Virus record (IMG/VR): IMGVR_UViG_3300046813_000058
Location: 1-63,647 of that record
DNA from: a virus
Taxonomy: Duplodnaviria; Caudoviricetes
Reading direction: 5' to 3' (one strand)
Length of the DNA stretch: 63,647 bases
Each line of letters opens with the position of its first letter. Within the stretch, counting starts at the first letter, position 1. Positions 1 through 63,647 of the stretch are shown here, piece after piece. The notes beneath the pieces were generated by a model. The model was given only the letters and a program-made list of their open reading frames with translations. It ran no database searches and was not told the DNA's origin. The translations under genes were made by a program, and so were the position numbers.

Positions 1-127
1 TGTGATGCCATGAAGCCCGACAAACCAAAGCTGGCTGATGGCACGCAACCCGGGCGCAAGCTCGCGCGCCGGGAATCCGAGCTGCTCGGCCGTGGTGGTC
101 GCGGGGTCGCCGCGCTGATCCCGGACG
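1..127. repeat. Terminal direct repeat (copy 1), circular-assembly overlap
   Basis: Identical to 63521-63647; 127 bp equals a common assembler k-mer. Confidence 0.95.
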
Positions 128-339
128 TCGGCGAGTCGCTCGCGCTGCGCGCCGCCGAACGAGACCGCATGCTCGACCTGCTGGACCGGCTCGAGCGCAT
201 CGTGCCGAGAGACGGGTTCTTGCCGCCGGCGCATCAGGACGTGCTGCGCGAGGTCCGCGCCGCGCTGGTGGAACTCGGCAAGCGGGCGCCGGAAGAACGC
301 CCGGTCTGGGTTGACAGGGGCGCACGGGGTAGTTTATAG
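10..339 (+). CDS. Hypothetical protein
   Basis: 109-aa ORF whose ATG overlaps the stop of 63183-63533 across the circular junction. Confidence 0.6.
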   Translation: MKPDKPKLADGTQPGRKLARRESELLGRGGRGVAALIPDVGESLALRAAERDRMLDLLDRLERIVPRDGFLPPAHQDVLREVRAALVELGKRAPEERPVWVDRGARGSL

Positions 340-340
340 T
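311..340 (+). promoter_or_regulatory. Sigma70-like promoter, leaderless
   Basis: TTGACA(311)-18 bp-TATAGT(335), ATG at 347. Confidence 0.7.
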
Positions 341-346
341 TCGGGT

Positions 347-1192
347 ATGGTGACAGCGCGCAAGGTTCTCCCTGTCCTCGATTCCCGCTTCACATCCCTG
401 CAGGCTCACGAGCGCGACCTGATGCTCGAGATCGACGGCATGACGCTGGAGCAGCTCTGCAAGTTCCCGCTGTTGAGCTCGAACGCGAAGACATCGCTCT
501 CGCTCGACTTTCCCATCGGGCACACGTGCGCGCCTACCGCGCTGTGCTCGAAGGTCTGCTACGCCTCGCGGCCGGGCACTCCGGCGCGGTGGGACAAGAG
601 CCTGCGCATGCGGCTGCGGACGCTGCGCTACTTCCAGCTCGCCACCCCGCGCGCCGCGGCGAACCGGCTGTGGCACGAGTTCTCGCGCCGCCGCACGACT
701 GCGAAGTGGGTCAGCAGGGGCGTGCGGATCGACTTCCTGCGGGTCAACGGGACCGGGGACCTGACGCCGGCGGTGGTCGCCGCGCTGAACCTGTTCATGG
801 TCGACCATTCCGAGGTAGCGCTGTGGGTGGTGAGCCGGCGCCCGCTGATCGCCGCCGGCCTGGAGCCGAGGCCGAACCTGTTCCTGCAGCTCAGCGTGGA
901 CGCGACCACGACGCAGCAGGGCGGGTACCTGACCCGCGAGCTGGTCCGCACGAACCCTCGGGCCTATGTCTCATTCCTGCGCACCAAGGTGGCCGACGAC
1001 GTGAGCGGCGCGGCGATCGTGTTCAACGAGAAGCAGACGTCTGGCCTGCCGTACGACGGCATCGCCGACTGCCCGGTGGACGCCGGCCGGCTGGAGCTCG
1101 GCAACGTGCGCGGCGTGGGCGGCACGGCGTGCTCGAAGTGCCGCAAGTGCTTCAGCCCGAAGACGCTGGAGCGGCAGCGGGCGGCGCTGTGA
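347..1192 (+). CDS. GP88-like Cys-motif (putative Fe-S) protein
   Basis: CAPTALCSKVCYA motif, LRVNGTGD, C-terminal CP...CSKCRKC. Confidence 0.6.
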   Translation: MVTARKVLPVLDSRFTSLQAHERDLMLEIDGMTLEQLCKFPLLSSNAKTSLSLDFPIGHTCAPTALCSKVCYASRPGTPARWDKSLRMRLRTLRYFQLATPRAAANRLWHEFSRRRTTAKWVSRGVRIDFLRVNGTGDLTPAVVAALNLFMVDHSEVALWVVSRRPLIAAGLEPRPNLFLQLSVDATTTQQGGYLTRELVRTNPRAYVSFLRTKVADDVSGAAIVFNEKQTSGLPYDGIADCPVDAGRLELGNVRGVGGTACSKCRKCFSPKTLERQRAAL

Positions 1193-1330
1193 CGAAGCGG
1201 CTCACGCCGATCCAGGCGCTGGACTTGAAGGAGCGGGTCGGAGCGCCGATGCTCGCGCCTCGGCTCAAGCGCCGTCGCGGCCGGGCCGGCGCGTATTCAG
1301 CGCGCCTACCGAGCAGGCGAGGCCGCGTGG

Positions 1331-1699
1331 ATGGCCGCGGACATGATCCGCCAGTTCGTCGTGGTCGGAAAGCGCGAGGATCGATGCCGAAATCATCGAT
1401 ATGCGTGGCGCGATCCGTTCGGCGTTCACGCAATCGAAAGGACGACGCTCGTGAGCGACTACACCGAGATAGACCTCATCGAGGACAACGTCCTTGCGGC
1501 CTGGGGTCGGTGCCGGTTCTGTTCCGGTCGCAAATGCGAAACATGTGACTATACGGGTGTCGAGGTCGAAACGTTCGATTTGACATTCCTGCTACATAAT
1601 TTCGCCGTCGCTGGTGCGCTACGTGCCGCCGAGGTTCGTGGGTATCTCGATGGCGTCAAAGCTGGGATTGCGCTCTGCGAGAGCGAGGTGCCCTCGTGA
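1331..1699 (+). CDS. Hypothetical protein with CxxC-CxxC zinc finger
   Basis: CRFCSGRKCETC; start uncertain. Confidence 0.45.
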   Translation: MAADMIRQFVVVGKREDRCRNHRYAWRDPFGVHAIERTTLVSDYTEIDLIEDNVLAAWGRCRFCSGRKCETCDYTGVEVETFDLTFLLHNFAVAGALRAAEVRGYLDGVKAGIALCESEVPS

Positions 1700-1846
1700 C
1701 CCGCGCTGACATTTACCGCGAGGTCGCCGCAGCGCTCCGGGCCACAGGCGAGCGCGGCTCTGAGGTCGCGGCCCTGCTGGTCGAGCAGTTGGCGGACGAA
1801 GTGACCGAGCGCTTGCAATCGTCCAGCGTAGTGGTAGGGTAAACTC

Positions 1847-2065
1847 ATGGGAGACGAAATGATCCAGATCGACATCCCGCTCTACCTCGCCGATTCCATC
1901 GCTGGGGCGCTGTATTCGCATGCGGATATGTACCGTCGCAGTAAGGGCGATTCGGAAGACGTCAAGGCGCTACGCGAGGCCGCTGACCAGCTGGAGACGA
2001 TCGCCGAGAACATCGGGATTCGTGCTGCGAAGGCGCTGGCCGCGCCCGCCAAGGTCCGCCCGTGA
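1847..2065 (+). CDS. Hypothetical protein
   Basis: 72-aa ORF, GTGA overlap with methyltransferase. Confidence 0.55.
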   Translation: MGDEMIQIDIPLYLADSIAGALYSHADMYRRSKGDSEDVKALREAADQLETIAENIGIRAAKALAAPAKVRP

Positions 2066-2736
2066 CTTGGTTCGTCTCGCAGGACGACGCGGTGCAGTGG
2101 CTGCGCGGCCTCCCCGACACCTCGGTCGACCTCGTGGTCACAGACCCGGCGTACGAGTCCCTGGAGAAGCACCGCGCCGTGGGGACGACCACCCGGCTCA
2201 AGCACAGCGCAGGCTCGAGCAACGACTGGTTCGAGATCTTCCCCAACGCGCGATTCCCGGAGCTCCTCGCCGAGGTCTATCGCGTGCTGCGCGACGACCG
2301 GCACTTCTACCTGATGTGCGACCAGGAGACGATGTTCGTGGTTAAGCCGATGGCCGAGTCCCTGGGGTTCCGGTTCTGGAAGCCCCTGGTGTGGGACAAG
2401 GTCACGATCGGCATGGGGTATCACTACCGCTGTCGGTACGAGTTCGTGCTGTTCTTCGAGAAGGGCAAGCGCAAGCTCAACGACCTGGGCGTAGCGGACG
2501 TGATCACCGCGGCGCGCGTGCGCGATGGGTACCCGACGGAGAAACCCGTCAAGCTCTCGACCGTGCTGATCGAGCAGAGCACGCAGCCCGGCGAGCTGGT
2601 GGTGGACCCGTTCATGGGTTCGGCGTCGGTGGGGGCCGCCGCGTTGATGGCCGGGCGCTCGTTCAAGGGATGCGACCTCAGCACGGAGAGCGTGGCGCTC
2701 GCGTCGCGCCGGCTGGCGATGATCGAGCCGACTTGA
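2062..2736 (+). CDS. DNA N4-cytosine/N6-adenine methyltransferase (beta class)
   Basis: SVDLVVTDPAY catalytic motif, YPTEKP, VVDPFMGS SAM-binding motif. Confidence 0.9.
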   Translation: MTWFVSQDDAVQWLRGLPDTSVDLVVTDPAYESLEKHRAVGTTTRLKHSAGSSNDWFEIFPNARFPELLAEVYRVLRDDRHFYLMCDQETMFVVKPMAESLGFRFWKPLVWDKVTIGMGYHYRCRYEFVLFFEKGKRKLNDLGVADVITAARVRDGYPTEKPVKLSTVLIEQSTQPGELVVDPFMGSASVGAAALMAGRSFKGCDLSTESVALASRRLAMIEPT

Positions 2737-2760
2737 CATCGACCACCGACGTGCTATAAA
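2733..2760 (+). promoter_or_regulatory. Sigma70-like promoter, leaderless
   Basis: TTGACA-16 bp-TATAAA, ATG at 2767 (6 nt downstream). Confidence 0.75.
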
Positions 2761-2766
2761 CGTGGC

Positions 2767-3231
2767 ATGACCACCGCTGACGACAAGAACCCATCTGGCT
2801 TCGTCCCTTGGCCCGAGGGTCAACCGCCCCAGTACAACGGGAGCGGACACCCGTGTGACATGTGGATCGGTCCCTGTTCGTGCGGCGCTACGCACACAGC
2901 GGCTCAGCGGGGACCTGCGGCGCCCGAGGCGCGTCGGGCGAGCGACGACAGGCCGAGCATCGCGGAGCTACAGCGCATCGAGCGCGACCATCTGTCGCCG
3001 GCACCGTGGGAGTCGCTCGACTGGTGGACGCTGGCCGACCGCGCGAAGATTGCCATCCGCAACGCCGCTCCGGTGCTCCTCGAGATCGCTGCGGCGGCGC
3101 TGGCTCGGCAGGCCGCCATGACGGCGATCGAGGAAGACAAGTCGGGCTCTCGGACGTGGGAGGCGCGCTGGGATGCCGTGTATGCTGCCGATCGGGCCAT
3201 CAGAGCCGCGCTCGCCAAGGTCCGCCCGTGA
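2767..3231 (+). CDS. Hypothetical protein; C-terminal part paralogous to 51055-51264
   Basis: SDDRPSIAELQR...AAPVLLEIAAAA...KVRP shared with minus-strand copy. Confidence 0.65.
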   Translation: MTTADDKNPSGFVPWPEGQPPQYNGSGHPCDMWIGPCSCGATHTAAQRGPAAPEARRASDDRPSIAELQRIERDHLSPAPWESLDWWTLADRAKIAIRNAAPVLLEIAAAALARQAAMTAIEEDKSGSRTWEARWDAVYAADRAIRAALAKVRP

Positions 3232-4031
3232 CCGACCTTGCGCAGTTGTACGAGGCCGCGATCCTGCGCTGGGGCGATGGCGAGACCCCCAAGGCGACCG
3301 ACCTCGAGAACGAGGTCCACGAGCTCCAGGAGCGGCTCTGGGCCGCTGGCCCGCTTGGCGACGGGACCGAACAGCTCGCCCTCGGCGTGATCGAGTACAT
3401 CGGCGGCTCGTTCGAGACCGAAGACGCGGAGCACGCGGTCGAGTGCCTCGGGAAGGCGATGGTCTGCGCGGCCGGCTACGCGTACCAGCACGGCCTGGCG
3501 CTTGCGCCGATCCTGGACCTGGCGCGCGCGCTCACGCGCCGCGACGACGTCCAGCCGGTGCACGGGGTGACCCGGCTCGCGGCGCTGGAGCGCCAAGACC
3601 TGGTCGAGTCTCATCACGTGGTCGCGGCGTTGGGGCTGTGCATCGCGAAAGGGACCGACGACTGCGAGATCGTGCACGGCCTGACGATCGAGCCCCACGG
3701 CGTGTTCCTGACGATCGGCAGGGAGATGCTGGAGCGCAACGATCCAAAGCTGCAGGCTGCCCTCGCCGAAGCGGTCACGTCATCCCTGGAGCCGGCCGCC
3801 AGGGTCCGGCTCGCGAAGGGGCAGGTTGGCGAGTGGCTCGCCGGCATCGATCGCCGGATAGACGCGGTGGCCGAGTTCCTGCCGGCGCAGCACGTCAACC
3901 CGCTCGGGATCTGCCCGCAGTGCGCGGCGCCGATGTCAACCCTCGATGGTACGGGCTACCGATGCGAGAACGGACACGAGCTGACCACGGAGCAGATGCG
4001 CGCCCTCCTTCGTGCGAGCACTGCAGAATGA
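3228..4031 (+). CDS. Hypothetical protein with C-terminal zinc ribbon
   Basis: GTG overlapping previous stop; CPQC...YRCENGH. Confidence 0.6.
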   Translation: MTDLAQLYEAAILRWGDGETPKATDLENEVHELQERLWAAGPLGDGTEQLALGVIEYIGGSFETEDAEHAVECLGKAMVCAAGYAYQHGLALAPILDLARALTRRDDVQPVHGVTRLAALERQDLVESHHVVAALGLCIAKGTDDCEIVHGLTIEPHGVFLTIGREMLERNDPKLQAALAEAVTSSLEPAARVRLAKGQVGEWLAGIDRRIDAVAEFLPAQHVNPLGICPQCAAPMSTLDGTGYRCENGHELTTEQMRALLRASTAE

Positions 4032-4164
4032 GGCAGCGCTACATGCTGACCGTCGGGCGAGACCTCGTGCTGTGCCTGACCTGCTGGATCGACGGAGTGC
4101 GCACGATGCACGTTGACAGCGCCGCCCAGTAGTCTATGCTGGCGCGGTAAACCAAGGAGCAACG

Positions 4165-4503
4165 ATGCCGAACACGGAACCGATCAGGATGGCGAACGGC
4201 GGGATCCCGCGTCGCCTCACGTTCGATCTGATGCGCGAGATGCACATGCACATCTGGCGCACGACCGGACGGAAGCCACACGATCACACGATCCGCTGCA
4301 CGAAGGCGCATCGAGACGCCTATCTCCAGATGTTCGGAGACCGGCTCACCGCGGCCACCATCATGGAACCGGCCTTCGATGGTGTGCCGATCGCGGTCGA
4401 TCTGGTCGATCTGGTCGGTGCAGTGCCTGCCGACCAGATGGAGTGGTTGCTGGCAGGGCAGGTTGTCGGCGTGCTGGCCGACCTGCGGGCCGGTGGCGGC
4501 TAG
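4165..4503 (+). CDS. Hypothetical protein
   Basis: AAGGAG RBS upstream. Confidence 0.6.
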   Translation: MPNTEPIRMANGGIPRRLTFDLMREMHMHIWRTTGRKPHDHTIRCTKAHRDAYLQMFGDRLTAATIMEPAFDGVPIAVDLVDLVGAVPADQMEWLLAGQVVGVLADLRAGGG

Positions 4504-4505
4504 CC

Positions 4506-5015
4506 ATGGTGGCCATCCCACGTCGAATCAAACGCACGAGCCGGCTGGCCTACGAGGGCCTCGTGGCCTCGGGCCAGCTCAAGGGCAAGTGCCAGCGCTA
4601 CTTGTCCGCGCTGATCGAACACGGTCCAGCTACGAGCGGTGAGGTGATTGCCGAGATCAGTTCGCGCGACTACATCATGCGGAACGTCAACGCCGAGCGC
4701 GGCCGGTTCACCGAGCTCCAGGCGCGCGGTCTGATCCGGCAGATCGGCGAGCGCCCGTGCAAGATCAGCGGCCGGCTGTGCATCGTGTGGGCGCCGACCG
4801 GGCGCGACACCCCGCTCGACGAGGGCCGCAAGCACGTGGCGACCAGCCGGGCAGCGGAGTGGCAGGAGAGCGCGCGGCAGTGGCGGCTGATCGCAGACCG
4901 CGCGATCGATGTCATCGTCGGATCGAGCGAGGACGCCGGAGCCATCGTGGTCGCCGAGTACCAGGCGCTGGCCAAGCAGGAGCGAACGCGCGAGCGGCGG
5001 CGAGGTCGATCGTGA
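4506..5015 (+). CDS. Putative winged-helix DNA-binding protein
   Basis: GPATSGEV...RFTELQARGLIRQIGERPCKISGR, typical phage wHTH pattern. Confidence 0.55.
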   Translation: MVAIPRRIKRTSRLAYEGLVASGQLKGKCQRYLSALIEHGPATSGEVIAEISSRDYIMRNVNAERGRFTELQARGLIRQIGERPCKISGRLCIVWAPTGRDTPLDEGRKHVATSRAAEWQESARQWRLIADRAIDVIVGSSEDAGAIVVAEYQALAKQERTRERRRGRS

Positions 5016-5236
5016 CATTCCGCGCGCTGCTCGCAGCCATGCAGGAGTTCGCGACGGCGAATCCCGACCACGAAGCGCTCGACCGTCAGGTTGTAGTTCG
5101 GGTTGGCGTCCCGAACGGCGATGACGACGAGGATTTGCACGTCTGTGGTCTGCAGTCGGCGATCGTTGATGCTGGTTGCACGGATGACTTCGCGCTCGTT
5201 CTCGACGCCGACCAAGAGCCGGAGGATGACGAGTGA
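5012..5236 (+). CDS. Small acidic hypothetical protein
   Basis: Translationally coupled on both sides. Confidence 0.5.
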   Translation: MTFRALLAAMQEFATANPDHEALDRQVVVRVGVPNGDDDEDLHVCGLQSAIVDAGCTDDFALVLDADQEPEDDE

Positions 5237-5505
5237 CCGCGTTCGTCGGCCACACCTCCGACCAGACGCGGTTCCTCGCCGAGCGGCGCCGCCTGATCGC
5301 CCAGCGGGTTGCCGTCATGCAGGTGCGCCGCAAGGGCAGGCCGAGCCCGGAGCGGCGCGCCAAGCTGGTGGTTGCGGCGCGCGCCCGCTGGGCTGCCGAT
5401 CGCGAACGGCTCGGGCTGGAGCCGCGCGACCGGACGATCGAGCATGGTGGAAGCCCGGACTACGAGATGGACCAGGTCCCGGACTCGCTCACGGAGGACA
5501 GGTGA
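5233..5505 (+). CDS. Hypothetical protein
   Basis: Coupled ORF. Confidence 0.45.
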   Translation: MTAFVGHTSDQTRFLAERRRLIAQRVAVMQVRRKGRPSPERRAKLVVAARARWAADRERLGLEPRDRTIEHGGSPDYEMDQVPDSLTEDR

Positions 5506-5723
5506 CGCGTCCGCGTAACGACGGGCGGCCGATGCTCGAGCGCTGCCGTGAGGCTCGCAAGTTGTCCGGATACCCTGCGCACGAGCGAAGCCATGATCTC
5601 GTCGAGGCTCTGGGTGCTGCCATGACAGTCGTAGAGGCTGCGATTCGCGCACACGATGACGCACGATTCGCGCCGGATCTTGCGCTTGCGGTCGAGGCGA
5701 TCCGCCGTGCCGCCCCACGGTAA
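5502..5723 (+). CDS. Hypothetical protein
   Basis: GGAGG RBS, GTGA coupling. Confidence 0.45.
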   Translation: MTRPRNDGRPMLERCREARKLSGYPAHERSHDLVEALGAAMTVVEAAIRAHDDARFAPDLALAVEAIRRAAPR

Positions 5724-5771
5724 ACCCCCGGTGACACGCGCGAGCGCCGGTGGTACGCTGGAGACGGAGCC

Positions 5772-6290
5772 ATGGAAGACGAACCACAGAAGCGCGGGCG
5801 CCCGCCCGCTCACGTGCACCGTGCCAACTTGGCGCGCCTCGAGAGCCTGATCGTCGAGGGCTACACGATCGAGCGATGCATCGAGTTCATGATCGACGAG
5901 GGCCGCACCGACAACGAGGACACGGTGCGCCGCTGGCGAGCCGAGGTCTTCGCGCGCTGGACCAAGGAGGACATCGAGCTCCGACCGGCCCGCCGCGACA
6001 TGATGCGGCAGCAGCTCATGATGCTGTTTCGCGCGAGCTATCAGGCGAGCACCGACACCGAAGGCCGGCCGCTCACCACGATGGCGGCGACGCTGAGCCG
6101 AGCCGAGTGCACCAAGATCGCCAAGCTGTCTTGTCAGCTCGACGGCTTGCTGGCGCCGACGGTGGTCAAAGTCGACGGGGCGGTGGACCCGCTGGCGATG
6201 TCCCCGAGCGAGCGCAGGGCGGAGATCGACGAGCTGCTCGCCAAGCGCGAGGCGGCGATGCGCGAGGCGGCAGGAAGGGATGGGAACTGA
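5772..6290 (+). CDS. Probable terminase small subunit
   Basis: N-terminal KRGRP and HTH-like region, helical body, upstream of TerL. Confidence 0.55.
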   Translation: MEDEPQKRGRPPAHVHRANLARLESLIVEGYTIERCIEFMIDEGRTDNEDTVRRWRAEVFARWTKEDIELRPARRDMMRQQLMMLFRASYQASTDTEGRPLTTMAATLSRAECTKIAKLSCQLDGLLAPTVVKVDGAVDPLAMSPSERRAEIDELLAKREAAMREAAGRDGN

Positions 6291-6459
6291 CCGTGGTGAT
6301 CAAGTGCGCAGTTGTCGGAGGCAGAACGTTCCACACCGGACCGTTCGAGACTCGCCTCTGCCTGGCACATCGCTGTGAGGCCGATTACAGGTTCGGCCCG
6401 GATGGCGTTTGGCGCCCAGGGGACGGCGAAACCTACGACGCGACGATCACGGAGATCCG

Positions 6460-6738
6460 ATGACCGACCTGCTCGCCCCGCGGCCGATGACCCCGGCGCA
6501 GGTCGCGGACCTCGTCGAGCGCACGCGCGAGAACATGCGGGACATCGGCAGCTCCGACCTCTGCATCGCGACAAGGCTGGCCCGGTTCACCTGCAGGTAT
6601 GCTGCGGCCGAGGACATCACGCTCCCCGAAGCGTGCCGCCAGGTGATCGCTCTCACTCGGTGCTCGGTCACGCAGTCGGCGGTGTACCGCTGGTGGGATC
6701 GCCTCTACCCCAGGCAGCGAAGGCCCGGACGACCATGA
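6460..6738 (+). CDS. Hypothetical protein
   Basis: GGAG RBS, coupled. Confidence 0.5.
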   Translation: MTDLLAPRPMTPAQVADLVERTRENMRDIGSSDLCIATRLARFTCRYAAAEDITLPEACRQVIALTRCSVTQSAVYRWWDRLYPRQRRPGRP

Positions 6739-7313
6739 ACCCCTGCCGATGCTGCGGCGTGATCCAGGTCGGCCTCCGCGCCGAGTTGCGCCGCTGCGTT
6801 CTCTGCGATTCCTGCGACCGACGGCACGGCCTCGAGCGCGAGGCGCTGGTCATGGCGCTGTTCGGCGTTGGCCGGCTGACCATGTGGGAGGCGATCGGCC
6901 AGCTGATGATCGACGACGCGCACCACGCCGGCATGCTGATGCTCCGCGGATCGCGAGGCGCCGCTGACCTGTGGGTCCCGCGTCCGGTGCCGCGCTGGGC
7001 GGTGGTGATCGGTCGAGCGCTCGCGCGCCAGGAGCAGCCCGCGGCCGGGGACGTGGTCGCCGCGGTGATGCAGCGGTACGTGCCCGGGCCGGCGAGCGCC
7101 CTTCCCGAGCTGCGCGCCGAGCTCACCGCCGCGCTGCAGGCGTTCGATCCGGACGTGCTCGGCGTCGAGGTCGCGTGCGAGCAGGACGTGCTCGACTCGG
7201 GTCACATGCTGATCAACATCCTGCACCGCACGGCTGCCGGGCCGGTGGTAACGCTGTCGCCGGAGGTCGAGATCCCCACGGACATCGGGCGAAGGCCGCG
7301 GGGGCAGGCATGA
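6735..7313 (+). CDS. Hypothetical protein with N-terminal Cys cluster
   Basis: CRCC...CVLCDSC; coupled. Confidence 0.5.
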   Translation: MNPCRCCGVIQVGLRAELRRCVLCDSCDRRHGLEREALVMALFGVGRLTMWEAIGQLMIDDAHHAGMLMLRGSRGAADLWVPRPVPRWAVVIGRALARQEQPAAGDVVAAVMQRYVPGPASALPELRAELTAALQAFDPDVLGVEVACEQDVLDSGHMLINILHRTAAGPVVTLSPEVEIPTDIGRRPRGQA

Positions 7314-7816
7314 GGGCGCTCACGCTCACGCAGCCGTGGACCGGCCTCGTGGCGAGCGGAATCAAGCTCATCGAGAACAGGCCGCGGTCCATCGTCAGGA
7401 CCGCGGACTTCGGTGAGCCTTTCGCGCTGCACGCGAGTCGCGAGATCGACGAGAGTGTCTATGGCCGGATCGGCGGGATCGCCCCCGAGCTCAGATCGGA
7501 CATGGACATCGCCAATATCTCCGAATCGCTGTGGTACCCGCTCTCGCGTATCACGAGCTCGGTGATCGGCGTGGCGACGATCGTTCGCTCGTTGACGCCG
7601 GGAGAGGTGGAGACCGGGGCGATCGCTGATCCAGCTCAGGTTCGCTGGTTCTTCGGGCCCGTCGGCTACCTATTGCGCGACGTTCGCGCGCTCGCGACTC
7701 CGGTCCCGTGCCGCGGCTGGCAGGGCTTTTGGACGCTGCCGGAAGACATCGAACGCGCCGTATCGGAACAGATCCCGGCGAGGCGCCTCGGCCAAGGCGT
7801 GCTCGCGCTCGGGTAG
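7310..7816 (+). CDS. ASCH-domain protein
   Basis: MRALTLTQPW...GIKLIENR...LHAS...PVPCRGWQGFW. Confidence 0.85.
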   Translation: MRALTLTQPWTGLVASGIKLIENRPRSIVRTADFGEPFALHASREIDESVYGRIGGIAPELRSDMDIANISESLWYPLSRITSSVIGVATIVRSLTPGEVETGAIADPAQVRWFFGPVGYLLRDVRALATPVPCRGWQGFWTLPEDIERAVSEQIPARRLGQGVLALG

Positions 7817-7819
7817 GTC

Positions 7820-9382
7820 GTGGTCGCCTTCGGGACCGCAGAGGAGGCGCGGCTCACCGCCCTCTTGCGTGCGGACCACGGCGAGTCGTTCCGCGACTTC
7901 GTGGCGCGCGTCTCGCCGCACCACAGCATCAAGCGCCACCTCGAGCCGGTCGCCGACCTGTGGGAGCGCACGCGATACGAGCGGGTGTTCGCGTGCGTCG
8001 AGCTCCCCCCGCAGCATGGCAAGACCACGACCGGCCTGCACGGGCTGGCCTGGCGGATGGGGCGGGATCCTGTGCTCGCGCACGGGTTCGCGACCTATAA
8101 CGACAACCTCGCGGCGTCGAAGTCTCGCATCTGCCGACGCATGGCCATCGCGAGCGGCGTGCAGATCCCGCGCGGCGCCGCTGCCGTGCACGAGTGGCAG
8201 ACGACCCGCGGCGGCGGCTTGCTCGCCCACGGCTACAAGGGCCAGTGGGGCGGCATGCCCATCAACGGCGTGGCGCTCCTCGACGACCTGTACAAGGACC
8301 GCAAGGACGCCGAGAGCAAGGTGATCCGCGAGAACGTGTGGGAGTTCTTCACCGACGTCCTCTGGCCGCGCCTGCACCCGCCGAGCAAACGCAACATGGG
8401 CGCATCGGTGATCGCGCAGTTCACGCGATGGCATGCCGACGACCTGATCGGCCGGCTGCTGCAGGGCAAGTACAAGGGGTACCAGTTCGAGGAGATCCGG
8501 CTCGCGGCGATCTGCGAGGACGAGGACGACATCTTGGGGCGGCAGATCGGCGAGGCGCTCTGGCCCGAGCAGATGCCGATCGACGAGCTCCGCCGCATCG
8601 AGGAGAGCTCGGGGCCGTACAGCTTCGCGTCGCTCTACCAGCAGCGCCCGCGGCCCCGCGGCGCCGACATCTTCGGCGAGCCGGCTACGTTCTCGCTCGC
8701 GGACTGGCGGCCCGACGAACACCGCATCATCATCTGCTGTGACCCCGCAGCCACCGACGACAACCGCGCCGATTTCTCCGCCGCGTTCGTCCTCGCTGCG
8801 AAGGGATTCGGCCTGGACATGAAGGTGTGGATCCTCCACGGCTGGCGCGACCACATCACGGTGCCGGCCGTCGCGCGCAAGCTGTACGAGATCCAGCAAC
8901 GGCACTGGGGCGACCGCTACCCGGTGCCGATCGCGGTCGAGAGCGTGGGCGGGTTCAAGGCGGTGCCGCAGATCCTGAAGGAGATCGAGCCGCGCCTACG
9001 CATTCGCCCCATCAAGCCGAAGGGCGACAAGTTCACCCGCGCGCAGGGCTTCGCGGCGGCGTGGAACGCGGGCCGGGTGCTCGTGCCGATCGACAGCGAC
9101 CTGTGGTGGGACAGCAAGGCCGCGTGGCCCGACGGGCGTCAGGGCCGGTTCCTGCTGCCGGCGAACGAGGTCACCGGAGAGCGCTTCGCGCGCAAGCTCC
9201 GCGCCGGCGTTCAGGCCGGCATCACCTGGGCCGACGAGCTGCTGTGGGAGGCGGACAAGTTCACCGGCGTGGGCGATCTCGAGGATGACCAGATCGACGC
9301 GCTCGCACACGGGTATAACGAGCTCCACGATGTCAAGCAACCCAATCGCGGAGAACGTCCTAACCGAAGCGCGTTCGGATGA
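7820..9382 (+). CDS. terL: Terminase large subunit
   Basis: Walker A PPQHGKT, Walker B LLDD, TRWH coupling motif, LYQQRP, nuclease DPA and DDQIDA. Confidence 0.95.
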   Translation: MVAFGTAEEARLTALLRADHGESFRDFVARVSPHHSIKRHLEPVADLWERTRYERVFACVELPPQHGKTTTGLHGLAWRMGRDPVLAHGFATYNDNLAASKSRICRRMAIASGVQIPRGAAAVHEWQTTRGGGLLAHGYKGQWGGMPINGVALLDDLYKDRKDAESKVIRENVWEFFTDVLWPRLHPPSKRNMGASVIAQFTRWHADDLIGRLLQGKYKGYQFEEIRLAAICEDEDDILGRQIGEALWPEQMPIDELRRIEESSGPYSFASLYQQRPRPRGADIFGEPATFSLADWRPDEHRIIICCDPAATDDNRADFSAAFVLAAKGFGLDMKVWILHGWRDHITVPAVARKLYEIQQRHWGDRYPVPIAVESVGGFKAVPQILKEIEPRLRIRPIKPKGDKFTRAQGFAAAWNAGRVLVPIDSDLWWDSKAAWPDGRQGRFLLPANEVTGERFARKLRAGVQAGITWADELLWEADKFTGVGDLEDDQIDALAHGYNELHDVKQPNRGERPNRSAFG

Positions 9383-9389
9383 TTCCCCC

Positions 9390-9418
9390 TTGCGCGAGCA
9401 CAGTAGCAGTGCTATAAA
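9390..9418 (+). promoter_or_regulatory. Sigma70-like promoter, leaderless
   Basis: TTGCGC-17 bp-TATAAA, ATG at 9425; palindrome TAGCAGTGCTA overlaps -10. Confidence 0.7.
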
Positions 9419-9424
9419 CAGAGC

Positions 9425-9640
9425 ATGAACACGACGACGCAGCTCTCGGCAGGCCAGAAGATCACGAACAGCAAGGCGTTCGTCTCGCCGATCGGCGCCT
9501 ACTTCGCGGCAGGCTCGGTCTTCACCGTCGAGGTGGTGGGGACGGTCAACACGCGATGCCGAGCCAACATGTGCGGCTCGGTGGTGTGGGTGATGGGAAA
9601 TGAGATCGGCGACATCATCGCCACCGACGCGTGGCGCTAA
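9425..9640 (+). CDS. Hypothetical protein
   Basis: Leaderless ORF behind promoter. Confidence 0.6.
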   Translation: MNTTTQLSAGQKITNSKAFVSPIGAYFAAGSVFTVEVVGTVNTRCRANMCGSVVWVMGNEIGDIIATDAWR

Positions 9641-9653
9641 CCCGGAGGAAGCC

Positions 9654-9947
9654 ATGATGAACACGACGCAGACCGAGACCGACCCGTTCGCCCTCGTAGC
9701 CGCTCACATCGAGGCCATCAAGCCCGCGCACATCGCGGCGTGGCGCGGCCCCGTGGTGCGCGGCTACGCGGTCGGCGCGGTCGTGTGGATGTGGGACCAC
9801 TACAACACCGCGGTGGTCACCGGACCCGGGACCGAGGCCGACCACTGGGCCATCACCACCACGGACGCCGACGGATCGGTGAATGAGTACGAGTACATGT
9901 CCGCCCATTTGCGGCCCGCTGTTGCGCCGGTGGAGTTCCGCTGGTGA
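9654..9947 (+). CDS. Hypothetical protein
   Basis: GGAGG RBS. Confidence 0.6.
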   Translation: MMNTTQTETDPFALVAAHIEAIKPAHIAAWRGPVVRGYAVGAVVWMWDHYNTAVVTGPGTEADHWAITTTDADGSVNEYEYMSAHLRPAVAPVEFRW

Positions 9948-10084
9948 TCTCGGAGACACTCGAGGAATTCCGAGCCCGCATCGCGGCGCGCCTCGACGAG
10001 CACTTCGCCAAGTTCGCGCCTGCCATCGCCGCGATCAACGCTGGCATGGAGACCGGCAACCGTAAGCAAGGAGAGCGACGATGA
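9944..10084 (+). CDS. Small hypothetical protein (46 aa)
   Basis: GTGA/ATGA coupling at both ends; MISETLEEFRARIAARL... Confidence 0.45.
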   Translation: MISETLEEFRARIAARLDEHFAKFAPAIAAINAGMETGNRKQGERR

Positions 10085-10425
10085 GAGCGACGATCCTGTT
10101 CCTGATATGCGCAACGGCATGCGCGCTCGACGTGGCCCCGTCCACGTCCGACAGCACGCAGGCGCTGCAGGTGCCGTGCGACTACGACGACGACGGCAAC
10201 CCGATCTACTGCAGCGGAGGCGGCGGCGGAGGCGGTGGGGCGCCCGTCAATCGATGCTCGTCGGTCACCTCGAACTGCGATCCGACGCTCCTATTCGGCC
10301 TCGCGGACCAGGCGTGCCGCACCGCGTGCCTGGACAGCGCCGCCGTGTGCCAGCCGTCCTACACCTGCCCGGCCGGGACTGACCAGCCGGTGTGCCACCT
10401 CGGCTACTGCGCGGACTGGCGATGA
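10081..10425 (+). CDS. Cys-rich putative lipoprotein (paralog A)
   Basis: Signal peptide ending ATAC, poly-Gly linker, VNRC...CDPT...HLGYC. Confidence 0.75.
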   Translation: MRATILFLICATACALDVAPSTSDSTQALQVPCDYDDDGNPIYCSGGGGGGGGAPVNRCSSVTSNCDPTLLFGLADQACRTACLDSAAVCQPSYTCPAGTDQPVCHLGYCADWR

Positions 10426-10631
10426 AGCTCGAGCACATCCCCGTCCCGGCGTGGTCGCCGCCGCGATGCGGACCCTGGCGGATCCGCTGGACGCGGCCCG
10501 ACGGCGAGAGCGGAACCACCGCGTGCACCTGGGACGTCCACGCCGAGGCGCAGGCGATGGCGAACGTTGCGAACCGCGTCTGTCGAGAGGGCTGCACGTA
10601 CGACGTCGTGCCAGCTGGAGACCCATCATGA
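10422..10631 (+). CDS. Hypothetical protein
   Basis: Coupled ORF. Confidence 0.5.
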   Translation: MKLEHIPVPAWSPPRCGPWRIRWTRPDGESGTTACTWDVHAEAQAMANVANRVCREGCTYDVVPAGDPS

Positions 10632-10987
10632 GCTCAGGTACCAAGGTCGGGCTCATCCCGAATCGCCTCCCCGCCGACCCCCGTACGCGCGGTCGCCTGC
10701 TGCGCCTTGCCCAGCGCGGCGCCGAGGTCTGCCACAAGCACCGGGCCGTGCTCCTCGCGCTGATCAGCGACACGGCGGCGGCGGCCTTGGTGGAGCTGGC
10801 GATCGCCGAGTCCCGGGCGACGGTCGCCGAGCGCTCGCTCGCTGCGGCGCAGGTGCGGATTGACCAGCTCAAGCGCCAGCTGCGCGAGGAGACCTTCGAC
10901 GAGCCGACCAGGCAGGGTGACGCCAAGGTCACCGCGCAGCTCCGCGAGCGGTCGTCGCGCACCGACATGATAAAGATCGTCGGCTGA
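10628..10987 (+). CDS. Hypothetical coiled-coil protein
   Basis: GGAG RBS, coupled. Confidence 0.55.
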   Translation: MSSGTKVGLIPNRLPADPRTRGRLLRLAQRGAEVCHKHRAVLLALISDTAAAALVELAIAESRATVAERSLAAAQVRIDQLKRQLREETFDEPTRQGDAKVTAQLRERSSRTDMIKIVG

Positions 10988-11164
10988 TCAACGGGCGCAG
11001 TGCCGCTCGCGCTCGCGGGCCATGTTCGCCCCGTGGGTTCCGCAGCGCGCGATGACCGCCTTGCAGGTCGTGCAGCGGATCAGGCGCGAGGCGCGCTCGC
11101 GACATCCGGCCGTGCCGCACGCGTGCTTGCCGATGTGGAGCAGGAGGTGGGCGGTGTTGAGCAT
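10988..11164 (-). CDS. Small Cys/His-rich hypothetical protein
   Basis: CGTAGC...CTTC...CGTH; TACGAT -10 just upstream. Confidence 0.5.
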   Translation of the reverse strand: MLNTAHLLLHIGKHACGTAGCRERASRLIRCTTCKAVIARCGTHGANMARERERHCAR

Positions 11165-11187
11165 GGGGCATCGTAGCACGACGACGC

Positions 11188-11216
11188 TTGACAGCTGAAT
11201 AGTTGTGCGGTAAACA
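11188..11216 (+). promoter_or_regulatory. Sigma70-like promoter with GCGGTAAAC box, leaderless
   Basis: TTGACA-17 bp-TAAACA, ATG at 11223. Confidence 0.7.
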
Positions 11217-11222
11217 TGATGG

Positions 11223-12014
11223 ATGGGAACAGATATCCATCTCTACGTCGAGCGACGAGATCCATCCACGGGAAGGTGGGGCTTGGTAGCACCACCCGCG
11301 ACGCCACCCGCAGCGGAGCGAACCACGATGAGAACTAACCGAGACGGGAAGGAGTACGCGTACGTCTCGCCGTTCTGGGGTCCGCACGAGTGCATGTACG
11401 ATCCGGGGCCTCCCGACGAAGATAGCGACGATCCCGAGTCCGACCGCATGCGGCGTCTTCGCTGGTACCACAATCGAAACTACGACGTGTTCGCCATCCT
11501 GACCGGCACCGTCCGCAACGGCGTCGGGTTCGCGGGCTGCGACCTCGGCGACGGGTTCCACGGCATAACCAAGGAGCCCCGTGGAGCTCCCGAGGACGCC
11601 GCGAAGCGCTTCAAGAAGGCGACGTGGGACCACAGCGAGAGCTGGCTCGGGCTCGGTGAGATCATGGAATTCAACTGGGATCAGGTCACGCGCAAGCGCG
11701 GTGTGATCCCGCTTGCCAGATCGGATGAGCGGGCATGGGGTCACGATGTTTTCTACACCGACTGGCAGGAGAAACGTGGTGCGCCGTCGTCGTACTGTGG
11801 CGATGTTGGTGGCGGCGGGACGCGAGTCGTCGATGAAGCGACGGCCAAGCACATCCTGTTAACCGGAGGAGGCACGCAAGGGGTATACGTCCGAGTCCAG
11901 TGGACGGAGACCTATCGCGAGGCGGCCAAGGACTTCCTGGCGTTCGTCGATCAGATGCTCTTGCCGCTCGGCGATCCGAATGATACGCGGATCGTCTTCG
12001 GGTTCGATTCATAG
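11223..12014 (+). CDS. Conserved phage hypothetical protein (MGxDIH...RIVFGFDS type)
   Basis: MGTDIHLYVE, RNYDVFAIL, HSESW, RIVFGFDS termini. Confidence 0.7.
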   Translation: MGTDIHLYVERRDPSTGRWGLVAPPATPPAAERTTMRTNRDGKEYAYVSPFWGPHECMYDPGPPDEDSDDPESDRMRRLRWYHNRNYDVFAILTGTVRNGVGFAGCDLGDGFHGITKEPRGAPEDAAKRFKKATWDHSESWLGLGEIMEFNWDQVTRKRGVIPLARSDERAWGHDVFYTDWQEKRGAPSSYCGDVGGGGTRVVDEATAKHILLTGGGTQGVYVRVQWTETYREAAKDFLAFVDQMLLPLGDPNDTRIVFGFDS

Positions 12015-12037
12015 CGCGGCATGATACCCTGACGGGG

Positions 12038-13873
12038 ATGGCATCCATCCCCGGCTCCATGATCGGCGCCCAGCTCGACAGCCTCCCCGGCGGCCCGGCG
12101 CTCGCCGCGGCCACCGCGCTGAACATGCGGCTGCGGTCCGACGCGCCGGCTGGCGGCACCGCGACCGCGCAGCTCAATCTCGCGTCCGACGCGCTCTCAC
12201 TGACCTGGGGGGACCTGTGCGCGCGGCACCCCGAATGGCTGGGCGACTACTGGGCCGAGTGCCGGGCGCTCTACGCCGGCGGTCAGCGCTTGCTCGCCGA
12301 TCCAGCGCTGATGAAGCGGCTGTTCCCGCAGAACCTGTATGAGGACGCGGCCGTGTATGAACAGCGCAAGCGCCGCGCCCACTACTACCCGTACCCCGGG
12401 ACGATCATCGACCACCTGCTGGCCGGACTCGGGACCGACCCGCTCAAGGTCTCATTCACCCTGCTCGATGCCGACGACGGCAAGGCACAGGAGCCTGATG
12501 CGAAAGCGAAGTGGTGGCAGGAGTGGGTGTCCGACGTCACCGACGAGGCCGAGCGCCCCGCGGACTACGGGCTCGAGGATACCAACGACGAGGACGAGGA
12601 CGACGAGGGCGGCCGGTCGATCCACCGCTTCTGCGTCGACACGTTGCGCGAGGCGCTGCAGACCCGCACGGCGTGGGTGCTCGCCGACCTGCCGCGCGCC
12701 GGCGAAGAGGAGCCGGGCGAGGGCCTGGACCCGTATCTCCGCCTGATCCCTGCGGAGCAGGTGGTCGACTGGCAGTACGACGACGAGGGCCGGCTGACCT
12801 GGGCCATGGTCCTGACGTGCGCGCAGATCCGCCTGACCCCGAAGGATCGCCGCAAGGCCGTGCGCCACACGTTCGTCGTGTGGGACGCCTACCAGTGGCT
12901 CAAGTACGTGATCGACGTCGACCCCGCCAAGCCCCCGCACGTGGACGAGGTGTTCCGCCCGATCGACGGCGGCCCGCACGCGTTCGGGCGCGTCCCGCTC
13001 GAGTGCCTGGCGTTGCCCGAGGGCCTCTACGCGATGGGCAAGCTCCACTGCCTGGCCAAGGAGCACCTGAACAAGCGCTGCGCGATGGGGTGGGCTGAGT
13101 ACCGCTCGCTGTTCGCGCAGCTCTACGAGTTCCTGGGGCCGAGCGACGGTTCCCAATCCGGAACGGACCTGCCGACGATCGCGAGCGACCAGAACCGGAC
13201 TACGAACCAGGTGCGCGGTGTGGGCTACACACAGACGCGCGCGGCCGGCGATGACGCGCGGTACGTCGGGATCGACCCGGCGGTGTTCGTCGCGGCGCGC
13301 GAGAGCTGCAACGACGCGATGCGCGAGATGCACCGGGTCATGTTCAGCATGGCGCTGTCGGCGAACATGGACAACGCGGCGCTGCAGCGCTCGGGCGAGA
13401 GCAAGCAGCAAGATCATGCGACGACGGCGGTGGTGCTGGATGCGCTCGCGGCGCTGCTGCACCCGTTCGTGCGCCGGCTGTTCGTGCTCGCGTCGCTGGG
13501 CCGCGGCGAGGCCGTGCCGAAGGCCAGCATCACCGGCCTGGAAAGCTTCGACGTCACCGGCGTGAACGACGCGATCGCGCTGGCGATCGACGTGTTCAAC
13601 GGGATTCCGCAGAAGAGCCCGCGGTTCGCCGAGTTGTTCCTCTCGAAGACCTACGGGACGATCCTGGGCGACGTGCCCCAGGATGACGCCGAGCTCATCC
13701 GCGAGCAGATCCGCGAGAGCCTGACGGCGGAGGAGATGGCGGCAGAGGCGATGCAAGCCGCGGCGACCGCAGGCGGGGCGGTGCAGCCGGGCGCGAATCC
13801 ACCGGCCGGCGCTGGTCCGGTGCCACCAGCGCAACCCAAGCCCGCAGCGAAGCCGGCGCGGGCCAAGAAGTGA
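12038..13873 (+). CDS. Portal protein
   Basis: 611 aa after TerL and before MuF; YEQRKRRAHYYPY, VVDW, HAFGRVP, SGESKQQD motifs. Confidence 0.8.
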   Translation: MASIPGSMIGAQLDSLPGGPALAAATALNMRLRSDAPAGGTATAQLNLASDALSLTWGDLCARHPEWLGDYWAECRALYAGGQRLLADPALMKRLFPQNLYEDAAVYEQRKRRAHYYPYPGTIIDHLLAGLGTDPLKVSFTLLDADDGKAQEPDAKAKWWQEWVSDVTDEAERPADYGLEDTNDEDEDDEGGRSIHRFCVDTLREALQTRTAWVLADLPRAGEEEPGEGLDPYLRLIPAEQVVDWQYDDEGRLTWAMVLTCAQIRLTPKDRRKAVRHTFVVWDAYQWLKYVIDVDPAKPPHVDEVFRPIDGGPHAFGRVPLECLALPEGLYAMGKLHCLAKEHLNKRCAMGWAEYRSLFAQLYEFLGPSDGSQSGTDLPTIASDQNRTTNQVRGVGYTQTRAAGDDARYVGIDPAVFVAARESCNDAMREMHRVMFSMALSANMDNAALQRSGESKQQDHATTAVVLDALAALLHPFVRRLFVLASLGRGEAVPKASITGLESFDVTGVNDAIALAIDVFNGIPQKSPRFAELFLSKTYGTILGDVPQDDAELIREQIRESLTAEEMAAEAMQAAATAGGAVQPGANPPAGAGPVPPAQPKPAAKPARAKK

Positions 13874-13875
13874 GC

Positions 13876-14682
13876 TCAGCCCTTGATGGCCTTGGCAGGC
13901 GCCGGGAGTCCGCGCCCGCCGCCGGTCAGGTTAACCGTGGCGCCGGCCGCACGCCCGGCCACCAGACCAGAGCGGCTCGAAATCTGACCGATCGGCGTTG
14001 CCTTGCCAAACGAAGCGGACCGCCGCATGTACGCGGCCTCCACCTCTGCTCGGTCATGGTCGATGATCGCGAGCGCCTGCGTCTCGCGGCTTGTCTGGTT
14101 CGCGGTGTCCGGTCCGGTCAGCGCCGCTGCGGCGGCAACGTCGGATCGCTTGTTCGTTTCTTGTTCAGAGGCCTGCCTGCGCAGCCGCTTCGCGATCACG
14201 CCGGATGCACCGACACGAAACGCGTTCTTCCACGAGCGGGCCGGCTGATCGTAGCCAGCGTCGCGCCGTGCAAGGTGACCGATCGGACCATCCCAGGCCT
14301 CATCGGCGAGCCGGTCGACCTCACGGTAGAGGTACTGGCAAAGGTAGTCCCAGGTCCGGATCGCGCTCGTGCGCCCCATGCCCAAGATCTTCCCTCCACA
14401 GCTGAACATCTCGATCCCGAGTGCCTGGGCGGCACCCGAAGCGATGAACACCTTCCACGCCACGCGCCGGCCTTCGGTCTTAGTTCCCGTGATGCCCTCC
14501 TCGACGATCGGCTCCGCATGGCGCTCGGAGTCGGTCACGCGGAGCATGGCTTCATTGAGGTCGTGCTTGCGCATGAGCTCGGCGGCACGCGCGGCTGCCG
14601 CCGCTGCCTCGTGCTCGTTGCTGCTCTTGCTGAGTTCCAGGAGCTTGCGAATCCGATCGACGATTTGGCTCGGTGCGTTCAT
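13876..14682 (-). CDS. DUF2786-domain protein
   Basis: IVDRIRKLLELSKSSNEHEAAAAAARAAELMRKHDL; SWKNAFRVG. Confidence 0.8.
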   Translation of the reverse strand: MNAPSQIVDRIRKLLELSKSSNEHEAAAAAARAAELMRKHDLNEAMLRVTDSERHAEPIVEEGITGTKTEGRRVAWKVFIASGAAQALGIEMFSCGGKILGMGRTSAIRTWDYLCQYLYREVDRLADEAWDGPIGHLARRDAGYDQPARSWKNAFRVGASGVIAKRLRRQASEQETNKRSDVAAAAALTGPDTANQTSRETQALAIIDHDRAEVEAAYMRRSASFGKATPIGQISSRSGLVAGRAAGATVNLTGGGRGLPAPAKAIKG

Positions 14683-14688
14683 GCTCGA

Positions 14689-14716
14689 AGCGTAGCACCG
14701 CGGTAAACTATGTCAA
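14689..14716 (-). promoter_or_regulatory. Sigma70-like promoter, leaderless, GCGGTAAAC box in spacer
   Basis: TTGACATAGTTTACCGCGGTGC-TACGCT, ATG 6 nt downstream at 14682. Confidence 0.7.
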
Positions 14717-16374
14717 GCGCCAAGGTCGAAGCCGTACAGCGTCTGGTCCGCGAGTCGGTCCAGGCGGTGGACGCGCTCTCGCCGGTGGCGCTGCGGGCGG
14801 TGCTGCCGGCGCTGCGGGCGGTGCGCGACGAGCTGCAGACCGACGTCCGGGGCTGGCTCGACGGCGCCGACTACCGGGGCGCGTTCACCGCGCTGCAGCG
14901 CACCGGGATGTTGCGCGCGCTCGAGGGCACCTTCGACCGGGTCAGGGAGCTCGACCCGGCGATGGCTGGCGCGCTCGCGGCGGGGCGGCATGCCACGGGG
15001 CCGCTGGCGATCCACAACCTCGACACCGAGATCACCCGGTTGTCGGCGATCTTCGGGAATGGCATGCCACAGCTCCCCGACATCAAGACGGCGGCGGTGC
15101 TGGCGCAGGGCGACAAGCTGCTCTGGCGCCGGCACGAGAGCTCGGCGAAGCGCTACGCCGGCCAGGTCGGCGACGACATCAAGCACCTGCTCGCGGTTGG
15201 GGTCGCAAAGCACGAGAGCATCGAGCAGCTGGTCGCGCGCCTGCGCAAACTCGGCCCGGGGCCGCGTGTGGTCGGCGGCGATCCCGGGGCAGACGCGGCG
15301 CGGATCGCGGAGGGGATGTTCGCGCGACACCGCTGGTGGGCCGACCGGCTCGTGCGCACCGAGACGATGCACGCCTACAACGTCCAGCACGACGTTGCGA
15401 CGGTGCACGCGAATGAGAACCGGCCCGACGGCGAGCCGGAGTACGTGCGGCGGTGGGACGCGAGCATGGACAGCCGGGTGTGCCCGATCTGCGCGGGGCT
15501 CGATGGCAAGACGGCGCCGATCGGCGGCATGTTCCCAGGCGGCTACGACAGCCCGCCCGCACATTCGTGCTGTAGATGCACGGTGTTAGCCTGGAACCCA
15601 GCCTGGGGCGAGATGCGCACCGCGACCGACGCGCGCGCCGCGGCGCGGCCCGAGCCAGAGCCCGAGCCGATCAGGCACGAGGACGGCCCGGTGGCGATCG
15701 AGAACCGCGCGGCCGACCACGCGCCCGACGGCTGGCGGATCGGCGTGGGCCGCATCCACGAGCACGCCACCGAGGTCCCGGACGTCGTGCCGACGCAGCC
15801 GGCGGTGGTCGCGCGCGAGCACGTGCCCGAGTCCGCGTACCGCGCAGCAGCCGAGCGCGCCGCGGCGAAGCTGGTCCAGGTCGTCGAGGCCGCGGAGAAA
15901 CGCGCTGCCCCGGAGGCGGAGGCGGTCATCTGGGAGCACAAGAAGAACCCGAAGCGTGTGGAGGCGGCGAGAAAGGCGGGGGAGGCTTCCGTGGAGCGCC
16001 GGCGCGAGATCCATTCGGCTGTTGCGAGCAATCTGCCGCAGGAGCTGCAAGCGACGTGGGGCAAGGAGGGCCACAAGTTCATGCAGCAGGAGGCGGCACG
16101 GATCCGCGGCGTCAAGGATCCCATCAACGCGGCGTCCAAGATCTCCGAGGCGTTCGCCGAGCAGTACGGATCTGGCAGCGAGACCTCACGCGGCTACGAG
16201 GGGGACAGGTACCACCGGCGCGCGGAGATCGAGGCGAAGCATGCCGAGTCGTGGGCGGACGAGCAGGAGAAGAAATACTACGCGGCGGCGGCGCGCTCCG
16301 AGCGTCAGGTTCAGCCGGCGAGGGCGCCGCGGACGTCGCAGAAATCGAAGCATGACGACGATGTCCCGTTCTGA
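14710..16374 (+). CDS. Phage minor head protein (Mu gpF/SPP1 gp7 family) with C-terminal extension
   Basis: RLVRTETMHAYN, WDASMDSRVCPIC..LDG, PPAHSCCRC. Confidence 0.9.
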   Translation: MSSAKVEAVQRLVRESVQAVDALSPVALRAVLPALRAVRDELQTDVRGWLDGADYRGAFTALQRTGMLRALEGTFDRVRELDPAMAGALAAGRHATGPLAIHNLDTEITRLSAIFGNGMPQLPDIKTAAVLAQGDKLLWRRHESSAKRYAGQVGDDIKHLLAVGVAKHESIEQLVARLRKLGPGPRVVGGDPGADAARIAEGMFARHRWWADRLVRTETMHAYNVQHDVATVHANENRPDGEPEYVRRWDASMDSRVCPICAGLDGKTAPIGGMFPGGYDSPPAHSCCRCTVLAWNPAWGEMRTATDARAAARPEPEPEPIRHEDGPVAIENRAADHAPDGWRIGVGRIHEHATEVPDVVPTQPAVVAREHVPESAYRAAAERAAAKLVQVVEAAEKRAAPEAEAVIWEHKKNPKRVEAARKAGEASVERRREIHSAVASNLPQELQATWGKEGHKFMQQEAARIRGVKDPINAASKISEAFAEQYGSGSETSRGYEGDRYHRRAEIEAKHAESWADEQEKKYYAAAARSERQVQPARAPRTSQKSKHDDDVPF

Positions 16375-16387
16375 TACAGTAAACTCG

Positions 16388-16672
16388 ATGAGTCAGCCAA
16401 GCGCAGTGGTCCTGCGTCGAGCGGCAGCGATGGCCACGCTCGACGCCCGGGCGGCATGGAAGGAGGCGCGCGCCCATCCCGACGAGAAGCGCACCAGGGC
16501 CGCGTTCCGCCAATGCGTGCTAGCGGCTCGGATGATGCGCCGAGCAGCCGGCACGCTGGCGGCCGGTGGCGATCGGCGGCGACGGATGACGGCGGATGCC
16601 GAGCGGATCAAGGCTGCCGCAGACGATCTCAAGGCGCGGCTCGTCCGCATTGTCGAAGACGGCTCGGCGTGA
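16388..16672 (+). CDS. Hypothetical basic helical protein
   Basis: ORF fills gap after MuF. Confidence 0.45.
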   Translation: MSQPSAVVLRRAAAMATLDARAAWKEARAHPDEKRTRAAFRQCVLAARMMRRAAGTLAAGGDRRRRMTADAERIKAAADDLKARLVRIVEDGSA

Positions 16673-16748
16673 CCCGGGGATCTGCCAAGGGCGCGCCAGG
16701 TCTCACCGGCCCGGCGCTGGGGGTGGCCGTTCGGGGAGCCGAAGTAGC

Positions 16749-16776
16749 TTGACATAGTTTGTAGCGGTGCTATGTT
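16749..16776 (+). promoter_or_regulatory. Sigma70-like promoter, leaderless
   Basis: TTGACA-16 bp-TATGTT, ATG at 16783. Confidence 0.75.
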
Positions 16777-16782
16777 GATGGC

Positions 16783-17181
16783 ATGAATACCTCCATGGAA
16801 CGCGCTTCGCTGCCGCGTATCGTCCGATTCCTCGGTGTCGATGACCACGGGCCGGGCGGATCGGCGAGCTGCCCGCACTGCGGCGCCACCGGGCGCTACG
16901 TGATCCGATTCCAGGTCGAAGACGGACGGCAGCTTGGTGCGATGCGCGGCTGCGTCAAGCTGTTCCCGGTCACCGAGCTGGCGCGGCAGCACGAGCACTT
17001 CGTGGCCAAGCAGACGCGATACTCGGCGCAGCGACCGCCGTGGAAGCTGAATGCGCTTGATGCCGAGGCGCTGCGCGGAATCGAGGAGGCGATCGACGGC
17101 AAGGCCGACGTGCATCAGGCTGTCATCCGCGCGCAAACCGCCCGCAAGATCGCGGCGATGTCCGCAAGGAGGAGACGATGA
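16783..17181 (+). CDS. Hypothetical protein with CPHC motif
   Basis: Leaderless ORF; CPHCG...GC. Confidence 0.65.
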   Translation: MNTSMERASLPRIVRFLGVDDHGPGGSASCPHCGATGRYVIRFQVEDGRQLGAMRGCVKLFPVTELARQHEHFVAKQTRYSAQRPPWKLNALDAEALRGIEEAIDGKADVHQAVIRAQTARKIAAMSARRRR

Positions 17182-17423
17182 GCAAGATCACCCACGATGC
17201 GTCTGGACGAGAGCTGTGCGGGACATGCGCTCCAGGTACCGAGGAGGCCAACCATCCTGTCGGGATGATCTTCGTCGGCTGGGGGCATGGATGGCAGCCA
17301 TGCAAGACCTGCGGCGGATCTGGGCTGGCGAGTACCAAACATTGCTCGGACAGTCATTGCGAGCTGCCGTTTGGTCACACCGGCGCGCACCGGATGGGCC
17401 TCTACATCAGGGTCCAAGACTGA
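17178..17423 (+). CDS. Small zinc-finger protein
   Basis: AAGGAGG RBS; CGTC, CKTCGGSG, C..C..GH.G.H. Confidence 0.6.
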   Translation: MSKITHDASGRELCGTCAPGTEEANHPVGMIFVGWGHGWQPCKTCGGSGLASTKHCSDSHCELPFGHTGAHRMGLYIRVQD

Positions 17424-17485
17424 ACGTCCGCCGGGCTTCCTGTAGACGCCGTGCGGTAAACGCGCCAAGATGTCACAGGAGCATC

Positions 17486-18280
17486 ATGGCACCCAAAATC
17501 AAGAAGCCGGACGACGACGACGACACCGAGACTGACGACTTCACCGAGGCGCAGCTGAACAAGCTGGGCGGCCTGGTGAACGCGGCGGTGAGCAAGCAGC
17601 TGGGGCGCCAGCTGGACAAGGCGGTGGGCACGGCGCTGGCGCCGCAGCTCGCCGAGCTCAAGGAGCTGATCCAGGGCAAGGCCAAGGCGGCGCCGGCCGG
17701 TGACGAGACCGAGGACGACGAGACCGAGGATCCCCCGGTGAAGCCCGCGAAGGGCAAGACCGGCAAGCAGCCCGCGCGCGCGGCCGGCCCGGATCCGGCG
17801 GTCGCCGCGATGCAGCGCGAGCTGGCGCAGATCAAGGAGGAGCGGGCCAGGGAGCGCACCCAGGCCGCGGCGGCGCAGCGCGACGGCGCGCTCCGTGACC
17901 ACCTGGGCAAGCTGGGCGTCAAGCCCGAGCTCATGCGCGGCGCGGTGGCGATCCTCCGCGAGTCGACCCGCCAGGATGAGAAAACGGGCGACTGGTCGTA
18001 CGTGGCGCAGCGTGACGGCTACACCGAGGAGCTGGACCTGGGCGCCGGCGCCAAGGACTGGATCGGCACGGACGAGGGCAAGGCGCACGTCGCCGCGCCG
18101 GAGAAACCGCGTCCGGGTGGGACCGGCATGCCGCGCGTGATCGGCGGCAACGGTGGCGCTCGTCCGGCGGCGAGCGGCGACGCGAAGACCGCCAAGGCCC
18201 AGAAGGTGGCCGGCGCGTACGAGCAGCTGGCGCAGGCCGCCGGGGCGCTGGTGGCCGGCGGTGACCTTCCGAGCAGTTAG
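17486..18280 (+). CDS. Probable capsid scaffolding protein
   Basis: AGGAG RBS; acidic/low-complexity N-terminus, coiled coil, PGGTG near C-terminus; between MuF and capsid. Confidence 0.7.
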   Translation: MAPKIKKPDDDDDTETDDFTEAQLNKLGGLVNAAVSKQLGRQLDKAVGTALAPQLAELKELIQGKAKAAPAGDETEDDETEDPPVKPAKGKTGKQPARAAGPDPAVAAMQRELAQIKEERARERTQAAAAQRDGALRDHLGKLGVKPELMRGAVAILRESTRQDEKTGDWSYVAQRDGYTEELDLGAGAKDWIGTDEGKAHVAAPEKPRPGGTGMPRVIGGNGGARPAASGDAKTAKAQKVAGAYEQLAQAAGALVAGGDLPSS

Positions 18281-18323
18281 CGGTTAGGCGAAGAACGAAG
18301 CCAGCGCGGGCCAAGAAGTCAGC

Positions 18324-18581
18324 TCAGCCAATCCCCATCTGTCGCCGTTCGGCCTGCGCATCCTGGGCGTGGCCGCCATGGCCAGACTCGTACGAGCATC
18401 CGCCGGGCCGAGCGGCGCAGTCGATCTCGGCCTCGCCACAGTCGTCGCAGATCGGCAGCAGGTTGCACGCGTCGCACCACAAGGTGGCCGTGCCGGCGGC
18501 CTTCGGGGCACGGCACTTCGCGCGGTCGCAGGTGGTGTTCTGATAGGTGGGCTGAGCCGGTAGGTTCATCGTGTTCATCAC
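18324..18581 (-). CDS. Cys-rich zinc-binding hypothetical protein
   Basis: CDAC...CDDC; leaderless start behind promoter. Confidence 0.6.
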   Translation of the reverse strand: MMNTMNLPAQPTYQNTTCDRAKCRAPKAAGTATLWCDACNLLPICDDCGEAEIDCAARPGGCSYESGHGGHAQDAQAERRQMGIG

Positions 18582-18587
18582 GAGAAC

Positions 18588-18615
18588 AACATAGCACTGC
18601 GGTAAACTATGTCAA
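18588..18615 (-). promoter_or_regulatory. Sigma70-like promoter, leaderless, GCGGTAAAC box in spacer
   Basis: TTGACATAGTTTACCGCAGTGC-TATGTT, near-identical to 14689-14716. Confidence 0.75.
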
Positions 18616-18635
18616 GCCTGACCGTCGCGCCAAGT

Positions 18636-18827
18636 TCAGCAGCTACCGCAGCCGCTGAGCCCAGTGTGACACCCGGTCGCCTCGCTCGGGCACCCGTTGT
18701 TCCCGTCCGTGGCTGCGGTGGTGGGATCTGGGATGAACCCGCCGCCGGCTCTGGTCAGCTGCCGGCTCGACAGCACGCGCACGCTCTCACGCGACAGCTT
18801 CAGTACCCGCTTGTTCGTTTGCTTCAT
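18636..18827 (-). CDS. Lanthipeptide/RiPP precursor-like peptide 1
   Basis: Basic leader LKLSRESVRVL...GG, then 33-aa core with 8 Ser/Thr and 4 Cys. Confidence 0.75.
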   Translation of the reverse strand: MKQTNKRVLKLSRESVRVLSSRQLTRAGGGFIPDPTTAATDGNNGCPSEATGCHTGLSGCGSC

Positions 18828-18871
18828 GGGGCGACCGTAGCGCGGGCGGCCTGTTTCAGGTAGGCTCTGCT

Positions 18872-18946
<75 letters not shown>

Positions 18947-18953
18947 ATTCCCC

Positions 18954-18981
18954 TTGCGTTTTAGCGTAGTGCTGCTATAAA
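18954..18981 (+). promoter_or_regulatory. Sigma70-like promoter, leaderless
   Basis: TTGCGT-16 bp-TATAAA, ATG at 18988. Confidence 0.7.
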
Positions 18982-18987
18982 TATGGC

Positions 18988-19167
18988 ATGGCGAACCTTC
19001 AAGAAATTTACGATGCGATCGTGCGCGCTTCGGATATCGTTCTCGGACCGAACGGGAAATCATATGGATGGTCCAAGGCGATCGCGGATACTGCGGTCGA
19101 ATTGATTGACATGCCCAGCGATGATCTCGGTCATGGACTGGAAGCGAACGCGAAGCGGGAGAAATAG
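18988..19167 (+). CDS. Small hypothetical protein (59 aa, not in ORF track)
   Basis: MANLQEIYDAIVRASDIVLG... starts 6 nt after -10. Confidence 0.55.
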   Translation: MANLQEIYDAIVRASDIVLGPNGKSYGWSKAIADTAVELIDMPSDDLGHGLEANAKREK

Positions 19168-19170
19168 GGC

Positions 19171-19428
19171 ATGAAAGACCTCGATGACGGACCGGACGGG
19201 CTCAACGATGCGGTGTTCGAGCGGATGCTTGGTGGTGGCCGGAAGCGCGCGCCGATACGCAGGACGACCCCGAAGGTCACGAAGACCTACGATGCGTTCT
19301 GCCGCCTCTGGCTCTCCTTCGGACCGTGCGCGACGGTCGACGCGAACCGCCGGGTGTCCGCCGCCGGGTACCACGCGACCATGGCACACTTCGCCGCGAC
19401 CGGCGCGAGCGATCCTCGGGTTCGATGA
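19171..19428 (+). CDS. Hypothetical protein
   Basis: GGGAG RBS; 3' region ambiguous. Confidence 0.4.
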   Translation: MKDLDDGPDGLNDAVFERMLGGGRKRAPIRRTTPKVTKTYDAFCRLWLSFGPCATVDANRRVSAAGYHATMAHFAATGASDPRVR

Positions 19429-19733
19429 CCGCGGCGGCGTCGGTCACGTCACGCTGGCTCAGACGCTCGGGCTGTTCGGGACCGATGGCCAGCCGCCTCC
19501 GAGCGCATGGCCGGAGCGCGACAATGGCGTCATCCCGTGGCTCGCCGACCTACAGCGCGAGCATCGACTGAAGACCAAGGCGTAGCTGCTGAATCCTCTT
19601 GACTCCGGCGGCTTGGTCTGTAGGCTTGACAACACTACGGCTGGTTTGGAGCACCAGACGGGAGCACGACAGGGGATGACCCTGGGCGAACGCAGCGCGG
19701 GCGACCCCGCGTGCACATCCCCAGGAGTCTCCC

Positions 19734-20780
19734 TTGTCCGTCGTCGCAACCGCACAAATCGCCAGCGCGCTGACCACGATCTTCGAGGATCGGATCGCGT
19801 CTCAGATCAACCGCGCCACGGTGCTGCTGCAGGTGCTGCCCGTCGGCAACGGCACCACCGGCAAGAACATCACGTGGGCCGCTCGGTTCGGGACTGCGGT
19901 CGGCGCTGCGCGCGCCGAGGGCGCGGACGTCACTACGTTCGACAACGATGACAAGATCCCGGCCTCGCTGGAGTTCGGGACCTACGACACGTCGTTCTCG
20001 GTCACCGGGAAGGCGATGGCGATGGCGGCGGCGGCCAAGAACCCCGACGAGATCGCCAACCTCTTCGTGGACGAGCTCGGTGACAGCGTCGAGCGCCTCG
20101 CCAAGGGCGTGGGACAGGACCTGTGGTCCGGCTCGGGCGCGGCCAACTTCATCTTCGGCCTGCTCGCCACCGGCGGCCCGCTGTCGAACACCGGCACGTA
20201 CGCGGGGATCGACCGCGGAGTGCGGGCGCAGTGGCAGAGCAACGTGTCGGCGAACGGCGGCGTCGGGCGCGCGCTGACCTTCGACGTGATGCGCGGGCTG
20301 CGCACGCAGATCTACCGCGCGAGCGGCGTCAAGCCCGACCTGATCATCACCACCCCCGAGCTGTACAACAAGTACGGCACCCTGTTCGGTCAGCAGCGCC
20401 GGTACGTGACCGACATCCGGCTCCGCGGCCAGCAGATCGTGCTCGACGGTGGCTTCACCATGCTGGAGTTCGACGGTGTCCCGATCCTCGAGGATGTCGA
20501 CTGCCCGACCGGCAACATGGTCATGCTGAGCACGGCTTGCGTGCGCGTGCTGCAGCTGCCCGACCAGGTCAGCATGGCCAACCAGTCGATGGCGATGATC
20601 GCCGTCGCCGGCACGCCGGAGGAGCAGCTGGGCCAGCCGACCGGCAAGCTCACCGCGCGCATCCACCCGCTCGGCCCCAAGGGTGACGCGTACCCGTTCC
20701 AGCTGATCATCTACCCCCAGTTGCAGTGCCGGCATCCGTTCCGGTGCGGCGTGATCAAGGACCTCGACGCCGCGCTGTGA
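19734..20780 (+). CDS. Major capsid protein (HK97-fold)
   Basis: 348 aa, AGGAG RBS with TTG start; GIDR, KPDLIITT, GFTMLEFDGVPILEDVDCP. Confidence 0.85.
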   Translation: MSVVATAQIASALTTIFEDRIASQINRATVLLQVLPVGNGTTGKNITWAARFGTAVGAARAEGADVTTFDNDDKIPASLEFGTYDTSFSVTGKAMAMAAAAKNPDEIANLFVDELGDSVERLAKGVGQDLWSGSGAANFIFGLLATGGPLSNTGTYAGIDRGVRAQWQSNVSANGGVGRALTFDVMRGLRTQIYRASGVKPDLIITTPELYNKYGTLFGQQRRYVTDIRLRGQQIVLDGGFTMLEFDGVPILEDVDCPTGNMVMLSTACVRVLQLPDQVSMANQSMAMIAVAGTPEEQLGQPTGKLTARIHPLGPKGDAYPFQLIIYPQLQCRHPFRCGVIKDLDAAL

Positions 20781-20851
20781 TCGTCGAGGCGCGTCGGCTC
20801 CGCGCCAGCCGACGTGCTCACCCCTGGCGCACGGCACAGGAGCAGCCGACC

Positions 20852-21484
20852 ATGCAGCAGCAACGCACCGAGAACGACATCGAGTTCGACCGCGCCGCCC
20901 GCGAGGGCGGGGACGTGCGGGTCTTCAACGTCTCGCCCTTCGACGCGCGGTTCGAGATCGCCACGGTCCCCGGCTCGCCGCCGCGGATGATCCGGCTCAA
21001 GCCCGGCGAGAGCACGTTGCTGCAGCGCGGCTACACCGTCGAGACCCAATCGATGGCCTCGAAGAACTACCGGCTGCCGCCGGCGATCGAGGTCAACACG
21101 ATGCGCGAGGCGTGGCCGGGCAAGCGCACGATCAAGTCCGGCGTCGAGACCTGGCACGTCCAGCCCGGACCGCGCCTGCCGATGGTCGTGAGCGAGTTCC
21201 GCGCCGCCGAGGTCAAGGCCCAGTGGGAGGCGGCGATGATGGAGCGCTCCGAGGCCGAGCGCGCGCCGATGCGCCTCGTCATGCAGCGCACCGACGGGAC
21301 CGCGGTCGAGGTCGAGGCCGCGGTCGAGAGCGTGCCTGCGCCGCGCGCCAAGGCCGCAGCGGACGACACCGGCGTAGTGCAGATCCCCGACGACGACCCC
21401 GAGGACATGCCGACGCCGACCCTGCCCGCGGCGCAGCCCCCGGCCGCGCCCGCCAAGCCCGAGATCAAGAAGGCCGGCCGCTGA
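20852..21484 (+). CDS. Hypothetical virion-associated protein
   Basis: AGGAG RBS; follows capsid; Pro/Ala-rich tail. Confidence 0.6.
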   Translation: MQQQRTENDIEFDRAAREGGDVRVFNVSPFDARFEIATVPGSPPRMIRLKPGESTLLQRGYTVETQSMASKNYRLPPAIEVNTMREAWPGKRTIKSGVETWHVQPGPRLPMVVSEFRAAEVKAQWEAAMMERSEAERAPMRLVMQRTDGTAVEVEAAVESVPAPRAKAAADDTGVVQIPDDDPEDMPTPTLPAAQPPAAPAKPEIKKAGR

Positions 21485-21486
21485 TC

Positions 21487-21885
21487 ATGGCGTTCACCGG
21501 CGCCGAGAAGACGACCATCCGCGAGTACATGGGATGGAGCGCGCGTTTCGCGCAGTTCGACACGGCACTGGAGCGGGCCATGTCCGCGATCGAAACCATG
21601 CCCGACGACGAGGCGAAGGTGCGCGTGCACCTGACCGAGCTGGCGCGCATCGACGCCGCGCTGGTCGCCTGCGAAGTCCGGTTCAAGGCGGACAAGGTCG
21701 GCAGCATCGAGCTGGCGCCGCGCGAGCTCAAGCAGCTCCGATCCCGCGGCGAGGAGCGACTCGGCCGGCTTGCGACCCTGCTCGGCGTCGAGGTCCGCAA
21801 CTCGCCCTTCCAGCCGAGCCTGCCCGCCTTCCGCTCGTCGTTCGGCGGCCCCACCGGAGGCGGCAACTCGCAGATGCAGGGCTGA
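21487..21885 (+). CDS. Putative head-tail adaptor
   Basis: MAFTGAEKTTIREYMG; KADKVGSIE; synteny. Confidence 0.55.
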   Translation: MAFTGAEKTTIREYMGWSARFAQFDTALERAMSAIETMPDDEAKVRVHLTELARIDAALVACEVRFKADKVGSIELAPRELKQLRSRGEERLGRLATLLGVEVRNSPFQPSLPAFRSSFGGPTGGGNSQMQG

Positions 21886-21975
21886 CCCGTTCCGCGTCGG
21901 GCGGTGGAGCATAACGCTCCAGTGCCTCCGCCGCCCGACGTTGGATCTACTGAGACCAGGAGCAACGAGGACCCC

Positions 21976-22704
21976 ATGACTACCGCCCAGTGCAGCTACG
22001 CACCATCCCTGATCTTCACGCTGAACGAAGCCACGGCGGCGCAGCTGACCTGGCAGTTTCACCTCGTCAAGAGCGCCGACTCGACCGACGCCACCGGCGT
22101 GGTTCCGGTGATGACGATCTCGAAGGCCGGTGGCGCGTTCGCCGCGGTCAACGCCGGGACCGCGATCACCGAGCTCACCAACGGGTGGTACAAGGTGGTC
22201 CACAACACGGCCGACTTCGACACGATCGGCGCGCTCGGCGTGCGGATCGCGGTCGCCACCGCGGACACGATCAACGTGTGCCACCAGGTGACCGCGCTGG
22301 ATCAGAACGTGGCCACGGTGAACCCCGGCGCAGGCGGGATCACCGCGGCGACGCTCGCCAGCGATGCGCTCGCGGCGATCAGCTCTCCGCTCTCGATCGT
22401 GAACAAGGTCTACGCGCTCACGGCCGACGGTGACACCGCGATCTCGATGCTCGAATGCCAGGACGCGGTGGTGACCGTGACCGGCACCTTCGGCTCGGGC
22501 ACGGTGCAGATGCAGACCACGGAGGATCCGACCGTGGTCTCCCCGGTCTGGACGAACCGCGGCTCGGGGATCACGAGCTCGAACGCGGCCACGCCGCTCA
22601 CGGTCGCGGGGCCGCACAACGCGATCCGCGCGCACCTCACGGGCTCGACCACGCCGGCGATCGCCATGACGATCACCCTTCGCAAGGCGTTCGCGCTGAT
22701 CTGA
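21976..22704 (+). CDS. Putative virion structural protein
   Basis: Thr/Ala-rich beta protein, ISKAGGAF...ELTNGWY. Confidence 0.55.
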   Translation: MTTAQCSYAPSLIFTLNEATAAQLTWQFHLVKSADSTDATGVVPVMTISKAGGAFAAVNAGTAITELTNGWYKVVHNTADFDTIGALGVRIAVATADTINVCHQVTALDQNVATVNPGAGGITAATLASDALAAISSPLSIVNKVYALTADGDTAISMLECQDAVVTVTGTFGSGTVQMQTTEDPTVVSPVWTNRGSGITSSNAATPLTVAGPHNAIRAHLTGSTTPAIAMTITLRKAFALI

Positions 22705-22705
22705 C

Positions 22706-23215
22706 ATGCCCGTCCCTGCCCTCATCGGTACCGCCACGCTGGATCCCGCGGTCCTCGTGGACTCGCTCGTGCCCGACCTGATCGACGGGCTGCGGGACGA
22801 GCTGCTGCCGTCGTTCGGCGTGCGCGCCTACCGCGTGTACCGGGTGGTGCGCACGTGGTCGGGCGGGGACATCGGCGAGGGCACGATGACCGACGTGGGC
22901 GCCGAGCTGCGGCCCCGGCCGCGGGTCAAGATCTGGGACGGGCTCAAGTACGTGCAGGCGGTCTGTGGCATCCGTGAGCTGGGCGACGTCAAGCTCACCG
23001 AGGTGTCGCTGACCTACAGCGACGCTGACCTGACCGGCCAGCCGCTCGACCCGCGGCGCCAGGAGATGTTCATCGCGATCGGCGAGGGCAACGGCCAGGG
23101 GTCGCCGGTCCGGCTGTGGGGGCACACGCAGCCCCCATTCATCGATCGCGAGGTCGACATGGGCTGGGTGCTCCACCTCCGCCGCGTGGAGGCCGCGCCG
23201 CCATGGCAACCGTGA
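22706..23215 (+). CDS. Putative head closure protein
   Basis: Size and synteny in neck module. Confidence 0.5.
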   Translation: MPVPALIGTATLDPAVLVDSLVPDLIDGLRDELLPSFGVRAYRVYRVVRTWSGGDIGEGTMTDVGAELRPRPRVKIWDGLKYVQAVCGIRELGDVKLTEVSLTYSDADLTGQPLDPRRQEMFIAIGEGNGQGSPVRLWGHTQPPFIDREVDMGWVLHLRRVEAAPPWQP

Positions 23216-23778
23216 TCGAGGTTCCGCTCAGCGGACTGGAGGCGGCGCTGGACCGCACCGAGCGCAAGGTGCGGCGGGCGATCGCGCGCGGCGCGCTGGC
23301 CGGCGCGCACCGGGGCCGGGCGGTGGTCGTCCGGGTGACGCCGGTCGACCTCGGGCCGATGAAAGCCGCGTGGAAGGTCAACCCGGGCACGGCCGACTTC
23401 GAGGGCGATCTTGACGGTGTGCTCGCCACGCTGGTCAACGACAGCCCAAACATCGCCGCGGTGGAGCTCGGTTCGCGCCCGCACCCGATGAGCCCGGAGG
23501 GTTGGACGGCGATCTACGAGTGGGTCCGCCGGCACTACCGGGGCGGCAAGCTCGGGGGCAAGGGCCGCATGCGGCCCCGCCTGGAGGCCACGGTCACGAT
23601 GCGGCCGTACCACGGCGAGGATCCGGTGATCAGCGAGGTCACGAACGCGATCGTGCATCGCATCGCGGTCAAGGGGACGCCGGCGCGGCTGTTCGTCAAG
23701 AACGCGCTGCCCGAGATCCGCCGGGTGATGATCGAAGAGCTCGAACGCGCACTCGCCAACGCGGAGAAACAGCCGTGA
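23203..23778 (+). CDS. HK97 gp10-like neck/tail completion protein
   Basis: TPVDLGPMKAAW, IAAVELGSRPH, KGTPARLFV. Confidence 0.75.
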   Translation: MATVIEVPLSGLEAALDRTERKVRRAIARGALAGAHRGRAVVVRVTPVDLGPMKAAWKVNPGTADFEGDLDGVLATLVNDSPNIAAVELGSRPHPMSPEGWTAIYEWVRRHYRGGKLGGKGRMRPRLEATVTMRPYHGEDPVISEVTNAIVHRIAVKGTPARLFVKNALPEIRRVMIEELERALANAEKQP

Positions 23779-24059
23779 GCGACGATCTCGACATCGGCGG
23801 TGGCGTGACGATCCGTCTCGACGAGGACGGCGGCGGACTGATCTGGCGTCACCCGGCGTGCCGCGCGCTGATCGACGGCTCATGGCAGACGCGTCTGCAG
23901 AGCGCCTGGATGACGCTGCGCTACCGACCCGATCCAGTGTCAACGGGTCACGTGCTCGTTGCGCCGTGGCCGAACCTGACGATCGAGGGCTCGCTGCTGT
24001 GCCCGGCGGGCTGCGGCAAGCACGGGTTCATCCGCGGCGGACGGTGGGTGGAATCATGA
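23775..24059 (+). CDS. DUF6527-like small protein
   Basis: PNLTIEGSLLCPAGCGKHGFIRGGRW. Confidence 0.6.
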   Translation: MSDDLDIGGGVTIRLDEDGGGLIWRHPACRALIDGSWQTRLQSAWMTLRYRPDPVSTGHVLVAPWPNLTIEGSLLCPAGCGKHGFIRGGRWVES

Positions 24060-24685
24060 CGGTCCCGTGCATCGTGCGGATCGACGCGCTCGAGGCGTTC
24101 ACCGCGTTCGTCGAGGCCAACATCCCCGCGCTCGTGGGCCGCACGTGCGCCGGCCAGGCGCCGAGCGGCGAGCTGGAGAAGGTGCCGAACCTGTCGATCG
24201 AGCCCAGCAAATGGCTCTACAACGCGGATACCGTCGAGGCCGTGCGATCGCTCCCCGGCAACGTGCTGGTCTACCAGGTGGGATGGCACGAAGCCGCGTG
24301 CGTGATCTCGATCATCGCGTCCTCGCCGCGGCAGCGCGCCGTGCTCGAGGCGCAGGTGCTCGACCTGTTCCTGAGCTCCAAGCACCCGGTCAGCGGCATG
24401 CACCAGCCGGGGATCCTGGTGTTCACGGTAACCGCCTGCCCCGAGGTCGGCGACTGGACCACCTATTTCGACCTCGACGAGGATCAGTGGGTCGAGACCC
24501 TGGCGCTCGACCGCCGGTACGAGAGCCGGATCCAGGTCGACGTCGCAGTGCCGGCCCTGACGATCGACGCGCCTGTGTACACGATCGAAACGCTGATCCT
24601 CGGCGTCGCGGGCGACTCGACGTCCTCGGCTGGCCCGGTCCAGCTGGTCAGCATCAACGCCGACGGGACGCTTTCGCCCGCGTAG
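24056..24685 (+). CDS. Putative tail terminator
   Basis: Immediately upstream of sheath. Confidence 0.55.
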   Translation: MTVPCIVRIDALEAFTAFVEANIPALVGRTCAGQAPSGELEKVPNLSIEPSKWLYNADTVEAVRSLPGNVLVYQVGWHEAACVISIIASSPRQRAVLEAQVLDLFLSSKHPVSGMHQPGILVFTVTACPEVGDWTTYFDLDEDQWVETLALDRRYESRIQVDVAVPALTIDAPVYTIETLILGVAGDSTSSAGPVQLVSINADGTLSPA

Positions 24686-24692
24686 GAGACCC

Positions 24693-26249
24693 ATGAGCAC
24701 CGATGTGATTTTCAGTACGAATCCCGCCGACTACGCGAAGCTCGAGGCGCTCTACGTCGCCGAGCGTGGCCCGTCCGGGTTCATCCGCGGGGCCGACTTC
24801 TCGATCACCGGCCTCGCGGGCAAGTGCGTTCGCGGCCCCGATGCGCCGCAGACGATCACGAACGTCGGCGACTTCGTGAACATCTACGGCACGCGCGACC
24901 AGGGCTCGGGCGGGACGCTGGTCGGCGAGGTCTGGAAGGCGCTGCTGAACAAGTCCTTTGGGACGCTCGTGGTCCAGCGTGTCCGCGCAAGCGACGCGGT
25001 CAAGGCGTCGTTCACGCTCGAGAACACGGCGGGCGGCGGCGGGACCGCCGTGCTCCGGATCGACGCGTCGAGCGTCGGCGCCTGGGGATCGCTGGTCGGC
25101 TGGTCGGTCACCGCGGCGACCTCGGCGATCAGCACGCAGTTCAACCTGACGATCAAGTATCTCAACAAGCAGATCGTCTACCAGAACGTCGACATCTCGA
25201 CCGGCGTGGACAACACCGCCGCGCTCGTGGGCTCGGATAATGCGCGTCTGGTCGATCTCGTGAAGCTGGCCGACGGCCGGCCGAACAACAGCGCTTCCGG
25301 CGTGGACGGCGCCGACACCAGCGGGTTTACCCTGCTGGGGCAAACCGTCGCCGCGTACACCTCCGTGGCCGGTTCCGATGGCACGCTCACGGTCACCGAC
25401 TACAACACCGCAGTGAACACGCTCGCGGTGTTCCCGGACGTCCGGTGCGTGCTCGTGCCGGAGATCGTGACCGGCTCGGCGGCGACGTTCCACTCGAACC
25501 TCGTCACGCTGAGCTCGCAGGTCTCCGATCGGGTGTTCCTCACCTGGAGCCAGACCCACGGCCAGAGCGTGAGCACCGAGGTCACGCAGGTGGGCACGCA
25601 GATCACCACGCGGAGCGACCGCATCGTGTGGTGCTACAACAGCCCGTTTACGATCGACCCGACGACGAGCCAGGAGATGCAGACCGCTCCGCACGTCTGG
25701 CTCGCGTCGATCATGTCCCAGGTCGACGTGGATATTCACGCCGGCTCGTTCCAGACGGTGGCGCTACTCGCCGGCATCGAGCGCGTCACGAACACCACGC
25801 TCTCCGTGCCCGACCTCCGCGCGCTCAAGGCGGCCGGCATCTCGACGCTCGAGCGCACCAGCGACGGGTTCCAGTTCCGCTCGGTGGTCACCACCAACCT
25901 CTCGTCAGGCCGCACCGAGCTGGCGCGGCGCCGCATGGCCGACTTCCTCCAGCTGTCGGCTGCGACTCGCCTGCGGACCTACGTCAAGGGCAAGAACACC
26001 CCGGAGATCCGCGCGCTCATGGGCGCCGAGCTCACCGCGTTCTCGCTCGGGCTGATGCTCGCCTCGCGCGTCATCGACCGCTCGCCCGACGGTGGCAACG
26101 GGTTCAGCGTCGACCAGGTCAGCGTGAATACGCCGGCGCAGCGCGCGCAGGGGGAGGAGCACATCCTCTGGCGGGTCAAGCTCATCGGCCACATGCTCGC
26201 CGTCGTGCTCGACACCGATATCGCCACCGGCACCGTGATCCAGCAATAA
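24693..26249 (+). CDS. Contractile tail sheath protein
   Basis: 518 aa; GKCVRGP, FVNIYG, LKAAGISTL, RRRMADF..., KGKNTPE. Confidence 0.9.
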   Translation: MSTDVIFSTNPADYAKLEALYVAERGPSGFIRGADFSITGLAGKCVRGPDAPQTITNVGDFVNIYGTRDQGSGGTLVGEVWKALLNKSFGTLVVQRVRASDAVKASFTLENTAGGGGTAVLRIDASSVGAWGSLVGWSVTAATSAISTQFNLTIKYLNKQIVYQNVDISTGVDNTAALVGSDNARLVDLVKLADGRPNNSASGVDGADTSGFTLLGQTVAAYTSVAGSDGTLTVTDYNTAVNTLAVFPDVRCVLVPEIVTGSAATFHSNLVTLSSQVSDRVFLTWSQTHGQSVSTEVTQVGTQITTRSDRIVWCYNSPFTIDPTTSQEMQTAPHVWLASIMSQVDVDIHAGSFQTVALLAGIERVTNTTLSVPDLRALKAAGISTLERTSDGFQFRSVVTTNLSSGRTELARRRMADFLQLSAATRLRTYVKGKNTPEIRALMGAELTAFSLGLMLASRVIDRSPDGGNGFSVDQVSVNTPAQRAQGEEHILWRVKLIGHMLAVVLDTDIATGTVIQQ

Positions 26250-26263
26250 CAGGAGCAATCGCA

Positions 26264-26707
26264 ATGAGTTCCAAGACGCGTGGCAGGTCAGCGAACATCC
26301 GGATCACCGCGGACGGAGACCTGCAACAGGGCTCGATGATCAAGGTGCGCGACTTCACCGCGACGCCGCGCTCGACCATCGACGAGGACGACTACCTTGG
26401 CGAGGACGAGACGGACCTCGACTTCCAGCACCACGGGTGGGATGTCGGGCTCTCGATCGACACGATCGACGACGCGAGCATCAACTACGTCGACGACATG
26501 ATCACCCGATTCCAGAAGCACCAGCGACCGGCCGACATTACGATGACGGTGATCTACACGTTCGCCGATCCGTCGATCCCGGGCCGCACGGCGCTGTTCC
26601 ACATCGGGTTCCTCAAGCAGGACGAGGAGAGCTTCGGTGGCCGCAAGGAGGTCATCAAAGGGAAGTACAGCGGCAAGTTCAAGCGGCGCGAGCTGCTGAA
26701 CGCCTGA
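26264..26707 (+). CDS. Tail tube protein
   Basis: AGGAG RBS; 147 aa directly after sheath. Confidence 0.8.
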   Translation: MSSKTRGRSANIRITADGDLQQGSMIKVRDFTATPRSTIDEDDYLGEDETDLDFQHHGWDVGLSIDTIDDASINYVDDMITRFQKHQRPADITMTVIYTFADPSIPGRTALFHIGFLKQDEESFGGRKEVIKGKYSGKFKRRELLNA

Positions 26708-26749
26708 CCGAGCCGGCGCGGATTCGCCGGCAAGCACAGGAGCAAGCAC

Positions 26750-27262
26750 ATGGAGCAACCACGGAACGACGCGCTCGAGATGTTCGAGCGCGAGCTGCGG
26801 CAGCGATTTCCGCTGCCCTGGCCCATCAAGCAGTACGTTCTCCCCAAGCAGGTCACCGAGTGCGCCGAGATCTTCGTGCGCGAGCTCAAAAGCCGCGACG
26901 TCATCGCCGCCGCGGAGATGGCGGACGCGCTCATGACGACGATGCAGAAGTCCAGCCAGAAGCTGTCGCGCGAGGCGGAGGAGCGCGAGTGCATCCGGAT
27001 CGCGATCGTCGGGCTCGGCGCGCGGTTGGAGGATGGCAGCATCGCCTACCGGCACGTGAACAACACCGGCGCGCCGCTCGCCGAGATCAACGACTGGGGC
27101 AAGCGCGTGTGGGACGCGCTCGCCATGTACTACAACGACGTGAACGGGCTGCCGGCGGAGGAGTTCTTCGAGGGGCTGAGAGGGGCTCGGACCGTGGGCG
27201 TGTCCGCGCCTCGGACCGACGGGATCCCCGCCAACGCCTTGCCTGGGAGGCTCGCCGGCTAG
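26750..27262 (+). CDS. Tail assembly chaperone
   Basis: Between tube and tape measure; AGGAG RBS. Confidence 0.7.
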   Translation: MEQPRNDALEMFERELRQRFPLPWPIKQYVLPKQVTECAEIFVRELKSRDVIAAAEMADALMTTMQKSSQKLSREAEERECIRIAIVGLGARLEDGSIAYRHVNNTGAPLAEINDWGKRVWDALAMYYNDVNGLPAEEFFEGLRGARTVGVSAPRTDGIPANALPGRLAG

Positions 27263-27425
27263 TCTGGAAGGAATACACGCGCGCCTACTATCACGGGTGG
27301 CCCGGCTCGTATGAGGACTACCTGGACATGCGACTGACCGACCGATACCTGGCTAACGAGGAGCTGACCGACCTGATCGAGCGCGCGAATGAGGCGGGGA
27401 GCAGCAGACCGCAAGACGACCGACG

Positions 27426-29357
27426 ATGAGTGGTGAGACCATCTACAACGTAGGGATCCGGTACGCGGTCGACAACCGCGGCGGCCGGACGGGCACGCAA
27501 GAGCTCAAAGGCGACGTGCGCCAGCTCGAGCGCGCGAACAAAGACGCGGCGATGTCGTTCGGGATCCTCGGCGCGGCGGCGGCGGCAGGGCTTGCCCTCG
27601 GACTCGGCGAGGCCAAGAAGCACCTGATCGACTTCAACGCGAACGTGCAGAACGCGAAGATCGGCCTCTCCGCGATGCTCCAGGGCAACCTCGGCGGCTC
27701 GTGGGAGCAGGCGACGGAGAACGCGAACAGGCTCTACCTCGAGTTCCAGAAGTTCTCCACGGAGACCCCGGTCACCACGCAGGAGATCCTGACCTTCGGC
27801 AAGGCGGTGGCGGTCGCCACGTTCCAGGCCGGCGGCAGCATCAAGGACATGACGACGATCACCGAAAAGGGGGTGATCGCCGCGAAGGCGTTCGGCTACG
27901 AGTCCGCGTACACGGCGCTTGAGATCTCCGAGATGCTCAGCGGCAACGTGTCGGTCCGCATGATGTTCGCCAAGCAGATGCTCGGCATGGCGCACGTGAC
28001 CATGGAGGAGTTCCGCCAGATGGGCGCCGGGAAGCGGCTCCAGCTAGTCCGCGCCACGCTCGACAGCGAGGCGATGAAGAACGCCCAAGCCGAATTTGCC
28101 ACGAGCTGGACCGGCGTCACCTCGACGCTCGAGGACAAGCTGCAGATCGGCCTCGGCGCGGTCGGGCTGCCCTTGTTTAAGGCCGCGACCGCGGAGATCC
28201 AACGATGGAACGTCTGGCTCTCCGCGAACGAGCACAAGGTCGCAAATATCGCGCACTCCATCGGCGACGGCATCGCGAAGGGGTTCGGCGTGATGAAGGA
28301 CGCCGTCGGGTTCCTCGTCGAGCACCGCGAGGCGCTCATGACGATGGGGAAGATCTGGCTGGCCGTGAAGGTGGCCGGCGTGCTCGGCGGCCGTGCGACC
28401 GAGGGTGGGACCAACCTGGCATCGCGCGGCTCGTCGCTCATGGCGTGGGGTCGCGGCGCGCGCGACAGCTACGACGAAAACGGCAACTACGTGTACCAGT
28501 CGGCCGGCGCTGGGCGGCAGAACGTCGGCATGAAGGGCGCGCTGGCGAACGCGAACCTGCTCGCGCAGTCGCTCGCGCTCGGCTACGCGTTCGGCTCTAT
28601 CCTCAATGAGGCGCTCGGCGCGTCGCACGCGCTGTCCACGCTGGCGCTCGACAAGACGAGCAAGCAGTTCGAGCTGCTCACCAAGGCGTCCGACACGCTC
28701 ACGCAGGCGATGGAGCGCGCGGCGGATGCGGCTCCAAAGAAGGCCGCGGCCGAGAACAACCTCCAGGCGGCGATCGATCTCTACAAGCAGAGGGCGAACC
28801 TCGCCGGCGACGCCTTGCGCGGTCCGATGCGTCGCGACCGCGAGGGCAACGAATTCGCGGGCGACGTCATGATCGCGAAGATGAAGGAGCTCGAGGCGAT
28901 GGGGGTCGGGGACGACGAGATCAACAAGGCCGGCGGACTGAAGGCGTACGCGCAGGCGCAGCTCGAGCGGGCGAACCAGCTCCAGGCGCAGAAAGACGCC
29001 ATGGTGGCGACCGGCGCCGACGCGTGGGAGCTCGGCTTGATGACGCTCACCGACTACCAGCGGCAGACGCTCGACACGGCCAAGGCCCAGCAGGACATCC
29101 TGACCTACATCAACCGCTCGCTGACCAGCGGGATCGCGATCTCCCCGGCGGCCATCACCGCGATCCTGCGGGCCGACACCGAGGACCCCACCGGCAAGCA
29201 CAAGGCGATCGCCGACAAGCCGAACGTGAGCGTGCACATCGCGCGCATCGAGGTGCAGAGCGACGACCCGGATCGCATCGCGTTCGAGCTCATCGAGCAG
29301 TTCCGCGACGCGGCCAAGAACCCCTCGAGCGCGTGGCACGCGATCCGTGAGGGATGA
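27426..29357 (+). CDS. Tape measure protein
   Basis: Ala-rich helical 643 aa; FSTETPVTTQEI, ATSWTGVTSTLED. Confidence 0.9.
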   Translation: MSGETIYNVGIRYAVDNRGGRTGTQELKGDVRQLERANKDAAMSFGILGAAAAAGLALGLGEAKKHLIDFNANVQNAKIGLSAMLQGNLGGSWEQATENANRLYLEFQKFSTETPVTTQEILTFGKAVAVATFQAGGSIKDMTTITEKGVIAAKAFGYESAYTALEISEMLSGNVSVRMMFAKQMLGMAHVTMEEFRQMGAGKRLQLVRATLDSEAMKNAQAEFATSWTGVTSTLEDKLQIGLGAVGLPLFKAATAEIQRWNVWLSANEHKVANIAHSIGDGIAKGFGVMKDAVGFLVEHREALMTMGKIWLAVKVAGVLGGRATEGGTNLASRGSSLMAWGRGARDSYDENGNYVYQSAGAGRQNVGMKGALANANLLAQSLALGYAFGSILNEALGASHALSTLALDKTSKQFELLTKASDTLTQAMERAADAAPKKAAAENNLQAAIDLYKQRANLAGDALRGPMRRDREGNEFAGDVMIAKMKELEAMGVGDDEINKAGGLKAYAQAQLERANQLQAQKDAMVATGADAWELGLMTLTDYQRQTLDTAKAQQDILTYINRSLTSGIAISPAAITAILRADTEDPTGKHKAIADKPNVSVHIARIEVQSDDPDRIAFELIEQFRDAAKNPSSAWHAIREG

Positions 29358-30458
29358 ATGGCGGAGCACGTCTTCACCCTGCAGGAGATCGCCGACGGTG
29401 GAGACCCGTCGAGCGCGGACGACCTCGCGCGCTTCGAGTGGACCGCCGATCCGATCTCGAAGACCCCGTTCGACGGCACCAAGGGCGGCGGCGCGAAGGC
29501 GTGTCCCATCAAGCCCTGGGGTACCGGCGGCCAGCAGCGCACCGTGCGCACGAATTACCCGAACGCGGTAATCCCTGCGGTACAGGTGCTCGGGCACATC
29601 CACAAACCGCACACGTTCAGCGGGCGATGGGACGACCGCTACAACGGCGACGGCTACGCGCGGTTCGAGTGGCGGCGCTTCGTTGCGATGTGCAAGCGGG
29701 GGCGCATCGTGCGCGCGCAGTATGGGGACATCGCGTACGAAGGGATCATCACCGACTACGACTGTCCGGTGCAGCGGCTGTGGGACATCGACTACAAGTT
29801 CACGCTCGACGTCTACAACGAGCCCCAGGAGAGCGACCAGACCAGGGTCCCGACCACGCCGAACGACGCGCTGACCTCGCTGGACAAGGTCGACCTGTCG
29901 GTGCAGGCGGCGCTCGACGCGGACGCGATCGCCCCGCGGAACGTGCTCGGCGGGACGCTGGCCAACGACGTGACCAAGGTGCTCGTGGACATGACCGCGT
30001 TCCGCGAATCACTCGCGGCGAGCATCGACCAGAGCGTGCTTGCGCCCATCACCACCAACGTGGACGTGTTCTCGCGCATCGCCACGCAGTTCCGCTCGAT
30101 GCGTGGAGCGGCGAGCGATCTGCTGGTCCGGCTCGCGCCCGTGCGCGCTGACCTGGACATGACGGAGCGGACCGCGGCGAACGTGCTTGACTTCGAGGAC
30201 TGGTCGCGGTCGCTGCGCTACACCGCGCGCATCGTGGCCGGCTCGTCGATCGACGGCGACGCCGCGGCCACCGAGCATGCTGAGCCGGACGCCGTGCGTC
30301 TGTACCGGCCCCAGGCCGGCGAGCACCTCTACGGCATCGCCCGCAAGTTCTACGGCACCCCGCACGCGTGGGCGCTGATCCATGAACGGAACGCGCTGCA
30401 TAGCTTCGTGATGACCGGGAGCGAGACGCTCATCATCCCCGAGCGAGGGAACGTCTGA
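29358..30458 (+). CDS. Baseplate/tube-initiator protein with C-terminal LysM domain
   Basis: GEHLYGIARKFYGTPHAWALIHERN...LIIP. Confidence 0.8.
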   Translation: MAEHVFTLQEIADGGDPSSADDLARFEWTADPISKTPFDGTKGGGAKACPIKPWGTGGQQRTVRTNYPNAVIPAVQVLGHIHKPHTFSGRWDDRYNGDGYARFEWRRFVAMCKRGRIVRAQYGDIAYEGIITDYDCPVQRLWDIDYKFTLDVYNEPQESDQTRVPTTPNDALTSLDKVDLSVQAALDADAIAPRNVLGGTLANDVTKVLVDMTAFRESLAASIDQSVLAPITTNVDVFSRIATQFRSMRGAASDLLVRLAPVRADLDMTERTAANVLDFEDWSRSLRYTARIVAGSSIDGDAAATEHAEPDAVRLYRPQAGEHLYGIARKFYGTPHAWALIHERNALHSFVMTGSETLIIPERGNV

Positions 30459-32158
30459 TGCCGGGACCGACCGCCTCCGCGCAGCGCGTGGTCGCTGCAG
30501 CCGTGGGCGATGCGCAGCGCGACGCGCACGCTCGCATCTACCGTCCGCAGGCGCGCGCGATTCTGCAGGTCATCCTCGACGGGTTCGGCGACACTGCGCG
30601 CGACTCCGAAATCCAGGTCATCCCGATCATCCCGAAGAACGTCACCATCCACGTGAACAGCTACAAGCAGGCCGACAGCTTCGAGCTCGTGTTCGACGTG
30701 CTCGACCTGCCCTTCGACCCGCAGATCATCCGCGCCGGCGCCGCGGAGATCTTCCTGTTCGAGCACGCGGGCAAGCAGCGCGTGCTCGACCGCCAGCACC
30801 CGTTCAGCTCGGCCGACCCCGGCGCCACGCGACCGCGCGACGCCGTGCAGACGCTGAGCCTGGAGCTCGGCACCGACGCCGCGCGCGACGTGTTCACCCT
30901 CGGCAACAAGCCGCGTATCGTCGGCACGTTCGATGACGTCGACCTCGAGCTCTCCGAGAACGGGAAGTGGGTCACGATCAAGGGCCAGGACTACACCGCG
31001 TTCCTCGCGCAGGTGCAGTTTCCACCGAACGCGAACGGCACTGCGCGGCGGATCCCGGTCGGCAAGCGGCTCGACACGATCGTCGAGGACCTGCTCAGCG
31101 AAGCGGACCCGGACGGCCAACTCGGCGTCGCGGTGCGCGGCCTCGACGCGGCGACGCTGCCGATCGTGCACAGCGAGGTGGCGACCAACGTCAAGCGCGG
31201 GATCCCGGTCAAGCAGGAGACCAGCTACTGGGACGTGATCTACAAGCTCGTCGAGCGCTACGGGTTCATCTGTTTCGTGGACGGCCTCGACGTGGTGATC
31301 AGCCGGCCGAAGACGATCACCAACAAGGACGTCTCGCAGATCCGCCGCATGGCCTGGGGCCGGAACCTCGAGCACCTGACGATGCGCCGCCACCTCGGCA
31401 AGGAGCAGGCGCCGACGATCGTGGTGCGCTCGTACGTGCCAGGCAAGGGCACACTGACCGCCGAGTTCCCAGCGGGCACCGTCGACCGCAGCGGCGTCTT
31501 CAAGGCGAAGGGCAAGCACGGCAAGTTCTCGTTCAAGCGCCGCATCAAGGAGACCACCAGCGTCTCGAAAAGGGGCAAGGTCAAGACGACGGTGCGCGAG
31601 CGCGACGAGTACCAGATTGTGGACGTCCACGGAATCACGGACCAGGCCACGCTCCAGCGCATCGCCGAGAACCGCTACAACCTGCTGGGCAAGGCCGAGC
31701 GCGTCCTCATCGCGAAGACGCGCGACCTGAAAGACCTGCACGGCATCAACATCCTCGACATCGCCGCGGGCGACGCGGTGACCGTCGAGTGGGATGAGTT
31801 CAATCTGGAGATGCTGTCGAGCGGCCTCGAGCCGGCGGTCAAGCAACGGCATCTCGAGGCACGCGGGTACCAGTCGAGCGTTGCCGCGACCATCGTCAAG
31901 CACTACGCGATCCTCCAGGGCCTGACCCGGCCGATGCGGTTCAAGGAGGGGACGTTCGAGTACGACGTCGACAGCGGCATCTCGATCGAGATGGAGCTCC
32001 AGGACTTCATGGTGGTCGACGGGATCCGCCCGGACAGCGGCGCGGTGGCCCCGCCGACGCTCGCCACGAAGCGACAGACGCTGCGCGGCGGCGATGGCAA
32101 GCCGGTGGGCTGGAGCCAGCAGTACGAGGACGCGCAGCGAAAGCGGTGGCAGAAATGA
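30458..32158 (+). CDS. Baseplate hub protein (gp27/late control D-like)
   Basis: NSYKQADSFEL, IKGQDYTA, SYWDVIYKL; synteny. Confidence 0.75.
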   Translation: MPGPTASAQRVVAAAVGDAQRDAHARIYRPQARAILQVILDGFGDTARDSEIQVIPIIPKNVTIHVNSYKQADSFELVFDVLDLPFDPQIIRAGAAEIFLFEHAGKQRVLDRQHPFSSADPGATRPRDAVQTLSLELGTDAARDVFTLGNKPRIVGTFDDVDLELSENGKWVTIKGQDYTAFLAQVQFPPNANGTARRIPVGKRLDTIVEDLLSEADPDGQLGVAVRGLDAATLPIVHSEVATNVKRGIPVKQETSYWDVIYKLVERYGFICFVDGLDVVISRPKTITNKDVSQIRRMAWGRNLEHLTMRRHLGKEQAPTIVVRSYVPGKGTLTAEFPAGTVDRSGVFKAKGKHGKFSFKRRIKETTSVSKRGKVKTTVRERDEYQIVDVHGITDQATLQRIAENRYNLLGKAERVLIAKTRDLKDLHGINILDIAAGDAVTVEWDEFNLEMLSSGLEPAVKQRHLEARGYQSSVAATIVKHYAILQGLTRPMRFKEGTFEYDVDSGISIEMELQDFMVVDGIRPDSGAVAPPTLATKRQTLRGGDGKPVGWSQQYEDAQRKRWQK

Positions 32159-32163
32159 GTGGC

Positions 32164-32460
32164 TCAGGCCCTGGGGCGCACGAAGTGACCTTGCGGAAAG
32201 TGCTCGAACGGACATGGGTTGCCGTGGGAGCCGCATGCCATGCAGACGTCGCACTGGAAGTCAGCGGTCGAGGGTCCGACGGTGCTGGCATCAATGGGCA
32301 CGCGAGCCTTGTTGATGATGGAGATGCAGTTCTTCAGATAGCTTGCTCGATGAGCGTCCTCCAGCGTCATGACCTCCGGGGAAAGCGCGACAATGGCGCT
32401 CAGTTCGTCCAGGATGGCGCGCTCGGTCATGGTCATCGGCTCCGGGTAGGTCTTTGGCAT
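32164..32460 (-). CDS. Hypothetical protein (moron)
   Basis: Own leaderless promoter TTGACC-17 bp-TACAAA at 32467-32495. Confidence 0.55.
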   Translation of the reverse strand: MPKTYPEPMTMTERAILDELSAIVALSPEVMTLEDAHRASYLKNCISIINKARVPIDASTVGPSTADFQCDVCMACGSHGNPCPFEHFPQGHFVRPRA

Positions 32461-32498
32461 GACGAGTTTGTAGCACGACTACGCGTAGGGGTCAAGAC

Positions 32499-33059
32499 GT
32501 GAAAATCACCGCCCCGTTCCGTGGCCGGCGAGCGAGCAAAAAGCTCGACCTGACCGACATGCGCAAGGCGTTCGGCGATCAGCGCATGTGGTGCGCGATC
32601 GGCCTGGTGACCGCGCCCGAGGACGGGGCCTCGCACTTCGAGGTCACGGACAGCGATGTCCTCGTCGAGGTCGTGTTGCAGCCGTCGCTCATCCAGCTCA
32701 CCTGCCGGCTCTCGGCCACGCTGTGGCGCGTGCCGGACCTCGGCGAGGAGGTGATGGTCACGGTACCCGAAGGGCAGATCGAGTTCATGCCGACGATCAC
32801 CGACGTGCTGAGCTCGGGCCGGGTGCCCACGGGACAGGGGCCAGCCACCGGACGCATGGTCATCACGCGCACAGAGGTCGTGGTTCACGACGGCGCGGGC
32901 GGCGCGGTGTCGCTGGCCCTTAAGAGCGACGTCTCGAACCTCGCATCCTTCGTCTCGACGCTCAGCCTGCCGGTGGTCGGCGGCGGCGGCGGCACGGCGG
33001 GGCCACCCACTGGAACGGTTCCGACAGCGACGGGCACCACGGTGCTCAAGGGGAAGTGA
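32499..33059 (+). CDS. Baseplate spike (gpV/gp5 OB-fold)
   Basis: VPDLGEEVMV..PEG; C-terminal TAGPP...TVLKGK. Confidence 0.75.
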   Translation: MKITAPFRGRRASKKLDLTDMRKAFGDQRMWCAIGLVTAPEDGASHFEVTDSDVLVEVVLQPSLIQLTCRLSATLWRVPDLGEEVMVTVPEGQIEFMPTITDVLSSGRVPTGQGPATGRMVITRTEVVVHDGAGGAVSLALKSDVSNLASFVSTLSLPVVGGGGGTAGPPTGTVPTATGTTVLKGK

Positions 33060-33062
33060 TCG

Positions 33063-34754
33063 ATGAGCAATTTCGTCACCGATGGCACCGCGCTCCCCTT
33101 CCCCAAAGCAGACCTGGGGGGGCTGCCCGGCGGCACCCCGTCGGTCAATGGGCTCACCGCCGCGGAGTGGAACACGACATGTCAGGCCGTCGAGGATCTA
33201 CGGACGGTGGTGCTCGCAGGAATCCATCCGCCGTTGCTGTTCGAACTCTGGACCGACAGCAACGGCATGGGGCCGGCGACCGATGCGAGCCAGGACGATC
33301 CGGCCGACGCGGTCGCCACGCCGAACAACAACGTCACGCTGATCGCGATGTACGCGAGCGGGTTCGCCGAGCCGGTTACCCCGGTGAACATGGGCACCGG
33401 CGCGCTCCGCCTGGAGACCTCGACCTCGCCGGCACACGGCCCCGAGCTCGCGATCGGCAAGGCGCTCAACGAGATCCTCAACGGACCCGGATCCGTACCG
33501 GACGCCGCGCACAAGGTGTGGATCGACAAGTTCGCCATTCACAGCACGCTGATCTCGCAATGGCAGCAGGGTTCGACAGCGGGCAACGCGAGCCCCCTGC
33601 TCGGCGGCGGAAACCTCGACGCCGACAGCAACGCGCGCGCCCTTTCCGCGGTGGCGACCAGCGGGCGCCAGGCCACCTGCGCATTCATCATGCTGGGAAC
33701 CAACGAGGGCAGCGACGCCACGGCCTCGTCGAACGCCGGCACGAACACCACGGCGCTCATCGCCAGGAAGCGGGCGGTCCTCGGCTCCGCATTGATGATC
33801 GTGTGGGTCGTCCCGCAGACCACGATCCCGATCGGCACATACCCCAACAAGGTGGCCGCGCGCGCGAACCAGCTCGCCGCTCTTCAAGCGGCGACCGGGA
33901 TCGCGATCGTGTTCGCGGAGGACCTGCCGACGGGCGATGACCTCGTACACTTCGTCTCGATCGCCGAGCAGGTACTCGGGGCGCGCATGTCCTTCGCCTA
34001 CGTCCGGCTCGCCGGGTTGCGCGAGAGGATCGTCACCGCCCCGACCGTGGTCGGGGTCTCGCCGGCGACGTACAACGGCTCGGCGCACGGCCTATCCGGC
34101 ATCACCGGAGCATCGGGCACGGATCTGCGCGCATTCCCCTGGCAGGGCAGCGCACACGCCGACCTGATGTTTTTGCCCATCTTCAAGGGCACGGTAGGCG
34201 CCGGCTCGGCGATCCCGACACCATCAGGTTGGACGAGCGCGATCCAGGTGACGAACACCGACGCGGCGACGGTCGAGAACCGGGCCGCGCTGTTCTTCAA
34301 GACCTGCTTGCAGGCCGAGCTCGACGGGAACAACGGCTTTCCGCTCTCCCCGACGAGCACTCCGGGCGGCGCGCAGTTCGCGCTCAAGCCCTTCACGGTT
34401 CGGGTCCCTGCTGGCCTGGTCGCCGCTCTCGATGGTTCCCCCACGTCGTTCACACACACGACGCTTGACACCACGCCGGTGACGGCCGCGGGCGTGACCA
34501 CGACGGCGGCCAACCGCACGATCTGCATCATGGTGTTCGCGTGGGAGAACGCCAACGGCCAGTCGTTCACCGTCACGAACAGCAACCTGACCGGGCTCAC
34601 GCAGGTGTTCGGCGCCAGCTACCCATCGTCCTCGGGAAACTACCTGTTCATCGGCCTCTGGACCGGCACGCTCGTCGCGCAGGGCGCGAGCGGCAACAGC
34701 ACGGTCACGCCCTCGGCCGCCGCCAGCTCGTGCGGCTTCACGTGGGCGATGTGA
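33063..34754 (+). CDS. Tail-associated protein with SGNH-hydrolase-like domain
   Basis: DSNG, MLGTNE and DLVHF blocks; Thr/Ser-rich C-terminal beta domain. Confidence 0.6.
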   Translation: MSNFVTDGTALPFPKADLGGLPGGTPSVNGLTAAEWNTTCQAVEDLRTVVLAGIHPPLLFELWTDSNGMGPATDASQDDPADAVATPNNNVTLIAMYASGFAEPVTPVNMGTGALRLETSTSPAHGPELAIGKALNEILNGPGSVPDAAHKVWIDKFAIHSTLISQWQQGSTAGNASPLLGGGNLDADSNARALSAVATSGRQATCAFIMLGTNEGSDATASSNAGTNTTALIARKRAVLGSALMIVWVVPQTTIPIGTYPNKVAARANQLAALQAATGIAIVFAEDLPTGDDLVHFVSIAEQVLGARMSFAYVRLAGLRERIVTAPTVVGVSPATYNGSAHGLSGITGASGTDLRAFPWQGSAHADLMFLPIFKGTVGAGSAIPTPSGWTSAIQVTNTDAATVENRAALFFKTCLQAELDGNNGFPLSPTSTPGGAQFALKPFTVRVPAGLVAALDGSPTSFTHTTLDTTPVTAAGVTTTAANRTICIMVFAWENANGQSFTVTNSNLTGLTQVFGASYPSSSGNYLFIGLWTGTLVAQGASGNSTVTPSAAASSCGFTWAM

Positions 34755-34758
34755 CCCA

Positions 34759-35268
34759 ATGCCGTTGATCACTTTCCCATTCACCTTCCCCGAGGCCTTC
34801 GGGCCCCCGACGGCCTCCGGCTTGTCCACGGACGAGATTACCGCGCAGGTCGGCAAGTTCTTCGGCTCGGACATCTGGTTCGACGTCTCGCAGCCCGACC
34901 AGACCGGACACGCGAACTACGTGATCACGCCGGCGGGGGACGTGACCATGGTGACCGAGCGCGAGGCGCTGCGGCAGTCGCTGATCCGTCGGTACCTGAC
35001 TAACCCCGGTGACTGGAAGACCGCGCCCAACTACGGGGCCGGGTGCCGGCAGTACGTCAAGGGCAAGAACACCGCCGCGGCACGCGCCGAGCTGGAGAGC
35101 CGCGTGCGCGCGCAGAGCCTGCGGGACCCGCGCGTGCTCACGGTCGACTTGGCCACGGTGACGCCGCTCGAGGACGGATCGCCGGGGATCCGGCTGTCGG
35201 TGAAGATCACGCCGAAGGGCCGGCTCCGCGGCGACCAGGCGCTCCCCATCCACCTGGAGATCCGCTGA
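34759..35268 (+). CDS. Baseplate wedge gp25/GPW-like protein
   Basis: LRQSLIRRYLTNPGD...PNYG...DPRV. Confidence 0.85.
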   Translation: MPLITFPFTFPEAFGPPTASGLSTDEITAQVGKFFGSDIWFDVSQPDQTGHANYVITPAGDVTMVTEREALRQSLIRRYLTNPGDWKTAPNYGAGCRQYVKGKNTAAARAELESRVRAQSLRDPRVLTVDLATVTPLEDGSPGIRLSVKITPKGRLRGDQALPIHLEIR

Positions 35269-36347
35269 TGCCGGTGTCACCCAGCTTCGACGACTTGCTC
35301 ACCCAGTTCGAGGCGGAGGCGCTGACCCACCTGCCGACGCTGACCTTCCTCGAAGGCGACGTCACCACGGCGCTGCAGCATGGCGCCGGGGCGATGGCGG
35401 ACGCGGTGATCCGCCTGATCGTGCAGGCGCTCAAGGACACCTTCATCGACACGGCCAAGGGCGACGCGCTGCGCGCGCTCGTCAATGACCACCTGAACAT
35501 CCAGGCGCAGGTTGCGACGTTCGCGCAGGCCACCGTCACGCTGGCGCGGACCAGCGCCGGTGCGGGCGGCACGCTGCTCGCCGGGTTCTCGGTCGCCTCG
35601 CAGATCGACTCCAGCGGCAACTCGCAGGTCTTCACCCTCGACAGCAACGTCACGTTCGCTCTCGCTGACAACGGCCCTCACACGGTCAGCGTGACCGCGC
35701 AGATCGCCGGCCGGGCAGGCAACGTCGCCGCCGGGCTCATCACGCGGCTCATCGGATCGCCGTTCGACCCCACGCTCACCGTCACCAACGCGGCGCCGGC
35801 GGGCGGGGGCAACGACGGCGAGAGCGACGACGAGCTCCGGGTGCGCGCGCGGAACTTCTGGCAGACCTTGCGCCGCGGCACGCTTGGCGCGCTCGAGTTC
35901 GGCGCGCTGCAGGTCCCGAGCGTGCGGATCGCGCGCGCCACCGAAGATCCGGTCTCCGGAATCGTGACGCTCGTGGTCACCGACTCCGACGGCAACAGCA
36001 CGGCGCAGATGGTCGCCGACGTCGTCATTGAGATCGAGAACTGGCGCGCGGCCGGCTCGATCGTGAGCGTGTTCGGCGGCGCGGCGCTGATCGTCAACGT
36101 CACCGGCACGCTGGTCGCAGAGCCGGGCGTTGACACCTCGGTGCTGGGCGCGCTCGCCGCCACCGCGATCGCCGGCCGCATGGCCAAGCAGCGCCAGGGC
36201 GAAACGCTGTTCCTCGACTCGATCAAGAGCGCGGCGATCGGCGTCGACCCGGACGCGCTCAATGCGCTGGTGCTGTCCACACCGATCGCGGACGTCGTGC
36301 CCACGGCCAACCAAGTGATCCGGCCCGGCACGGTGACGATCTCGTGA
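35268..36347 (+). CDS. Baseplate J/gp47 protein
   Basis: FIDTAKG, AQIAGRAGNV, GGNDGESDDELRVR, RAAG. Confidence 0.9.
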   Translation: MPVSPSFDDLLTQFEAEALTHLPTLTFLEGDVTTALQHGAGAMADAVIRLIVQALKDTFIDTAKGDALRALVNDHLNIQAQVATFAQATVTLARTSAGAGGTLLAGFSVASQIDSSGNSQVFTLDSNVTFALADNGPHTVSVTAQIAGRAGNVAAGLITRLIGSPFDPTLTVTNAAPAGGGNDGESDDELRVRARNFWQTLRRGTLGALEFGALQVPSVRIARATEDPVSGIVTLVVTDSDGNSTAQMVADVVIEIENWRAAGSIVSVFGGAALIVNVTGTLVAEPGVDTSVLGALAATAIAGRMAKQRQGETLFLDSIKSAAIGVDPDALNALVLSTPIADVVPTANQVIRPGTVTIS

Positions 36348-36354
36348 GGATCTC

Positions 36355-37230
36355 ATGGCCCTGACCAGCGATGAACAGGAGCTGCTCGACTTCGCCACCG
36401 GCGCGCTGCCGAACTGGGTGCGCTCGCCCGACGAGTTCCTGACCGCCGCGGCCAAGCTGATGGGCATGCCGCGCGCGACCGCGGTCTACCTGTTCTCGCA
36501 GACGCTGATCACGCAGGCCACCGGCGCGACCGCGACCACTCCGGACTGGCTCGCGCAGCACGCGCGCGACCGCGGGACCTCGCGCCAGGCCGGCGAGACC
36601 GATCCGGTGCTCCAGGAGCGCCTCCGGGTGATCCCGGACGCGATCACCCGGCAGGCCGTGCTCGACGCGGCAAACGCCATCCTGGCCGCTGCCGGCGTGG
36701 CCGGCTCGGCGGCGCTGCTCGAGCTCCCCCGCGATGGCGCGTGGCTGGGGCACTACACGGCGCTGACCGGCACCGGCGGCACATTCACGCAGGCCGGCAC
36801 GGTGAGCACGTTCACGCCACTCGCGCTGCCTTGGCCGGCGCCGCCGTTCCAGGCCGCCACGGTCGCTCCGGTGGTCAGCTGGCAGCTCGTGATCAGCGGG
36901 GCGGCGAGCGCCGGGAACAACGGGACGCGCTCGGTCACCGGGCTCAGCGGCAACGCGGCGATCGTGACCAACGCCGGCGGCGTGGCTGGCGCCGATGCCA
37001 CGGTCACATGGAAGGCGCAGCGGCTCGACGTGACCGGCAACATCACCGATGGGTTCGCGCGCGCCTACGTCGGCCGCGGGTTCCGCACGGCCTCGACACG
37101 GCCGTTCAAGCTGCTGCTGATCCTGCCCTTCGGGACCTCGGCCGGCGCGCAGAACAGCGTGACCGAGTCGATCCGGACGAAGAAAGCTGCGGGGTTCGCT
37201 GTCATCGTGGAACGGCGGCTGAACCCATAG
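36355..37230 (+). CDS. Baseplate wedge protein (gpI-like)
   Basis: WLAQHARDRG.SR..GETD..L.ER; KAAG near C-terminus. Confidence 0.7.
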   Translation: MALTSDEQELLDFATGALPNWVRSPDEFLTAAAKLMGMPRATAVYLFSQTLITQATGATATTPDWLAQHARDRGTSRQAGETDPVLQERLRVIPDAITRQAVLDAANAILAAAGVAGSAALLELPRDGAWLGHYTALTGTGGTFTQAGTVSTFTPLALPWPAPPFQAATVAPVVSWQLVISGAASAGNNGTRSVTGLSGNAAIVTNAGGVAGADATVTWKAQRLDVTGNITDGFARAYVGRGFRTASTRPFKLLLILPFGTSAGAQNSVTESIRTKKAAGFAVIVERRLNP

Positions 37231-37285
37231 ACGGGCTAGCAGGTCGGGGCGACTGGTGATCCAAGTCGGAGAGAGCGATACGTCG

Positions 37286-37627
37286 CTAAAATACCCCGCA
37301 GTAGCCGATATGGGCCTCGGGGCACGCCGGATCGTTACCACACCTGTAAGTGTGGTAGCAGCGCGCCGATGCGGCGGCGCATGATGTGATGCAATTGAGA
37401 TCCGACGTATAACCGAACGTTGGATCGCATGCCACGGGCCACGTGCACCGGTTGACCCAGCCACCGCCTCCCAGGCCACCGCCGTCGCACACGGCCTGAC
37501 CACTACAATAATTGTTGTCCTCGTCGGGCGTGCAGCACGTCTGGAAGTCCTGCATCTCGCTCGATATTGCCGGCGCCACTGCGCACGCCATCGCACACAA
37601 CACCACCATCATAATCATCGTCTTCAT
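37286..37627 (-). CDS. Cys-rich putative lipoprotein (paralog B)
   Basis: Signal ending AMAC, Gly linker, VNRC...CDPT...HIGYC; promoter TTGACA-18 bp-TATAAA at 37666-37695. Confidence 0.75.
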   Translation of the reverse strand: MKTMIMMVVLCAMACAVAPAISSEMQDFQTCCTPDEDNNYCSGQAVCDGGGLGGGGWVNRCTWPVACDPTFGYTSDLNCITSCAAASARCYHTYRCGNDPACPEAHIGYCGVF

Positions 37628-37930
37628 CGCTATCTCACTTTCCCCGGGCGAAAGCCCTCGCGCAGTTTATATCTCCGCGGTAAGGACGATGTCAAGGGCG
37701 CTCGAGGCAGTTCTCGGTCAGCTCGTCCTCGCGGAGCTCGTAGGTCCGGGTCTCGGGGTGGTAGCGCGTCGGCATCGGCGCCTCGACTCGCGTCGGGACC
37801 TCGTCCTCGAAGTCGCGCGGCCTGGATCTGGGCATGGGCGAGAGGGTGAAGTCGGACCGGGCGGCGGCGATATGTCTCGCGCTGGCCTTACGCGTGACGC
37901 TGGCGCTCACCGAGGTGATACGATGGCGCC

Positions 37931-39163
37931 ATGACGACAGACCTGTATGCGACCGAACTCTGGCTGGGCGGCCAGGAGGTCGAGACCGACAAGCTCAACA
38001 ACGGCCAGCGGTTCCTACGCGCGCAGCTTACCGATCAGATTCTCGAGACGCTCATCGGATCCGTGGTCCCGACGACGGGACTTGATCCGTCATTCGGTGG
38101 CCAGAACGGCGCGAATGCCAGCACCGCGCGAGCCTACGCGCTCTGTGAGGGAGCGGCGTACCTGCGTCAGGGCTCGGCGAACAACAAGATCCAGATCGCC
38201 CCTGGAACGCTGCTCCAGAAGATCGCGAACGCCGATGGTAGCGACTCGACGCTCGTGGCCTACAAGTTCGCGGGCTCCGAAGAGTGGACGCTCACCGCCG
38301 GTGACGGCACAAACCCTCGCGTGGATCTGCTGCAGATGGCGCTGAGCTACACGACCGACACCCCGCTCAACGTCGACTTCCAGGACGCGATCACTCGGGC
38401 CAACACTACGGTGGCCGGCACCGCGACGAAGCGGCGGCTGCTGTGCACGCTATCGGTCAAGCAGGGCACGCCAGGCGCCTCGCCAGTGGTGCCAGAGCCG
38501 GACGCGGGCGCCGTTGCCGTCGGATCGGTCCTCGTGGGGAACAGCTGGGCCACGGGAGGCAACGCCCCGATCATGGGCATCGATACCACAGCGGTAAATA
38601 ATGCCGTGGTGCACGATCAGCGGATTCCGCTCGGGGTTAGAACCTACGTTGCCGACCCGTCGACCTACAAGCTGGTCACCGCGTGGTCGACGAGCAATGC
38701 CGTGAGTACAGTGACATCGACGAACGCAACCAACGTTCTGATCATTCCCTGTCCGGTGACGATCGGGCGGCTCGTAGGCATCGGCATATCGCATGACGCC
38801 GGGTCGACGATGGCGTCGATGCTGCTCGGCCAGACCTCGGGGACGAACCTCTCTGGCACGTTCGCATCGCGGATCTCGGTGCCCCAGCTGAGCTCCGGTG
38901 CCGACGCGGATGACATTCTGCCGTTCTGGGCCTTCGAGAACACGCAGTCACCCGCCGCTGGGCCGACCGTGGTTCATTCGACGACGACCAAGGTGGGGGT
39001 GCCAATCTGGTGTAACGGGCGGCGAATGCCGTTCGAGAAGAACCGCATCAACCAGGCCATCCCAGCGGCCGTGCCGACCGATCGCCTGATGCTCAAGATC
39101 GCCAGCGGACAGAACGGCACGGTGATCGGCGCAGTGACGTTCTACATCGCCGAGGGGCTATAG
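37931..39163 (+). CDS. Tail fibre protein
   Basis: Follows wedge genes; GDGTNPRVDL, VKQGTPGASPV.P, VHDQR. Confidence 0.7.
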   Translation: MTTDLYATELWLGGQEVETDKLNNGQRFLRAQLTDQILETLIGSVVPTTGLDPSFGGQNGANASTARAYALCEGAAYLRQGSANNKIQIAPGTLLQKIANADGSDSTLVAYKFAGSEEWTLTAGDGTNPRVDLLQMALSYTTDTPLNVDFQDAITRANTTVAGTATKRRLLCTLSVKQGTPGASPVVPEPDAGAVAVGSVLVGNSWATGGNAPIMGIDTTAVNNAVVHDQRIPLGVRTYVADPSTYKLVTAWSTSNAVSTVTSTNATNVLIIPCPVTIGRLVGIGISHDAGSTMASMLLGQTSGTNLSGTFASRISVPQLSSGADADDILPFWAFENTQSPAAGPTVVHSTTTKVGVPIWCNGRRMPFEKNRINQAIPAAVPTDRLMLKIASGQNGTVIGAVTFYIAEGL

Positions 39164-39508
39164 CCCGCAGGTTCCGCTCGTCTCGAGGTTGCCGGCGATC
39201 GTTTGCCCCTGCTTGACCGTCACGGCGCTATAGAGCACGGGCCGCCAACGCTCCGGCAAAACCTGCGCCACAGCGATCATGCTAACAGCAGCGGCGGCGA
39301 AGTACAGATCGACCGTGACCGGGCTTGGCGCGGTTCCCATGATCGGGTTCGCCTCGTACTGGCCGCGCCATGACCTGCGCGCGGCGGCGTGCGTCTGACC
39401 CCAATCGCACGCGAGCGATGCCAACGCCAGCGTCGCGGTACCGTGGCGGACGTAGCCGTTAGCGCACCCCAGCATCGACACGGCAATCATGGCCAGCGCG
39501 GTCTTCAT
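39158..39508 (-). CDS. Putative lipoprotein/membrane protein
   Basis: MLGC lipobox, DWGQT, YEANPIMG; leaderless promoter at 39515-39542. Confidence 0.65.
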   Translation of the reverse strand: MKTALAMIAVSMLGCANGYVRHGTATLALASLACDWGQTHAAARRSWRGQYEANPIMGTAPSPVTVDLYFAAAAVSMIAVAQVLPERWRPVLYSAVTVKQGQTIAGNLETSGTCGL

Positions 39509-39543
39509 ACCAGAACTATAAACCGCGTTAGCGCGATGTCAAG

Positions 39544-40353
39544 TCATGGCGTCGGATGATCGTATGACGCGCTGAATGATCCGACGGTCAGCCCGCCAGC
39601 GTTGACGACCATTTTCAGCACGACGCGATCGGTCACGCCGAGCGCGATCGGGGATGGAATCGAGAACGGGACGCTGTTCAGTGCCAGCGGAACGTTGCTG
39701 AACGCGCCGTTGACGAGGTTCGTCGTGTTGTCCGACGCCGAGACCACGTCCAGCGAAATGGTGGTGATGTCGACCAGTCCATCGCCGACGACAACGATCG
39801 CCCCATTCTTGAGACGGTCACCTGCCCGCATCGGCAGCGTCCAGAAAAGCACGGTCGGCCCGGTGGTCAGGATGTTGTCGGGCTGGTTGCGGATGATGCT
39901 GGCATTCGATGCCACGGCATTCGCCGCGCCTAGCAGTATGGTGCTCGTGGCGCTGCTCGCGATGTCAGTCCCCGTTGCGACCCCGCAGCCGGGTATGCCC
40001 AGGTCGCTCATCGAGCCATCGGTGTACACAGCTTCGATCGCGTAGCAGTACGACACGCCACCAGCGAGACCGGTTGCCGTCCACGTCGTCGGAGCGGGCG
40101 GCAGCGCGCTTGGCAGCAGCACGCTCGCGACGTCCACGAACGCGCCACCGGCCGTCGACTGAAACACGTAGAACTTCCAGGCCGAGGCGTCGGCAGTCCA
40201 CGTGATCAGCTGCTGGCCGGCCGCCGGTTCCATCACGGCGACACCGCCAGGTCCAGCGACGGCCTGCTGCGCCGCCCGTTCGCCACCCCCTCCTAGGCAC
40301 GCAGACACCCACGGAACTCCAATCAATGCAAGAAGTTTCAGCGAAGAGAACAT
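39544..40353 (-). CDS. Putative lipoprotein with FN3-like domain
   Basis: GGAG RBS; VSAC lipobox; ITW...YV...TGL..GVSYCYAIEAV. Confidence 0.65.
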   Translation of the reverse strand: MFSSLKLLALIGVPWVSACLGGGGERAAQQAVAGPGGVAVMEPAAGQQLITWTADASAWKFYVFQSTAGGAFVDVASVLLPSALPPAPTTWTATGLAGGVSYCYAIEAVYTDGSMSDLGIPGCGVATGTDIASSATSTILLGAANAVASNASIIRNQPDNILTTGPTVLFWTLPMRAGDRLKNGAIVVVGDGLVDITTISLDVVSASDNTTNLVNGAFSNVPLALNSVPFSIPSPIALGVTDRVVLKMVVNAGGLTVGSFSASYDHPTP

Positions 40354-40634
40354 GCAAATCTCCAATTCTTGGGCGGAAGCATCGCCCTGCCATATTCATG
40401 GCGCATGGTTTGCGCGTTTTGCAATATCCGTTTGCGAGTTTTACTTACGTGAGATTTTCCCCGCAGGGAAACGCACAGTTTGCGTCCGTGGAACAATTTG
40501 CACGACCGGCGCCGCCAGGGGTCCCTCTCAGCGAAGTGGACGAAGCAACCAGGCCGCGCCGGTCGCTTGGCACGGTACCGCGAGATTCGGCTATTGCGTT
40601 GCGCCTACATACAAGAATTGCCTACGATTCTGCG

Positions 40635-41090
40635 GTGGAAGTCGATTCGAGCCACCCTGCAGAATACTTACCGGCGGACCCCACACCCGAGGAACGGCTG
40701 CTTGTTCCGCATTGTGACCAGCATTCCGTACCCAAGGTAGCGATGCGCGCTCACCGAGTCGCCGAGTGGGCCGGCAACATGGACGGCATGTTCAAGCGCG
40801 CGCGACGTCACGTGATCGCTGGCGTGATCATCGCCGGAACGAACCTTGCCGCGGTCGGCGCCTACTGGCTGCATGCGCACGATGCACAGCTCTCTGCTGC
40901 GATCGCCGCGGAAGAACAGGCGCGGTCGTTCCACGAATATAAGAGCGCGCGGACGCTCGAGCTCGACGACCTGCGCCACCAGATCGCCGAGCTGCGCGCG
41001 GTGCTACTGCGCCTCGGCGTATCGGTCCCGGCGACGGGCGGGGAGACCGACGTCCCGAGCGATGCGGATCGCGTGTCGGTGCGGCGGTAG
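40635..41090 (+). CDS. Membrane-anchored coiled-coil protein
   Basis: GTG 6 nt after TACGAT; one TM segment then coiled coil. Confidence 0.5.
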   Translation: MEVDSSHPAEYLPADPTPEERLLVPHCDQHSVPKVAMRAHRVAEWAGNMDGMFKRARRHVIAGVIIAGTNLAAVGAYWLHAHDAQLSAAIAAEEQARSFHEYKSARTLELDDLRHQIAELRAVLLRLGVSVPATGGETDVPSDADRVSVRR

Positions 41091-41393
41091 CTATCGCGCC
41101 GCAGCGCGCAGGACGGCGCCGCACTCGCCGAGGTCGCACCACACCGGCCGGGGCTCGATGTTCGGCGCGCAAGCCTGCTGGCACGCCTTGAGCTCGGGCC
41201 GGACCCCCGAGCAGGTGCCGAACGAACAGAACGGACACCGCTGCAGGATCCCGAAGGAGCATTCCGTGTTGGAGCTGCAGATGTTGAAGCACGCCAAGGG
41301 GCCGGGGCGAGGCGGTGGCACGGCGGCGGCCGGCGGCGAAGAAGATCCGCAGGCGACAAGGACAAGGAACAGGACGCAGAAGGCCAGCCTCAT
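41091..41393 (-). CDS. Cys-rich putative lipoprotein
   Basis: LVAC lipobox, Pro linker, 10 further Cys (CFNICSSNTEC...CPFCSFGTC). Confidence 0.7.
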   Translation of the reverse strand: MRLAFCVLFLVLVACGSSSPPAAAVPPPRPGPLACFNICSSNTECSFGILQRCPFCSFGTCSGVRPELKACQQACAPNIEPRPVWCDLGECGAVLRAAAR

Positions 41394-41435
41394 GCAGTGG
41401 TTGTACCGCATCTGCACCTCGTGTAGGGTGGTGCC

Positions 41436-41876
41436 ATGCCTTTCGCGAACACCGCGATCCTGGATCTCCTCAAGCTCCTGCTCAACAACACGACGTGGGC
41501 CGGTGTCGGAGACGCCACCGGGATCGTCGGCTCGGGCGCGGCCGGCTCGTGGTTCCTGAGTCTCCACACGGCCACACCCGGGGCCGGCGGCGATCAGACC
41601 ACGAACGAGATCTCATACACCGGGTACGCGCGTGTGGCGGTTGCCCGAACCTCGGGCGGATGGACCGTCTCGGGCAACCCGGCGACGCTGGCGACCACGG
41701 TCAGCTGGCCGATCAGCAGCGGCGGCACCGGTGGCACCGCCACGTTCGTCGGGCTGGGCAAGTCGTCCAGCGGCGCCGGCGAGCTGGCCCTGTTCGGGGC
41801 GATCTCGCCGACGATCACGGTCAACAACGGCGTCACGCCGCAGCTCACCTCGGCCACTACCGTCACGCTGACCTGA
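41436..41876 (+). CDS. Virion structural/tail-fibre-associated protein
   Basis: LSLHTA.PG..G.QTTNEISYTGYARVAV.R motif. Confidence 0.75.
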   Translation: MPFANTAILDLLKLLLNNTTWAGVGDATGIVGSGAAGSWFLSLHTATPGAGGDQTTNEISYTGYARVAVARTSGGWTVSGNPATLATTVSWPISSGGTGGTATFVGLGKSSSGAGELALFGAISPTITVNNGVTPQLTSATTVTLT

Positions 41877-41898
41877 GGAGCGCCGCGGCGCATCCCCG

Positions 41899-42609
41899 AT
41901 GGCCTTCGCGTTCGTCCAGCAGAACTCGGCCGACAACGCGGCGAGCGCGGCGACGATCACCGTCACGCTCACGCCGACCGCGGGGAACCTGCTTGTATTC
42001 GCCGCCACGGGCGATTCGGCCGACACCGCGAGCATCGCGTTCTCGGACAACCTGGGGACGCACAACACGTTCACCCAGATCGGAACGGACCTGGTCACCG
42101 GCAACGCCCAGCGCTGCGCCTGGTACTTCGCCGCGAACTGCAAGGGCGGCGCGACCACGTTCACCGTGACGTTCTCGACCGGCACGCGTTTTCGCGCGAT
42201 CTACGTCGCCGAGTACTCCGGCATCACGACCACAACCCCGTTCCTCAATGGGGCGCGGGCTGAGAACGTGGCCCCGGGAACCGGCACCGATGCCGTGAGC
42301 TCGGGCAACGCCAACGCGACCAGCCAACCGGCCCTCGTCTGGGGCTTCTGCATCGACACCTCCGGAAGTACAACCCCGAACGCGGGCACGGGGTTCACGG
42401 CACGCACGAACGTGTGGAGCACCAACACCTGTCTCGGGAAGCCCGAGGACAGGCGGGTCACGGCCACGGGAAACGTGGCGGCCACGTTCACCGCGACCAC
42501 GGGCGGCGACACACACGCGACCGGCGTCGGCGTCTTCGCGGAGACCGTGACCGCGGTGTCCGACGCGCCGTCCAATCCGCGCACGCCAAGCTATCTGCAT
42601 TCACTCTAG
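41899..42609 (+). CDS. Putative virion structural protein
   Basis: Thr/Ala-rich beta protein, TAGNLLV, EYSG. Confidence 0.65.
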   Translation: MAFAFVQQNSADNAASAATITVTLTPTAGNLLVFAATGDSADTASIAFSDNLGTHNTFTQIGTDLVTGNAQRCAWYFAANCKGGATTFTVTFSTGTRFRAIYVAEYSGITTTTPFLNGARAENVAPGTGTDAVSSGNANATSQPALVWGFCIDTSGSTTPNAGTGFTARTNVWSTNTCLGKPEDRRVTATGNVAATFTATTGGDTHATGVGVFAETVTAVSDAPSNPRTPSYLHSL

Positions 42610-42620
42610 GGAGATAAACC

Positions 42621-43091
42621 ATGCGCTGCTACACCGTGAACCTGACCCCGACGGCGATCGCTGTGGCGACCACCGACCTGATCGCGGTGCTCGCCGCCAC
42701 CGACTTCCCGATCAAGGTCCGCGCGATCCGCATCTGGCAGACCTCCGACTTCGGCGACGCGCAGGACGAGGTGGTCACCATCAACCTGGTGCGCGGCAAC
42801 ACGACCGTGGGATCCGGCGGCCCGGGGGCGTTCACGCCGATCCGCAAGGTCCGCACCGACGCCGCGGCCTCGTTCACCGCGCGGACCGCGGACACCACGG
42901 CGGCGAGCGCGGGTACGCCCGAGACCCCGTACTCGACGGGCTGGAACGTCCGCAACCCCCTGGAGGTCATCTTCCCTGACGAGATGATGGTCGGCACGCA
43001 CGGCAATCAGTTCCTCGTGCTGCGGTTCGGCGCCGCGCCGGTCGACTCGCTCACCATCGGCTGCTCGATCGACGTGTGGGAAATGAACTGA
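42621..43091 (+). CDS. Putative virion structural protein
   Basis: GGAG RBS; in fibre cluster. Confidence 0.6.
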   Translation: MRCYTVNLTPTAIAVATTDLIAVLAATDFPIKVRAIRIWQTSDFGDAQDEVVTINLVRGNTTVGSGGPGAFTPIRKVRTDAAASFTARTADTTAASAGTPETPYSTGWNVRNPLEVIFPDEMMVGTHGNQFLVLRFGAAPVDSLTIGCSIDVWEMN

Positions 43092-43098
43092 GCGCACC

Positions 43099-46068
43099 GT
43101 GTCGCTCTTTCGTCCCCCACCGCTCCCACAGCAGCGGCGACCTGGCTCGCTCAGCGGGGTCCCGGCAGCTGCGGGCGATGGCGCGTTCACCGGCTCTGGC
43201 GACATCGCCGGGGCTGGGGTCGGTGGGGTCGCGGGCGCCGGGACGTTCTCCGGCTCGGCGGCGTTCGCCGGCACGAGCGCCGGGCAGGGCGTCGGCGTCC
43301 TCACCGGATCCGGGGCGCTTGCCGGTGGTGGCGCCTCTCTGGCGGGCGGTGCTGGCGCGCTCGCTGGTGTCGGTGCGCTCGCCGGGGTCTCGAACAACTC
43401 CTTCCCGGTCAGCGTGTCGGCGAACGGGCGCTACCTGGTCCACCCCGATGGCACGCCGTTCCTGCTGTTCGCCGACACCACGTGGTCCCTGTTCGAAGAC
43501 ATCCCGATCGCCAGCCTGAACACGTACTTCTCCACGCTCGTCTCGCAGGGCTTCAACGCGGTCAGCTCGAACGCGATGGAGCACCACTACACCCTGGTCA
43601 AGCCGCCCAAGGAGCGCGGCGGGCTGCTGCCGTTCACGCAGAAGATGGACGGCACGACGTTCACGGGCTCCCCGAACGGCACGACCGGGGCGGCCGGCAC
43701 ACAGGGACAATTCGCGAGTGACAACTACAGCAACATCAACAACCAGGCGCCCGACTGCACCTTTATCAACAACAGCTACTGGACCACGGTCGAGACGATC
43801 CTGAACGCGGCGCTGGCCAGCGGGCTGATCGTGCTGATCTGGCCCGGCTACCTCGGGTTCCACGCGAACGACGAGGGCTGGCTCAACGAGATGACGGTGT
43901 GGGACGCGGTTACCGGGGCCGGCGGGTTCACGGGCCAGAGCTTCGCGAATCCGGCCAAGAGCAAGATGTGGAACTTCGGCGCGTGGATGGCGGCGCGCTG
44001 GAAAACGTACCCCAACATCATCTGGGTGATGGGCGGCGACTACGGCAGCGGTGGCCAGAGCCTGAACACCGCGCAGTCGGCGGCGGTGAGCAACCTCATG
44101 GCGGGGCTCAAGTCGGTGGCCGGTCAGGCATCGCTGCTCTACACCGCGCACTGGGATCGGCCGGCGCTATCGACGGATACGGTGCTCGCGGCCGGGTCGT
44201 TCGACCTGAACGGCTGCTACGCCGACGAGAGCGTGGCCGAGCTGGCGCGCCGCGGGTTCGCAGCCTCGCCGACGAAGCCGACCATCGGTCTCGAGTACTT
44301 CTACGAGGCCGACCTGTTCGGCGGCTCGGCGCCATTCCGCAAGTACCCATACTGGCAGTTCCTCGGCGGGGTCGCGGGTGGGTTCTACGGCCACGAGCAG
44401 ATCTGGAGGTTCGACACCGGCTCGCCCGGCACGGACTGGACGACGCTGCTCGCGACGCAGGCACGACTCGACGCCGTCCGGCAGGTCGCGCTTTGGAAGA
44501 CGCTGCCGTGGCACCGCCTGAAGCCCTCGGGGCTCGGCGGCATGATCTCGTTGATCACCGCTGGCGGCGGCACGGCAAGTCCCCAGTCGACGACCTACGT
44601 GGCGGCGGCGGCGACGAGCGAGGGGGATCTCCTGCTCGCGTACATCCCGCCCGACCACACCGGCACGATCACCGTGGCCATGACCGCGATGGCGGCCTCG
44701 GCTCGAGCTCGATGGTTCGATCCGACCAACGCGACCTTCACGGCGATCGGCGTGATCGCCAACACGGGCACGCACGTGTTCACGACGCCGGCCACGAACA
44801 ACGCCGGGGACACGGACTTCCTGCTCGTGCTGGACACGCCGGCCGGCGCCTTCACGGGGTCCGGGGACATGTCGGGGCACGGTGCCGCGCTCGCCGCGGG
44901 GTCCGGCGCGCTCTCGGGGTCCGGCGCGCTCGCCGGCGGCGGGGCCGCGCTGATCGCTGCGGCTGGCGCGGCGACTGGATCGGGGACGTTCGCCGGCGTG
45001 GGCGCGGCGGCAGTGCAAGGCGGCGGCGCGCTCTCCGGGTCGGGGGCCATGGCCGGCAGCGGCGCGGAGCTCGCGACCGGGATCGGTGCGTTCGCCGGGA
45101 CTTCGGCGCTCGCTGCGGTCGGCCTCTCGAACGCGGCAGGCTCGGCAGCCCTTACCGGCGCCGGGGCGCTCGCTGCGGTCGGCGGCGGGCTGGCGGCCGG
45201 ATCGGCGACGCTCTCGGCCAGCGGCACCATCTCGGCGACCGGCGCATCGCCGGCGCCCACGGCAGGCGACTTCACCGGATCGGGCGCGATCGCCGGGGCA
45301 GGCGCCGCGGGCGCGGCCGGAACGGGCACCGGAAGCCTGTCCGGTGCCGGTGCAATCGCCGGGGCCGGCGCGCAACTCACCGCGGGCGCGGGCGCGGTGG
45401 CGGGCGCGGGCAGCCTTGCGGGCGCGGGTGCGCAGCTCATCGCCACGAGCGGCGACCTGGCCGGCTCCGGCGCGCTCTTGGGGGCGAGTTCCGCGCTCAA
45501 CTCGGGGGCCGGCGTGGGCGCGCTCGGCGGCGGTGGAGCGATCGCCGGCGCGGGCACGGCGCGGGCGGCCGGAGCATCGGCGATCGCGGCGACGGGCACG
45601 ATCTCCGGGCATGCCGTGGGCATCACGATCGGCCCGGTGTCCGGCTCGCTCACCTGGAGCCCGCTCTTTGGTCGACTGCAGGACGGAGGCCCGAACATGA
45701 TCGAGCTCTCAGGACCGCTCACCGTGTACCGCGGCGACGACGTGGACTATGTGCTCGTCGTCACCGACGACACCGACACGCCGATCGACCTGACCTCGGT
45801 TGCCGCGCTCGAGGTCCAGGTCAAGACCGCGATCGGCGCCGCCGACCCGCCCACCCTGTCCAAGTCCCTCGCGGCCGGGACCGTCGTGCTGCTCGACCAG
45901 ACCGCGCCGGCCACCAAGGGCCGCGCGTCGTTCGGGTTCACGTCGGCAGAGACGAACATCACCCCTGGGCTCTACTGGCTCGACATCGTGCTCGTGCTCG
46001 CCGGCAAGCGGACCCACGTCATCACACCGCGCGCGTTCACGATCACCGACGTTGTGAACCCGCCCTGA
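43099..46068 (+). CDS. Large tail/virion protein with DUF4038 (GH140 apiosidase-like) domain, collagen-binding-like domain, Gly/Ala-rich repeats and BppU-like C-terminus
   Basis: NGRYLV..DGTPF..FADTTW, YPNIIWVMGGD, KPT...EYFYE, WFDP, YRGD. Confidence 0.75.
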   Translation: MSLFRPPPLPQQRRPGSLSGVPAAAGDGAFTGSGDIAGAGVGGVAGAGTFSGSAAFAGTSAGQGVGVLTGSGALAGGGASLAGGAGALAGVGALAGVSNNSFPVSVSANGRYLVHPDGTPFLLFADTTWSLFEDIPIASLNTYFSTLVSQGFNAVSSNAMEHHYTLVKPPKERGGLLPFTQKMDGTTFTGSPNGTTGAAGTQGQFASDNYSNINNQAPDCTFINNSYWTTVETILNAALASGLIVLIWPGYLGFHANDEGWLNEMTVWDAVTGAGGFTGQSFANPAKSKMWNFGAWMAARWKTYPNIIWVMGGDYGSGGQSLNTAQSAAVSNLMAGLKSVAGQASLLYTAHWDRPALSTDTVLAAGSFDLNGCYADESVAELARRGFAASPTKPTIGLEYFYEADLFGGSAPFRKYPYWQFLGGVAGGFYGHEQIWRFDTGSPGTDWTTLLATQARLDAVRQVALWKTLPWHRLKPSGLGGMISLITAGGGTASPQSTTYVAAAATSEGDLLLAYIPPDHTGTITVAMTAMAASARARWFDPTNATFTAIGVIANTGTHVFTTPATNNAGDTDFLLVLDTPAGAFTGSGDMSGHGAALAAGSGALSGSGALAGGGAALIAAAGAATGSGTFAGVGAAAVQGGGALSGSGAMAGSGAELATGIGAFAGTSALAAVGLSNAAGSAALTGAGALAAVGGGLAAGSATLSASGTISATGASPAPTAGDFTGSGAIAGAGAAGAAGTGTGSLSGAGAIAGAGAQLTAGAGAVAGAGSLAGAGAQLIATSGDLAGSGALLGASSALNSGAGVGALGGGGAIAGAGTARAAGASAIAATGTISGHAVGITIGPVSGSLTWSPLFGRLQDGGPNMIELSGPLTVYRGDDVDYVLVVTDDTDTPIDLTSVAALEVQVKTAIGAADPPTLSKSLAAGTVVLLDQTAPATKGRASFGFTSAETNITPGLYWLDIVLVLAGKRTHVITPRAFTITDVVNPP

Positions 46069-46122
46069 TCGCGGGCGTGACTCGCGCGCGGTAAACTGGT
46101 ACCGTGGTCCGAAGGAGACCAC

Positions 46123-46779
46123 ATGGCAGACATCAGCGTACCCGTTCAAGTCACACCGACCCCGCCGATCCCGCCCAAGCCGGGCTACAAGACCACCGAG
46201 TGGTGGGGCCATCTCGCCGCGATGGCGCTTACGCTCGTCTTCGCGAGCGGCATCCTGACGAACGCCACGGAGATCCAGATCGCCGGGATCGCCGCGGCGT
46301 GGCTGGGCTCGTTCGGCTACCAGGTCAACCGGAGCTGGGTGAAGACCAGCGCCGTACTGCTGCTCGTCGGCGCGCTCGGGACCGCGCCGACCGCCTGCAC
46401 CGCGACCGAGCGCAGCGCCGCGGCGACCAACGCGGGCCACGCGGCGATCAACTGCACTGCGACGGTGATCGGCACCACACCGGGGCTCGACCTCGCGACC
46501 CTCGCGGCGATCGCCAACACGGTCGCGGCCGAGCGGACGAAGTGCATGACGGCGAGCGGGCTCGACTGGACGTGCGTCGAGACCGACGCGATCGGCCAAG
46601 GTGTGACGCTCGGCGGATGCGCGCTCGTCCAGCTGGTCGCTGCGGCGGCCAAGGCGATCTCGCCGGCCGTGTCTGGGCTGGCCGCGAACCCTGCGCCGCC
46701 ACCGGGTCGCGCCGAGCTCGAGGCGTTCCGCCGCAAAGTCGGCGGTGCGACGTGGCACACGGCGACGGGTGACCTGTGA
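46123..46779 (+). CDS. Putative holin-like membrane protein with extended C-terminal domain
   Basis: KPGYKTTEWW plus 2-3 TM segments, then PTAC and Cys-containing domain. Confidence 0.55.
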   Translation: MADISVPVQVTPTPPIPPKPGYKTTEWWGHLAAMALTLVFASGILTNATEIQIAGIAAAWLGSFGYQVNRSWVKTSAVLLLVGALGTAPTACTATERSAAATNAGHAAINCTATVIGTTPGLDLATLAAIANTVAAERTKCMTASGLDWTCVETDAIGQGVTLGGCALVQLVAAAAKAISPAVSGLAANPAPPPGRAELEAFRRKVGGATWHTATGDL

Positions 46780-46949
46780 AGCGCAAGATCGGCAAGCTCG
46801 AGCTTCATCGCGAGGAGCTGCGCCGCGTCGAACCTGCCGCGGTCAACGGCGGCATCACGACGTACACGACGACGGCCGATGAGGCATGCTCGGGGCCGTG
46901 CTGCGGCAAGGTAACTGTTTCCTGGTGCGCGGGCAAAGACGGCGCGTAG
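46776..46949 (+). CDS. Lanthipeptide/RiPP precursor-like peptide 2 (57 aa, not in ORF track)
   Basis: MKRKIGKLELHREELRRVEPAAVNGG-ITTYTTTADEACSGPCCGKVTVSWCAGKDGA; GTGA coupling to upstream gene. Confidence 0.7.
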   Translation: MKRKIGKLELHREELRRVEPAAVNGGITTYTTTADEACSGPCCGKVTVSWCAGKDGA

Positions 46950-46950
46950 C

Positions 46951-47562
46951 TCAGTCCCTGAACGAGTCGCGCATCGGCATGATCACGTAGCGCGTGCCGC
47001 CGTAGCCCTCGAACAGCATCGGCTCGTGCATTGGGCCGTCCACCGGACCGCCCCACATCGTGAGCCGGATGCCGTGCTGCTCGCCGTCGTTGACCACGTC
47101 TTGGATGTCGGCGATCGACGCGAGGTAGCGCGGGTTGACGACGTACCCCGTGGGCGGCGACTTCCCCGGTCCCTTCGGCATGGCCCTGTCGAAGGGCGGG
47201 TAGTCCTCGATGCAGCCGGCCTGGACGACCATCCCTGCCGGCCCCAGGTCGAGCATGATCGTCTTGCCGTCGGGCCGGATCTCGATGACGCGCTTCCCGT
47301 CCTCGTCGGTCAGAACGCCATCCCGGAGCTCATGCTGTGCCGCGGCGGCAGCGAAGATGTGCTCGCGCTTGATCGAGAACTTGGCCTTCGGGTGCGATCC
47401 GACAGGGATGCGCGCCAGCCGATGGCCGTCGGTTGCCACCAGCTCGCCATCGAGCACGGCGACGACCGCGAGGTGCGGCCGGTCGGCCGAGGTTAGGCCG
47501 GGGAAGCTCCACTGCGCCACGGCGCGGAGCAAGTCGGTTCGGATGCGAAGTGGATTAGTCAT
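46951..47562 (-). CDS. Short DNA polymerase III beta-clamp-like protein
   Basis: LVATDGHRLA, YPPFDRAMP, NPRYL, YVIMPMR; leaderless promoter at 47569-47597. Confidence 0.8.
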   Translation of the reverse strand: MTNPLRIRTDLLRAVAQWSFPGLTSADRPHLAVVAVLDGELVATDGHRLARIPVGSHPKAKFSIKREHIFAAAAAQHELRDGVLTDEDGKRVIEIRPDGKTIMLDLGPAGMVVQAGCIEDYPPFDRAMPKGPGKSPPTGYVVNPRYLASIADIQDVVNDGEQHGIRLTMWGGPVDGPMHEPMLFEGYGGTRYVIMPMRDSFRD

Positions 47563-47600
47563 CCGATGTTTATAGCGGAACGGTAGAGCGAGCGCAAGCC

Positions 47601-47789
47601 CTACGTGCGCCGCGCCAGGATCTCGGCGACGTCGACCAGCGCGGCAAGCTCGGCGTTCCCCCGCTTCTGTCCGCCGTCGTACTCGCGGATCGCGGCGCGC
47701 TCCTCGACGAGCTCGGCGACCTCGGCGACGTCGGCGCGGTAGGTCTTCGCGAGCGCGGTCACCTTCTGGCGGAGGATCTCAGGCTTCAT
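47601..47789 (-). CDS. Small hypothetical protein
   Basis: EERAAIREYDGG motif. Confidence 0.55.
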   Translation of the reverse strand: MKPEILRQKVTALAKTYRADVAEVAELVEERAAIREYDGGQKRGNAELAALVDVAEILARRT

Positions 47790-48247
47790 GCCTTCTCTTC
47801 CTGGTGTTCCGGGATCTTGAATCCGATGTCGTTCTGGTGCCACGACGCCATGCAGCGTTGACACCCGACGCGCTCGTCGACCGGCTCGGTGATGCCGGCA
47901 CCCGACCCGCCACAGCGCCCGTCGGCGGGGAGCCCCGTCTCGGCGTCGGTGACCGAGATCTCGAGGTCCGCGAGCGATGGCTTCTCCCCGGTCTCTGCGC
48001 AGCGCTTGAGCACCGCGCGGACGCCGTCGATCTGCATGCGAAGCTGGCGCCGGAACCCTTCTTTGGCGCGGGGGCTCAGCCGGTCGAAGAACGCCCGCAG
48101 GTCGCGGTAGCCCTTCGTCTGGGTCAGCCGCACGCGCGGCGAGCCGGCAAGCGCCACGGGGTCGATCGAGAGCGCGCCGTGGTCCTCGGTGATCCGCGCC
48201 TGCAGCGTGGCGAACTCGATCAGCAGCTTGGCGTCGGTGTAGTTCAC
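47786..48247 (-). CDS. Hypothetical protein
   Basis: Coupled ORF; CGGSG...CQRC. Confidence 0.55.
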   Translation of the reverse strand: MNYTDAKLLIEFATLQARITEDHGALSIDPVALAGSPRVRLTQTKGYRDLRAFFDRLSPRAKEGFRRQLRMQIDGVRAVLKRCAETGEKPSLADLEISVTDAETGLPADGRCGGSGAGITEPVDERVGCQRCMASWHQNDIGFKIPEHQEEKA

Positions 48248-49287
48248 GTTGCCCCGGTCAGCGCGGCGACCTCGGCGTCGGTGGCGTCCTTCTCCTCGAG
48301 CGCGCTGAGGCGCTTGACCTCCGCGCGCAGCTTCGTGATCTGCGCGGCCTGGTCGACGACGGTGGCGATCCGTCGCGTCTCGAGGCCCTGCAGTTCATGG
48401 ACGGTCTTGGCCTGCGTCTCGTTGCGCTCCTCCAACGTGGCGATGCGCTCTTTCCTTTGGGCGAGTTGAGCGACGATCGTTTTGCGCTGCTCGATGGTCT
48501 CGCGCACGAGGTCAAGCCCACGTTGCCAGTCGATAGAGCCCGGCGCGTACCCCAGCGCGGCCGTGAGCTCGTCGCGCTTCGCCTTCCCCTGCGCCAGGTA
48601 CTCGCGGGTCTGATGCGCCGGGTCAGCTTCGAACTCTCGCCGCATGCGCTCGGCCAGCTTCACCGGGGACTCCTCGGCTACCAGCGGGCGACCATCCGGG
48701 TGCACGCCGGCCGCGGCCATCACGGCGTCGATGATCCACTCGGCGGCGCTCCATCCCGTGCGCGGAGCACCAGGATAGCGGGCGACGTTCGCCTCGATTA
48801 CGAGCGCCAGCGCCGCTTCGCGCGTCATCGCCTGCCCGAACAGCGCGGCGGCGCAGCGGACCCGGAGCGCGTCGTCGGCCTCGCCGGTGTGGTAGGGCCA
48901 GCCCTTGCGAGCCAGCCCGAGCGCGTCGGCCACCTCGTCGAGGTCATCGCCGGTCGACGTGGCGATCCGGTCCGCCGTCACCGGGACGTCGCGCATCGCG
49001 GCCAGCTTCCGCATGTCGTCGGCCAAGTCCTTCACGATCTCGTCCGTTGTGGGGGATTCGAGCTTCTTGACCCGGTCGCTCAGGTCCGCGACCGCACCGA
49101 GGAGCGCGCGATAGTCCGTCTTGTCGGTGGCGAGCAGCTCACCGGCGCGCTCGACGCGACCCCGCGTGTCCGCCAGCGCGACCGCGACCTGGTGCAGGTC
49201 GGCGACGGTCGTCGAGAGATCCTGGTAGCGCGAGGCGTGAAGATGTTCGATCAGGTTCGTGAGCATGTCATCGATCGATGTCGTCAT
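48244..49287 (-). CDS. Coiled-coil hypothetical protein
   Basis: ATG 6 nt after TATAAA; heptad-rich. Confidence 0.65.
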   Translation of the reverse strand: MTTSIDDMLTNLIEHLHASRYQDLSTTVADLHQVAVALADTRGRVERAGELLATDKTDYRALLGAVADLSDRVKKLESPTTDEIVKDLADDMRKLAAMRDVPVTADRIATSTGDDLDEVADALGLARKGWPYHTGEADDALRVRCAAALFGQAMTREAALALVIEANVARYPGAPRTGWSAAEWIIDAVMAAAGVHPDGRPLVAEESPVKLAERMRREFEADPAHQTREYLAQGKAKRDELTAALGYAPGSIDWQRGLDLVRETIEQRKTIVAQLAQRKERIATLEERNETQAKTVHELQGLETRRIATVVDQAAQITKLRAEVKRLSALEEKDATDAEVAALTGAT

Positions 49288-49305
49288 GGGATGTTTATAG
49301 CACAA

Positions 49306-50193
49306 CTACCGGGCGTCGTGCGCGCGACCGTCAAGAATCGGCAGGTGGACCGTCTTGCCGCTGCCGTTCCACTGCTTGAAGTGAAATGCCACGCCGTGCC
49401 GCAGCGCCGCCTCACGCGCAGTGCGCACCCAGTCGAGCTGTGCCGGCCGGCGGTTCGGCCCGCTCTCGTCTCCAACGATCAGCCAATGGATCAGACGATC
49501 ATGGCGAACCTCGGCAACGCGAGAGTCCAGCGCCTTGGCCCATGCCTCCGCCGGGATGTGCTCCAGCAGCGGTTCGGCCGAGATCCCTCGGCGTATTGCC
49601 GGCGTCCGGCGCAGGATCGCCGCGCGGCGCAGCAGCTGCTCCGTGTTCTCGCCGGTCACCATGAGGGTGACGTTGGGGTATGGCTCGCTGGCCTCCGCCC
49701 TACCAGACCCGCCGCAGTTGACGCATTTGCCGCCCTGCTCGCAGGTGTCCACGCCGGACCCTGGCGGCTTGCACCAGCTGCAGACCTTGCCCGTCCACGG
49801 CAGCAGCGCCGCGAAGTTCTCCGGCCGCTTCGACAGCATGAGCCAGTCCAGCCACGCCGTCTCCTCGATCAACCGCCACAGCCGATCGCGGGCCTCGTTC
49901 TGCCGCTCGCGAACCTCGGGCACCTGGTGGATCTCCGCCCAGTCCGCCATCGAGCTGCAGAACACGCTCGCGCGCACACCGGCCTTCTCCGCCGCAGCGT
50001 TCCAGGCCAGCGGCTTGCGCCAGTACGCGTCACCAAAGAATCGGCGCGGTGCCGTCGGGCCCCAGTGCTCTCCACCGAGCCGGTGATCGAAAGCCTCGGC
50101 ATAACAAGCGTCGCACCCGGCTGAGACCTTGTCGCAGCCCCACCAGATGTTCCAAGTGTGGTCACACCACGAGATCTGCGTCTTCTCTCCCAT
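49306..50193 (-). CDS. DUF5131 (phage Gp37/Gp68) radical-SAM-like protein
   Basis: TQISWCDHTWN.WWGCDKVSAGCDACYA, VFCSSMAD, LSKRP, SAEPLL, WLIVGDESG, FHFKQW. Confidence 0.9.
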   Translation of the reverse strand: MGEKTQISWCDHTWNIWWGCDKVSAGCDACYAEAFDHRLGGEHWGPTAPRRFFGDAYWRKPLAWNAAAEKAGVRASVFCSSMADWAEIHQVPEVRERQNEARDRLWRLIEETAWLDWLMLSKRPENFAALLPWTGKVCSWCKPPGSGVDTCEQGGKCVNCGGSGRAEASEPYPNVTLMVTGENTEQLLRRAAILRRTPAIRRGISAEPLLEHIPAEAWAKALDSRVAEVRHDRLIHWLIVGDESGPNRRPAQLDWVRTAREAALRHGVAFHFKQWNGSGKTVHLPILDGRAHDAR

Positions 50194-50228
50194 CCGCCGT
50201 TTATAGCTCATCTACGCCACAAATACAA

Positions 50229-50253
50229 ACGCCCCGGTGGGGTTCCGGGGCGT
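50229..50253 (-). terminator. Rho-independent terminator
   Basis: ACGCCCCGG-loop-CCGGGGCGT followed by TTGTATTT on minus strand. Confidence 0.6.
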
Positions 50254-50271
50254 AGGCTGGCTGCGGGTAGG

Positions 50272-50613
50272 CTACGGGGTGGGGGTCGGGGTGTTCGCCA
50301 CGATGGCCGCGGCGAGCGCGTCCGCCGAGGTCTTGAGCGTCGCCGAGAGCGCCAGGCTCTTGGTGCGGTCACCGGCGGCGTCGGCGACCTGCGCGGCAAT
50401 GCCCTGGATCAGGGTAAGTGCCGACTGCTCGACCGTGAGGGTCTGGGTGACCTGTGCGGAAAGCGTGTCCATTTCTGCAGACATGATCTGACTCCTTGCA
50501 AAGAGGGCTGAGAGCAGGCCGGTTTGTTCTTGCTGCTCGAGCTCGATCTTGGTGAGCTGCGCGCGCGTCGCGGTCAGCTGTGCCATGACGTCGCTCAGGG
50601 TCGGTGCGGCCAT
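50272..50613 (-). CDS. Coiled-coil hypothetical protein (alternative start 50484 with AAGGAG)
   Basis: LSAQVTQTLTVEQSALTLIQGI...AAAIVANTP. Confidence 0.6.
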   Translation of the reverse strand: MAAPTLSDVMAQLTATRAQLTKIELEQQEQTGLLSALFARSQIMSAEMDTLSAQVTQTLTVEQSALTLIQGIAAQVADAAGDRTKSLALSATLKTSADALAAAIVANTPTPTP

Positions 50614-50644
50614 GCGCCACCCTGCCATAGTCCGCAGGCAAACG

Positions 50645-51058
50645 CTACAGCGCGGTCACGAGGATCGTGACCCCGATGGGGGCGCCCATGGTGGTCCGCT
50701 TGGTCGCGCGCAGGTCGTCCACTTGCTCGTCATCGATCCACACGATTCCCGTCATCGCGTCGAGGCACGAGCGTGCCAACTTGTCCGCGTCCCGCCGATT
50801 CTTCCGCGTGCGGTCGGGCGGCGCCGCGAGCGTGAAGTCCAGCGCCACCGCGTACCGGCGCGAGTCCGGCTGCGGGTGGCGCGCGGTCAACATGGCGGCT
50901 TTCGCAGCCCAGCCCACCGCCTCCGCCCATGCGTGCTCGCGCGGGTTGTCGGCGCGGACGCGCCCGCCGCCGATTGGGACCCACGAGCCCTTGGTCTCGG
51001 GCATGCCGGACACCCAGAATGTCGCGGTGCGGAACGGGACGAGCGCGCCGCGAATCAC
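50645..51058 (-). CDS. rusA: RusA-family Holliday junction resolvase
   Basis: GMPETKGS, DADKLARSCLDAMTGIVWIDDEQV. Confidence 0.9.
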   Translation of the reverse strand: MIRGALVPFRTATFWVSGMPETKGSWVPIGGGRVRADNPREHAWAEAVGWAAKAAMLTARHPQPDSRRYAVALDFTLAAPPDRTRKNRRDADKLARSCLDAMTGIVWIDDEQVDDLRATKRTTMGAPIGVTILVTAL

Positions 51059-51264
51059 CGGCGGACCTTGGACGTCACCAGGCGATGCAGGTGCTGATAC
51101 GCCAGGTCACATGACCGAGCGTCGCCACCGAGCTGCGCCTCGGAGCATGCCACCGCCGCCGCCGCGATCTCCAGGAGCGCCGGCGCGGCGTCGCGAAGGC
51201 GGTGCACCCCATACAGCAGCACGTTGCGCTGCAGCTCCGCGATGCTCGGCCGGTCGTCGCTCAC
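51055..51264 (-). CDS. Hypothetical protein, paralog of 2767-3231 C-terminus
   Basis: GGAGG RBS; SDDRPSIAELQR...AAPALLEIAAAA...KVRR. Confidence 0.6.
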   Translation of the reverse strand: MSDDRPSIAELQRNVLLYGVHRLRDAAPALLEIAAAAVACSEAQLGGDARSCDLAYQHLHRLVTSKVRR

Positions 51265-51557
51265 GGAACGCACCTCCAGCCGTACGCCAAGCTCTGATCG
51301 ACGCGCCCGCCGGATTCGCGGCAGGCGTCGCGCGCGCGGCACTGCTGCACCGCGGACACGAGGACGATCGTCGCCACGAATGCGACGCCGATCGAGACCA
51401 TGCCCGGGATGATGTCCGGCCGGCGCTTCACAGGCACCTCACCACGATGGAGACCCACCACAGGGTGAGCGCGCCCATTGCGACGTAGTACATCAACCAG
51501 AGCAGCCGTCCCTTGCGTTCGCTCATACCCAGTTTATCGCACGGCTACGAGTCGGCG

Positions 51558-52274
51558 TCAAGCCTTGCAGAGCGCGTGCAGCGCGGCGATCCCGCCCGGC
51601 AGCGTGATTGCCGAGATGTCGACGTCCCCCGCGCCTGGCGCCGAGGTCGGGTACCCGCTCGGTACCGCGGACGTCCCGCCGGCCTCGCGGTACTGCCAGA
51701 GCAGCAGGTGCTCGAGGTCAGTTCCGGTCCGCGCCAGGAAGGCCGCCGTGCTCTCGCCTTGCGCGTTGAGGTGCGCGCCGTACAGCGCGATCGCTGAGAG
51801 CGCGCAGCCAAGCCGGTCGGCGATCCCCAGGCTCCGCAGCAGCTCGCCGCCGTAGAGCGTCGCCCGGCGTCCGGTGAGCTCGAAGTATCGGTTGGCGAAC
51901 GTCACCACGCGGTCCTCGGCCAGCGCGCGGCTCGGGCTCCGGATCCGCTGGCCGCCGCGCTCCACGTCCACCATCATCGGCAGCGTGTTGGCCCGGCGTC
52001 CGCCCGCGCTGGTCACTGCGTAGTCCGCCTGTGCCGCGCCGTCGATCCCGAAGTCGAGGTAGTGGTACGCGCCCTCGAAGTGGTCGGGTCGCGAGCCGGC
52101 CGAGCGCAGGAACTTGGCGCGCTCGCTCACGTAGGCCCCGGGGCGATAGTACGTGCCCTGCGAGCACTTGAAGATGGCCACGTGCCACGGCGGTCCGGCT
52201 GCGCAGAACAAGGCCCAGTTCTTCGGGCCATCGCCGGGGTACACGTCCACCGCGAGAGGTTGGAGATTTGTCAT
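51558..52274 (-). CDS. GH25 lysozyme (endolysin)
   Basis: VDVY, KCSQG, GAYHY, MVDVE, LLWQY, GDVD. Confidence 0.85.
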   Translation of the reverse strand: MTNLQPLAVDVYPGDGPKNWALFCAAGPPWHVAIFKCSQGTYYRPGAYVSERAKFLRSAGSRPDHFEGAYHYLDFGIDGAAQADYAVTSAGGRRANTLPMMVDVERGGQRIRSPSRALAEDRVVTFANRYFELTGRRATLYGGELLRSLGIADRLGCALSAIALYGAHLNAQGESTAAFLARTGTDLEHLLLWQYREAGGTSAVPSGYPTSAPGAGDVDISAITLPGGIAALHALCKA

Positions 52275-52334
52275 GCCAGCATGATAGCATTCTGGCCAGT
52301 TTACCGCTATGGTATGCGGTCAAAGAGGTGACAC

Positions 52335-52697
52335 ATGGCAAAGCCGGACGATGAAGACTTCGATTTCAGCAAGTTCCTGGAGGAGTTCGGGCACGGTGCC
52401 ACGAACAGGCAGGCGTCCGACCGGCTGCGCAAGCTGGTCTCCGCGTGCCAGGAAACCGGGCGCAAGGGCAAGATGGTGATCACCTTCGAGGTCGCCGCCG
52501 GGGCCGGCCCAGGCGCACTCGCCGAGCTCCGCGCGTCCATCAAGACCACCGAGCCCCAGCCGAACCTCCCCGGGGACACCTACTACGTGACCGAGGGCGG
52601 CGCGCTGGTCACCGACGACCCGCGCCAGCAGAACCTGCCGCTCAAGGCCATTCCGATCAACCCCCTCACCAGCATCAAGCCAAAGGAGCCCTCGTGA
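52335..52697 (+). CDS. Conserved phage protein partnering DUF2303
   Basis: V.AC.ETGRKG..., YVTEGG.L..DDPRQ. Confidence 0.7.
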   Translation: MAKPDDEDFDFSKFLEEFGHGATNRQASDRLRKLVSACQETGRKGKMVITFEVAAGAGPGALAELRASIKTTEPQPNLPGDTYYVTEGGALVTDDPRQQNLPLKAIPINPLTSIKPKEPS

Positions 52698-53545
52698 ACG
52701 ATCAGAACGTCACCGACACCGCCGCAGCCATCGAGGCAGGCATCGCATCTGCCACCGCCAACAACCGATGGGCGCTGGTCGAGCATCCCAGCGACAGCAA
52801 CATCGCGATCCCGCTCGGCATCGTCAACAACGGCGCCATCGTCGTGATGGACGGCGTGCTCGCCGAGCTCGACAAGCGCTGGCGGGACCGGCCGCGCACC
52901 GGCACCACCGCGCTGACCGAGGTCGACAGTTTCATCGCTCACCTCGTGCGCTGGGGCAGCGAGGACACCGTGGTCTATGCCAACACCGCCGCGATGGCGT
53001 TCGAGGCCGTACTGGACGACCACCCGCCGGACGACCACACCGCCGCCGCGCGCCAGCACCGCGCGAGCTATACCTGCCCGCGGTCTGCCGAGTGGCTCGC
53101 GTGGACCGTGCTCGACGGCAAGCCGATGGGCCAGATCGCGTTCGCCGACTTCATCGAAAGCCGGCTGGAGGACCTGATCGACCACGAGGGCTTCCCGCGT
53201 CCGCTCGACGTGCTCCAGGTCGGGCGCGCGCTGAACATCTCGACCAAGGGCACGTTCCAGCGCGAGATCAATCCGACCAACGGGGATTCGATCTTCGTCT
53301 GCAAGACGGAGACGGACGCCAAGTCGACGCAGATCCCGCGCGCGTTCATGCTCGGAATCCCTGTGTTCGAGGGCGGCACTCGCTACCAGGTCGAGGCCCG
53401 CGTGCGGTTCGCCCTGATCGAAGGCCGGCCGTCGTTCTCATTCACCCTGCACCGGCGCGCGGAGGTCGAGCGCGACGCGTTCGGCGAGGTCCGCGCGAAG
53501 GTCGCGAAGGACACCGGCCGACTCGTGCTCGCAGGCACCCCATGA
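52694..53545 (+). CDS. DUF2303 (YfdQ-like) protein
   Basis: SFIAH, AVLDDH, S.EW..W, Q..FADFIE, IPVFEGG. Confidence 0.85.
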   Translation: MNDQNVTDTAAAIEAGIASATANNRWALVEHPSDSNIAIPLGIVNNGAIVVMDGVLAELDKRWRDRPRTGTTALTEVDSFIAHLVRWGSEDTVVYANTAAMAFEAVLDDHPPDDHTAAARQHRASYTCPRSAEWLAWTVLDGKPMGQIAFADFIESRLEDLIDHEGFPRPLDVLQVGRALNISTKGTFQREINPTNGDSIFVCKTETDAKSTQIPRAFMLGIPVFEGGTRYQVEARVRFALIEGRPSFSFTLHRRAEVERDAFGEVRAKVAKDTGRLVLAGTP

Positions 53546-53778
53546 AGACGTGCCAAGTACCCGTCTGCGGCAAGCTGGCGACGTTTCACTCGTGGCCGGC
53601 GAATGCAGTCCACCCCGACGAGGGCGGCATGCAGACCTGCGACGAACATCTGGTCGAAGGCATGTCGAACCTTCCTGGTCAGCCGGATCCGGAACACTGG
53701 CGCGTGTTCCCGATTCACGAAGGCTCGCCGCCGTACTGCCTGGCATCGTGCCCGACGTGCCACCCGGTGGTGCCGTGA
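53542..53778 (+). CDS. Small Cys-rich hypothetical protein
   Basis: Coupled; CQVPVC...CDEH...CPTC. Confidence 0.5.
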   Translation: MKTCQVPVCGKLATFHSWPANAVHPDEGGMQTCDEHLVEGMSNLPGQPDPEHWRVFPIHEGSPPYCLASCPTCHPVVP

Positions 53779-54026
53779 AGCCCGCATCGCCGGTGCTCGT
53801 CGGGTGCCCCCAGATCATCATCGCCAAGGACCAACCGCCCTACACCCCGATCAGCGCCGTCGTGGTAGACCAGGACACCATCATGACCCGCTGGCGGCTG
53901 TCCTGGTGGGAGCGGGTGGTGGTCCTGTTCCGCGGTAACGTCTACCTCTACGTGATGACCTTCGGCAAGCCGCTCCAGCCGCTCGCGATGCAGGCCGTCA
54001 AGCCGCAGATCGAGCGCACCCCGTGA
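53775..54026 (+). CDS. Hypothetical protein
   Basis: AKDQPPY.P...RWRLSWWER...TFGKPLQP. Confidence 0.6.
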   Translation: MKPASPVLVGCPQIIIAKDQPPYTPISAVVVDQDTIMTRWRLSWWERVVVLFRGNVYLYVMTFGKPLQPLAMQAVKPQIERTP

Positions 54027-54208
54027 ACCGCCACGAGCGCGCAGCCCTGGCGCGCGGCGCGGTCGCGGTGACGCTCGGGTTCGTCCCGTTCGCCGCGCTC
54101 GGCTACTGGGTCAGCTGGTGGCTCGCTGGCGGCCTGTTCGCAGCCGGCGTGGTCAGCGCGGGCTGGTGGTTCATCCGCTCGACGCCGGCGCAGATGAGGC
54201 CGTGGTGA
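54023..54208 (+). CDS. Small membrane protein
   Basis: Two hydrophobic segments. Confidence 0.55.
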   Translation: MNRHERAALARGAVAVTLGFVPFAALGYWVSWWLAGGLFAAGVVSAGWWFIRSTPAQMRPW

Positions 54209-54735
54209 AGCTCCGGTCCATCATCTCCGGCGGTCAGACCGGCGCCGACCGTGGCGCGCTCGACGCCGCAAGGGATGTCGGGCTGCATCGTGGCGGGTGG
54301 GCTCCGCTTGGCTGGCGCGCAGAGGACGGCATGATCCCGATCGAGTACCGCGACGGCATGCAAGAGAGCGCGTCGGCCGCGTACCCCGTTCGCACCCGGC
54401 AGAACATCGAGGCGAGCGATGGCACGCTGGTCGTATCGCTCGGCGAGCTGACAGCCGACAGCGGCAGCATGCTCACCTCCAAGCTGGCACGCAAGCTCGG
54501 GAAGCCCTGCCTCGCGCTGACGGTCGACCGCCTCGAGCTGTCGGTTGGTCGCGCGATCGTGCGTGGCTGGCTCGAAGGCGCCAGCATCGTGACGCTCAAC
54601 GTGGCCGGGCCCCGAGAGAGCCGAGAGCCCGGGATCCAGGCTGCGACGCGCGCGGTGCTCGCCAAGATGATCGCCGAGTGGTGGGCTGCCGACGTCCGAC
54701 TCAAGGCGCTGCATGCCTTGACCGACCATCGGTAG
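54205..54735 (+). CDS. YpsA/molybdenum-carrier-like SLOG protein
   Basis: IISGGQTGADRGALD, GGWAP.G..AEDG, RTRQN...SDGT, LNVAGPRES. Confidence 0.85.
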   Translation: MKLRSIISGGQTGADRGALDAARDVGLHRGGWAPLGWRAEDGMIPIEYRDGMQESASAAYPVRTRQNIEASDGTLVVSLGELTADSGSMLTSKLARKLGKPCLALTVDRLELSVGRAIVRGWLEGASIVTLNVAGPRESREPGIQAATRAVLAKMIAEWWAADVRLKALHALTDHR

Positions 54736-54773
54736 CTCTTGACTTCACGTAGCCGTGCGGTAAACTGTGCGGC

Positions 54774-54989
54774 ATGAACGGAAATGACATTCGGGCAATC
54801 GCCGTCCTGTCACGATCGGATCGTGTGGTTCTGGCGAATGAGATCGACGCTCTCGACGCGTGGCGCGACGCTGTCTGTTCGGACAGCCAGGCCGGGCATG
54901 GCTGCGAGGATGGCCACGAGGACTCCTGCCCCGTGGAGATCGCGCGCAAGGCGCTGATCGCAGCCTCTGACCGGCGGCTCGCGCTGTGA
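54774..54989 (+). CDS. Hypothetical protein
   Basis: Behind promoter TTGACT-16 bp-TAAACT (54739-54766). Confidence 0.55.
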   Translation: MNGNDIRAIAVLSRSDRVVLANEIDALDAWRDAVCSDSQAGHGCEDGHEDSCPVEIARKALIAASDRRLAL

Positions 54990-56143
54990 CCCTCACACCC
55001 GACCAGCTGGCCATGCGCCTGCGCGGAATCACCGCCACCGACTGCGCCGCGATCGCCGGCGTCCACCCCGAGCGCTCGCCGATCGATGTATTCCGCGAGA
55101 AGCGCGGCGAGGCGGCCCCGTTCGACGGCAACAAGCGCACGAAGTGGGGCAACCTGCTCGAGCCTGTCGTGCGCACCGACTACGAGGAGCGCACCGGCCT
55201 GCGCATCGAGGTCCCCGGCACGCTGGAGCACCCGGACGCGCCATGGATGCTCTGCACCCCGGACGGCGTCGGGTACAAGGATATCGACCCCGAGCGCGGC
55301 CTCGAGATCAAGTGCCACACCGTGCGGCTCGCCCACCTCTATGGGGCACCCGGGTCCGACGAGGTCCCGGCGTACGTCCTCGTGCAGTGCGTGTGGTGCA
55401 TGGCGGTCACCGGGCTGATCCGATGGGACGTGGTCGCCTTCATCGACGGCCAGCCGAACGACTACATCATCGACCGCGACGACGAGCTGATCGGCATCCT
55501 GCGCGAGCGCGCGGAGCGGTTCCTGCTCGACAACGTGCGCGGCGGCGCGGTTCCGGATCCAGACGGGTCGGAGAGCTTCGATGCGTGGCTCAAGGCGCGC
55601 CACGAGAAGAACTCGGACGCGCTCATCGAGCTCCAGGCCGACGCGGACCGCGAGTTGCTGGCGCTGATCGACCGCGCCAAGGAGCTGCGCGAGCAGGGAA
55701 CCGACATCGAGCGCGAGCTGGTGACGATCGGCCAGCAGCTCAAGCTTCGGATCGGTGCCGACGCCGGCCTGACCTGGCCAGATGCGAAGGGCAGGCCGCA
55801 GAAGATCACGTGGAAGCGCAACAAGTCGTCGCGCAAGATCGACTACGTCGGCATCGCGAACGACGCGCGGGCCGATGCCAGGATGGCGCTGTCCGCGAAG
55901 CGGGCCGACATCGAGCGGGCAAAGATTTGCCTGCAGGTCATGGGTGAGCACACGCCGGTCGGCCCGAATTCGCGCGCAGCGATGACCGCCGGGGAGATCC
56001 GTGAGCTCGTTTCTGTGCTACAAACGTCGCTCGGAGAAATCGTGTCGCGGACGGACGCGGCGTACACCCACGAAATGCCAGGTAACAGACCTCTCGTGTG
56101 GCCGCGGGGTTGGCCCGCGCAGAAATCCAAGGAGCAGGAATGA
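54986..56143 (+). CDS. YqaJ-like viral recombinase/exonuclease
   Basis: R.RGITATD..AI.G, WGNLLEP, TPDG, LEIK, Y..Q..W.M.VTG. Confidence 0.9.
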   Translation: MTLTPDQLAMRLRGITATDCAAIAGVHPERSPIDVFREKRGEAAPFDGNKRTKWGNLLEPVVRTDYEERTGLRIEVPGTLEHPDAPWMLCTPDGVGYKDIDPERGLEIKCHTVRLAHLYGAPGSDEVPAYVLVQCVWCMAVTGLIRWDVVAFIDGQPNDYIIDRDDELIGILRERAERFLLDNVRGGAVPDPDGSESFDAWLKARHEKNSDALIELQADADRELLALIDRAKELREQGTDIERELVTIGQQLKLRIGADAGLTWPDAKGRPQKITWKRNKSSRKIDYVGIANDARADARMALSAKRADIERAKICLQVMGEHTPVGPNSRAAMTAGEIRELVSVLQTSLGEIVSRTDAAYTHEMPGNRPLVWPRGWPAQKSKEQE

Positions 56144-57435
56144 CCGACGACGAACAGTACGACACCGACGAGCCAGCCGGCGCGCTCACCACGCAGCGCG
56201 GCAACAACCAGATCGCCCGCCAAGACTTCCAGGGCGGCAGCCTCGCTACGGTGAACGGGGCGATCGAAGCGATGGTCGCCAAGAGCCGCGCCGAGGTCGA
56301 GGCCGCGTGCATCATGGCCAAGCGCTGGCCCCGCAACCCGGACCAGGTCCGCCAGGACCTGATCGCAGAGTGCAAACGGCCCGGGTTCGCCGCGGTGGCG
56401 ATCTACAGCCTGCCGCGTGGTGAGAAGAAGATCGAGGGGCTCTCGATCCGCTTCGCCGAGGTCGCGATGCGGTGCTCGGGCAACATGTCCGCGTCGAGCG
56501 AGACCATCTACGACGACCCGGCCGTGCGCTGCATCCGGGTCAAGGTGGTGGACTACGAACGCAACAGCATGTGGCAGACCGACATCACCATCAACAAGAC
56601 CGTCGAGCGCCGGCAGCTCAAGCGCGGGCAGAAACCGCTCGGCGAGCGCATCAACTCGTACGGGGATCGCGTGTTCATCGTCGAGGCTACCGACGACGAC
56701 GTGCGCACCAAGCAGAACGCCGAGATCAGCAAGGCGAGCCGCACCGGCATCCTGCGCATCATCCCCGGCCACCTGCAGGACGAGGCCAGGAGGCTCTGCA
56801 AGGCCACGGTGAGCAAGGCCGATGCCGCGGACCCGGCGGCGGCGCGTGACAAGCTGTTCGACGCGTTCGGCTCGATCGGCGTCAAGCCCGCCGCGCTGGA
56901 GCAGTGGCTCGGGCACAGCACCGACACGATCAGCCCGGCCGAGCTCGACGACCTGCGCGGGCTGTTCGCGGCGATCCGCGACGGCGAGACCACGTGGGCC
57001 GATGCGCTCAAGGAGGTTGCGGCGGAGGGCGAGGTCAAGCCGGCAGCGAAGCCCGCGACCAACGGAGGCGCTCCGCCGGCGCCCGCGGCTGCCCCGCAAG
57101 GTCCGCCGCCCGGTGTTCCGCCGGTTCCAGCCGAGCCGGCCAAGCCGCGTGAGCCCACCCCGCCGGCCGACCTTCCGCGCACCGGGCCGCGCACCAGCTC
57201 GGGCAAGGGCACCGCCGCGCTCAAGGGCGCCCTGACCAGCAAGCCGGCCCCCGCCGCGCCGCCGCCCGTGCAGCAGGCGATGCCGATGGCCGACCTGCCC
57301 CCCGGCACCCCGCCCCCGTCGGAGGGCAACGAGTACCGCACCTGCGCGGGCTGCTCGGACACGATCGAGGTCCCGAAGACGGACATGGCCGGCGCACTCT
57401 GCGATGCCTGCTCGTCCGCGGGCCGCGGCGAGTAG
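56140..57435 (+). CDS. Putative single-strand annealing protein
   Basis: Coupled to YqaJ; YSLPRG...IEGLSIRFAE; Pro-rich tail and terminal CxxC...CxxC. Confidence 0.5.
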   Translation: MTDDEQYDTDEPAGALTTQRGNNQIARQDFQGGSLATVNGAIEAMVAKSRAEVEAACIMAKRWPRNPDQVRQDLIAECKRPGFAAVAIYSLPRGEKKIEGLSIRFAEVAMRCSGNMSASSETIYDDPAVRCIRVKVVDYERNSMWQTDITINKTVERRQLKRGQKPLGERINSYGDRVFIVEATDDDVRTKQNAEISKASRTGILRIIPGHLQDEARRLCKATVSKADAADPAAARDKLFDAFGSIGVKPAALEQWLGHSTDTISPAELDDLRGLFAAIRDGETTWADALKEVAAEGEVKPAAKPATNGGAPPAPAAAPQGPPPGVPPVPAEPAKPREPTPPADLPRTGPRTSSGKGTAALKGALTSKPAPAAPPPVQQAMPMADLPPGTPPPSEGNEYRTCAGCSDTIEVPKTDMAGALCDACSSAGRGE

Positions 57436-57482
57436 CGTCGTTTTGCTCTTGCATCGCTGAGTAGCGGTGCTATAAACAGAGC

Positions 57483-57653
57483 ATGCCCATCAAGACCCCG
57501 CACAAGCTCCACCGTCGCCATGTTGGACCGCTCACCCAAGCGCCGTTCCCGGCCGCTGTTCCGCAGTACCAGACCGGCGCGCGGCACGGTCAGCAGCTCG
57601 CGCTGATCCACCGCTGCACCGTTGTCCTGCCTCGTCTTGCGGAGGCATCGTGA
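57483..57653 (+). CDS. Small hypothetical protein (56 aa)
   Basis: ATG 6 nt after TTGCAT-16 bp-TATAAA (57449-57476); coupled to next gene. Confidence 0.5.
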   Translation: MPIKTPHKLHRRHVGPLTQAPFPAAVPQYQTGARHGQQLALIHRCTVVLPRLAEAS

Positions 57654-58369
57654 CCGCGCCGCGCTGGATCGCGGCAGCGATGGATGACGAGCTGTTCGAG
57701 CTTGACGACAGCGAGCGGGCGGACTTCGCGCGGTCGCTGATCGAGCGCCTGCCGATCAACGAGATGGCGCGCGCCATGGCCGACGCGGAAGCCAACCGCG
57801 CCGACCAGCTGGTGTCGATCGTCCGCGTGCTCTCGGACGGCGATCCCGAGGTCGTCGAGCTCACCGAGCTCTGCCAGGCCGCGAGCAAGGCGCTGGATGA
57901 CGCCGGCGTGCCGTACGCTGCAGCCTACGCCGACGATGGCGACCAGCAGGTCATGCAGCTCAACCTCGCCGGCCGCATCCGCTGGCTCGCGCAGCAGCGC
58001 CCGACCAAGCTAGCGCTGGAAGGAGCGGTGGCGAGCTGCGAGGAGTACCGGCAGGCGTTGATGGTGACCGGGAACAAGCTCAAGCGGGTCGAGGCCGAGC
58101 GTGAATCGTTCCGAGCAGACGTCATCCACGTGCGCGCGATCGCGGAGGTGATCGGCCAACGCGACGCAACCATCAAGAGCCTGACGGCCGAGCGCGACGA
58201 AGCTCAGAGGATGCTCGGCCTGGCTCGCGCGGCGGTGGCTACCGAACTGCTGCGCTGCGCTGACCTGACGGCCGAGCGCGATCGTCTGGCGGAAGAATGC
58301 GAGGCCGTGATCAAACGGGCCGCCGGCTACATCAAGCGAATCTCCGAACTGGAGCGCGGTCAGCGATGA
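57650..58369 (+). CDS. Coiled-coil hypothetical protein
   Basis: GGAGG RBS; LTAERD repeats. Confidence 0.65.
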   Translation: MTAPRWIAAAMDDELFELDDSERADFARSLIERLPINEMARAMADAEANRADQLVSIVRVLSDGDPEVVELTELCQAASKALDDAGVPYAAAYADDGDQQVMQLNLAGRIRWLAQQRPTKLALEGAVASCEEYRQALMVTGNKLKRVEAERESFRADVIHVRAIAEVIGQRDATIKSLTAERDEAQRMLGLARAAVATELLRCADLTAERDRLAEECEAVIKRAAGYIKRISELERGQR

Positions 58370-58692
58370 CCCCGCCGACCCGCCGCATCTGGCTGTTCCC
58401 GGCCCCGGATGGTACGCTCGAGGTGATCCTGCTCGGATCGATCGGGGAGATCGCCTGGGAGTTCGCGGCCGTGCTCAAGTCCGCCGAGGAATGGCCCGGG
58501 TTCCTGAAGGTCGAGCCGATCGCGGTCGGAACCACGGTGCTCGGAATGCGATGCCGGCTCGGGCACCTTGCGACGCACCTCGATCCGGTCGCCGAGGGCC
58601 TGACGTGGCTCGCGACCGAGGATCGATTCATCCACCGCGTGGAGTGGTGCGGGGCCGATAGCCCGCGCGCCGGCAAGATCGGCACGTGGTGA
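58366..58692 (+). CDS. Hypothetical protein
   Basis: Coupled ORF. Confidence 0.55.
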   Translation: MTPPTRRIWLFPAPDGTLEVILLGSIGEIAWEFAAVLKSAEEWPGFLKVEPIAVGTTVLGMRCRLGHLATHLDPVAEGLTWLATEDRFIHRVEWCGADSPRAGKIGTW

Positions 58693-58733
58693 GCGACCTT
58701 GACGATCCCTACAGCGATGCGGTAAACAGTGCT

Positions 58734-59048
58734 ATGGCACTCAGATCGCTACCTTTGACGGACAAGGCCGGCCCCGGTGGGCGCCCACGGGACAGCCGCG
58801 CGCCTGGCAACGCGTTCAGCGAGTGGCTCGCGACCTGCGGGCTCACGCCGAAGGAGGTCGCCGAGGGCCTCGGGTTGTCAGACTCGAGCGTCTACAACAT
58901 GCGCAACGCCTACTTCAAGCCAGGCCGCGAGTTGGCCAACAAGATCGCCGCGTTCACCAAGGGCAAGGTGAGCTCGGCCAGCTGGGACCAGGTCAAGGGC
59001 AGGCCGCGGAAGCCGGCGCCCAAGCGGCCGAGGAAGCGTGCCGCGTGA
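58734..59048 (+). CDS. XRE-family HTH transcriptional regulator
   Basis: GLTPKEVAEGLGLSDSSVYNMRNAYFKPGRELANKI. Confidence 0.85.
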   Translation: MALRSLPLTDKAGPGGRPRDSRAPGNAFSEWLATCGLTPKEVAEGLGLSDSSVYNMRNAYFKPGRELANKIAAFTKGKVSSASWDQVKGRPRKPAPKRPRKRAA

Positions 59049-59272
59049 CCCCGATTGAGCGAGCATTCGTTGCTGGTTTCGAGGCCGCATGCGACGGCGG
59101 AGTAGATTCGCGCCTCGACGCGGCCTTCGCTAGGTTCCTCACCGAGAACCAGGACGCGCCGAACGCAGCCGACCTCGCCACGCTGCGCCGGTTCTGCGGG
59201 ACCGACCACGCGCGCACCGAGCACCCAAAGACCTACGACGCGTTGATCCGCCTGCTCGCCGCATGGACCTGA
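59045..59272 (+). CDS. Hypothetical protein
   Basis: GTGA coupling. Confidence 0.5.
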   Translation: MTPIERAFVAGFEAACDGGVDSRLDAAFARFLTENQDAPNAADLATLRRFCGTDHARTEHPKTYDALIRLLAAWT

Positions 59273-59276
59273 CTTC

Positions 59277-59402
59277 GCGCTCGTAACTCGGCTCGCGCAC
59301 CGAAGGGCTACAACCCGGCCCCGGTAGCGCGCCAAGGTGGGGCTCACGCAGCGTCTGACATCTGCGCGAGCGAGAGCCGGGCCACCTGCCGAGCACGAGC
59401 GC
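59277..59402. ncRNA. Candidate structured RNA element
   Basis: Intergenic; nested complementary segments GCGCTCGT/ACGAGCGC, CTCGGC/GCCGAG, GCTCGCGCA/TGCGCGAGC. Confidence 0.35.
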
Positions 59403-59445
59403 CCTTTCTACTTGCGCGTTATCGTAGTCGTGCTATAAACAGCGC

Positions 59446-59730
59446 ATGACCTACTCGAACCACCGCAAGGCAGCTATCCGCAACTCGCCGAACTGGCTCG
59501 ACGCGCTCGACCTGCCAGCGGAGGCGCCGCTCCCCCGCATCTACCCGGAGCCCCGCACGGCGATCGCCGCCCGCCGGCGCGAGCTCACCGCTCGGACCTA
59601 CGTGCGCTTGGCTCCGGCCCCCATGCCGGCCGCCCCGCGGCGTCCGGTCAGCGCGATCCGTGACGCGATCAGGAACGCCGCGATCCTCGCGTTGGTCGCG
59701 CTCGCCATCGTCGCCTGCGTCCGCTGGTAG
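59446..59730 (+). CDS. Hypothetical protein with C-terminal TM helix
   Basis: Leaderless after TTGCGC-16 bp-TATAAA (59412-59439). Confidence 0.6.
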   Translation: MTYSNHRKAAIRNSPNWLDALDLPAEAPLPRIYPEPRTAIAARRRELTARTYVRLAPAPMPAAPRRPVSAIRDAIRNAAILALVALAIVACVRW

Positions 59731-59776
59731 CGAGCGCCCTTGACACAGCCGTGACGTCGGCGCACTGTGCGAGAAT

Positions 59777-60010
59777 ATGGCCAAGCGCGTAGGACGAAAA
59801 CGGCGGAATCTCAAGCCCCGGATGAGGCTCGACGCTCCTTCGCTGGAATGCACGGTCCCGGTGTCCACCGCACTGCCGGGCACCATGGTGAACGCGATCG
59901 ATGCTGCCGCGGAGACGCTGGGCGAGATCAGCCGGTCGGAGTTCATCCGGCGCGCGGTAGAGGAACGGCTCGCAAGGATTGACGCGGCGAGCGCCAGCAA
60001 GGCGGCCTGA
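59777..60010 (+). CDS. Ribbon-helix-helix (CopG-like) regulator
   Basis: VSTALP......IDAAA....ISRSEFIRRAVEE. Confidence 0.8.
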   Translation: MAKRVGRKRRNLKPRMRLDAPSLECTVPVSTALPGTMVNAIDAAAETLGEISRSEFIRRAVEERLARIDAASASKAA

Positions 60011-60011
60011 C

Positions 60012-60932
60012 GTGGCGAAATGGCGGCCGGTCGACGTGAGGCTGTGGAACGACCGCAAGGTCGCTGCCCTTACGGACAGAGGGAAGCTGCTTTGGCTATA
60101 CCTGCTCACATCTCCGTTCATGCTTCCTATCCCTGGGGTGATCATCGCGGGGGAGATGGCGATCGCTGAGCAGATCGGGTGGAGACCAGAAGGGGTCGGG
60201 GAAGGGTTCCGGGAACTCCTTGCCAAAGGGTTGGGGGTGTCCATTCACGAACGCCTCATCTGGCTCAGAAAAGCTCTTACTTATCAGCCCATCCAAGGAC
60301 CGAACCACATCGCGGCGATCGCGAAGTCATGGGACGACGTTCCACACTGTGGCATGAAATTTGAAATCTGGCAAGCGCTTGAGATTGCTTGTAAAGGCTG
60401 GAGGAACCTCTTTGCCAAGGGGGTTCCCAACCCCTTCCCCGAAGGGGTACCGGAAGGGGTTACCAAAGGGGTTGGCGACCCCTTTCATACAGTATCAGTA
60501 TCCGGAACAGTATCCGGAACAGGAACAGTATCCGGAGAGCTAGCGCTCTCCCCAGATTCGGATTCGCAAGCGAATCCTCCCAAGCAAATCAACGCGCGCG
60601 CGCGTAAACCACGGGTACAGGTAGCGGCACACCGCATACCACCTGAGTGGGCACCCAGGCAGCAGGAGATCGACAAGGCTGCAGCCATGCACCTGAAGCT
60701 TCCCGCTGAGCTCGAGAGGTTTCGCGATCACCACACCGCTCGCGGCTCGATGTTTGTCGACTGGGACGCGGCGTTCCGGACCTGGATCGGCAACGCGGTT
60801 CGTTTCGCAAATGGAACGCTCAACGGGCACAGCAACGGGCGCTCCGGACCGCAGCGAGCCAAGAGCCCGATCGAGCTGCAGATGGAGCGGATCGCCATGC
60901 TCAAAGCACAGGAAAGGGCTGAGAACAAATGA
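60012..60932 (+). CDS. Replication initiator protein
   Basis: WND.KV..L....KLLWLYLLT N-terminus; FRDHH...G..FVDWDAAFRTW C-terminus; internal iterons. Confidence 0.8.
   Translation: MAKWRPVDVRLWNDRKVAALTDRGKLLWLYLLTSPFMLPIPGVIIAGEMAIAEQIGWRPEGVGEGFRELLAKGLGVSIHERLIWLRKALTYQPIQGPNHIAAIAKSWDDVPHCGMKFEIWQALEIACKGWRNLFAKGVPNPFPEGVPEGVTKGVGDPFHTVSVSGTVSGTGTVSGELALSPDSDSQANPPKQINARARKPRVQVAAHRIPPEWAPRQQEIDKAAAMHLKLPAELERFRDHHTARGSMFVDWDAAFRTWIGNAVRFANGTLNGHSNGRSGPQRAKSPIELQMERIAMLKAQERAENK
60417..60536. repeat. Iteron-like repeats (putative origin) inside initiator gene
   Basis: Repeated AAGGGGT and CAGTATCCGGA units. Confidence 0.6.
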
Positions 60933-61534
60933 ACAATTCCCAAGTAGCCGAAGTCGTGGCTGTGCTCATGGTGAGCTATCCGAACGCGCGATGGATCCCG
61001 ACGACGCCGGGGATCGACGGAGGTTCGGATTCCCCCGGAACCTCGACGGCGTACGAGCACATGTTGCGCGATCTGGACTACGAAACCGCGCTCGCCGCGC
61101 TCGAGCGGCTGCTCGCCACGAAACCGAACTTCCCGCCGACGGTCGCCGAGATCCGCGAGGCAGCGCTCGCGCTCACCGTCGGAGAAGTTCGGCCCGGCGG
61201 CTCGGCGTGGGGCGACGTCGTCAAGGCGATCCGACGCTACGGCTACATGCGCTCGCCCGGCGTCGACTTCACATTCCCGGATCCGCTCGTCGCTGAAGCC
61301 GTGTCCGCGATGGACTGGGTCGAGCTGTGCTCGTCGGAAAATCAGGTCGCCGACCGCGCTCGGTTCATCGAGCTCTACGACCACCTCGCGGCAACGCGGC
61401 GCCGATCGCAGCTCAGCGAAAGCCTGCCGGCCATCCGCCAGCTCCGCGCAAAGCAGGAGCTTCAGCGAATCGAAGACCAGTCCGCTAAGCCCATCGGCCA
61501 GCTGATCGGTGAGATTCTCAGGAAGTCCCCGTGA
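60929..61534 (+). CDS. Replicative helicase loader/inhibitor-like protein
   Basis: SYP, L.DLDY, FPPTVAEIRE, AWGDV.KAIRRYG, DRARFIELY. Confidence 0.75.
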   Translation: MNNSQVAEVVAVLMVSYPNARWIPTTPGIDGGSDSPGTSTAYEHMLRDLDYETALAALERLLATKPNFPPTVAEIREAALALTVGEVRPGGSAWGDVVKAIRRYGYMRSPGVDFTFPDPLVAEAVSAMDWVELCSSENQVADRARFIELYDHLAATRRRSQLSESLPAIRQLRAKQELQRIEDQSAKPIGQLIGEILRKSP

Positions 61535-61941
61535 GCGACGAACGCGTAGGCTCGCGCAGGAGCGCGCGAGATGGGGGGGTGCAGGAAGATGCCTCCCAGG
61601 TCCGGAAACGCGCTCTCAGGTCAAAGGGGCGCCGAATTCGCGAAGGTGCATGGGATGGCAAGTCCGCGCCTCCGCAGGCGAGGGCGCTCGCAAGAATCCT
61701 TGCTCACTATATAGCCGAGAACAATCCGACCGGGGTCTTCGCGCAGGCGACCCAACGATTACGAAGAGATACGGAATATCAGTGGGCGATAGAGATCAAT
61801 GATATCAATGAGTTGGATGGTATCGACTGGGCGGATATCGAGCGCGCAATCCACCGATCTCAGCGCTCTGGGCGCTGGCAAACCATCATCCTAGGTGCGC
61901 GTAGTTTAAGGGAAAACTGGACTGCGGTAAATTCACCATAG
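61531..61941 (+). CDS. Hypothetical protein
   Basis: Coupled, lower GC. Confidence 0.5.
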   Translation: MSDERVGSRRSARDGGVQEDASQVRKRALRSKGRRIREGAWDGKSAPPQARALARILAHYIAENNPTGVFAQATQRLRRDTEYQWAIEINDINELDGIDWADIERAIHRSQRSGRWQTIILGARSLRENWTAVNSP

Positions 61942-61973
61942 CACAGCTGTGATCTCAATGAAATGGAGCACTT

Positions 61974-62732
61974 ATGAGGAAACGTAAGCGTGACAAGTTG
62001 GCGCAGTGCAGGCACAAGAGGTGGTACTGGAACTCGGGCAGGGAGTTCATGCGGTGCGCGGACTGCCAGGAGCTGCTCTCCCTCGGCAAGGCGAAGGAGC
62101 CAAGGGCGGACGTCGCAGCCGGTCGGATGATCGCAGTCCACGGTGGCTTGGCCGAGGGCGAGGACCTCTATGAGCTGCCGCTGGGATCCCGCCGGATCAC
62201 GACCGGAGACCAGGACGACGCGTGGGACTGGCGCGTGGACCGTCCGATCGCGGAGCAGTTCTCGCTCGGTCTCCACGCGTTCTCCAGCATCGATCGCTCG
62301 GTTGCGCCGACGTCGCTCCAGCACCTGGCGCCGCAGCGTCCGCTGTCGGTCGAGCTGATCCGCGACGCCGCGAAGGTCATCGCGAAGGTGGAGGGCAGCG
62401 AGCCGCTGTCCGGACCCTTCGACATGTCCGACACCGAGCTGGTGGCCGCGATCGCGCACAGCCCGCCGCGTGAGCCGAACGTCAATGCCGCGCTGGCGAC
62501 CGTCGGCCCTCTCTACAGCGCCGAAGAGGCGGCGCAGTTCCGCGTCTACTGCGGCCGGTGCGGTGCCAACCCGTGCGCGTGCGAGTTCCCCGAGTACAGC
62601 AGCCGGCCCGTTCGCGAGGGCCGCGAGCGCCAGGAGGCGGAGCAGATCAACGTCCAGTTCGAGGAATCCGAGGACGGGTGCGGCAACGTCGAGAGGATCG
62701 CGATCCCGGACGTGGATGGAGAGCTCGGATGA
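61974..62732 (+). CDS. Hypothetical protein with Cys motifs
   Basis: GGAG RBS; CRH...CADC; CGRCGANPCAC. Confidence 0.6.
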   Translation: MRKRKRDKLAQCRHKRWYWNSGREFMRCADCQELLSLGKAKEPRADVAAGRMIAVHGGLAEGEDLYELPLGSRRITTGDQDDAWDWRVDRPIAEQFSLGLHAFSSIDRSVAPTSLQHLAPQRPLSVELIRDAAKVIAKVEGSEPLSGPFDMSDTELVAAIAHSPPREPNVNAALATVGPLYSAEEAAQFRVYCGRCGANPCACEFPEYSSRPVREGRERQEAEQINVQFEESEDGCGNVERIAIPDVDGELG

Positions 62733-62902
62733 GCGCCGACCTCGGCCCGGACCCTGCAGATCTTCGGCACGAGGTCATCGTGGAGGAGATGAGCAGCATC
62801 AACACGCTCCTTCGTGAGCTCGTAGCCGAGACACGTGCGCTGCGGATCGCCCTCGAGCATCAGGTGGCTCTACTGATCGCAGAGATCAGAGAACGCCGAT
62901 GA
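62729..62902 (+). CDS. Small coiled-coil protein
   Basis: Coupled ORF. Confidence 0.5.
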   Translation: MSADLGPDPADLRHEVIVEEMSSINTLLRELVAETRALRIALEHQVALLIAEIRERR

Positions 62903-63186
62903 CCTCGCCCGCTGCCGTGCTGCTCTCGCTCCTCTGCCTGGCGCTCGCCGCCTGGTTTCACCCGACGGCGGCGCGTTGCCCTGGCGACCTGGACTTGCGC
63001 ACCGGGGTCCGGCGAGACGGCAGGTTCTCGTGCTGGCCTCACCCGGTCGGGGATCCGGAGTGGGACGGCACCTATCTTCGACCCGAGCGCAGCGTGCAGC
63101 CGGCGTGGGTGCTCGAGGGTCGGGTTTATTGCACTGGTACGACGCGCCCGACCGTGGTAGATTGGCAGACCGTGAGGTGCAGATGA
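62899..63186 (+). CDS. Putative secreted Cys-containing protein
   Basis: Hydrophobic N-terminus; 4 Cys in mature part. Confidence 0.6.
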   Translation: MTSPAAVLLSLLCLALAAWFHPTAARCPGDLDLRTGVRRDGRFSCWPHPVGDPEWDGTYLRPERSVQPAWVLEGRVYCTGTTRPTVVDWQTVRCR

Positions 63187-63533
63187 TTGGTGACTACGTG
63201 AAGTTGGACCTTGGCGTTCTGACGGACAGACCGCCGCCGATCGCCGTGATTTCTGACGGGGAAAGCATGGAACGGTTCAGGACCATAGCGTTTGATACCG
63301 GGATCATGCGTCAGGGTATCCGCTGGGAGCCGTTGATCCCTGGCCTGGACTGCGGCCTGTGGATCGACGCGATCGTGCCTGAATGCTACCGCTCGCAGGT
63401 GCGCGCCGTGGTGCTTGACGTCCACAATCGAGAATTCGTCGGGCAGAAATACCGCGGCTCCGAGACCATTGATCGGTTCATCTACCTCGTGAGGGTTGAA
63501 GTCTGGGCGCGCATCGAGCCTGTGATGCCATGA
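63183..63533 (+). CDS. Hypothetical protein
   Basis: GAGG RBS; ATGA coupling at both ends. Confidence 0.55.
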   Translation: MIGDYVKLDLGVLTDRPPPIAVISDGESMERFRTIAFDTGIMRQGIRWEPLIPGLDCGLWIDAIVPECYRSQVRAVVLDVHNREFVGQKYRGSETIDRFIYLVRVEVWARIEPVMP

Positions 63534-63647
63534 AGCCCGACAAACCAAAGCTGGCTGATGGCACGCAACCCGGGCGCAAGCTCGCGCGCCGGGAATCCGA
63601 GCTGCTCGGCCGTGGTGGTCGCGGGGTCGCCGCGCTGATCCCGGACG
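63521..63647. repeat. Terminal direct repeat (copy 2)
   Basis: Identical to 1-127. Confidence 0.95.

Follow-up and report, generated by a model that had tools for sequence, protein, structure and literature searches.

Whether the genes of this phage are expressed largely from messages that begin at the start codon itself, and whether the tRNA gene that it carries serves that mode of initiation, are the questions raised by the arrangement of its promoters. The window, that is, the whole stretch of DNA that was analysed, is the complete 63,647-bp genome of an uncultivated phage with a contractile tail and a G+C content of approximately 68%. The best matches to its terminase in a deposited phage collection were no more than 32% identical, and neither of two scans of bacterial genomes yielded a match.

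Promoters adjoining start codons

An earlier note on this sequence had listed 24 start codons lying 5-7 nt after a -10 hexamer. All 24 coordinates proved to be ATG (22) or GTG (2) on the strand given. A hexamer of the form TANNN[T/A] was found 5-7 nt before the start at 22 of the 24 sites, at a distance of exactly 6 nt in 19 of these. As to the upstream TTGAC or TTGC claimed for most sites, TTG occupied the -35 position, with a spacer of 16-19 nt, at 18/24, and a TGn extended -10 was present at 12/24. One further site, at 1847, had been overlooked; counting it, TTG stands at the 16-19 nt spacing in 19 of 25 sites, TGn remains at 12 and the distance to the start is exactly 6 nt in 20 of 25. The commonest -10 is TATAAA/TACAAA, many hexamers ending in A and not in the canonical T (TATAAA, TAAACA). 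The variant TAGGGT occurs at 1847 and 41436. The putative promoters and the starts that they adjoin are as follows.

311..349, plus strand: TTGACA-N18-TATAGT-N6-ATG 347; 281-aa GP88-like protein; conserved in the related genome G001
1813..1849, plus strand: TTGCAA-N16-TAGGGT-N6-ATG 1847; 72-aa ORF; promoter kept in G001, there before an 8-codon ORF
2733..2769, plus strand: TTGACA-N16-TGcTATAAA-N6-ATG 2767; promoter heads a different 123-aa ORF in G001
9390..9427, plus strand: TTGCGC-N17-TGcTATAAA-N6-ATG 9425; GTAG element
11188..11225, plus strand: TTGACA-N17-TAAACA-N6-ATG 11223; 263 aa
14680..14716, minus strand: TTGACA-N16-TGcTACGCT-N6-ATG 14682; DUF2786 protein; promoter heads a different 109-aa ORF in G001
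16749..16785, plus strand: TTGACA-N16-TGcTATGTT-N6-ATG 16783
18579..18615, minus strand: TTGACA-N16-TGcTATGTT-N6-GTG 18581
18825..18863, minus strand: weak candidate, TACGGT-N6-ATG 18827; diverges from the tRNA; conserved in G001
18954..18990, plus strand: TTGCGT-N16-TGcTATAAA-N6-ATG 18988; -35 begins 8 nt past the tRNA 3' end; promoter kept in G001 and G003, where the gene downstream differs
32458..32495, minus strand: TTGACC-N17-TGcTACAAA-N6-ATG 32460
37894..37933, plus strand: TGaTACGAT-N6-ATG 37931; 410 aa
39506..39542, minus strand: TTGACA-N16-TATAGT-N6-ATG 39508
40599..40637, plus strand: doubtful, TTGCGC-N18-TACGAT-N6-GTG 40635; frame open far upstream
41391..41427, minus strand: weak candidate, GCGGTACAAC-N6-ATG 41393; -10 ends in C
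41402..41438, plus strand: TAGGGT-N6-ATG 41436; fibre-like protein (Pfam Gp80)
47560..47597, minus strand: TTGCGC-N17-TATAAA-N6-ATG 47562
49285..49322, minus strand: GTAGttGTGCTATAAA-N6-ATG 49287; 347 aa; orthologous leaderless site in G002
50191..50228, minus strand: GTAGatGAGCTATAAA-N6-ATG 50193; DUF5131 protein
51524..51561, minus strand: TTGACG...GCGATAAAC-N5-ATG 51526; 32-aa hydrophobic peptide after the endolysin gene
52272..52309, minus strand: TGcTATCAT-N6-ATG 52274; GH25 endolysin
54739..54776, plus strand: TTGACT-N16-TAAACT-N7-ATG 54774; promoter heads a different 74-aa ORF in G001
57449..57485, plus strand: TTGCAT-N16-TGcTATAAA-N6-ATG 57483; as far as the ATG, 100% identity to G001, where a different 108-aa ORF follows
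58699..58736, plus strand: TTGACG-N18-TAAACA-N5-ATG 58734; HTH protein; orthologous leaderless site in G002
59412..59448, plus strand: TTGCGC-N16-TGcTATAAA-N6-ATG 59446

Some of these sites are weak or doubtful. The GTG at 40635 lies in a frame that is open for 143 codons upstream and offers 8 alternative starts; 18827 lacks both a -35 and TGn, and 41393 has a poor -10 (TACAAC, at 6 nt). At 51526 either TAAACT, 4 nt from the start, or GATAAA, 6 nt from it, may serve as the -10, and only a 32-codon hydrophobic ORF beside the endolysin gene is opened.

Enrichment over chance was assessed with an unbiased sigma70-type regular expression (TTG[AC]NN-N16-18-TANNN[TA]), a start being called where ATG or GTG followed the hexamer by 5-7 nt. 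The window yielded 22 sites, 17 with an adjoining start, compared with a mean of 6.4 sites (maximum 13) and 0.56 starts (maximum 3) in 100 dinucleotide shuffles. The enrichment was replicated in G001 (17 of 28 sites with an adjoining start) and G002 (10 of 16). That no room is left for a Shine-Dalgarno sequence, as had been proposed, is borne out by the 4-7 nt separating the -10 from the ATG; upstream pairing with the anti-Shine-Dalgarno sequence fell short of -6 kcal/mol in strength at 21 of the 24 leaderless sites.

Authenticity of the adjoining start codons

At 18 of 23 such sites, no other in-frame start lies between the adjoining start codon and the nearest stop upstream of it. Substitutions between the window and G001 were counted at 11 of 12 orthologous sites, one being left out on suspicion of an indel. 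Upstream of the ATG they spare positions -12 to -7 and the -35, falling in the spacer and the 6-nt discriminator, while downstream they are distributed over codon positions 3:1:2 as 63:31:12 (11:8:2 within codons 2-11), a coding pattern being visible from codon 2 onwards. At five sites the promoter is kept up to the ATG and G001 possesses an unrelated ORF of 74-123 aa running from that same ATG. The G002 orthologue of gene 37931 starts at the same ATG, there behind a GGAGG Shine-Dalgarno site. Family profiles begin at the proposed methionine for both 11223, where residue 1 of the protein aligns to position 1 of phrog_10141, and 50193, the DUF5131 protein. An upstream ATG at 50211 was considered as the start of the latter and rejected, the profiles beginning at 50193 instead. 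Seven borders of homology blocks fell within 12 nt of a leaderless start (25 such starts) and 14 within 12 nt of another gene start (58 such starts), so that borders are no commoner near the former than near the latter. The leaderless reading finds good support in the statistics of the sequence, in conservation among relatives and in the codon-position patterns; the adjoining ATG and GTG codons are supported as the probable true starts, with three sites doubtful (18827, 40635 and 41393).

Extent of probable leaderless initiation

Approximately 25 of the approximately 83 genes in the window (30%) are of the leaderless type, and their promoters head the first gene of most operons or transcription units. 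The description of this architecture as genome-wide is therefore too strong, and a minimum of three good promoters are followed by leaders that contain Shine-Dalgarno sites:

4113..4167, plus strand: TTGACA-N16-TATGCT; short leader with AAGGAG; ATG 4165
19599..19736, plus strand: capsid promoter, TTGACT-N16-TAGGCT; conserved structured leader of approximately 100 nt with AGGAG; TTG start 19734
37625..37695, minus strand: TTGACA-N18-TATAAA; leader of approximately 32 nt; ATG 37627; 113-aa protein with a signal-peptide-like N-terminus

Genes downstream of leaderless first cistrons possess Shine-Dalgarno sites (AAGGAG/GGAGG). ATG was the start codon at 22 of 24 leaderless genes versus 38 of 58 others (Fisher p=0.015); the start codon and Shine-Dalgarno tallies are approximate, since the starts of non-leaderless genes were picked by a heuristic of our own.

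Proposed mode of expression

The explanation that we favour, and regard as probable, joins some 25 host-sigma promoters set flush with ATG codons, leaderless first cistrons, Shine-Dalgarno initiation downstream and an accessory initiator tRNA. What is observed is the promoter geometry, which is conserved and more frequent than chance would give, together with the tRNA features described below; the proposed steps that connect these are as follows. The approximately 25 promoters, which conform to cTTGAC-N16-18-(TG)cTATAAA, would be read by host RNA polymerase with its primary sigma factor. Since an ATG, or in rare cases a GTG, follows the end of each -10 by approximately 6 nt, the A or G of the start codon is expected to be the first base transcribed. 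The first cistron of most units would be a leaderless mRNA, whose 5'-terminal AUG would be bound by ribosomes with fMet-tRNA, presumably in the 70S mode, and translation of the cistrons behind it would depend on conventional Shine-Dalgarno sites or on coupling. For the late structural operon, in which the capsid gene comes first, the long conserved leader with AGGAG would be used. The tRNA would be an accessory gene belonging to a single young twig of the lineage; if expressed and charged, it most likely adds to the supply of initiator in infected cells, which would favour leaderless messages most.

Some of the promoters carry a longer element, GTAG-N3-5-GCTAYRWW, which occurs 8 times in the window, always at these promoters, as well as 7 times in G001, twice in G002, 8 times in G006 and not at all in six more distant relatives. 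This conserved element exceeds a plain -10, and a phage factor may therefore also bind at the promoters that possess it. Taken further, the blocks might be bound by a regulator of the phage, or be read by a polymerase that the phage modifies or specifies, with transcription starting a few bases away; the mRNAs would in that case have very short leaders or stem from other promoters. The length of the element would suit such a reading, as would the 9-mer GCGGTAAAC, whose 9 copies lie at differing places with respect to starts, and the late promoters of Thermus phages, whose special -10 variants are credited by the authors who described them to a phage factor. Against this, the TTG spacing and TGn extensions given above are those of ordinary promoters, and the constant 6-nt distance to the ATG is not needed by an operator alone. 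No Pfam or PHROGs match to a polymerase or sigma gene was found among the 86 ORFs searched, and a regulator site overlying a real promoter would be compatible with the host-sigma reading. We consider this alternative improbable.

An initiator-type tRNA

The claim that tRNA-fMet is the only tRNA was confirmed, a single gene being detected in the window by both ARAGORN and Rfam (RF00005, 62.3 bits):

18872-18946, plus strand: initiator-type tRNA; anticodon CAT; CCA encoded; C1xA72, G29-31:C39-41, A11:U24, A73

Bacterial initiator tRNAs, as characterised in E. coli, are marked by an unpaired 1:72 position, and also by three consecutive G:C pairs at 29-31:39-41, A11:U24 and A73; the determinants of formylation include G2:C71 and C3:G70. 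The tRNA described here has its CAU anticodon in a standard cloverleaf. Position 1:72 is mismatched in all four copies of the gene, as C1xA72 in both the window and G001 and as G1xA72 in both G003 and record L016. The anticodon stem, UCGGG/CCCGA, contains the three G:C pairs, the D stem is GAGC/GCUC, and the anticodon arm is identical to that of the E. coli tRNA-Met of the metZWV locus (the triple cluster between mltA and amiC). G2:C71 is present, whereas 3:70 is U:G and not C:G. The copy in G003 retains two of the three anticodon-stem G:C pairs together with a compensatory A29:U41, and such compensatory stem changes indicate selection on structure. Caulobacter phage CcrSC has an annotated tRNA-fMet that shares the CAT anticodon and G:C-rich anticodon stem but has a U1:A72 pair in place of the mismatch; the tRNA of Komagataeibacter phage phiKX1 has both shared features in addition to C1xA72 and U3:G70, as in the window. 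In the present phage the gene is the only tRNA in a genome of 64 kb, in which leaderless promoters predominate.

Possible relationship of the tRNA to leaderless initiation

The proposal that the tRNA supports the leaderless mode gained no computed support. Two complete relatives, G002 (capsid 89% identical), which has no tRNA, and G006 (capsid 74% identical), which has only a tRNA-Thr, keep the same ATG-fused promoters. The tRNA is therefore not needed for the architecture. The comparison with relatives lacking the tRNA, called for in the earlier note, did reveal fewer leaderless sites in them (11 and 12, versus 29 and 28 in the genomes with tRNA-fMet; elsewhere 6 and background), with the architecture itself kept. 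The two whole genomes carrying tRNA-fMet are sisters of approximately 90% nucleotide identity, so that the tRNA and the high site count represent one evolutionary event and not a correlation. A link between the two is unproven.

A stronger role could nevertheless be envisaged, in which the mRNAs are leaderless as described and the tRNA is a dedicated booster, shifting initiation to the 5'-terminal AUGs of the phage and away from Shine-Dalgarno-led host messages. According to the review literature, additional fMet-tRNA strongly boosts leaderless translation and only mildly boosts canonical translation, and Thermus phage YS40 is reported to raise IF2 and lower IF3, favouring its own leaderless mRNAs. 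The two complete tRNA genomes also have the highest promoter counts, and the gene is retained in 4/4 records of its twig, compensatory changes included. If this were so, the tRNA would be a takeover device, a tRNA-based counterpart of the IF2/IF3 shift of YS40, acquired in one recent branch. We judge it unlikely: the high counts come from the sisters' single event, the relatives with 11-12 such promoters lack tRNA-fMet, and the promoter of the tRNA looks weak. The only promoter-like element upstream of the tRNA is TAGGCT, without a -35, ending 5 nt before the first base. A bolder addition would have the tRNA itself made "leaderless" from this -10-like element, in which case RNase P would not be needed.

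The tRNA might instead replace, or act as a decoy for, host initiator tRNA cut by a VapC-like anticodon nuclease, with no specific tie to leaderless mRNAs. Enteric VapC is described as cleaving initiator tRNA, and it has been hypothesised in print that the tRNAs of phages counteract tRNA nucleases of the host; the same paper reports that phages tend not to encode tRNA-fMet in cases in which the nuclease attacks the anticodon itself. The anticodon loop, CUCAUAA, is canonical and identical to that of the E. coli initiator, and no escape change is therefore visible in it. We consider this reading improbable.

Comparison with known systems

In Deinococcus radiodurans, a TANNNT motif 6-7 bp before ORFs is described as driving leaderless genes, which make up about one-third of the total; the same source reports for Deinococcus-Thermus a GGAG-type ribosome-binding site at the remaining genes and a strengthening effect of a -35 at approximately 17 bp (Zhong et al. 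2025, PMC12340547). "TA-led" leaderless genes are described in Actinobacteria and Deinococcus-Thermus by Zheng et al. (2011, PMC3160421). The same geometry between -10 and ORF is thus already established in Deinococcus-Thermus, and the window resembles that phylum in having a hexamer 6 nt before the ATG at approximately 30% of genes and AAGGAG/GGAGG at others. It differs from Deinococcus-Thermus cells in being a phage, with a mostly TATAAA/TACAAA -10, a TGn extension and the further GTAG element.

For Thermus phages phiYS40 and Lalka27a, most transcripts reportedly have the initiation codon's A or G as their first base, and late promoters of Lalka27a include TAGGGT -10 variants, as at 1847 and 41436. 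Those cases rest on mapped 5' ends, whereas the present one is known from sequence alone. Neither phage has a detectable close sequence relationship to the phage studied here, whose late structural operon is leadered, unlike their mostly leaderless transcripts, and neither is known to use an initiator tRNA. The classic leaderless phage mRNA is that of lambda cI transcribed from PRM; lambda has one such gene, compared with approximately 25 in the window, where they head most units.

Genome and gene content

The window covers its whole record, a single contig of 63,647 bp with a G+C content of approximately 68%. Searches of 86 ORFs against PHROGs and Pfam identified RusA, DUF5131, a YqaJ/RecE-like exonuclease and a DNA methylase in addition to the following:

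7820-9379, large terminase
12038-13870, portal
14710-16371, Mu-F-like head protein
19734-20777, SU10-type major capsid protein
34759-36344, baseplate proteins
51558-52274 (-), GH25 endolysin

This gene set, which includes baseplate proteins, marks the window as a phage with a contractile tail. The searches of the 86 ORFs detected neither an integrase nor an RNA polymerase, a sigma factor or a translation factor. The segment 51428-52274 (-) is a probable lysis cassette, with the order GH25 endolysin, 32-aa hydrophobic peptide and a second small membrane-like ORF overlapping the stop of the peptide.

Promoters fused to start codons

Starts were regarded as fused, and read as leaderless, where a promoter -10 hexamer ends 5-7 nt before an ATG or GTG. 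The earlier note had proposed such leaderless genes at 24 positions across the genome, all of which are start codons on the strand assigned (22 ATG, 2 GTG). The -10 hexamer was recovered as TANNN[T/A] ending 5-7 nt upstream at 22 of the 24, with a distance of exactly 6 nt at 19, and the accompanying -35 element as TTG with a spacer of 16-19 nt at 18; a TGn extended -10 is present at 12. The prevailing form is cTTGAC/TTGCGC-N16-17-gTGCTATAAAc-N5-ATG.

An unbiased search of both strands with the expression TTG[AC]NN-N16-18-TANNN[TA], which does not require a start codon, yielded 22 sites in the window, 17 of them with ATG or GTG 5-7 nt past the hexamer. One hundred dinucleotide-preserving shuffles gave a mean of 6.4 sites and 0.56 start-adjacent sites (maxima 13 and 3). 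The same search added a fused site at 1847 to the 24. This two-hexamer expression replaced a -10-only weight matrix that was too unspecific, reversed-sequence controls scoring alike. An independent consensus scanner, applied to the first 20 kb, returned four strict sigma70 matches where 1.3 were expected, and three of these are fused sites. Four members of the set are weak:

40635, frame open for 143 codons upstream, with eight alternative starts
18827, neither -35 nor TGn
41393, last base of the hexamer is C
51526, start of a mere 32-codon hydrophobic ORF immediately past the endolysin gene, with its own fused promoter

The portal ATG at 12038 is preceded by TGaTACCCT-N7 (12019-12040) and may be a further fused promoter; a homology block shared with the sister genome G001, which also carries tRNA-fMet, starts exactly at this ATG.

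Evidence that the fused codons are true starts

At 18 of the 23 fused sites examined, the preceding stop codon is reached without any in-frame start. The window was compared with G001 (approximately 90% nucleotide identity) at 12 orthologous sites, one being excluded for a suspected indel. Downstream of the start, mismatches were distributed over third, first and second codon positions as 63:31:12 (11:8:2 within codons 2-11); upstream, they avoided positions -12 to -7 and the -35 element, and fell in the spacer and the 6-nt discriminator. At 2767, 14682, 18988, 54774 and 57483 the promoter is kept up to the ATG in G001 (100% identical at 57483), where an unrelated ORF of 74-123 aa begins from the identical ATG.

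The gene at 37931 has a promoter fused to its ATG in the window and in G001, whereas its orthologue at approximately 17780 in G002, a relative with an 89% identical capsid, uses the same ATG with a GGAGG Shine-Dalgarno sequence. This independently confirms the start of 37931 and reveals a change from one mode to the other. Family profiles begin at the proposed methionine for 11223, and at Met 50193 rather than at the upstream ATG 50211. ATG is used at 22 of 24 fused starts compared with 38 of 58 other genes (Fisher p = 0.015), the start positions of the latter being assigned by our own heuristic.

When the window is aligned with G001, 7 borders of homology blocks lie no more than 12 nt from one of the 25 fused starts, and 14 lie as close to one of the 58 other starts. 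Fused ATGs were accordingly rejected as recombination hot spots, such borders being equally frequent at other gene starts; they act like ordinary gene borders. The leaderless reading is well supported by the promoter statistics, the evidence on starts and the comparison with relatives; under it, the first genes of most transcription units would be leaderless.

Leadered genes and the late operon

In a map of 82 genes, where pairing at -6 kcal/mol or stronger was scored as Shine-Dalgarno-like, 24 genes are promoter-fused, 39 Shine-Dalgarno-like and 19 weak or without a site. Addition of the 32-aa ORF at 51526 brings the fused genes to about 25 of about 83 (30%). Five of the 22 promoters matching the expression are unfused, and three of these precede leaders with Shine-Dalgarno sites:

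4113, leader to ATG 4165, AAGGAG
19599, leader of approximately 100 nt to the capsid start 19734, AGGAG
37695 (-), leader of approximately 32 nt to ATG 37627

No internal fused promoter was found on its own strand within the structural block 19734-37230. Since 24 of 82 genes are fused, some promoters are leadered and the structural block is unfused, the earlier description of the architecture as genome-wide does not stand as worded. What holds is that, of the promoters that can be recognised, most are fused to the gene heading their unit, amounting to about 30% of genes; genes inside the units, like the late operon, are of the conventional type.

The capsid leader of approximately 100 nt (19627-19733 in the window; approximately 9870-10000 in the related locus L003; counterpart in G001) is more conserved than the surrounding coding DNA, with a block of about 55 nt almost invariant across genomes of about 75% identity. 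The leader folds into three hairpins with compensatory changes in the first, and may control translation or antitermination in the late operon. The GTG starts 2062, 3228 and 51058 each have CCAAGGTCCGCC upstream (2040-2064 and 3206-3230 (+); 51058-51080 (-)), which may be a common translation-initiation or coupling signal.

A phage-encoded initiator-type tRNA

The single tRNA reported earlier, at 18872-18946 (+) with anticodon CAT, was found by both ARAGORN and Rfam (62.3 bits). Its acceptor end has C1xA72, G2:C71, U3:G70 and A73, and CCA is encoded. The D stem is GAGC/GCUC (A11:U24), and the anticodon arm, UCGGG-CUCAUAA-CCCGA with three G:C pairs, is identical to that of the best-matching Escherichia coli gene. 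This closest match (87.5% over positions 6-75) lies in a cluster of three tRNA-Met genes flanked by mltA and amiC, which we take to be metZWV; E. coli genomes have a median of four matching places, consistent with four initiator genes. Phage CcrSC also carries an initiator-type tRNA, annotated tRNA-fMet, and that of phage phiKX1 has C1xA72, as here. The gene is classed as an initiator-type accessory gene.

Four copies were compared, that of the window and those of its close relatives G001, G003 and L016. Positions 1 and 72 are mismatched in all of them, as C.A in two copies and G.A in two, and in the G003 copy three pairs of the anticodon stem show compensatory changes; the retained mismatch and the compensatory changes argue that the tRNA is under structural selection. 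Directly upstream, CAGGTAGGCTCTGC is invariant in the three copies aligned (window, G001 and G003). Within 18861-18872, a -10-like TAGGCT without a -35, likewise invariant in these three copies, ends 5 nt ahead of tRNA position 1, the same geometry as that of the leaderless genes; if this element is used, transcription would begin at position +1 or +2 of the tRNA itself, leaving no 5' leader to be trimmed. The tRNA is unlikely to be an attP remnant, being full length with CCA in a genome with no integrase detected in 86 ORFs.

A second tRNA-like gene in G001 (37.7 bits, uncalled by ARAGORN; G001:C1:38133-38201, equivalent to L006 1501-1569 (-)) has an anticodon loop of seemingly 8 bases (CAUACUAA) and lies in a segment substituting for window 15923-17438.

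Distribution among relatives

The lineage is uncultivated and essentially unstudied: the family, gathered via the capsid protein, comprises 233 homologues (E ≤ 1e-10) and 29 IMG/VR loci, with no close cultured phage. Ten near-complete relatives were compared by a relaxed count identical for all (hexamer at 5-7 nt, together with either a -35 TTG or a TGn, and an ORF no shorter than 30 aa), for which mononucleotide shuffles of high-GC genomes predict 2-4 sites.

Table. Fused sites under the relaxed count
Genome, fused sites
Window, 29
G001, 28
G002, 11
G006 (capsid 74% identical), 12
G009, 6
G004, 2
G005, 1
G007, 4
G008, 3
G011, 2
G010, 13 (49% GC, null 10.2)

These counts identify the fused-promoter architecture as a trait of a sub-lineage, neither family-wide nor due to high GC as such. 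Among these genomes tRNA-fMet is confined to the window/G001 twig. G002, which is complete with terminal repeats, has no tRNA, and G006 has tRNA-Thr(TGT); six of the remaining seven are without any tRNA match, and in G011 the one tRNA-like match scores 28 bits, short of the family cut-off. The suggestion that the tRNA supports the leaderless mode is therefore not borne out as a requirement, because G002 and G006 retain the architecture without tRNA-fMet and the tRNA is dispensable for it. Its coincidence with the two highest counts (29 and 28) is attributable to a single acquisition.

A functional tie between the two is plausible but unproven. A review states that more fMet-tRNA raises leaderless translation strongly and canonical translation only mildly. 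Alternatively, the tRNA might replace host initiator tRNA cut by VapC-type nucleases, an idea that agrees with a published general hypothesis; the paper behind it, however, reports that phages tend not to encode tRNA-fMet when its anticodon is what the nuclease attacks, and the anticodon loop of the phage tRNA is canonical. In the literature searched, no paper ties leaderless translation to an initiator tRNA encoded by a phage. Natural comparators exist in sister genomes that have or lack the initiator tRNA and in remoter relatives without the architecture, so that the in vivo effect of an extra initiator tRNA on leaderless translation would be testable, given a host.

Host clues

A close DNA search of deposited phages gave no match to the window. 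The best identities of the terminase, exonuclease and baseplate proteins to deposited phages were at most 32%, with hosts scattered over many groups, and two scans of bacterial genomes, which used the terminase and DUF5131 protein as queries, revealed no relative. An actinobacterial host found no support, neither WhiB nor LysB being among the Pfam matches. The capsid homologue P0018 (72% identical) lies on a 56.6-kb contig whose source label is a Kofleriaceae (Myxococcota) MAG; this label is the only host hint, and a weak one, as the binning of phage contigs carries little weight. The promoters may resemble the alphaproteobacterial consensus, CTTGAC-N17-CTATAT.

Comparison with known systems

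The architecture itself is already established in Deinococcus-Thermus, Actinobacteria and Thermus phages. In Deinococcus radiodurans, nearly one gene in three is reported to have TANNNT approximately 6-7 bp ahead of its ORF, others use a GGAG motif, and a -35 element placed at 17 bp raises expression (PMC12340547). The geometry in the window equals this experimentally validated pattern. It is also consistent with the TA-like signal approximately 10 bp upstream given, in a further paper, as the leaderless signature of Actinobacteria and Deinococcus-Thermus (PMC3160421).

Lambda cI is a phage precedent for a leaderless gene, and the Thermus phages YS40 and Lalka27a are the closest for the architecture; most transcripts of these phages are reported to have their 5' end at the first base, A or G, of the start codon, and YS40 reportedly raises IF2 and lowers IF3, favouring its own leaderless mRNAs. 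The window would offer a clean natural case of a virus with transcription units mostly headed by leaderless genes. Gene callers expecting Shine-Dalgarno sites would misplace approximately 30% of starts in such genomes.

Longer elements around the promoters

A lower-GC stretch at 40400-40520 with several copies of TTTGC(G/A), directly upstream of the doubtful start 40635, may represent an origin or an array of sites for a regulator. The 9-mer GCGGTAAAC occurs nine times in the window (4144, 11207, 14700, 17453, 18599, 46088, 54757 and 58719 (+); 52307 (-)), eight times in G001, five in G002 and 0-1 times in the other seven relatives. Its placement relative to promoters varies: three sites use it as their -10, at 14700 and 18599 it overlaps the -35 of a divergent promoter, and at 4144 and 46088 it lies within leaders. 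It looks like the operator of a phage regulator.

A partly palindromic element, GTAG-N3-5-GCTAYRWW (TAGC..GCTA), is present in eight copies, each 6 nt before an ATG (9403, 16761, 18966, 57461 and 59424 (+); 32482, 49309 and 50215 (-)). As the element exceeds the length needed for a host -10, a phage factor may bind it. It occurs seven times in G001, twice in G002 and eight times in G006, with none in six more distant relatives.

Follow-up and report, generated by a model that had tools for sequence, protein, structure and literature searches.

A conserved precursor-like peptide, encoded by a phage without recognised modification genes, has a leader related at profile level to class I lanthipeptide leaders

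We have identified in a phage genome a small gene, here called pep1 (18636-18827 on the minus strand, stop codon included), whose 63-residue product starts at an ATG and has the build of a precursor peptide: a leader homologous at profile level to the L1a leader family of class I lanthipeptides, followed by a core rich in Cys, Ser and Thr that is under strong purifying selection. The window, as we call the whole stretch of DNA analysed, is a virus record of 63,647 bp with direct terminal repeats, an estimated completeness of 100% and a GC content of 67.9%. In bacteria, the leader family is tied to LANTHIPEPTIDE enzymes. On balance, pep1 probably belongs to the double-glycine L1a family of class I leaders, as a precursor gene that the phage carries alone and that is served by the LanB and LanC enzymes and the C39 exporter of the host. 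The original prediction, made from the DNA letters, had described an orphan lanthipeptide-like precursor here; its open reading frame and sequence (minus strand, ATG, 63 aa) are identical to ours, and the LxLxRx5L motif, the double glycine and the five Thr, three Ser and four Cys that it placed in the core can be read directly from the sequence.

The build of pep1 is modular, with a variable leader that ends in GG and then a near-invariant Cys/Ser/Thr core. The leader (residues 1-30; 18738-18827, minus strand) is basic, contains LxLxRx5L as L9-x-L11-x-R13-x5-L19 and ends in GGG (G28-G30); its N-terminus lacks a hydrophobic stretch, and it is therefore not a Sec-type signal. The core (residues 31-63; 18639-18737, minus strand) comprises 33 residues. 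A leader that fits LxLx[KR]x5L with a GG end, followed by a Ser/Thr/Cys core, gives pep1 the sequence features of a LanA peptide. In an alignment of 12 sequences (A1), the leader keeps only M1, L9, L11, E14, R17, L24 and G29-G30 and otherwise varies, and residues 38-63 are nearly fixed. Sixteen core columns show no variation, and A38, A39, T40, G42, C46, S48, E49, A50, G52, C53, H54, T55, C60, G61 and C63 are invariant. The four invariant Cys (46, 53, 60 and 63) stand with the His in an unvarying C-x6-C-H-x5-C-x2-C spacing, and Ser or Thr is conserved at six positions of the core (40, 48, 51, 55, 58 and 62), T51 being present in 11 of the 12 sequences and positions 58 and 62 switching between Ser and Thr only. 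A conserved Ser or Thr lies 5-6 residues before every Cys (T40/C46, S48/C53, T55/C60 and S/T58/C63). In composition the phage core (12% Cys, 24% Ser plus Thr) is close to the mean of 115 bacterial cores that follow such leaders (15.5% and 22.5%; four of 119 cores were excluded as lying outside 8-70 aa). An AlphaFold2 monomer prediction from A1, a shallow alignment, gave a mean pLDDT of 52.9, with values below 50 at residues 29-34 and 36-63 and no fold predicted for the core.

pep1 is a real gene. Eleven relatives, 58-80 aa long and 63-74% identical, were retrieved from 5.8 billion proteins. The phage has three close relatives among the IMG/VR contigs (L002-L004), in which matched proteins are 82-99% identical and pep1 is 95-98% identical. 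Across these four close phages the pep1 core has a pS of 0.396 and a pN of 0.025, and between the window and L003 the last 27 codons of pep1 differ at 8.0 synonymous and no non-synonymous sites (pN 0, pS 0.42). Two further contigs carry the gene in other surroundings. In L005 its neighbours are small genes of an early type and a DnaB-like helicase, and just two further proteins are common to L005 and the window, at 44-47% identity; L006 carries a pep1-type gene as well, and tblastn of 75 called window proteins, pep1 not among them, matched nothing there. That pep1 occurs in such differing surroundings indicates that the gene travels between phage backgrounds as a unit. Neither LanB nor LanC was found among the scanned open reading frames of L005 and L006. 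The gene itself bears few of the usual marks: its GC3 is 0.83, with the same signal in the antisense frame, a crude codon-score gene caller missed it, and no Shine-Dalgarno sequence lies upstream. The -10-like TACGGT that the original prediction had noted is present 6 nt before the ATG, but a sigma-70 consensus scan reports no promoter upstream of pep1, the sole site in 17800-19800 lying downstream of its stop codon. pep1 DNA occurs in sequencing runs labelled soil or rhizosphere metagenome; none of the 23 runs is listed as RNA, and they are uninformative on expression.

The surroundings of pep1 are those of a phage with a contractile-tail-type structural module on the plus strand, comprising the large terminase (7820-9382), portal (12038-13873), a Mu-F-like head protein (14710-16374), the major capsid protein (19734-20780) and baseplate genes (34759-36347). 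Among the 76 open reading frames scanned, neither an integrase nor any other gene of lysogeny was recognised. A putative scaffold gene (17486-18280) and the capsid gene are separated by a short minus-strand insert that contains pep1, a sigma-70-like promoter and an 85-aa open reading frame. As originally noted, pep1 is divergent from a tRNA, which ARAGORN identifies as tRNA-Met (18872-18946, plus strand) at 44 nt from the pep1 ATG; the two stay together in the close relatives (alignment A3). The promoter (TTGACA, 16 nt, TATGTT; 18588-18615, minus strand) lies directly past the pep1 stop codon, was the single site in the scan of 17800-19800 against 0.2 expected, and is kept in relatives (A3). 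It heads a variable gene slot. In the window this slot holds the Cys-rich 85-aa open reading frame (18324-18581, minus strand), which had no tblastn match in L002-L006, and the slot is filled by unrelated sequence in L002/L003 and in L004. The absence of lan enzymes from this complete genome, part of the original prediction, held in wider searches: LanB, LanC-like proteins (by a model that also catches LanM), C39 peptidases and radical SAM proteins are all missing from the 76 called phage open reading frames (Pfam), and six-frame searches of the whole phage record for LanB, LanC-like, C39 and Radical_SAM gave no match.

pep1 is accompanied by further peptides with the same type of leader. A second peptide in the window, pep2 (46776-46949, plus strand; 57 aa, GTG start), joins a GG leader to a different Cys/Thr-rich core, and its start overlaps the end of an upstream open reading frame (46123-46779). 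It was found both by regular expression and by a leader HMM (E 0.0099 among 2117 open reading frames of the window and L002-L006; the HMM was built without P0008, which has an N-terminal extension), and copies 88% identical occur in L104 and L105, with pN/pS of 0.33-0.41. The same HMM found a second peptide in L005 (E 4e-7) and two more in L006 (E 8e-6 and 1e-4). Related contigs thus hold two or three such peptides, and one leader type heads unrelated cores in pep2, the second L005 peptide and the two L006 peptides.

The relationship of the phage leaders to a known family is visible at profile level. A profile of phage leaders (A4; 8 sequences, 30 positions) had 1214 matches at E<=0.001 in 1.84 billion representative proteins; among the best 150, nearly all are 30-98 aa long with the match starting at the N-terminus, and these consist of the leader, then GG or GA, then a hypervariable Cys-rich tail. 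After 12 of 149 hits had been removed by eye because they were long, consisted of the leader alone or had it far from the N-terminus (A5), 103 of the 137 tested hits matched NF038153, the lant_leader_L1a model of class I lanthipeptides, at E<=0.01 (best 5.9e-10), 30 matched TIGR04149 and 9 matched NF038158. The LxLxKx5L motif, the GG end and an accompanying C39 protease have been described for class I clusters by Walker et al. (PMC7268733). The phage peptides themselves score lower. pep1 does not match NF038153 at E<=10; 4 of 17 relatives and sister peptides score 13.7-15.1 bits against this model, under its curated cut-off of 22 bits, and for 7 of the 17 phage-side peptides the only or best NCBIfam match is such a leader model, always below threshold. 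pep1 scores 16.8 bits (E 0.0048; cut-off 25 bits) against TIGR04149, a model of rSAM-modified RiPP leaders (GG_sam_targ_CFB), and is the sole match to it in a six-frame scan of the whole phage. The description of pep1 as a lanthipeptide-like precursor therefore stands as regards its leader, which appears homologous to the L1a family, but the phage peptides all fall short of the curated cut-offs, whichever leader model is used, and such sub-threshold scores make them divergent relatives that the curated test does not count as members. In the ESM Atlas, clusters of class I lanthipeptide leaders were matched at 0.88 with the whole peptide and at 0.83 with the core only, both below 0.9 and to be taken as leads only. 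The bacterial leader pattern yielded 20 stretches in viral contigs, none of them a relative.

The bacterial leaders keep company with lanthipeptide enzymes, in some places side by side and more often across the genome. A genome scan, with a pattern drawn from a 24-sequence subset (A6) of the profile hits, returned 145 relatives; the best 80 loci comprise 76 from Acidobacteriota, two from Myxococcota, one from Fibrobacteraceae and one unclassified, with a mean GC content of 67.2%. At five of these best 80 loci lan genes lie within 10 kb (L066, L060, L059, L086 and L052). In L066 the leader peptide is found together with LanC and a full LanB, in L060 with LanB, a C39-ABC exporter and an HlyD-like protein, and in L059, L086 and L052 LanC-like genes are near the leader. 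At the other 75 of the best 80 loci no LanB, LanC or C39 gene was found within 10 kb. The five Acidobacteriota genomes tested all carry 24-29 L1a leaders dispersed on the chromosome, together with 2-4 LanB matches and 2-5 C39 matches, and both LanB and L1a leaders are absent from all 14 control genomes. Among 101 genomes of an Acidobacteriota class, L1a leaders occur in 9 of 14 LanB-positive and in none of 87 LanB-negative genomes (Fisher p 9.6e-10, kinship uncorrected), and in those genomes of this sample that have just one leader, the distance from it to lanB is no more than about 2 kb.

The same association is seen in the Myxococcota order Haliangiales, where the profile of phage leaders matches 43 of 147 genomes, with up to 18 matches per genome, and LanB and C39 are present in 79 and 108 of the 147, respectively. 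LanB occurs in 39 of the 43 leader-positive and 40 of the 104 other genomes (p 1.9e-9, kinship uncorrected). On one contig (G454:C20), phage-profile leaders at 96658 and 97057 are found with LanB at 97646 and a C39 gene at 94363, and a leader lies directly upstream of lanB also in G452:C5, G453:C1, G453:C5, G454:C1, two contigs of G474, G495:C342 and G547:C1197. We note that several of the tallies given here (tRNA-Met and terminase matches; methyltransferase, LanB and C39 matches in the Haliangiales order) include genomes flagged as unpublished (G109, G009, G180, G184, G478 and G479), none of which is a named example or the sole basis of a claim. The original prediction had looked for support to homologous leaders beside lan genes in the predicted host, and such leaders were found: most of the tested profile hits match the L1a family (103/137), and leaders adjoin lanB, lanC or a C39 exporter, including in the likeliest host order. 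Relatives of the pep1 core were a different matter. A pattern scan of 185,579 species genomes yielded 37 candidate stretches and no relative, and no copy of the core was found in the 147 genomes of the Haliangiales order, where the only two matches were leader-driven.

The end of the pep1 leader partly follows the pattern of leaders cut by C39 peptidases. Double-glycine leaders are described in PMC6363468 as ending in GG, GA or GS, position -8 being acidic and positions -4, -7 and -12 being hydrophobic and held in a groove of the C39 protease domain. Counted back from a cut after G30, position -4 of pep1 is A, both -7 and -12 are L, and -8 is Q; among 139 profile hits, L is found at -12 in 125 and at -7 in 117, A or V at -4 in 123, and D or E at -8 in 79. 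pep1 was modelled with a C39 domain taken as a substitute from another phylum, that of the exporter in L060; the complex scored 0.40 and the best of three controls 0.01. Of 157 solved complexes 116 reach the mark used here, as do 2 of 215 mismatched pairs, with just 18 of these 157 solved complexes and both passing mismatches at <=0.60. The runs agreed in at least 95% of contacts, with a partner pLDDT of at least 48. This prediction lends weak support to a pairing of pep1 with the exporter, as a similar complex has been solved and the predictor may owe the pass to having learned it.

The host is likely, with moderate confidence, to be a myxobacterium of the Haliangiales, an assignment that rests on one gene of a mobile type and that has against it the 76 Acidobacteriota among the best 80 leader loci. 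The DNA of an N6/N4 methyltransferase gene of the phage (2062-2736), which we take to be host-derived, matched both Myxococcota and none of the 45 others among 47 leader-bearing genomes, at 76-77% nucleotide identity, and it matches 89 of 147 genomes of one Myxococcota order (taken as Haliangiales via L064) at 68-81%. Other routes to the host were set aside. The tRNA-Met matched 190 of 201 genomes of the Acidobacteriota class, all at 89% identity or less and no better than in unrelated taxa, and is not diagnostic. The large terminase was too weak a guide: two classes each gave matches in 8 of 201 genomes, and the best scored 139 bits (33-34% identity) in that of G001 versus 211 bits (37-40%) in that of G235. 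The remaining DNA and spacer-like matches, all of them short (27-60 nt at E 1e-5 to 1e-3), numerous and spread across most genomes, were read as GC-rich composition. Thermoanaerobaculia was dropped as a candidate host after the methyltransferase matches, the scan pattern behind it favouring the acidobacterial leader variant.

Taken together, these data suggest how pep1 could be used. In the infected cell, most likely of the Haliangiales, host LanB would dehydrate the conserved Ser and Thr residues of the core, and host LanC would close thioether rings onto the four Cys, plausible ring pairs, with a spacing of 5-6 residues, being T40-C46, S48-C53, T55-C60 and S/T58-C63. Cleavage after GG and export of the resulting peptide, about 33 residues long, would then fall to a C39-ABC exporter of the host. 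In bacteria with this leader family, a small number of enzymes already serves many scattered precursors, and a further precursor supplied by a phage in trans fits such a system. The pattern of conservation, which counts against this reading, is inverted relative to the bacterial family: the phages have a fixed core and variable leaders, whereas the bacterial cores are hypervariable. A fixed core with a free leader suggests that the leader adapts to the machinery of each host while the product keeps one specific target, and the near identity of the core across phages with few or no other matched proteins may likewise point to a single conserved target. It is possible, and we propose it tentatively, that phages of soil myxobacteria or acidobacteria, with nothing but small precursor genes of their own, borrow the LanB/LanC/C39 line of their hosts in order to release a conserved, ring-locked peptide directed at one specific target. 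If this were true, the target might be uninfected neighbours, which would be killed or excluded, or rival phages, or the peptide might be a signal from phage to phage or from phage to host.

Among the alternatives, the one that survives best is that pep1 is exported but is not a lanthipeptide, the leader being solely a double-glycine secretion tag for the host C39-ABC exporter and the mature form either an unmodified peptide with two disulfides, similar to a class II bacteriocin or a signal, or a peptide modified by another class of enzyme such as a radical SAM protein. We regard this as rather unlikely, although several observations agree with it. The sole NCBIfam match of pep1 is TIGR04149, the rSAM-type leader model that 30 of the 137 profile hits also match; C39 is commoner than LanB in the candidate host order (108 versus 79 of 147 genomes); LanB was not found in 4 of the 43 leader-positive genomes there; 75 of 80 bacterial leader loci have no nearby lan gene; and an even number of Cys permits two disulfides. 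However, the leaders track LanB in both groups of bacteria surveyed (9/14 versus 0/87 and 39/43 versus 40/104), and the conservation of Ser or Thr 5-6 residues before each Cys would be needless in a disulfide peptide.

The original prediction had also raised the possibility of a decoy. In this reading the leader would occupy host LanB, LanC or the exporter and so block host lanthipeptides, possibly anti-phage ones, with no useful product. The profile homology of phage and host leaders and the presence of more than one such leader peptide in the phage are in line with this idea, as is the existence in Actinobacteria of anti-phage class I lanthipeptide clusters, according to a preprint (bioRxiv 10.1101/2024.06.26.600839). 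For a decoy the leader alone would suffice, yet it is the core that is most constrained (16 invariant columns; pN 0.025 versus pS 0.396), the leaders of the relatives differ widely, and the lanthipeptides of these bacteria have no known anti-phage role, and we therefore hold a decoy to be improbable.

Slightly less probable still is an intracellular zinc-binding mini-protein, with a metal held by His54 and the four Cys, a basic helix at the N-terminus that would touch nucleic acid or a protein of the host, and a GG of no significance. The invariant C-x6-C-H-x5-C-x2-C spacing would suit such a protein, and the A1 profile has a weak match at residues 45-62 (E 0.027-0.05, 11 of 18 residues identical) to the DNA-binding domains of glucocorticoid receptors, in their first zinc-finger segment, but these E-values are marginal, homology to an animal protein is implausible, and AlphaFold2 gives the core no fold (pLDDT <50, from a shallow alignment). 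A zinc-binding role would also fail to explain why the leader profile has 1214 hits whose cores are unrelated, why these phages carry the same leader on other cores as well, and why the family is linked to LanB. Finally, that pep1 is a non-functional chance open reading frame in a GC-rich intergenic stretch beside a tRNA would accord with its lack of a recognisable ribosome-binding site or consensus promoter, its being missed by the crude codon-score caller and the GC3 signal shared with the antisense frame, but is hardly credible for a frame that 11 relatives retain on different contigs, whose last 27 codons differ from those of L003 at 8.0 synonymous sites and no non-synonymous ones, and which has differing genomic contexts in L005 and L006.

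The preferred reading, that of a phage-carried precursor served by host enzymes, joins known parts in an arrangement that, as far as our searches show, is new: the peptide family and the enzymes are already known, and phages carrying precursors alone have not been described within the literature searched. Our full-text search, whose coverage lay outside subscription journals and supplements, turned up no orphan lanthipeptide precursor described from a phage. Since it is usually the adjacent enzymes that reveal a RiPP precursor, enzyme-less viral precursors would escape cluster-based genome mining. If pep1 is used as we propose, viral hijacking would take a new form, directed at a secondary-metabolite pathway instead of central metabolism, and such phages would be a new source of conserved and presumably bioactive lanthipeptides.

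The nearest known relatives are the pinensin-type class I precursors (NF038153), which have in common with pep1 the leader motif, its spacing and the GG end, and which have Cys/Ser/Thr-rich cores of about 35 aa. Unlike pep1, whose phage is without any biosynthetic gene, the bacterial members of this type adjoin LanB, LanC and C39 exporters. The pinensin-type motif of Bacteroidetes has Lys where pep1 has Arg, and the cores of the family are variable, in contrast to the conserved core of pep1, which scores below the curated cut-off. The many scattered class I precursors per genome in Acidobacteriota and Haliangiales look like a class I counterpart of the prochlorosin system. Prochlorosins, made from ProcA precursors by ProcM in marine cyanobacteria, use few enzymes on many scattered precursors with conserved GG leaders and hypervariable cores; they are class II lanthipeptides (LanM) with Nif11-type leaders, from a different phylum, and we are not aware of any prochlorosin precursor on a phage. 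Both ProcA and ProcM appear in PMC6363468 and PMC11118758. It is in these bacteria, and not in the phage, that the prochlorosin-like logic is found, with 24-29 leaders to 2-4 LanB matches in each of the five genomes. Sublancin is a modified peptide with a double-glycine-type leader that is encoded on the SPbeta prophage of Bacillus subtilis, but SPbeta also carries the modifying enzyme and the exporter, whereas here the precursor alone is phage-borne. The arbitrium peptide AimP of Bacillus phages has a Sec signal, is processed by extracellular proteases and is encoded alongside the gene for its receptor; pep1 differs in its double-glycine leader and in that no partner receptor has been identified for it, but it resembles AimP as a small phage-encoded peptide that would likewise act outside the infected cell.

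In the leader-coding part of the gene for pep1, the 63-residue precursor-like peptide, synonymous sites are much more conserved than in the core-coding part, with pS of 0.06 across the leader (window 18738-18827, minus strand) against 0.40 across the core in the window phage and its three close relatives. Such a low value in the leader could reflect a second constraint on this DNA, for example the divergent tRNA-Met promoter or a signal at the 5' end of the mRNA; recent recombination is another possible cause. Within the core, the stretch from C46 to C63 (about residues 45-62; window 18639-18695, minus strand) shares 11 of 18 residues with the first zinc-finger segment of glucocorticoid-receptor DNA-binding domains, with an E value of 0.027 in a search against PDB sequences. 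This likeness is probably convergence or chance, and through it a metal-binding reading of the core may still be entertained.

Directly 3' of the pep1 stop codon lies a conserved sigma-70-like promoter (TTGACA, 16 nt, TATGTT), which heads a variable slot (together window 18324-18615, minus strand). In the window this slot is occupied by an 85-residue Cys-rich ORF, which is replaced by unrelated sequences in L002/L003 and L004, phages nearly identical to that of the window. A second GG-leader peptide of 57 residues is encoded at window 46776-46949 (plus strand), downstream of a 989-residue apiosidase-like ORF; it begins with a GTG codon that overlaps the 3' end of ORF 46123-46779. Its core opens with a Thr-rich stretch that resembles the cores encoded by an array of five tandem peptide genes at L109, in a genome of the Haliangiales order. 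On the more distant 5973-bp metagenome contig L006, a pep1 homologue and two other GG-leader peptides, all with different cores, are packed into 1.1 kb (13-1067), adjoined by a zf-HC2 anti-sigma-like ORF. Another pep1 relative, P0008 (80 residues, on a 1119-bp contig), has an N-terminal extension that matches type II/IV secretion ATPase (PF00437) and is fused in frame to the leader; chimeric assembly or a wrongly called start may account for this extension.

The DUF5131 (Gp37/Gp68-type) gene at window 49306-50211 (minus strand; Pfam E 7.9e-52) lies within the replication module. This family has a Cys motif in radical-SAM style, and the Radical_SAM model gave no match to the gene. Of 147 genomes from a single Myxococcota order, 89 match the N6/N4 DNA methyltransferase gene at window 2062-2736 (plus strand) with 68-81% nucleotide identity; none of 45 non-Myxococcota genomes does. 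These nucleotide matches are the best clue to the phage host.

Acidobacteriota genomes G001-G005 (loci L011, L030, L021, L012 and L027) carry 24-29 scattered peptides with the class I lanthipeptide leader L1a (NF038153), against only 2-4 matches to the dehydratase LanB. In Haliangiales-order genomes (G511, G492, G490 and G535), the profile built from eight phage leaders matches up to 18 times per genome. The pattern in these leader-rich genomes looks like a class I equivalent of the prochlorosin system.

Follow-up and report, generated by a model that had tools for sequence, protein, structure and literature searches.

The short gene that we call P2, which closes the structural block of a phage genome recovered from soil, encodes a peptide composed of a leader and a core, and the account of it that we favour is an orphan precursor of the RiPP type that would be matured by enzymes of the host. 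We give that account a probability of about 0.45. Whether P2 is a gene at all is a separate question and has a much firmer answer. P2 is a genuine phage gene, and its leader belongs to a group that includes two other short peptides of this phage lineage, P1 and P3.

The window, by which we mean the whole stretch of DNA that was analysed, is a complete virus record of 63,647 bp with direct terminal repeats, an estimated completeness of 100% and a GC content of 68%. Its structural genes include a terminase, a portal, a Mu-F-like head protein, an SU10-type capsid and baseplate J. A replication and recombination block on the opposite strand holds a clamp-like protein, RusA, YqaJ and a DUF5131 protein. 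There is no integrase among the Pfam results for the genome. No isolated phage is a near relative: the best matches of the terminase and the capsid, which are 25-31% identical, belong to phages of unrelated hosts, and a blastn search with the window gave no match that was useful for inferring the host. Near-identical phage DNA is present in 14 DNA sequencing runs from soil and rhizosphere, the matching contigs of which added no variants, and there is no RNA run among the sequencing runs listed as carrying the phage. Much of the comparison below uses two relatives, G001 (64.8 kb, complete) and G002 (a 37.6-kb fragment). The DUF5131 protein, of the phage Gp37/Gp68 family, has a CX6CX2C motif, and its gene is found in G001 and is precisely absent from G002 between conserved neighbours. 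The tail-fibre-like protein encoded ahead of P2 combines long Gly/Ala-rich repeats with an apiosidase-like and a collagen-binding-type domain, and conservation in G001 and G002 extends over the first 591 residues only.

Table 1. Positions of the features discussed, in window coordinates unless another genome is named.
Feature	Position	Strand	Remarks
P2, 57-codon gene for a leader-plus-core peptide	46776..46949	+	start GTG, stop TAG 46947-46949
P2 leader part, residues 1-26	46776..46853	+	basic N-terminus, L8xL10xR12x5V18, V23xG25G26
P2 core part, residues 27-57	46854..46946	+	Thr/Ser/Cys-rich, 4 Cys
GTGA start/stop overlap of P2 with upstream gene	46776..46779	+	putative translational coupling
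218-aa membrane protein	46123..46779	+	N-terminal 2-TM module, third hydrophobic segment ending in Cys, Cys-containing C-terminal domain (from hydropathy)
Tail-fibre-like 989-aa protein, apiosidase-like glycosidase domain	43099..46068	+	Pfam PF13204 at 4e-41, PF12904; same + strand block as P2
Overlapping ORF	46805-47056	-	stop-interrupted in G001 and G002
Convergent sliding-clamp/processivity-factor-like gene	46951..47562	-	stop 2 bases past P2 stop
DUF5131 protein	49306-50211	-	
GH25 endolysin candidate	51558-52274	-	
P1, 63-codon P2 paralogue	18636..18827	-	like leader, other 4-Cys core; found by pattern and by leader profile match
85-aa Cys-rich ORF	18324-18581	-	directly downstream of P1
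Sigma-70-like site	18615-18588		between P1 and 85-aa Cys-rich ORF
tRNA-Met	18872-18946	+	
94-aa ORF at the P3 site	59446-59730		unrelated to P3
P3, 50-aa peptide	G001:59548-59697 (= L017:19548-19697)	+	found by leader HMM
P3, 50-aa peptide	G002:21560-21709 (= L023:1560-1709)	-	found by leader HMM

The first-pass annotation of this DNA described a 57-aa ORF whose GTG overlaps the TGA of the gene ahead of it, and its coordinates and translation agree with ours. It counted 6 Thr, 2 Ser and 4 Cys in the core (residues 27-57), which is correct, and the leader motif that it read, LxLxRx5V plus GG, is found as L8-x-L10-x-R12-x5-V18 and G25-G26. None of this makes the ORF a gene. Short ORFs are plentiful at 68% GC; the genomes of four related phages contain 3,911 stop-to-stop segments of at least 25 aa, so the length of P2 alone is not significant. 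P2 is also without a matching family model. These are the points in favour of regarding it as a chance ORF in GC-rich DNA, and the argument for a gene must rest on conservation and not on ORF length.

That argument is a robust one. There are six distinct versions of P2 (window, G001, G002, P0002, P0004 and L012/P0026), and their boundaries agree. The versions in G001 and G002 are 89% identical to that of the window and have identical boundaries, the homologue P0002 is 74% identical, the L012 metagenome contig encodes a version that is 66-67% identical, and P0004 was found at E 1.2e-7 in an exhaustive HMMER search, with the final 5 residues of the core missing. The position of the start is conserved, and in P0002, P0004 and L012 the codon is ATG. 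Codons of the window and of G001 or G002 differ by 10-15 synonymous and 6 non-synonymous changes (dN/dS 0.27-0.37), an excess of synonymous change, and alternative frames, among them the overlapping ORF on the other strand, are broken in the relatives. GC at codon position 3 is 0.83 in P2, similar to the adjoining genes. A composite pattern (the leader motif, G[GA], 15-45 aa to the stop and at least 3 Cys) matches twice in the window, at P2 and at P1, against a mean of 0.07 in 30 mononucleotide shuffles. The idea of a chance ORF is already contradicted by the conservation data, and we regard it as scarcely credible.

Databases add little to this picture. Neither P2 nor its homologues have any Pfam, NCBIfam or PHROGs match, even at E up to 10. 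Against 1.84 billion representative proteins P2 gave 3 matches at E up to 0.001, with one true homologue, P0004. The other two, P0003 and P0005, are long repeat proteins that match through repeated short segments, and we took them to be spurious. The repeats of P0003 (1136 aa) are like the junction of the P2 leader and core, with 58% identity over 23 residues and 7 matched stretches; we provisionally treat this resemblance as chance plus inflation by the repeats. The lone confirmed match of 105 in a pattern scan of contigs for P2 lies inside a UvrC gene and is spurious, and that scan yielded no P2 homologue beside a maturase. For P2 and P1 there is no tblastn match in GenBank phages or PLSDB plasmids. 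Searching a P2 profile (A3) against the PDB returned insignificant zinc-finger-like or Cys-pattern matches only (E 0.17 or worse), and an AlphaFold2 model of P2 built from 6 sequences has a mean pLDDT of 53, a pTM of 0.28 and no fold. Inspection of the P2 sequence revealed no hydrophobic stretch, TM segment, signal peptide or lipobox, and P2 matches no PHROG lysis family. Promoter and terminator scans around P2 found none.

The surroundings of P2 are conserved too. Its GTG (46776-46778) shares bases with the TGA (46777-46779) that ends the membrane-protein gene, and in 4 of the 4 known contexts (window, G001, G002 and L012) P2 lies behind this same gene with an [A/G]TGA overlap, which reads GTGA in the window, G001 and G002 and ATGA in L012. 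The neighbour can be recognised there by its N-terminal two-helix module alone, its C-terminal half having diverged beyond recognition. Since the stop of the convergent gene falls directly after its own, P2 is the last gene of the plus-strand structural block, past the tail-fibre genes, and the first-pass annotation was right to place it last. That annotation also described the neighbour as holin-like, which we cannot uphold: the 218-aa protein has no family match in Pfam, PHROG or NCBIfam, and the sole recognisable endolysin is encoded 4.6 kb off on the other strand. To call the protein a holin is a guess, and we take a superinfection-exclusion or receptor-masking lipoprotein to be equally possible. 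The protein resembles a fusion of a two-TM module, a lipobox-like segment and a domain of the type found in phage G003. The two-TM module stands alone as a 96-aa protein in the unrelated phage L005, where its size and topology would suit a holin. The third hydrophobic segment has a conserved terminal Cys and is lipobox-like, and the Cys-containing C-terminal domain is common to the 218-aa protein and the otherwise unrelated G003. The P2 peptide is absent from both L005 and G003.

The leader of P2 has relatives within this phage lineage. The partner peptide, P1, is located 28 kb from P2 as the first-pass annotation said, and the scan of related phage genomes for small peptides that it suggested uncovered P3, a third leader-sharing paralogue with 4 Cys, in G001 and G002. 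P3 is antisense to its neighbours in both. In all three families the leader reads L-x-L-x-R-x5-L/V and ends GG, GA or AG, and L8, L10, E13, R16 and G25 are almost invariant over 19 peptides of the three. P2 has about 3 residues fewer than P1 between the motif and the GG. The claim that the cores of P1 and P2 are unlike each other also holds, and it extends to the third family: there is one leader type and there are three different Thr/Ser-rich cores with 4 Cys.

P2 is a divergent member of this group, on the basis of profile comparison and of ranking by leader HMMs. The profile comparison is convincing and the scores of single sequences are marginal. Aligned to the P1 alignment by hhalign, P2 gives a probability of 95.8% and an E-value of 7.4e-9 over 35 columns, which span the leader in full and the beginning of the core. 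An HMM of 11 P1-family leaders, run over the 3,911 six-frame segments of the four phage genomes, ranks P1 at the top, then P3, then the P2 orthologues. The latter score E 0.0018, 0.0034 and 0.032, the last being the P2 of the window; one unrelated segment, at 0.036, comes close to that value, and the rest are at 0.55 or worse. With a widened HMM of 36 leaders the P2 orthologues score E 0.0071, 0.023 and 0.14 (again the window is the weakest) and the next segment 0.51. The reciprocal HMM, made from P2 leaders, has P1 and P3 as its top non-self matches at E 0.12-0.54 only.

The wider leader family is larger than the phage lineage. The P1 family started as 12 sequences of about 60 aa. A profile of all three families, run over 4,347 candidates, widened it to 43 proteins at E up to 0.01, every one of them named 'hypothetical protein' only. 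Most carry the P1 core box, which is nearly invariant after the GG, and in several the leader is joined to a different core. Within IMG/VR the P1-type box is confined to this phage lineage (3 loci of 47 pattern matches, and 3 of 16 in a second scan), so the other members lie on contigs without a viral classification. The family is thus probably mainly cellular, and the phage would have acquired its copies. In an AlphaFold2 model of P1 the leader is confident (pLDDT 75-83) and the core is unstructured (45-51).

Some features of the other two loci may be recorded here. The tRNA-Met gene lies 45 bp from the start of P1 on the other strand, in the gap between a scaffold-like gene and the capsid gene. 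The Cys-rich ORF that follows P1 after a sigma-70-like site has a copy that is 89% identical elsewhere in the G002 genome, and none was found in G001. At the P3 site the window has an ORF unrelated to P3.

It had been claimed that P1 and P2 show a conserved leader with a hypervariable core. Between paralogues that description stands. Among the orthologues of P2 it does not, where the core is fixed and the leader is drifting. The alignment of the six P2 sequences has 25 invariant columns. Invariant residues take up 8 of the 26 leader positions (M1, K2, K7, E13, R16, V23, G25 and G26), and positions 8 (L/V) and 10 (L/I), together with E13 and R16, are retained in all six; at core positions 27-52 the figure is 17 of 26, including the 4 Cys, T31, T33, S39, T47 and S49. 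Compared with L012, the leader has 2 synonymous and 12 non-synonymous changes (dN/dS about 1.3) and the core has 9 synonymous and 5 non-synonymous (dN/dS 0.12). P1 compared with G001 has 11 synonymous and 3 non-synonymous changes, and all three of these are in the leader. This pattern of selection fits a product with a specific target behind a leader that would need few contact residues.

The claim that P1 and P2 belong to a RiPP precursor family is upheld in part. The kinship of the P1, P2 and P3 leaders and the published leader motif argue for it; an enzyme or exporter in the phage, and a precursor model that matches P2, are both missing. P2 has the features expected of a class I LanA peptide itself, namely the leader motif, the terminal Gly-Gly (6 of 6 versions) and a core with Ser/Thr and Cys, and it lacks those expected of the locus, namely LanB and LanC in the phage genome and a C39 peptidase or ABC exporter nearby. 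Pfam and NCBIfam searches of about 80 predicted phage proteins found no LanB, LanC, LanM, radical-SAM/SPASM, YcaO, C39 or ABC-transporter domain, and no radical-SAM/SPASM maturase was found adjoining P2. The DUF5131 protein, product of the one enzyme-like gene with a Cys motif, was considered as a maturase and ruled out, because G002 lacks it and retains P2 and P3. Four large unannotated phage proteins gave nothing significant against PDB sequences. There may be a novel maturase encoded by the phage, since many of its proteins are unannotated and leave room for one.

Comparison with existing families gives leads of uneven value. In a feature search of the Atlas, clusters with the class I lanthipeptide leader domain PF28317 are among the nearest to P2 (0.86) and P1 (0.88), both under the guide value of 0.9, and one unnamed cluster, mostly Myxococcota, is near P1 and also below that value. 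We take these proximities as leads only. P1 matches TIGR04149 (GG_sam_targ_CFB, precursors of RiPPs modified by radical-SAM/SPASM enzymes) at 16.8 and 14.5 bits, which is below the cut-off of 25, and shares its style of leader. P2 and 4 homologues have no match to this model at E up to 10, a six-frame search of the window finds P1 alone (14.5 bits), and the phage has no SPASM maturase. Double-glycine leaders have hydrophobic residues at -4, -7, -12 and -15 from the GG. P2 has Val at -4 and Leu at -12 but Pro at -7 and Arg at -15, and the P1 family is closer to the consensus than P2.

The nearest parallel in the literature comes from Bacteroidetes. Some class I lanthipeptide precursors of that group carry LxLxKx5L in place of FxLD, and many of these leaders end in Gly-Gly and often have a C39 protease encoded nearby, according to Walker et al. 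(PMC7268733). The LanA peptides of the pinensin group resemble P2 in the L-x-L-x-basic-x5-hydrophobic spacing, the terminal GG, the Thr/Ser-rich core with Cys after Ser/Thr, and the use of a shared leader for several cores. P2 differs in having Arg for Lys and a shorter distance from motif to GG, in lacking a nearby LanB, LanC or C39 gene, in belonging to a phage of 68% GC, and in a core that has no annotated relative.

Other systems offer parallels in organization. In prochlorosin systems one promiscuous synthetase serves many precursors that are scattered in the genome. P2 and its paralogues are similar in that they too are multiple precursor genes, set apart from any enzyme gene, that combine one leader type with unrelated cores; they differ in the family of the leader, and any enzyme for P2 would lie outside the phage genome, in the host. 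Sublancin on SP-beta is a prophage-borne and complete bacteriocin/RiPP locus with its own modifying enzyme, exporter and immunity genes. It too is a Cys-rich peptide gene in a phage genome, but the phage of the window has precursors only. The synthetase of the prochlorosin type is named as ProcM in PMC11118758. Intracellular class I lanthipeptides that act against phages ('lanthiphage') occur in Actinobacteria and have core motifs of the Thr-x-Asp-x-Cys type, as described in the preprint 10.1101/2024.06.26.600839. They are like P2 in being peptides of the lanthipeptide type at the interface of phage and host, with a core element Thr-x-Asp...Cys-x3-Cys. They are host-encoded, anti-phage and equipped with full enzyme sets, and they are likened to P2 by the core motif and not by the leaders.

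The account of P2 as an orphan precursor would work as follows. Translation of P2 would be coupled to that of the membrane-protein gene ahead of it, where the structural and presumably late block ends, and its expression would be late, together with its neighbours. The 26-residue leader, LxLx[K/R]x5[L/V]...GG, would be a handle for recognition and cleavage, and the core of 26-31 residues, rich in Thr, Ser and Cys, would be the functional moiety. With no recognisable maturase or exporter in the phage, maturation would fall to host enzymes: the leader would dock on a maturase whose usual substrates are precursors of the host that bear this motif. The most likely chemistry would be thioether (lanthionine-type) links between the four invariant Cys and invariant Ser/Thr. 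The leader might then be removed past the GG by a C39-type peptidase/exporter of the host, or the peptide might simply be freed at lysis. That P2 is modified at all, and by what chemistry, is inferred, as are the reliance on host enzymes, the time of expression and the target of the peptide; the proposal of the first-pass annotation that production or release could be timed with lysis is of the same kind.

Three other accounts of P2 as a real gene have to be weighed against this one. P2 could be an unmodified peptide with a double-glycine leader, similar to a class II bacteriocin or a signal, that is processed by a host ABC-exporter peptidase or released by lysis and forms two extracellular disulfides from its Cys. 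A phage without a maturase and a VxGG that is invariant in 6 of 6 versions would both be expected, as would the strong conservation of the core if there is a defined target, and about one third of double-Gly leaders are spread across many peptide classes (PMC7268733). The difficulty is in the details of the sequence. The N-terminal LxLxR is kept across three families, beyond the known needs of exporter proteases, the invariant Ser/Thr ahead of each Cys suit the logic of thioethers, and -7 and -15 are non-hydrophobic. There is also no immunity or exporter gene nearby, and we judge this account unlikely. The product might instead never leave the cell. It could be a decoy or inhibitor of a host maturase of the RRE type, for example one that serves an anti-phage peptide defence, or a metal-binding regulator with its four Cys. 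Leader-bearing peptides without any enzyme, two in this phage and three in its relatives, are what one would expect of such an effector, and intracellular anti-phage class I lanthipeptides are known to exist (10.1101/2024.06.26.600839), with core motifs that the TxDxxCxxxC of P2 recalls. But a decoy needs the leader alone, and in P2 purifying selection is strong on the core, whereas it is the leader that drifts. The parallel with lanthiphage is one of core motif. A Cys4 metal site finds no help in the insignificant zinc-finger-like matches or in the low-confidence structural model. An intracellular role therefore seems to us rather improbable.

In the remaining account P2 serves the membrane protein, either as an accessory subunit or as its regulator, to time lysis, exclude superinfecting phages or mask a receptor, and the 'leader' would be no more than a basic amphipathic segment. 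Phages often put exclusion or lysis genes after the tail-fibre gene. The position of P2 behind such a gene is compatible with this, and so is an overlap and synteny kept in every context where P2 is known. P2 itself has none of the marks of a membrane or exported partner (TM segment, signal peptide or lipobox), the relatives of either half of the membrane protein, in G003 and L005, lack P2, and P1 and P3 share the leader yet sit in other contexts on the opposite strand. We give this account poor odds.

What is known in this case is the type of leader. What is new is the core family of P2, the enzyme-less state, the number of copies, which is two here and three in relatives, and the fact that a phage carries them. 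The result listings of our literature search contained no description of enzyme-less precursors of the RiPP type in phage genomes, which holds for those listings and not for everything in print. The mining of genomes for RiPPs takes enzymes as its anchor, so a precursor that travels alone is invisible to it. P2 lends itself to direct testing, being short and having a leader motif that indicates a defined class of enzyme, and the phage recurs in several soil and rhizosphere metagenomes.

A bolder idea, which we hold to be possible but doubtful, is that this lineage of soil phages, which is of the lytic type, feeds its enzyme-less precursors into the maturation machinery of the host. In such 'precursor hijacking' cross-linked peptides would be freed at lysis, or the defence machinery of the host would be jammed. 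If this is true, peptides designed by phages might kill competitors or condition neighbouring cells, and phages would be new players in the ecology of RiPPs that produce, hijack or sabotage. Were phages to supply the substrates alone and use the maturases of their hosts, they would be a hidden source of new peptide scaffolds.
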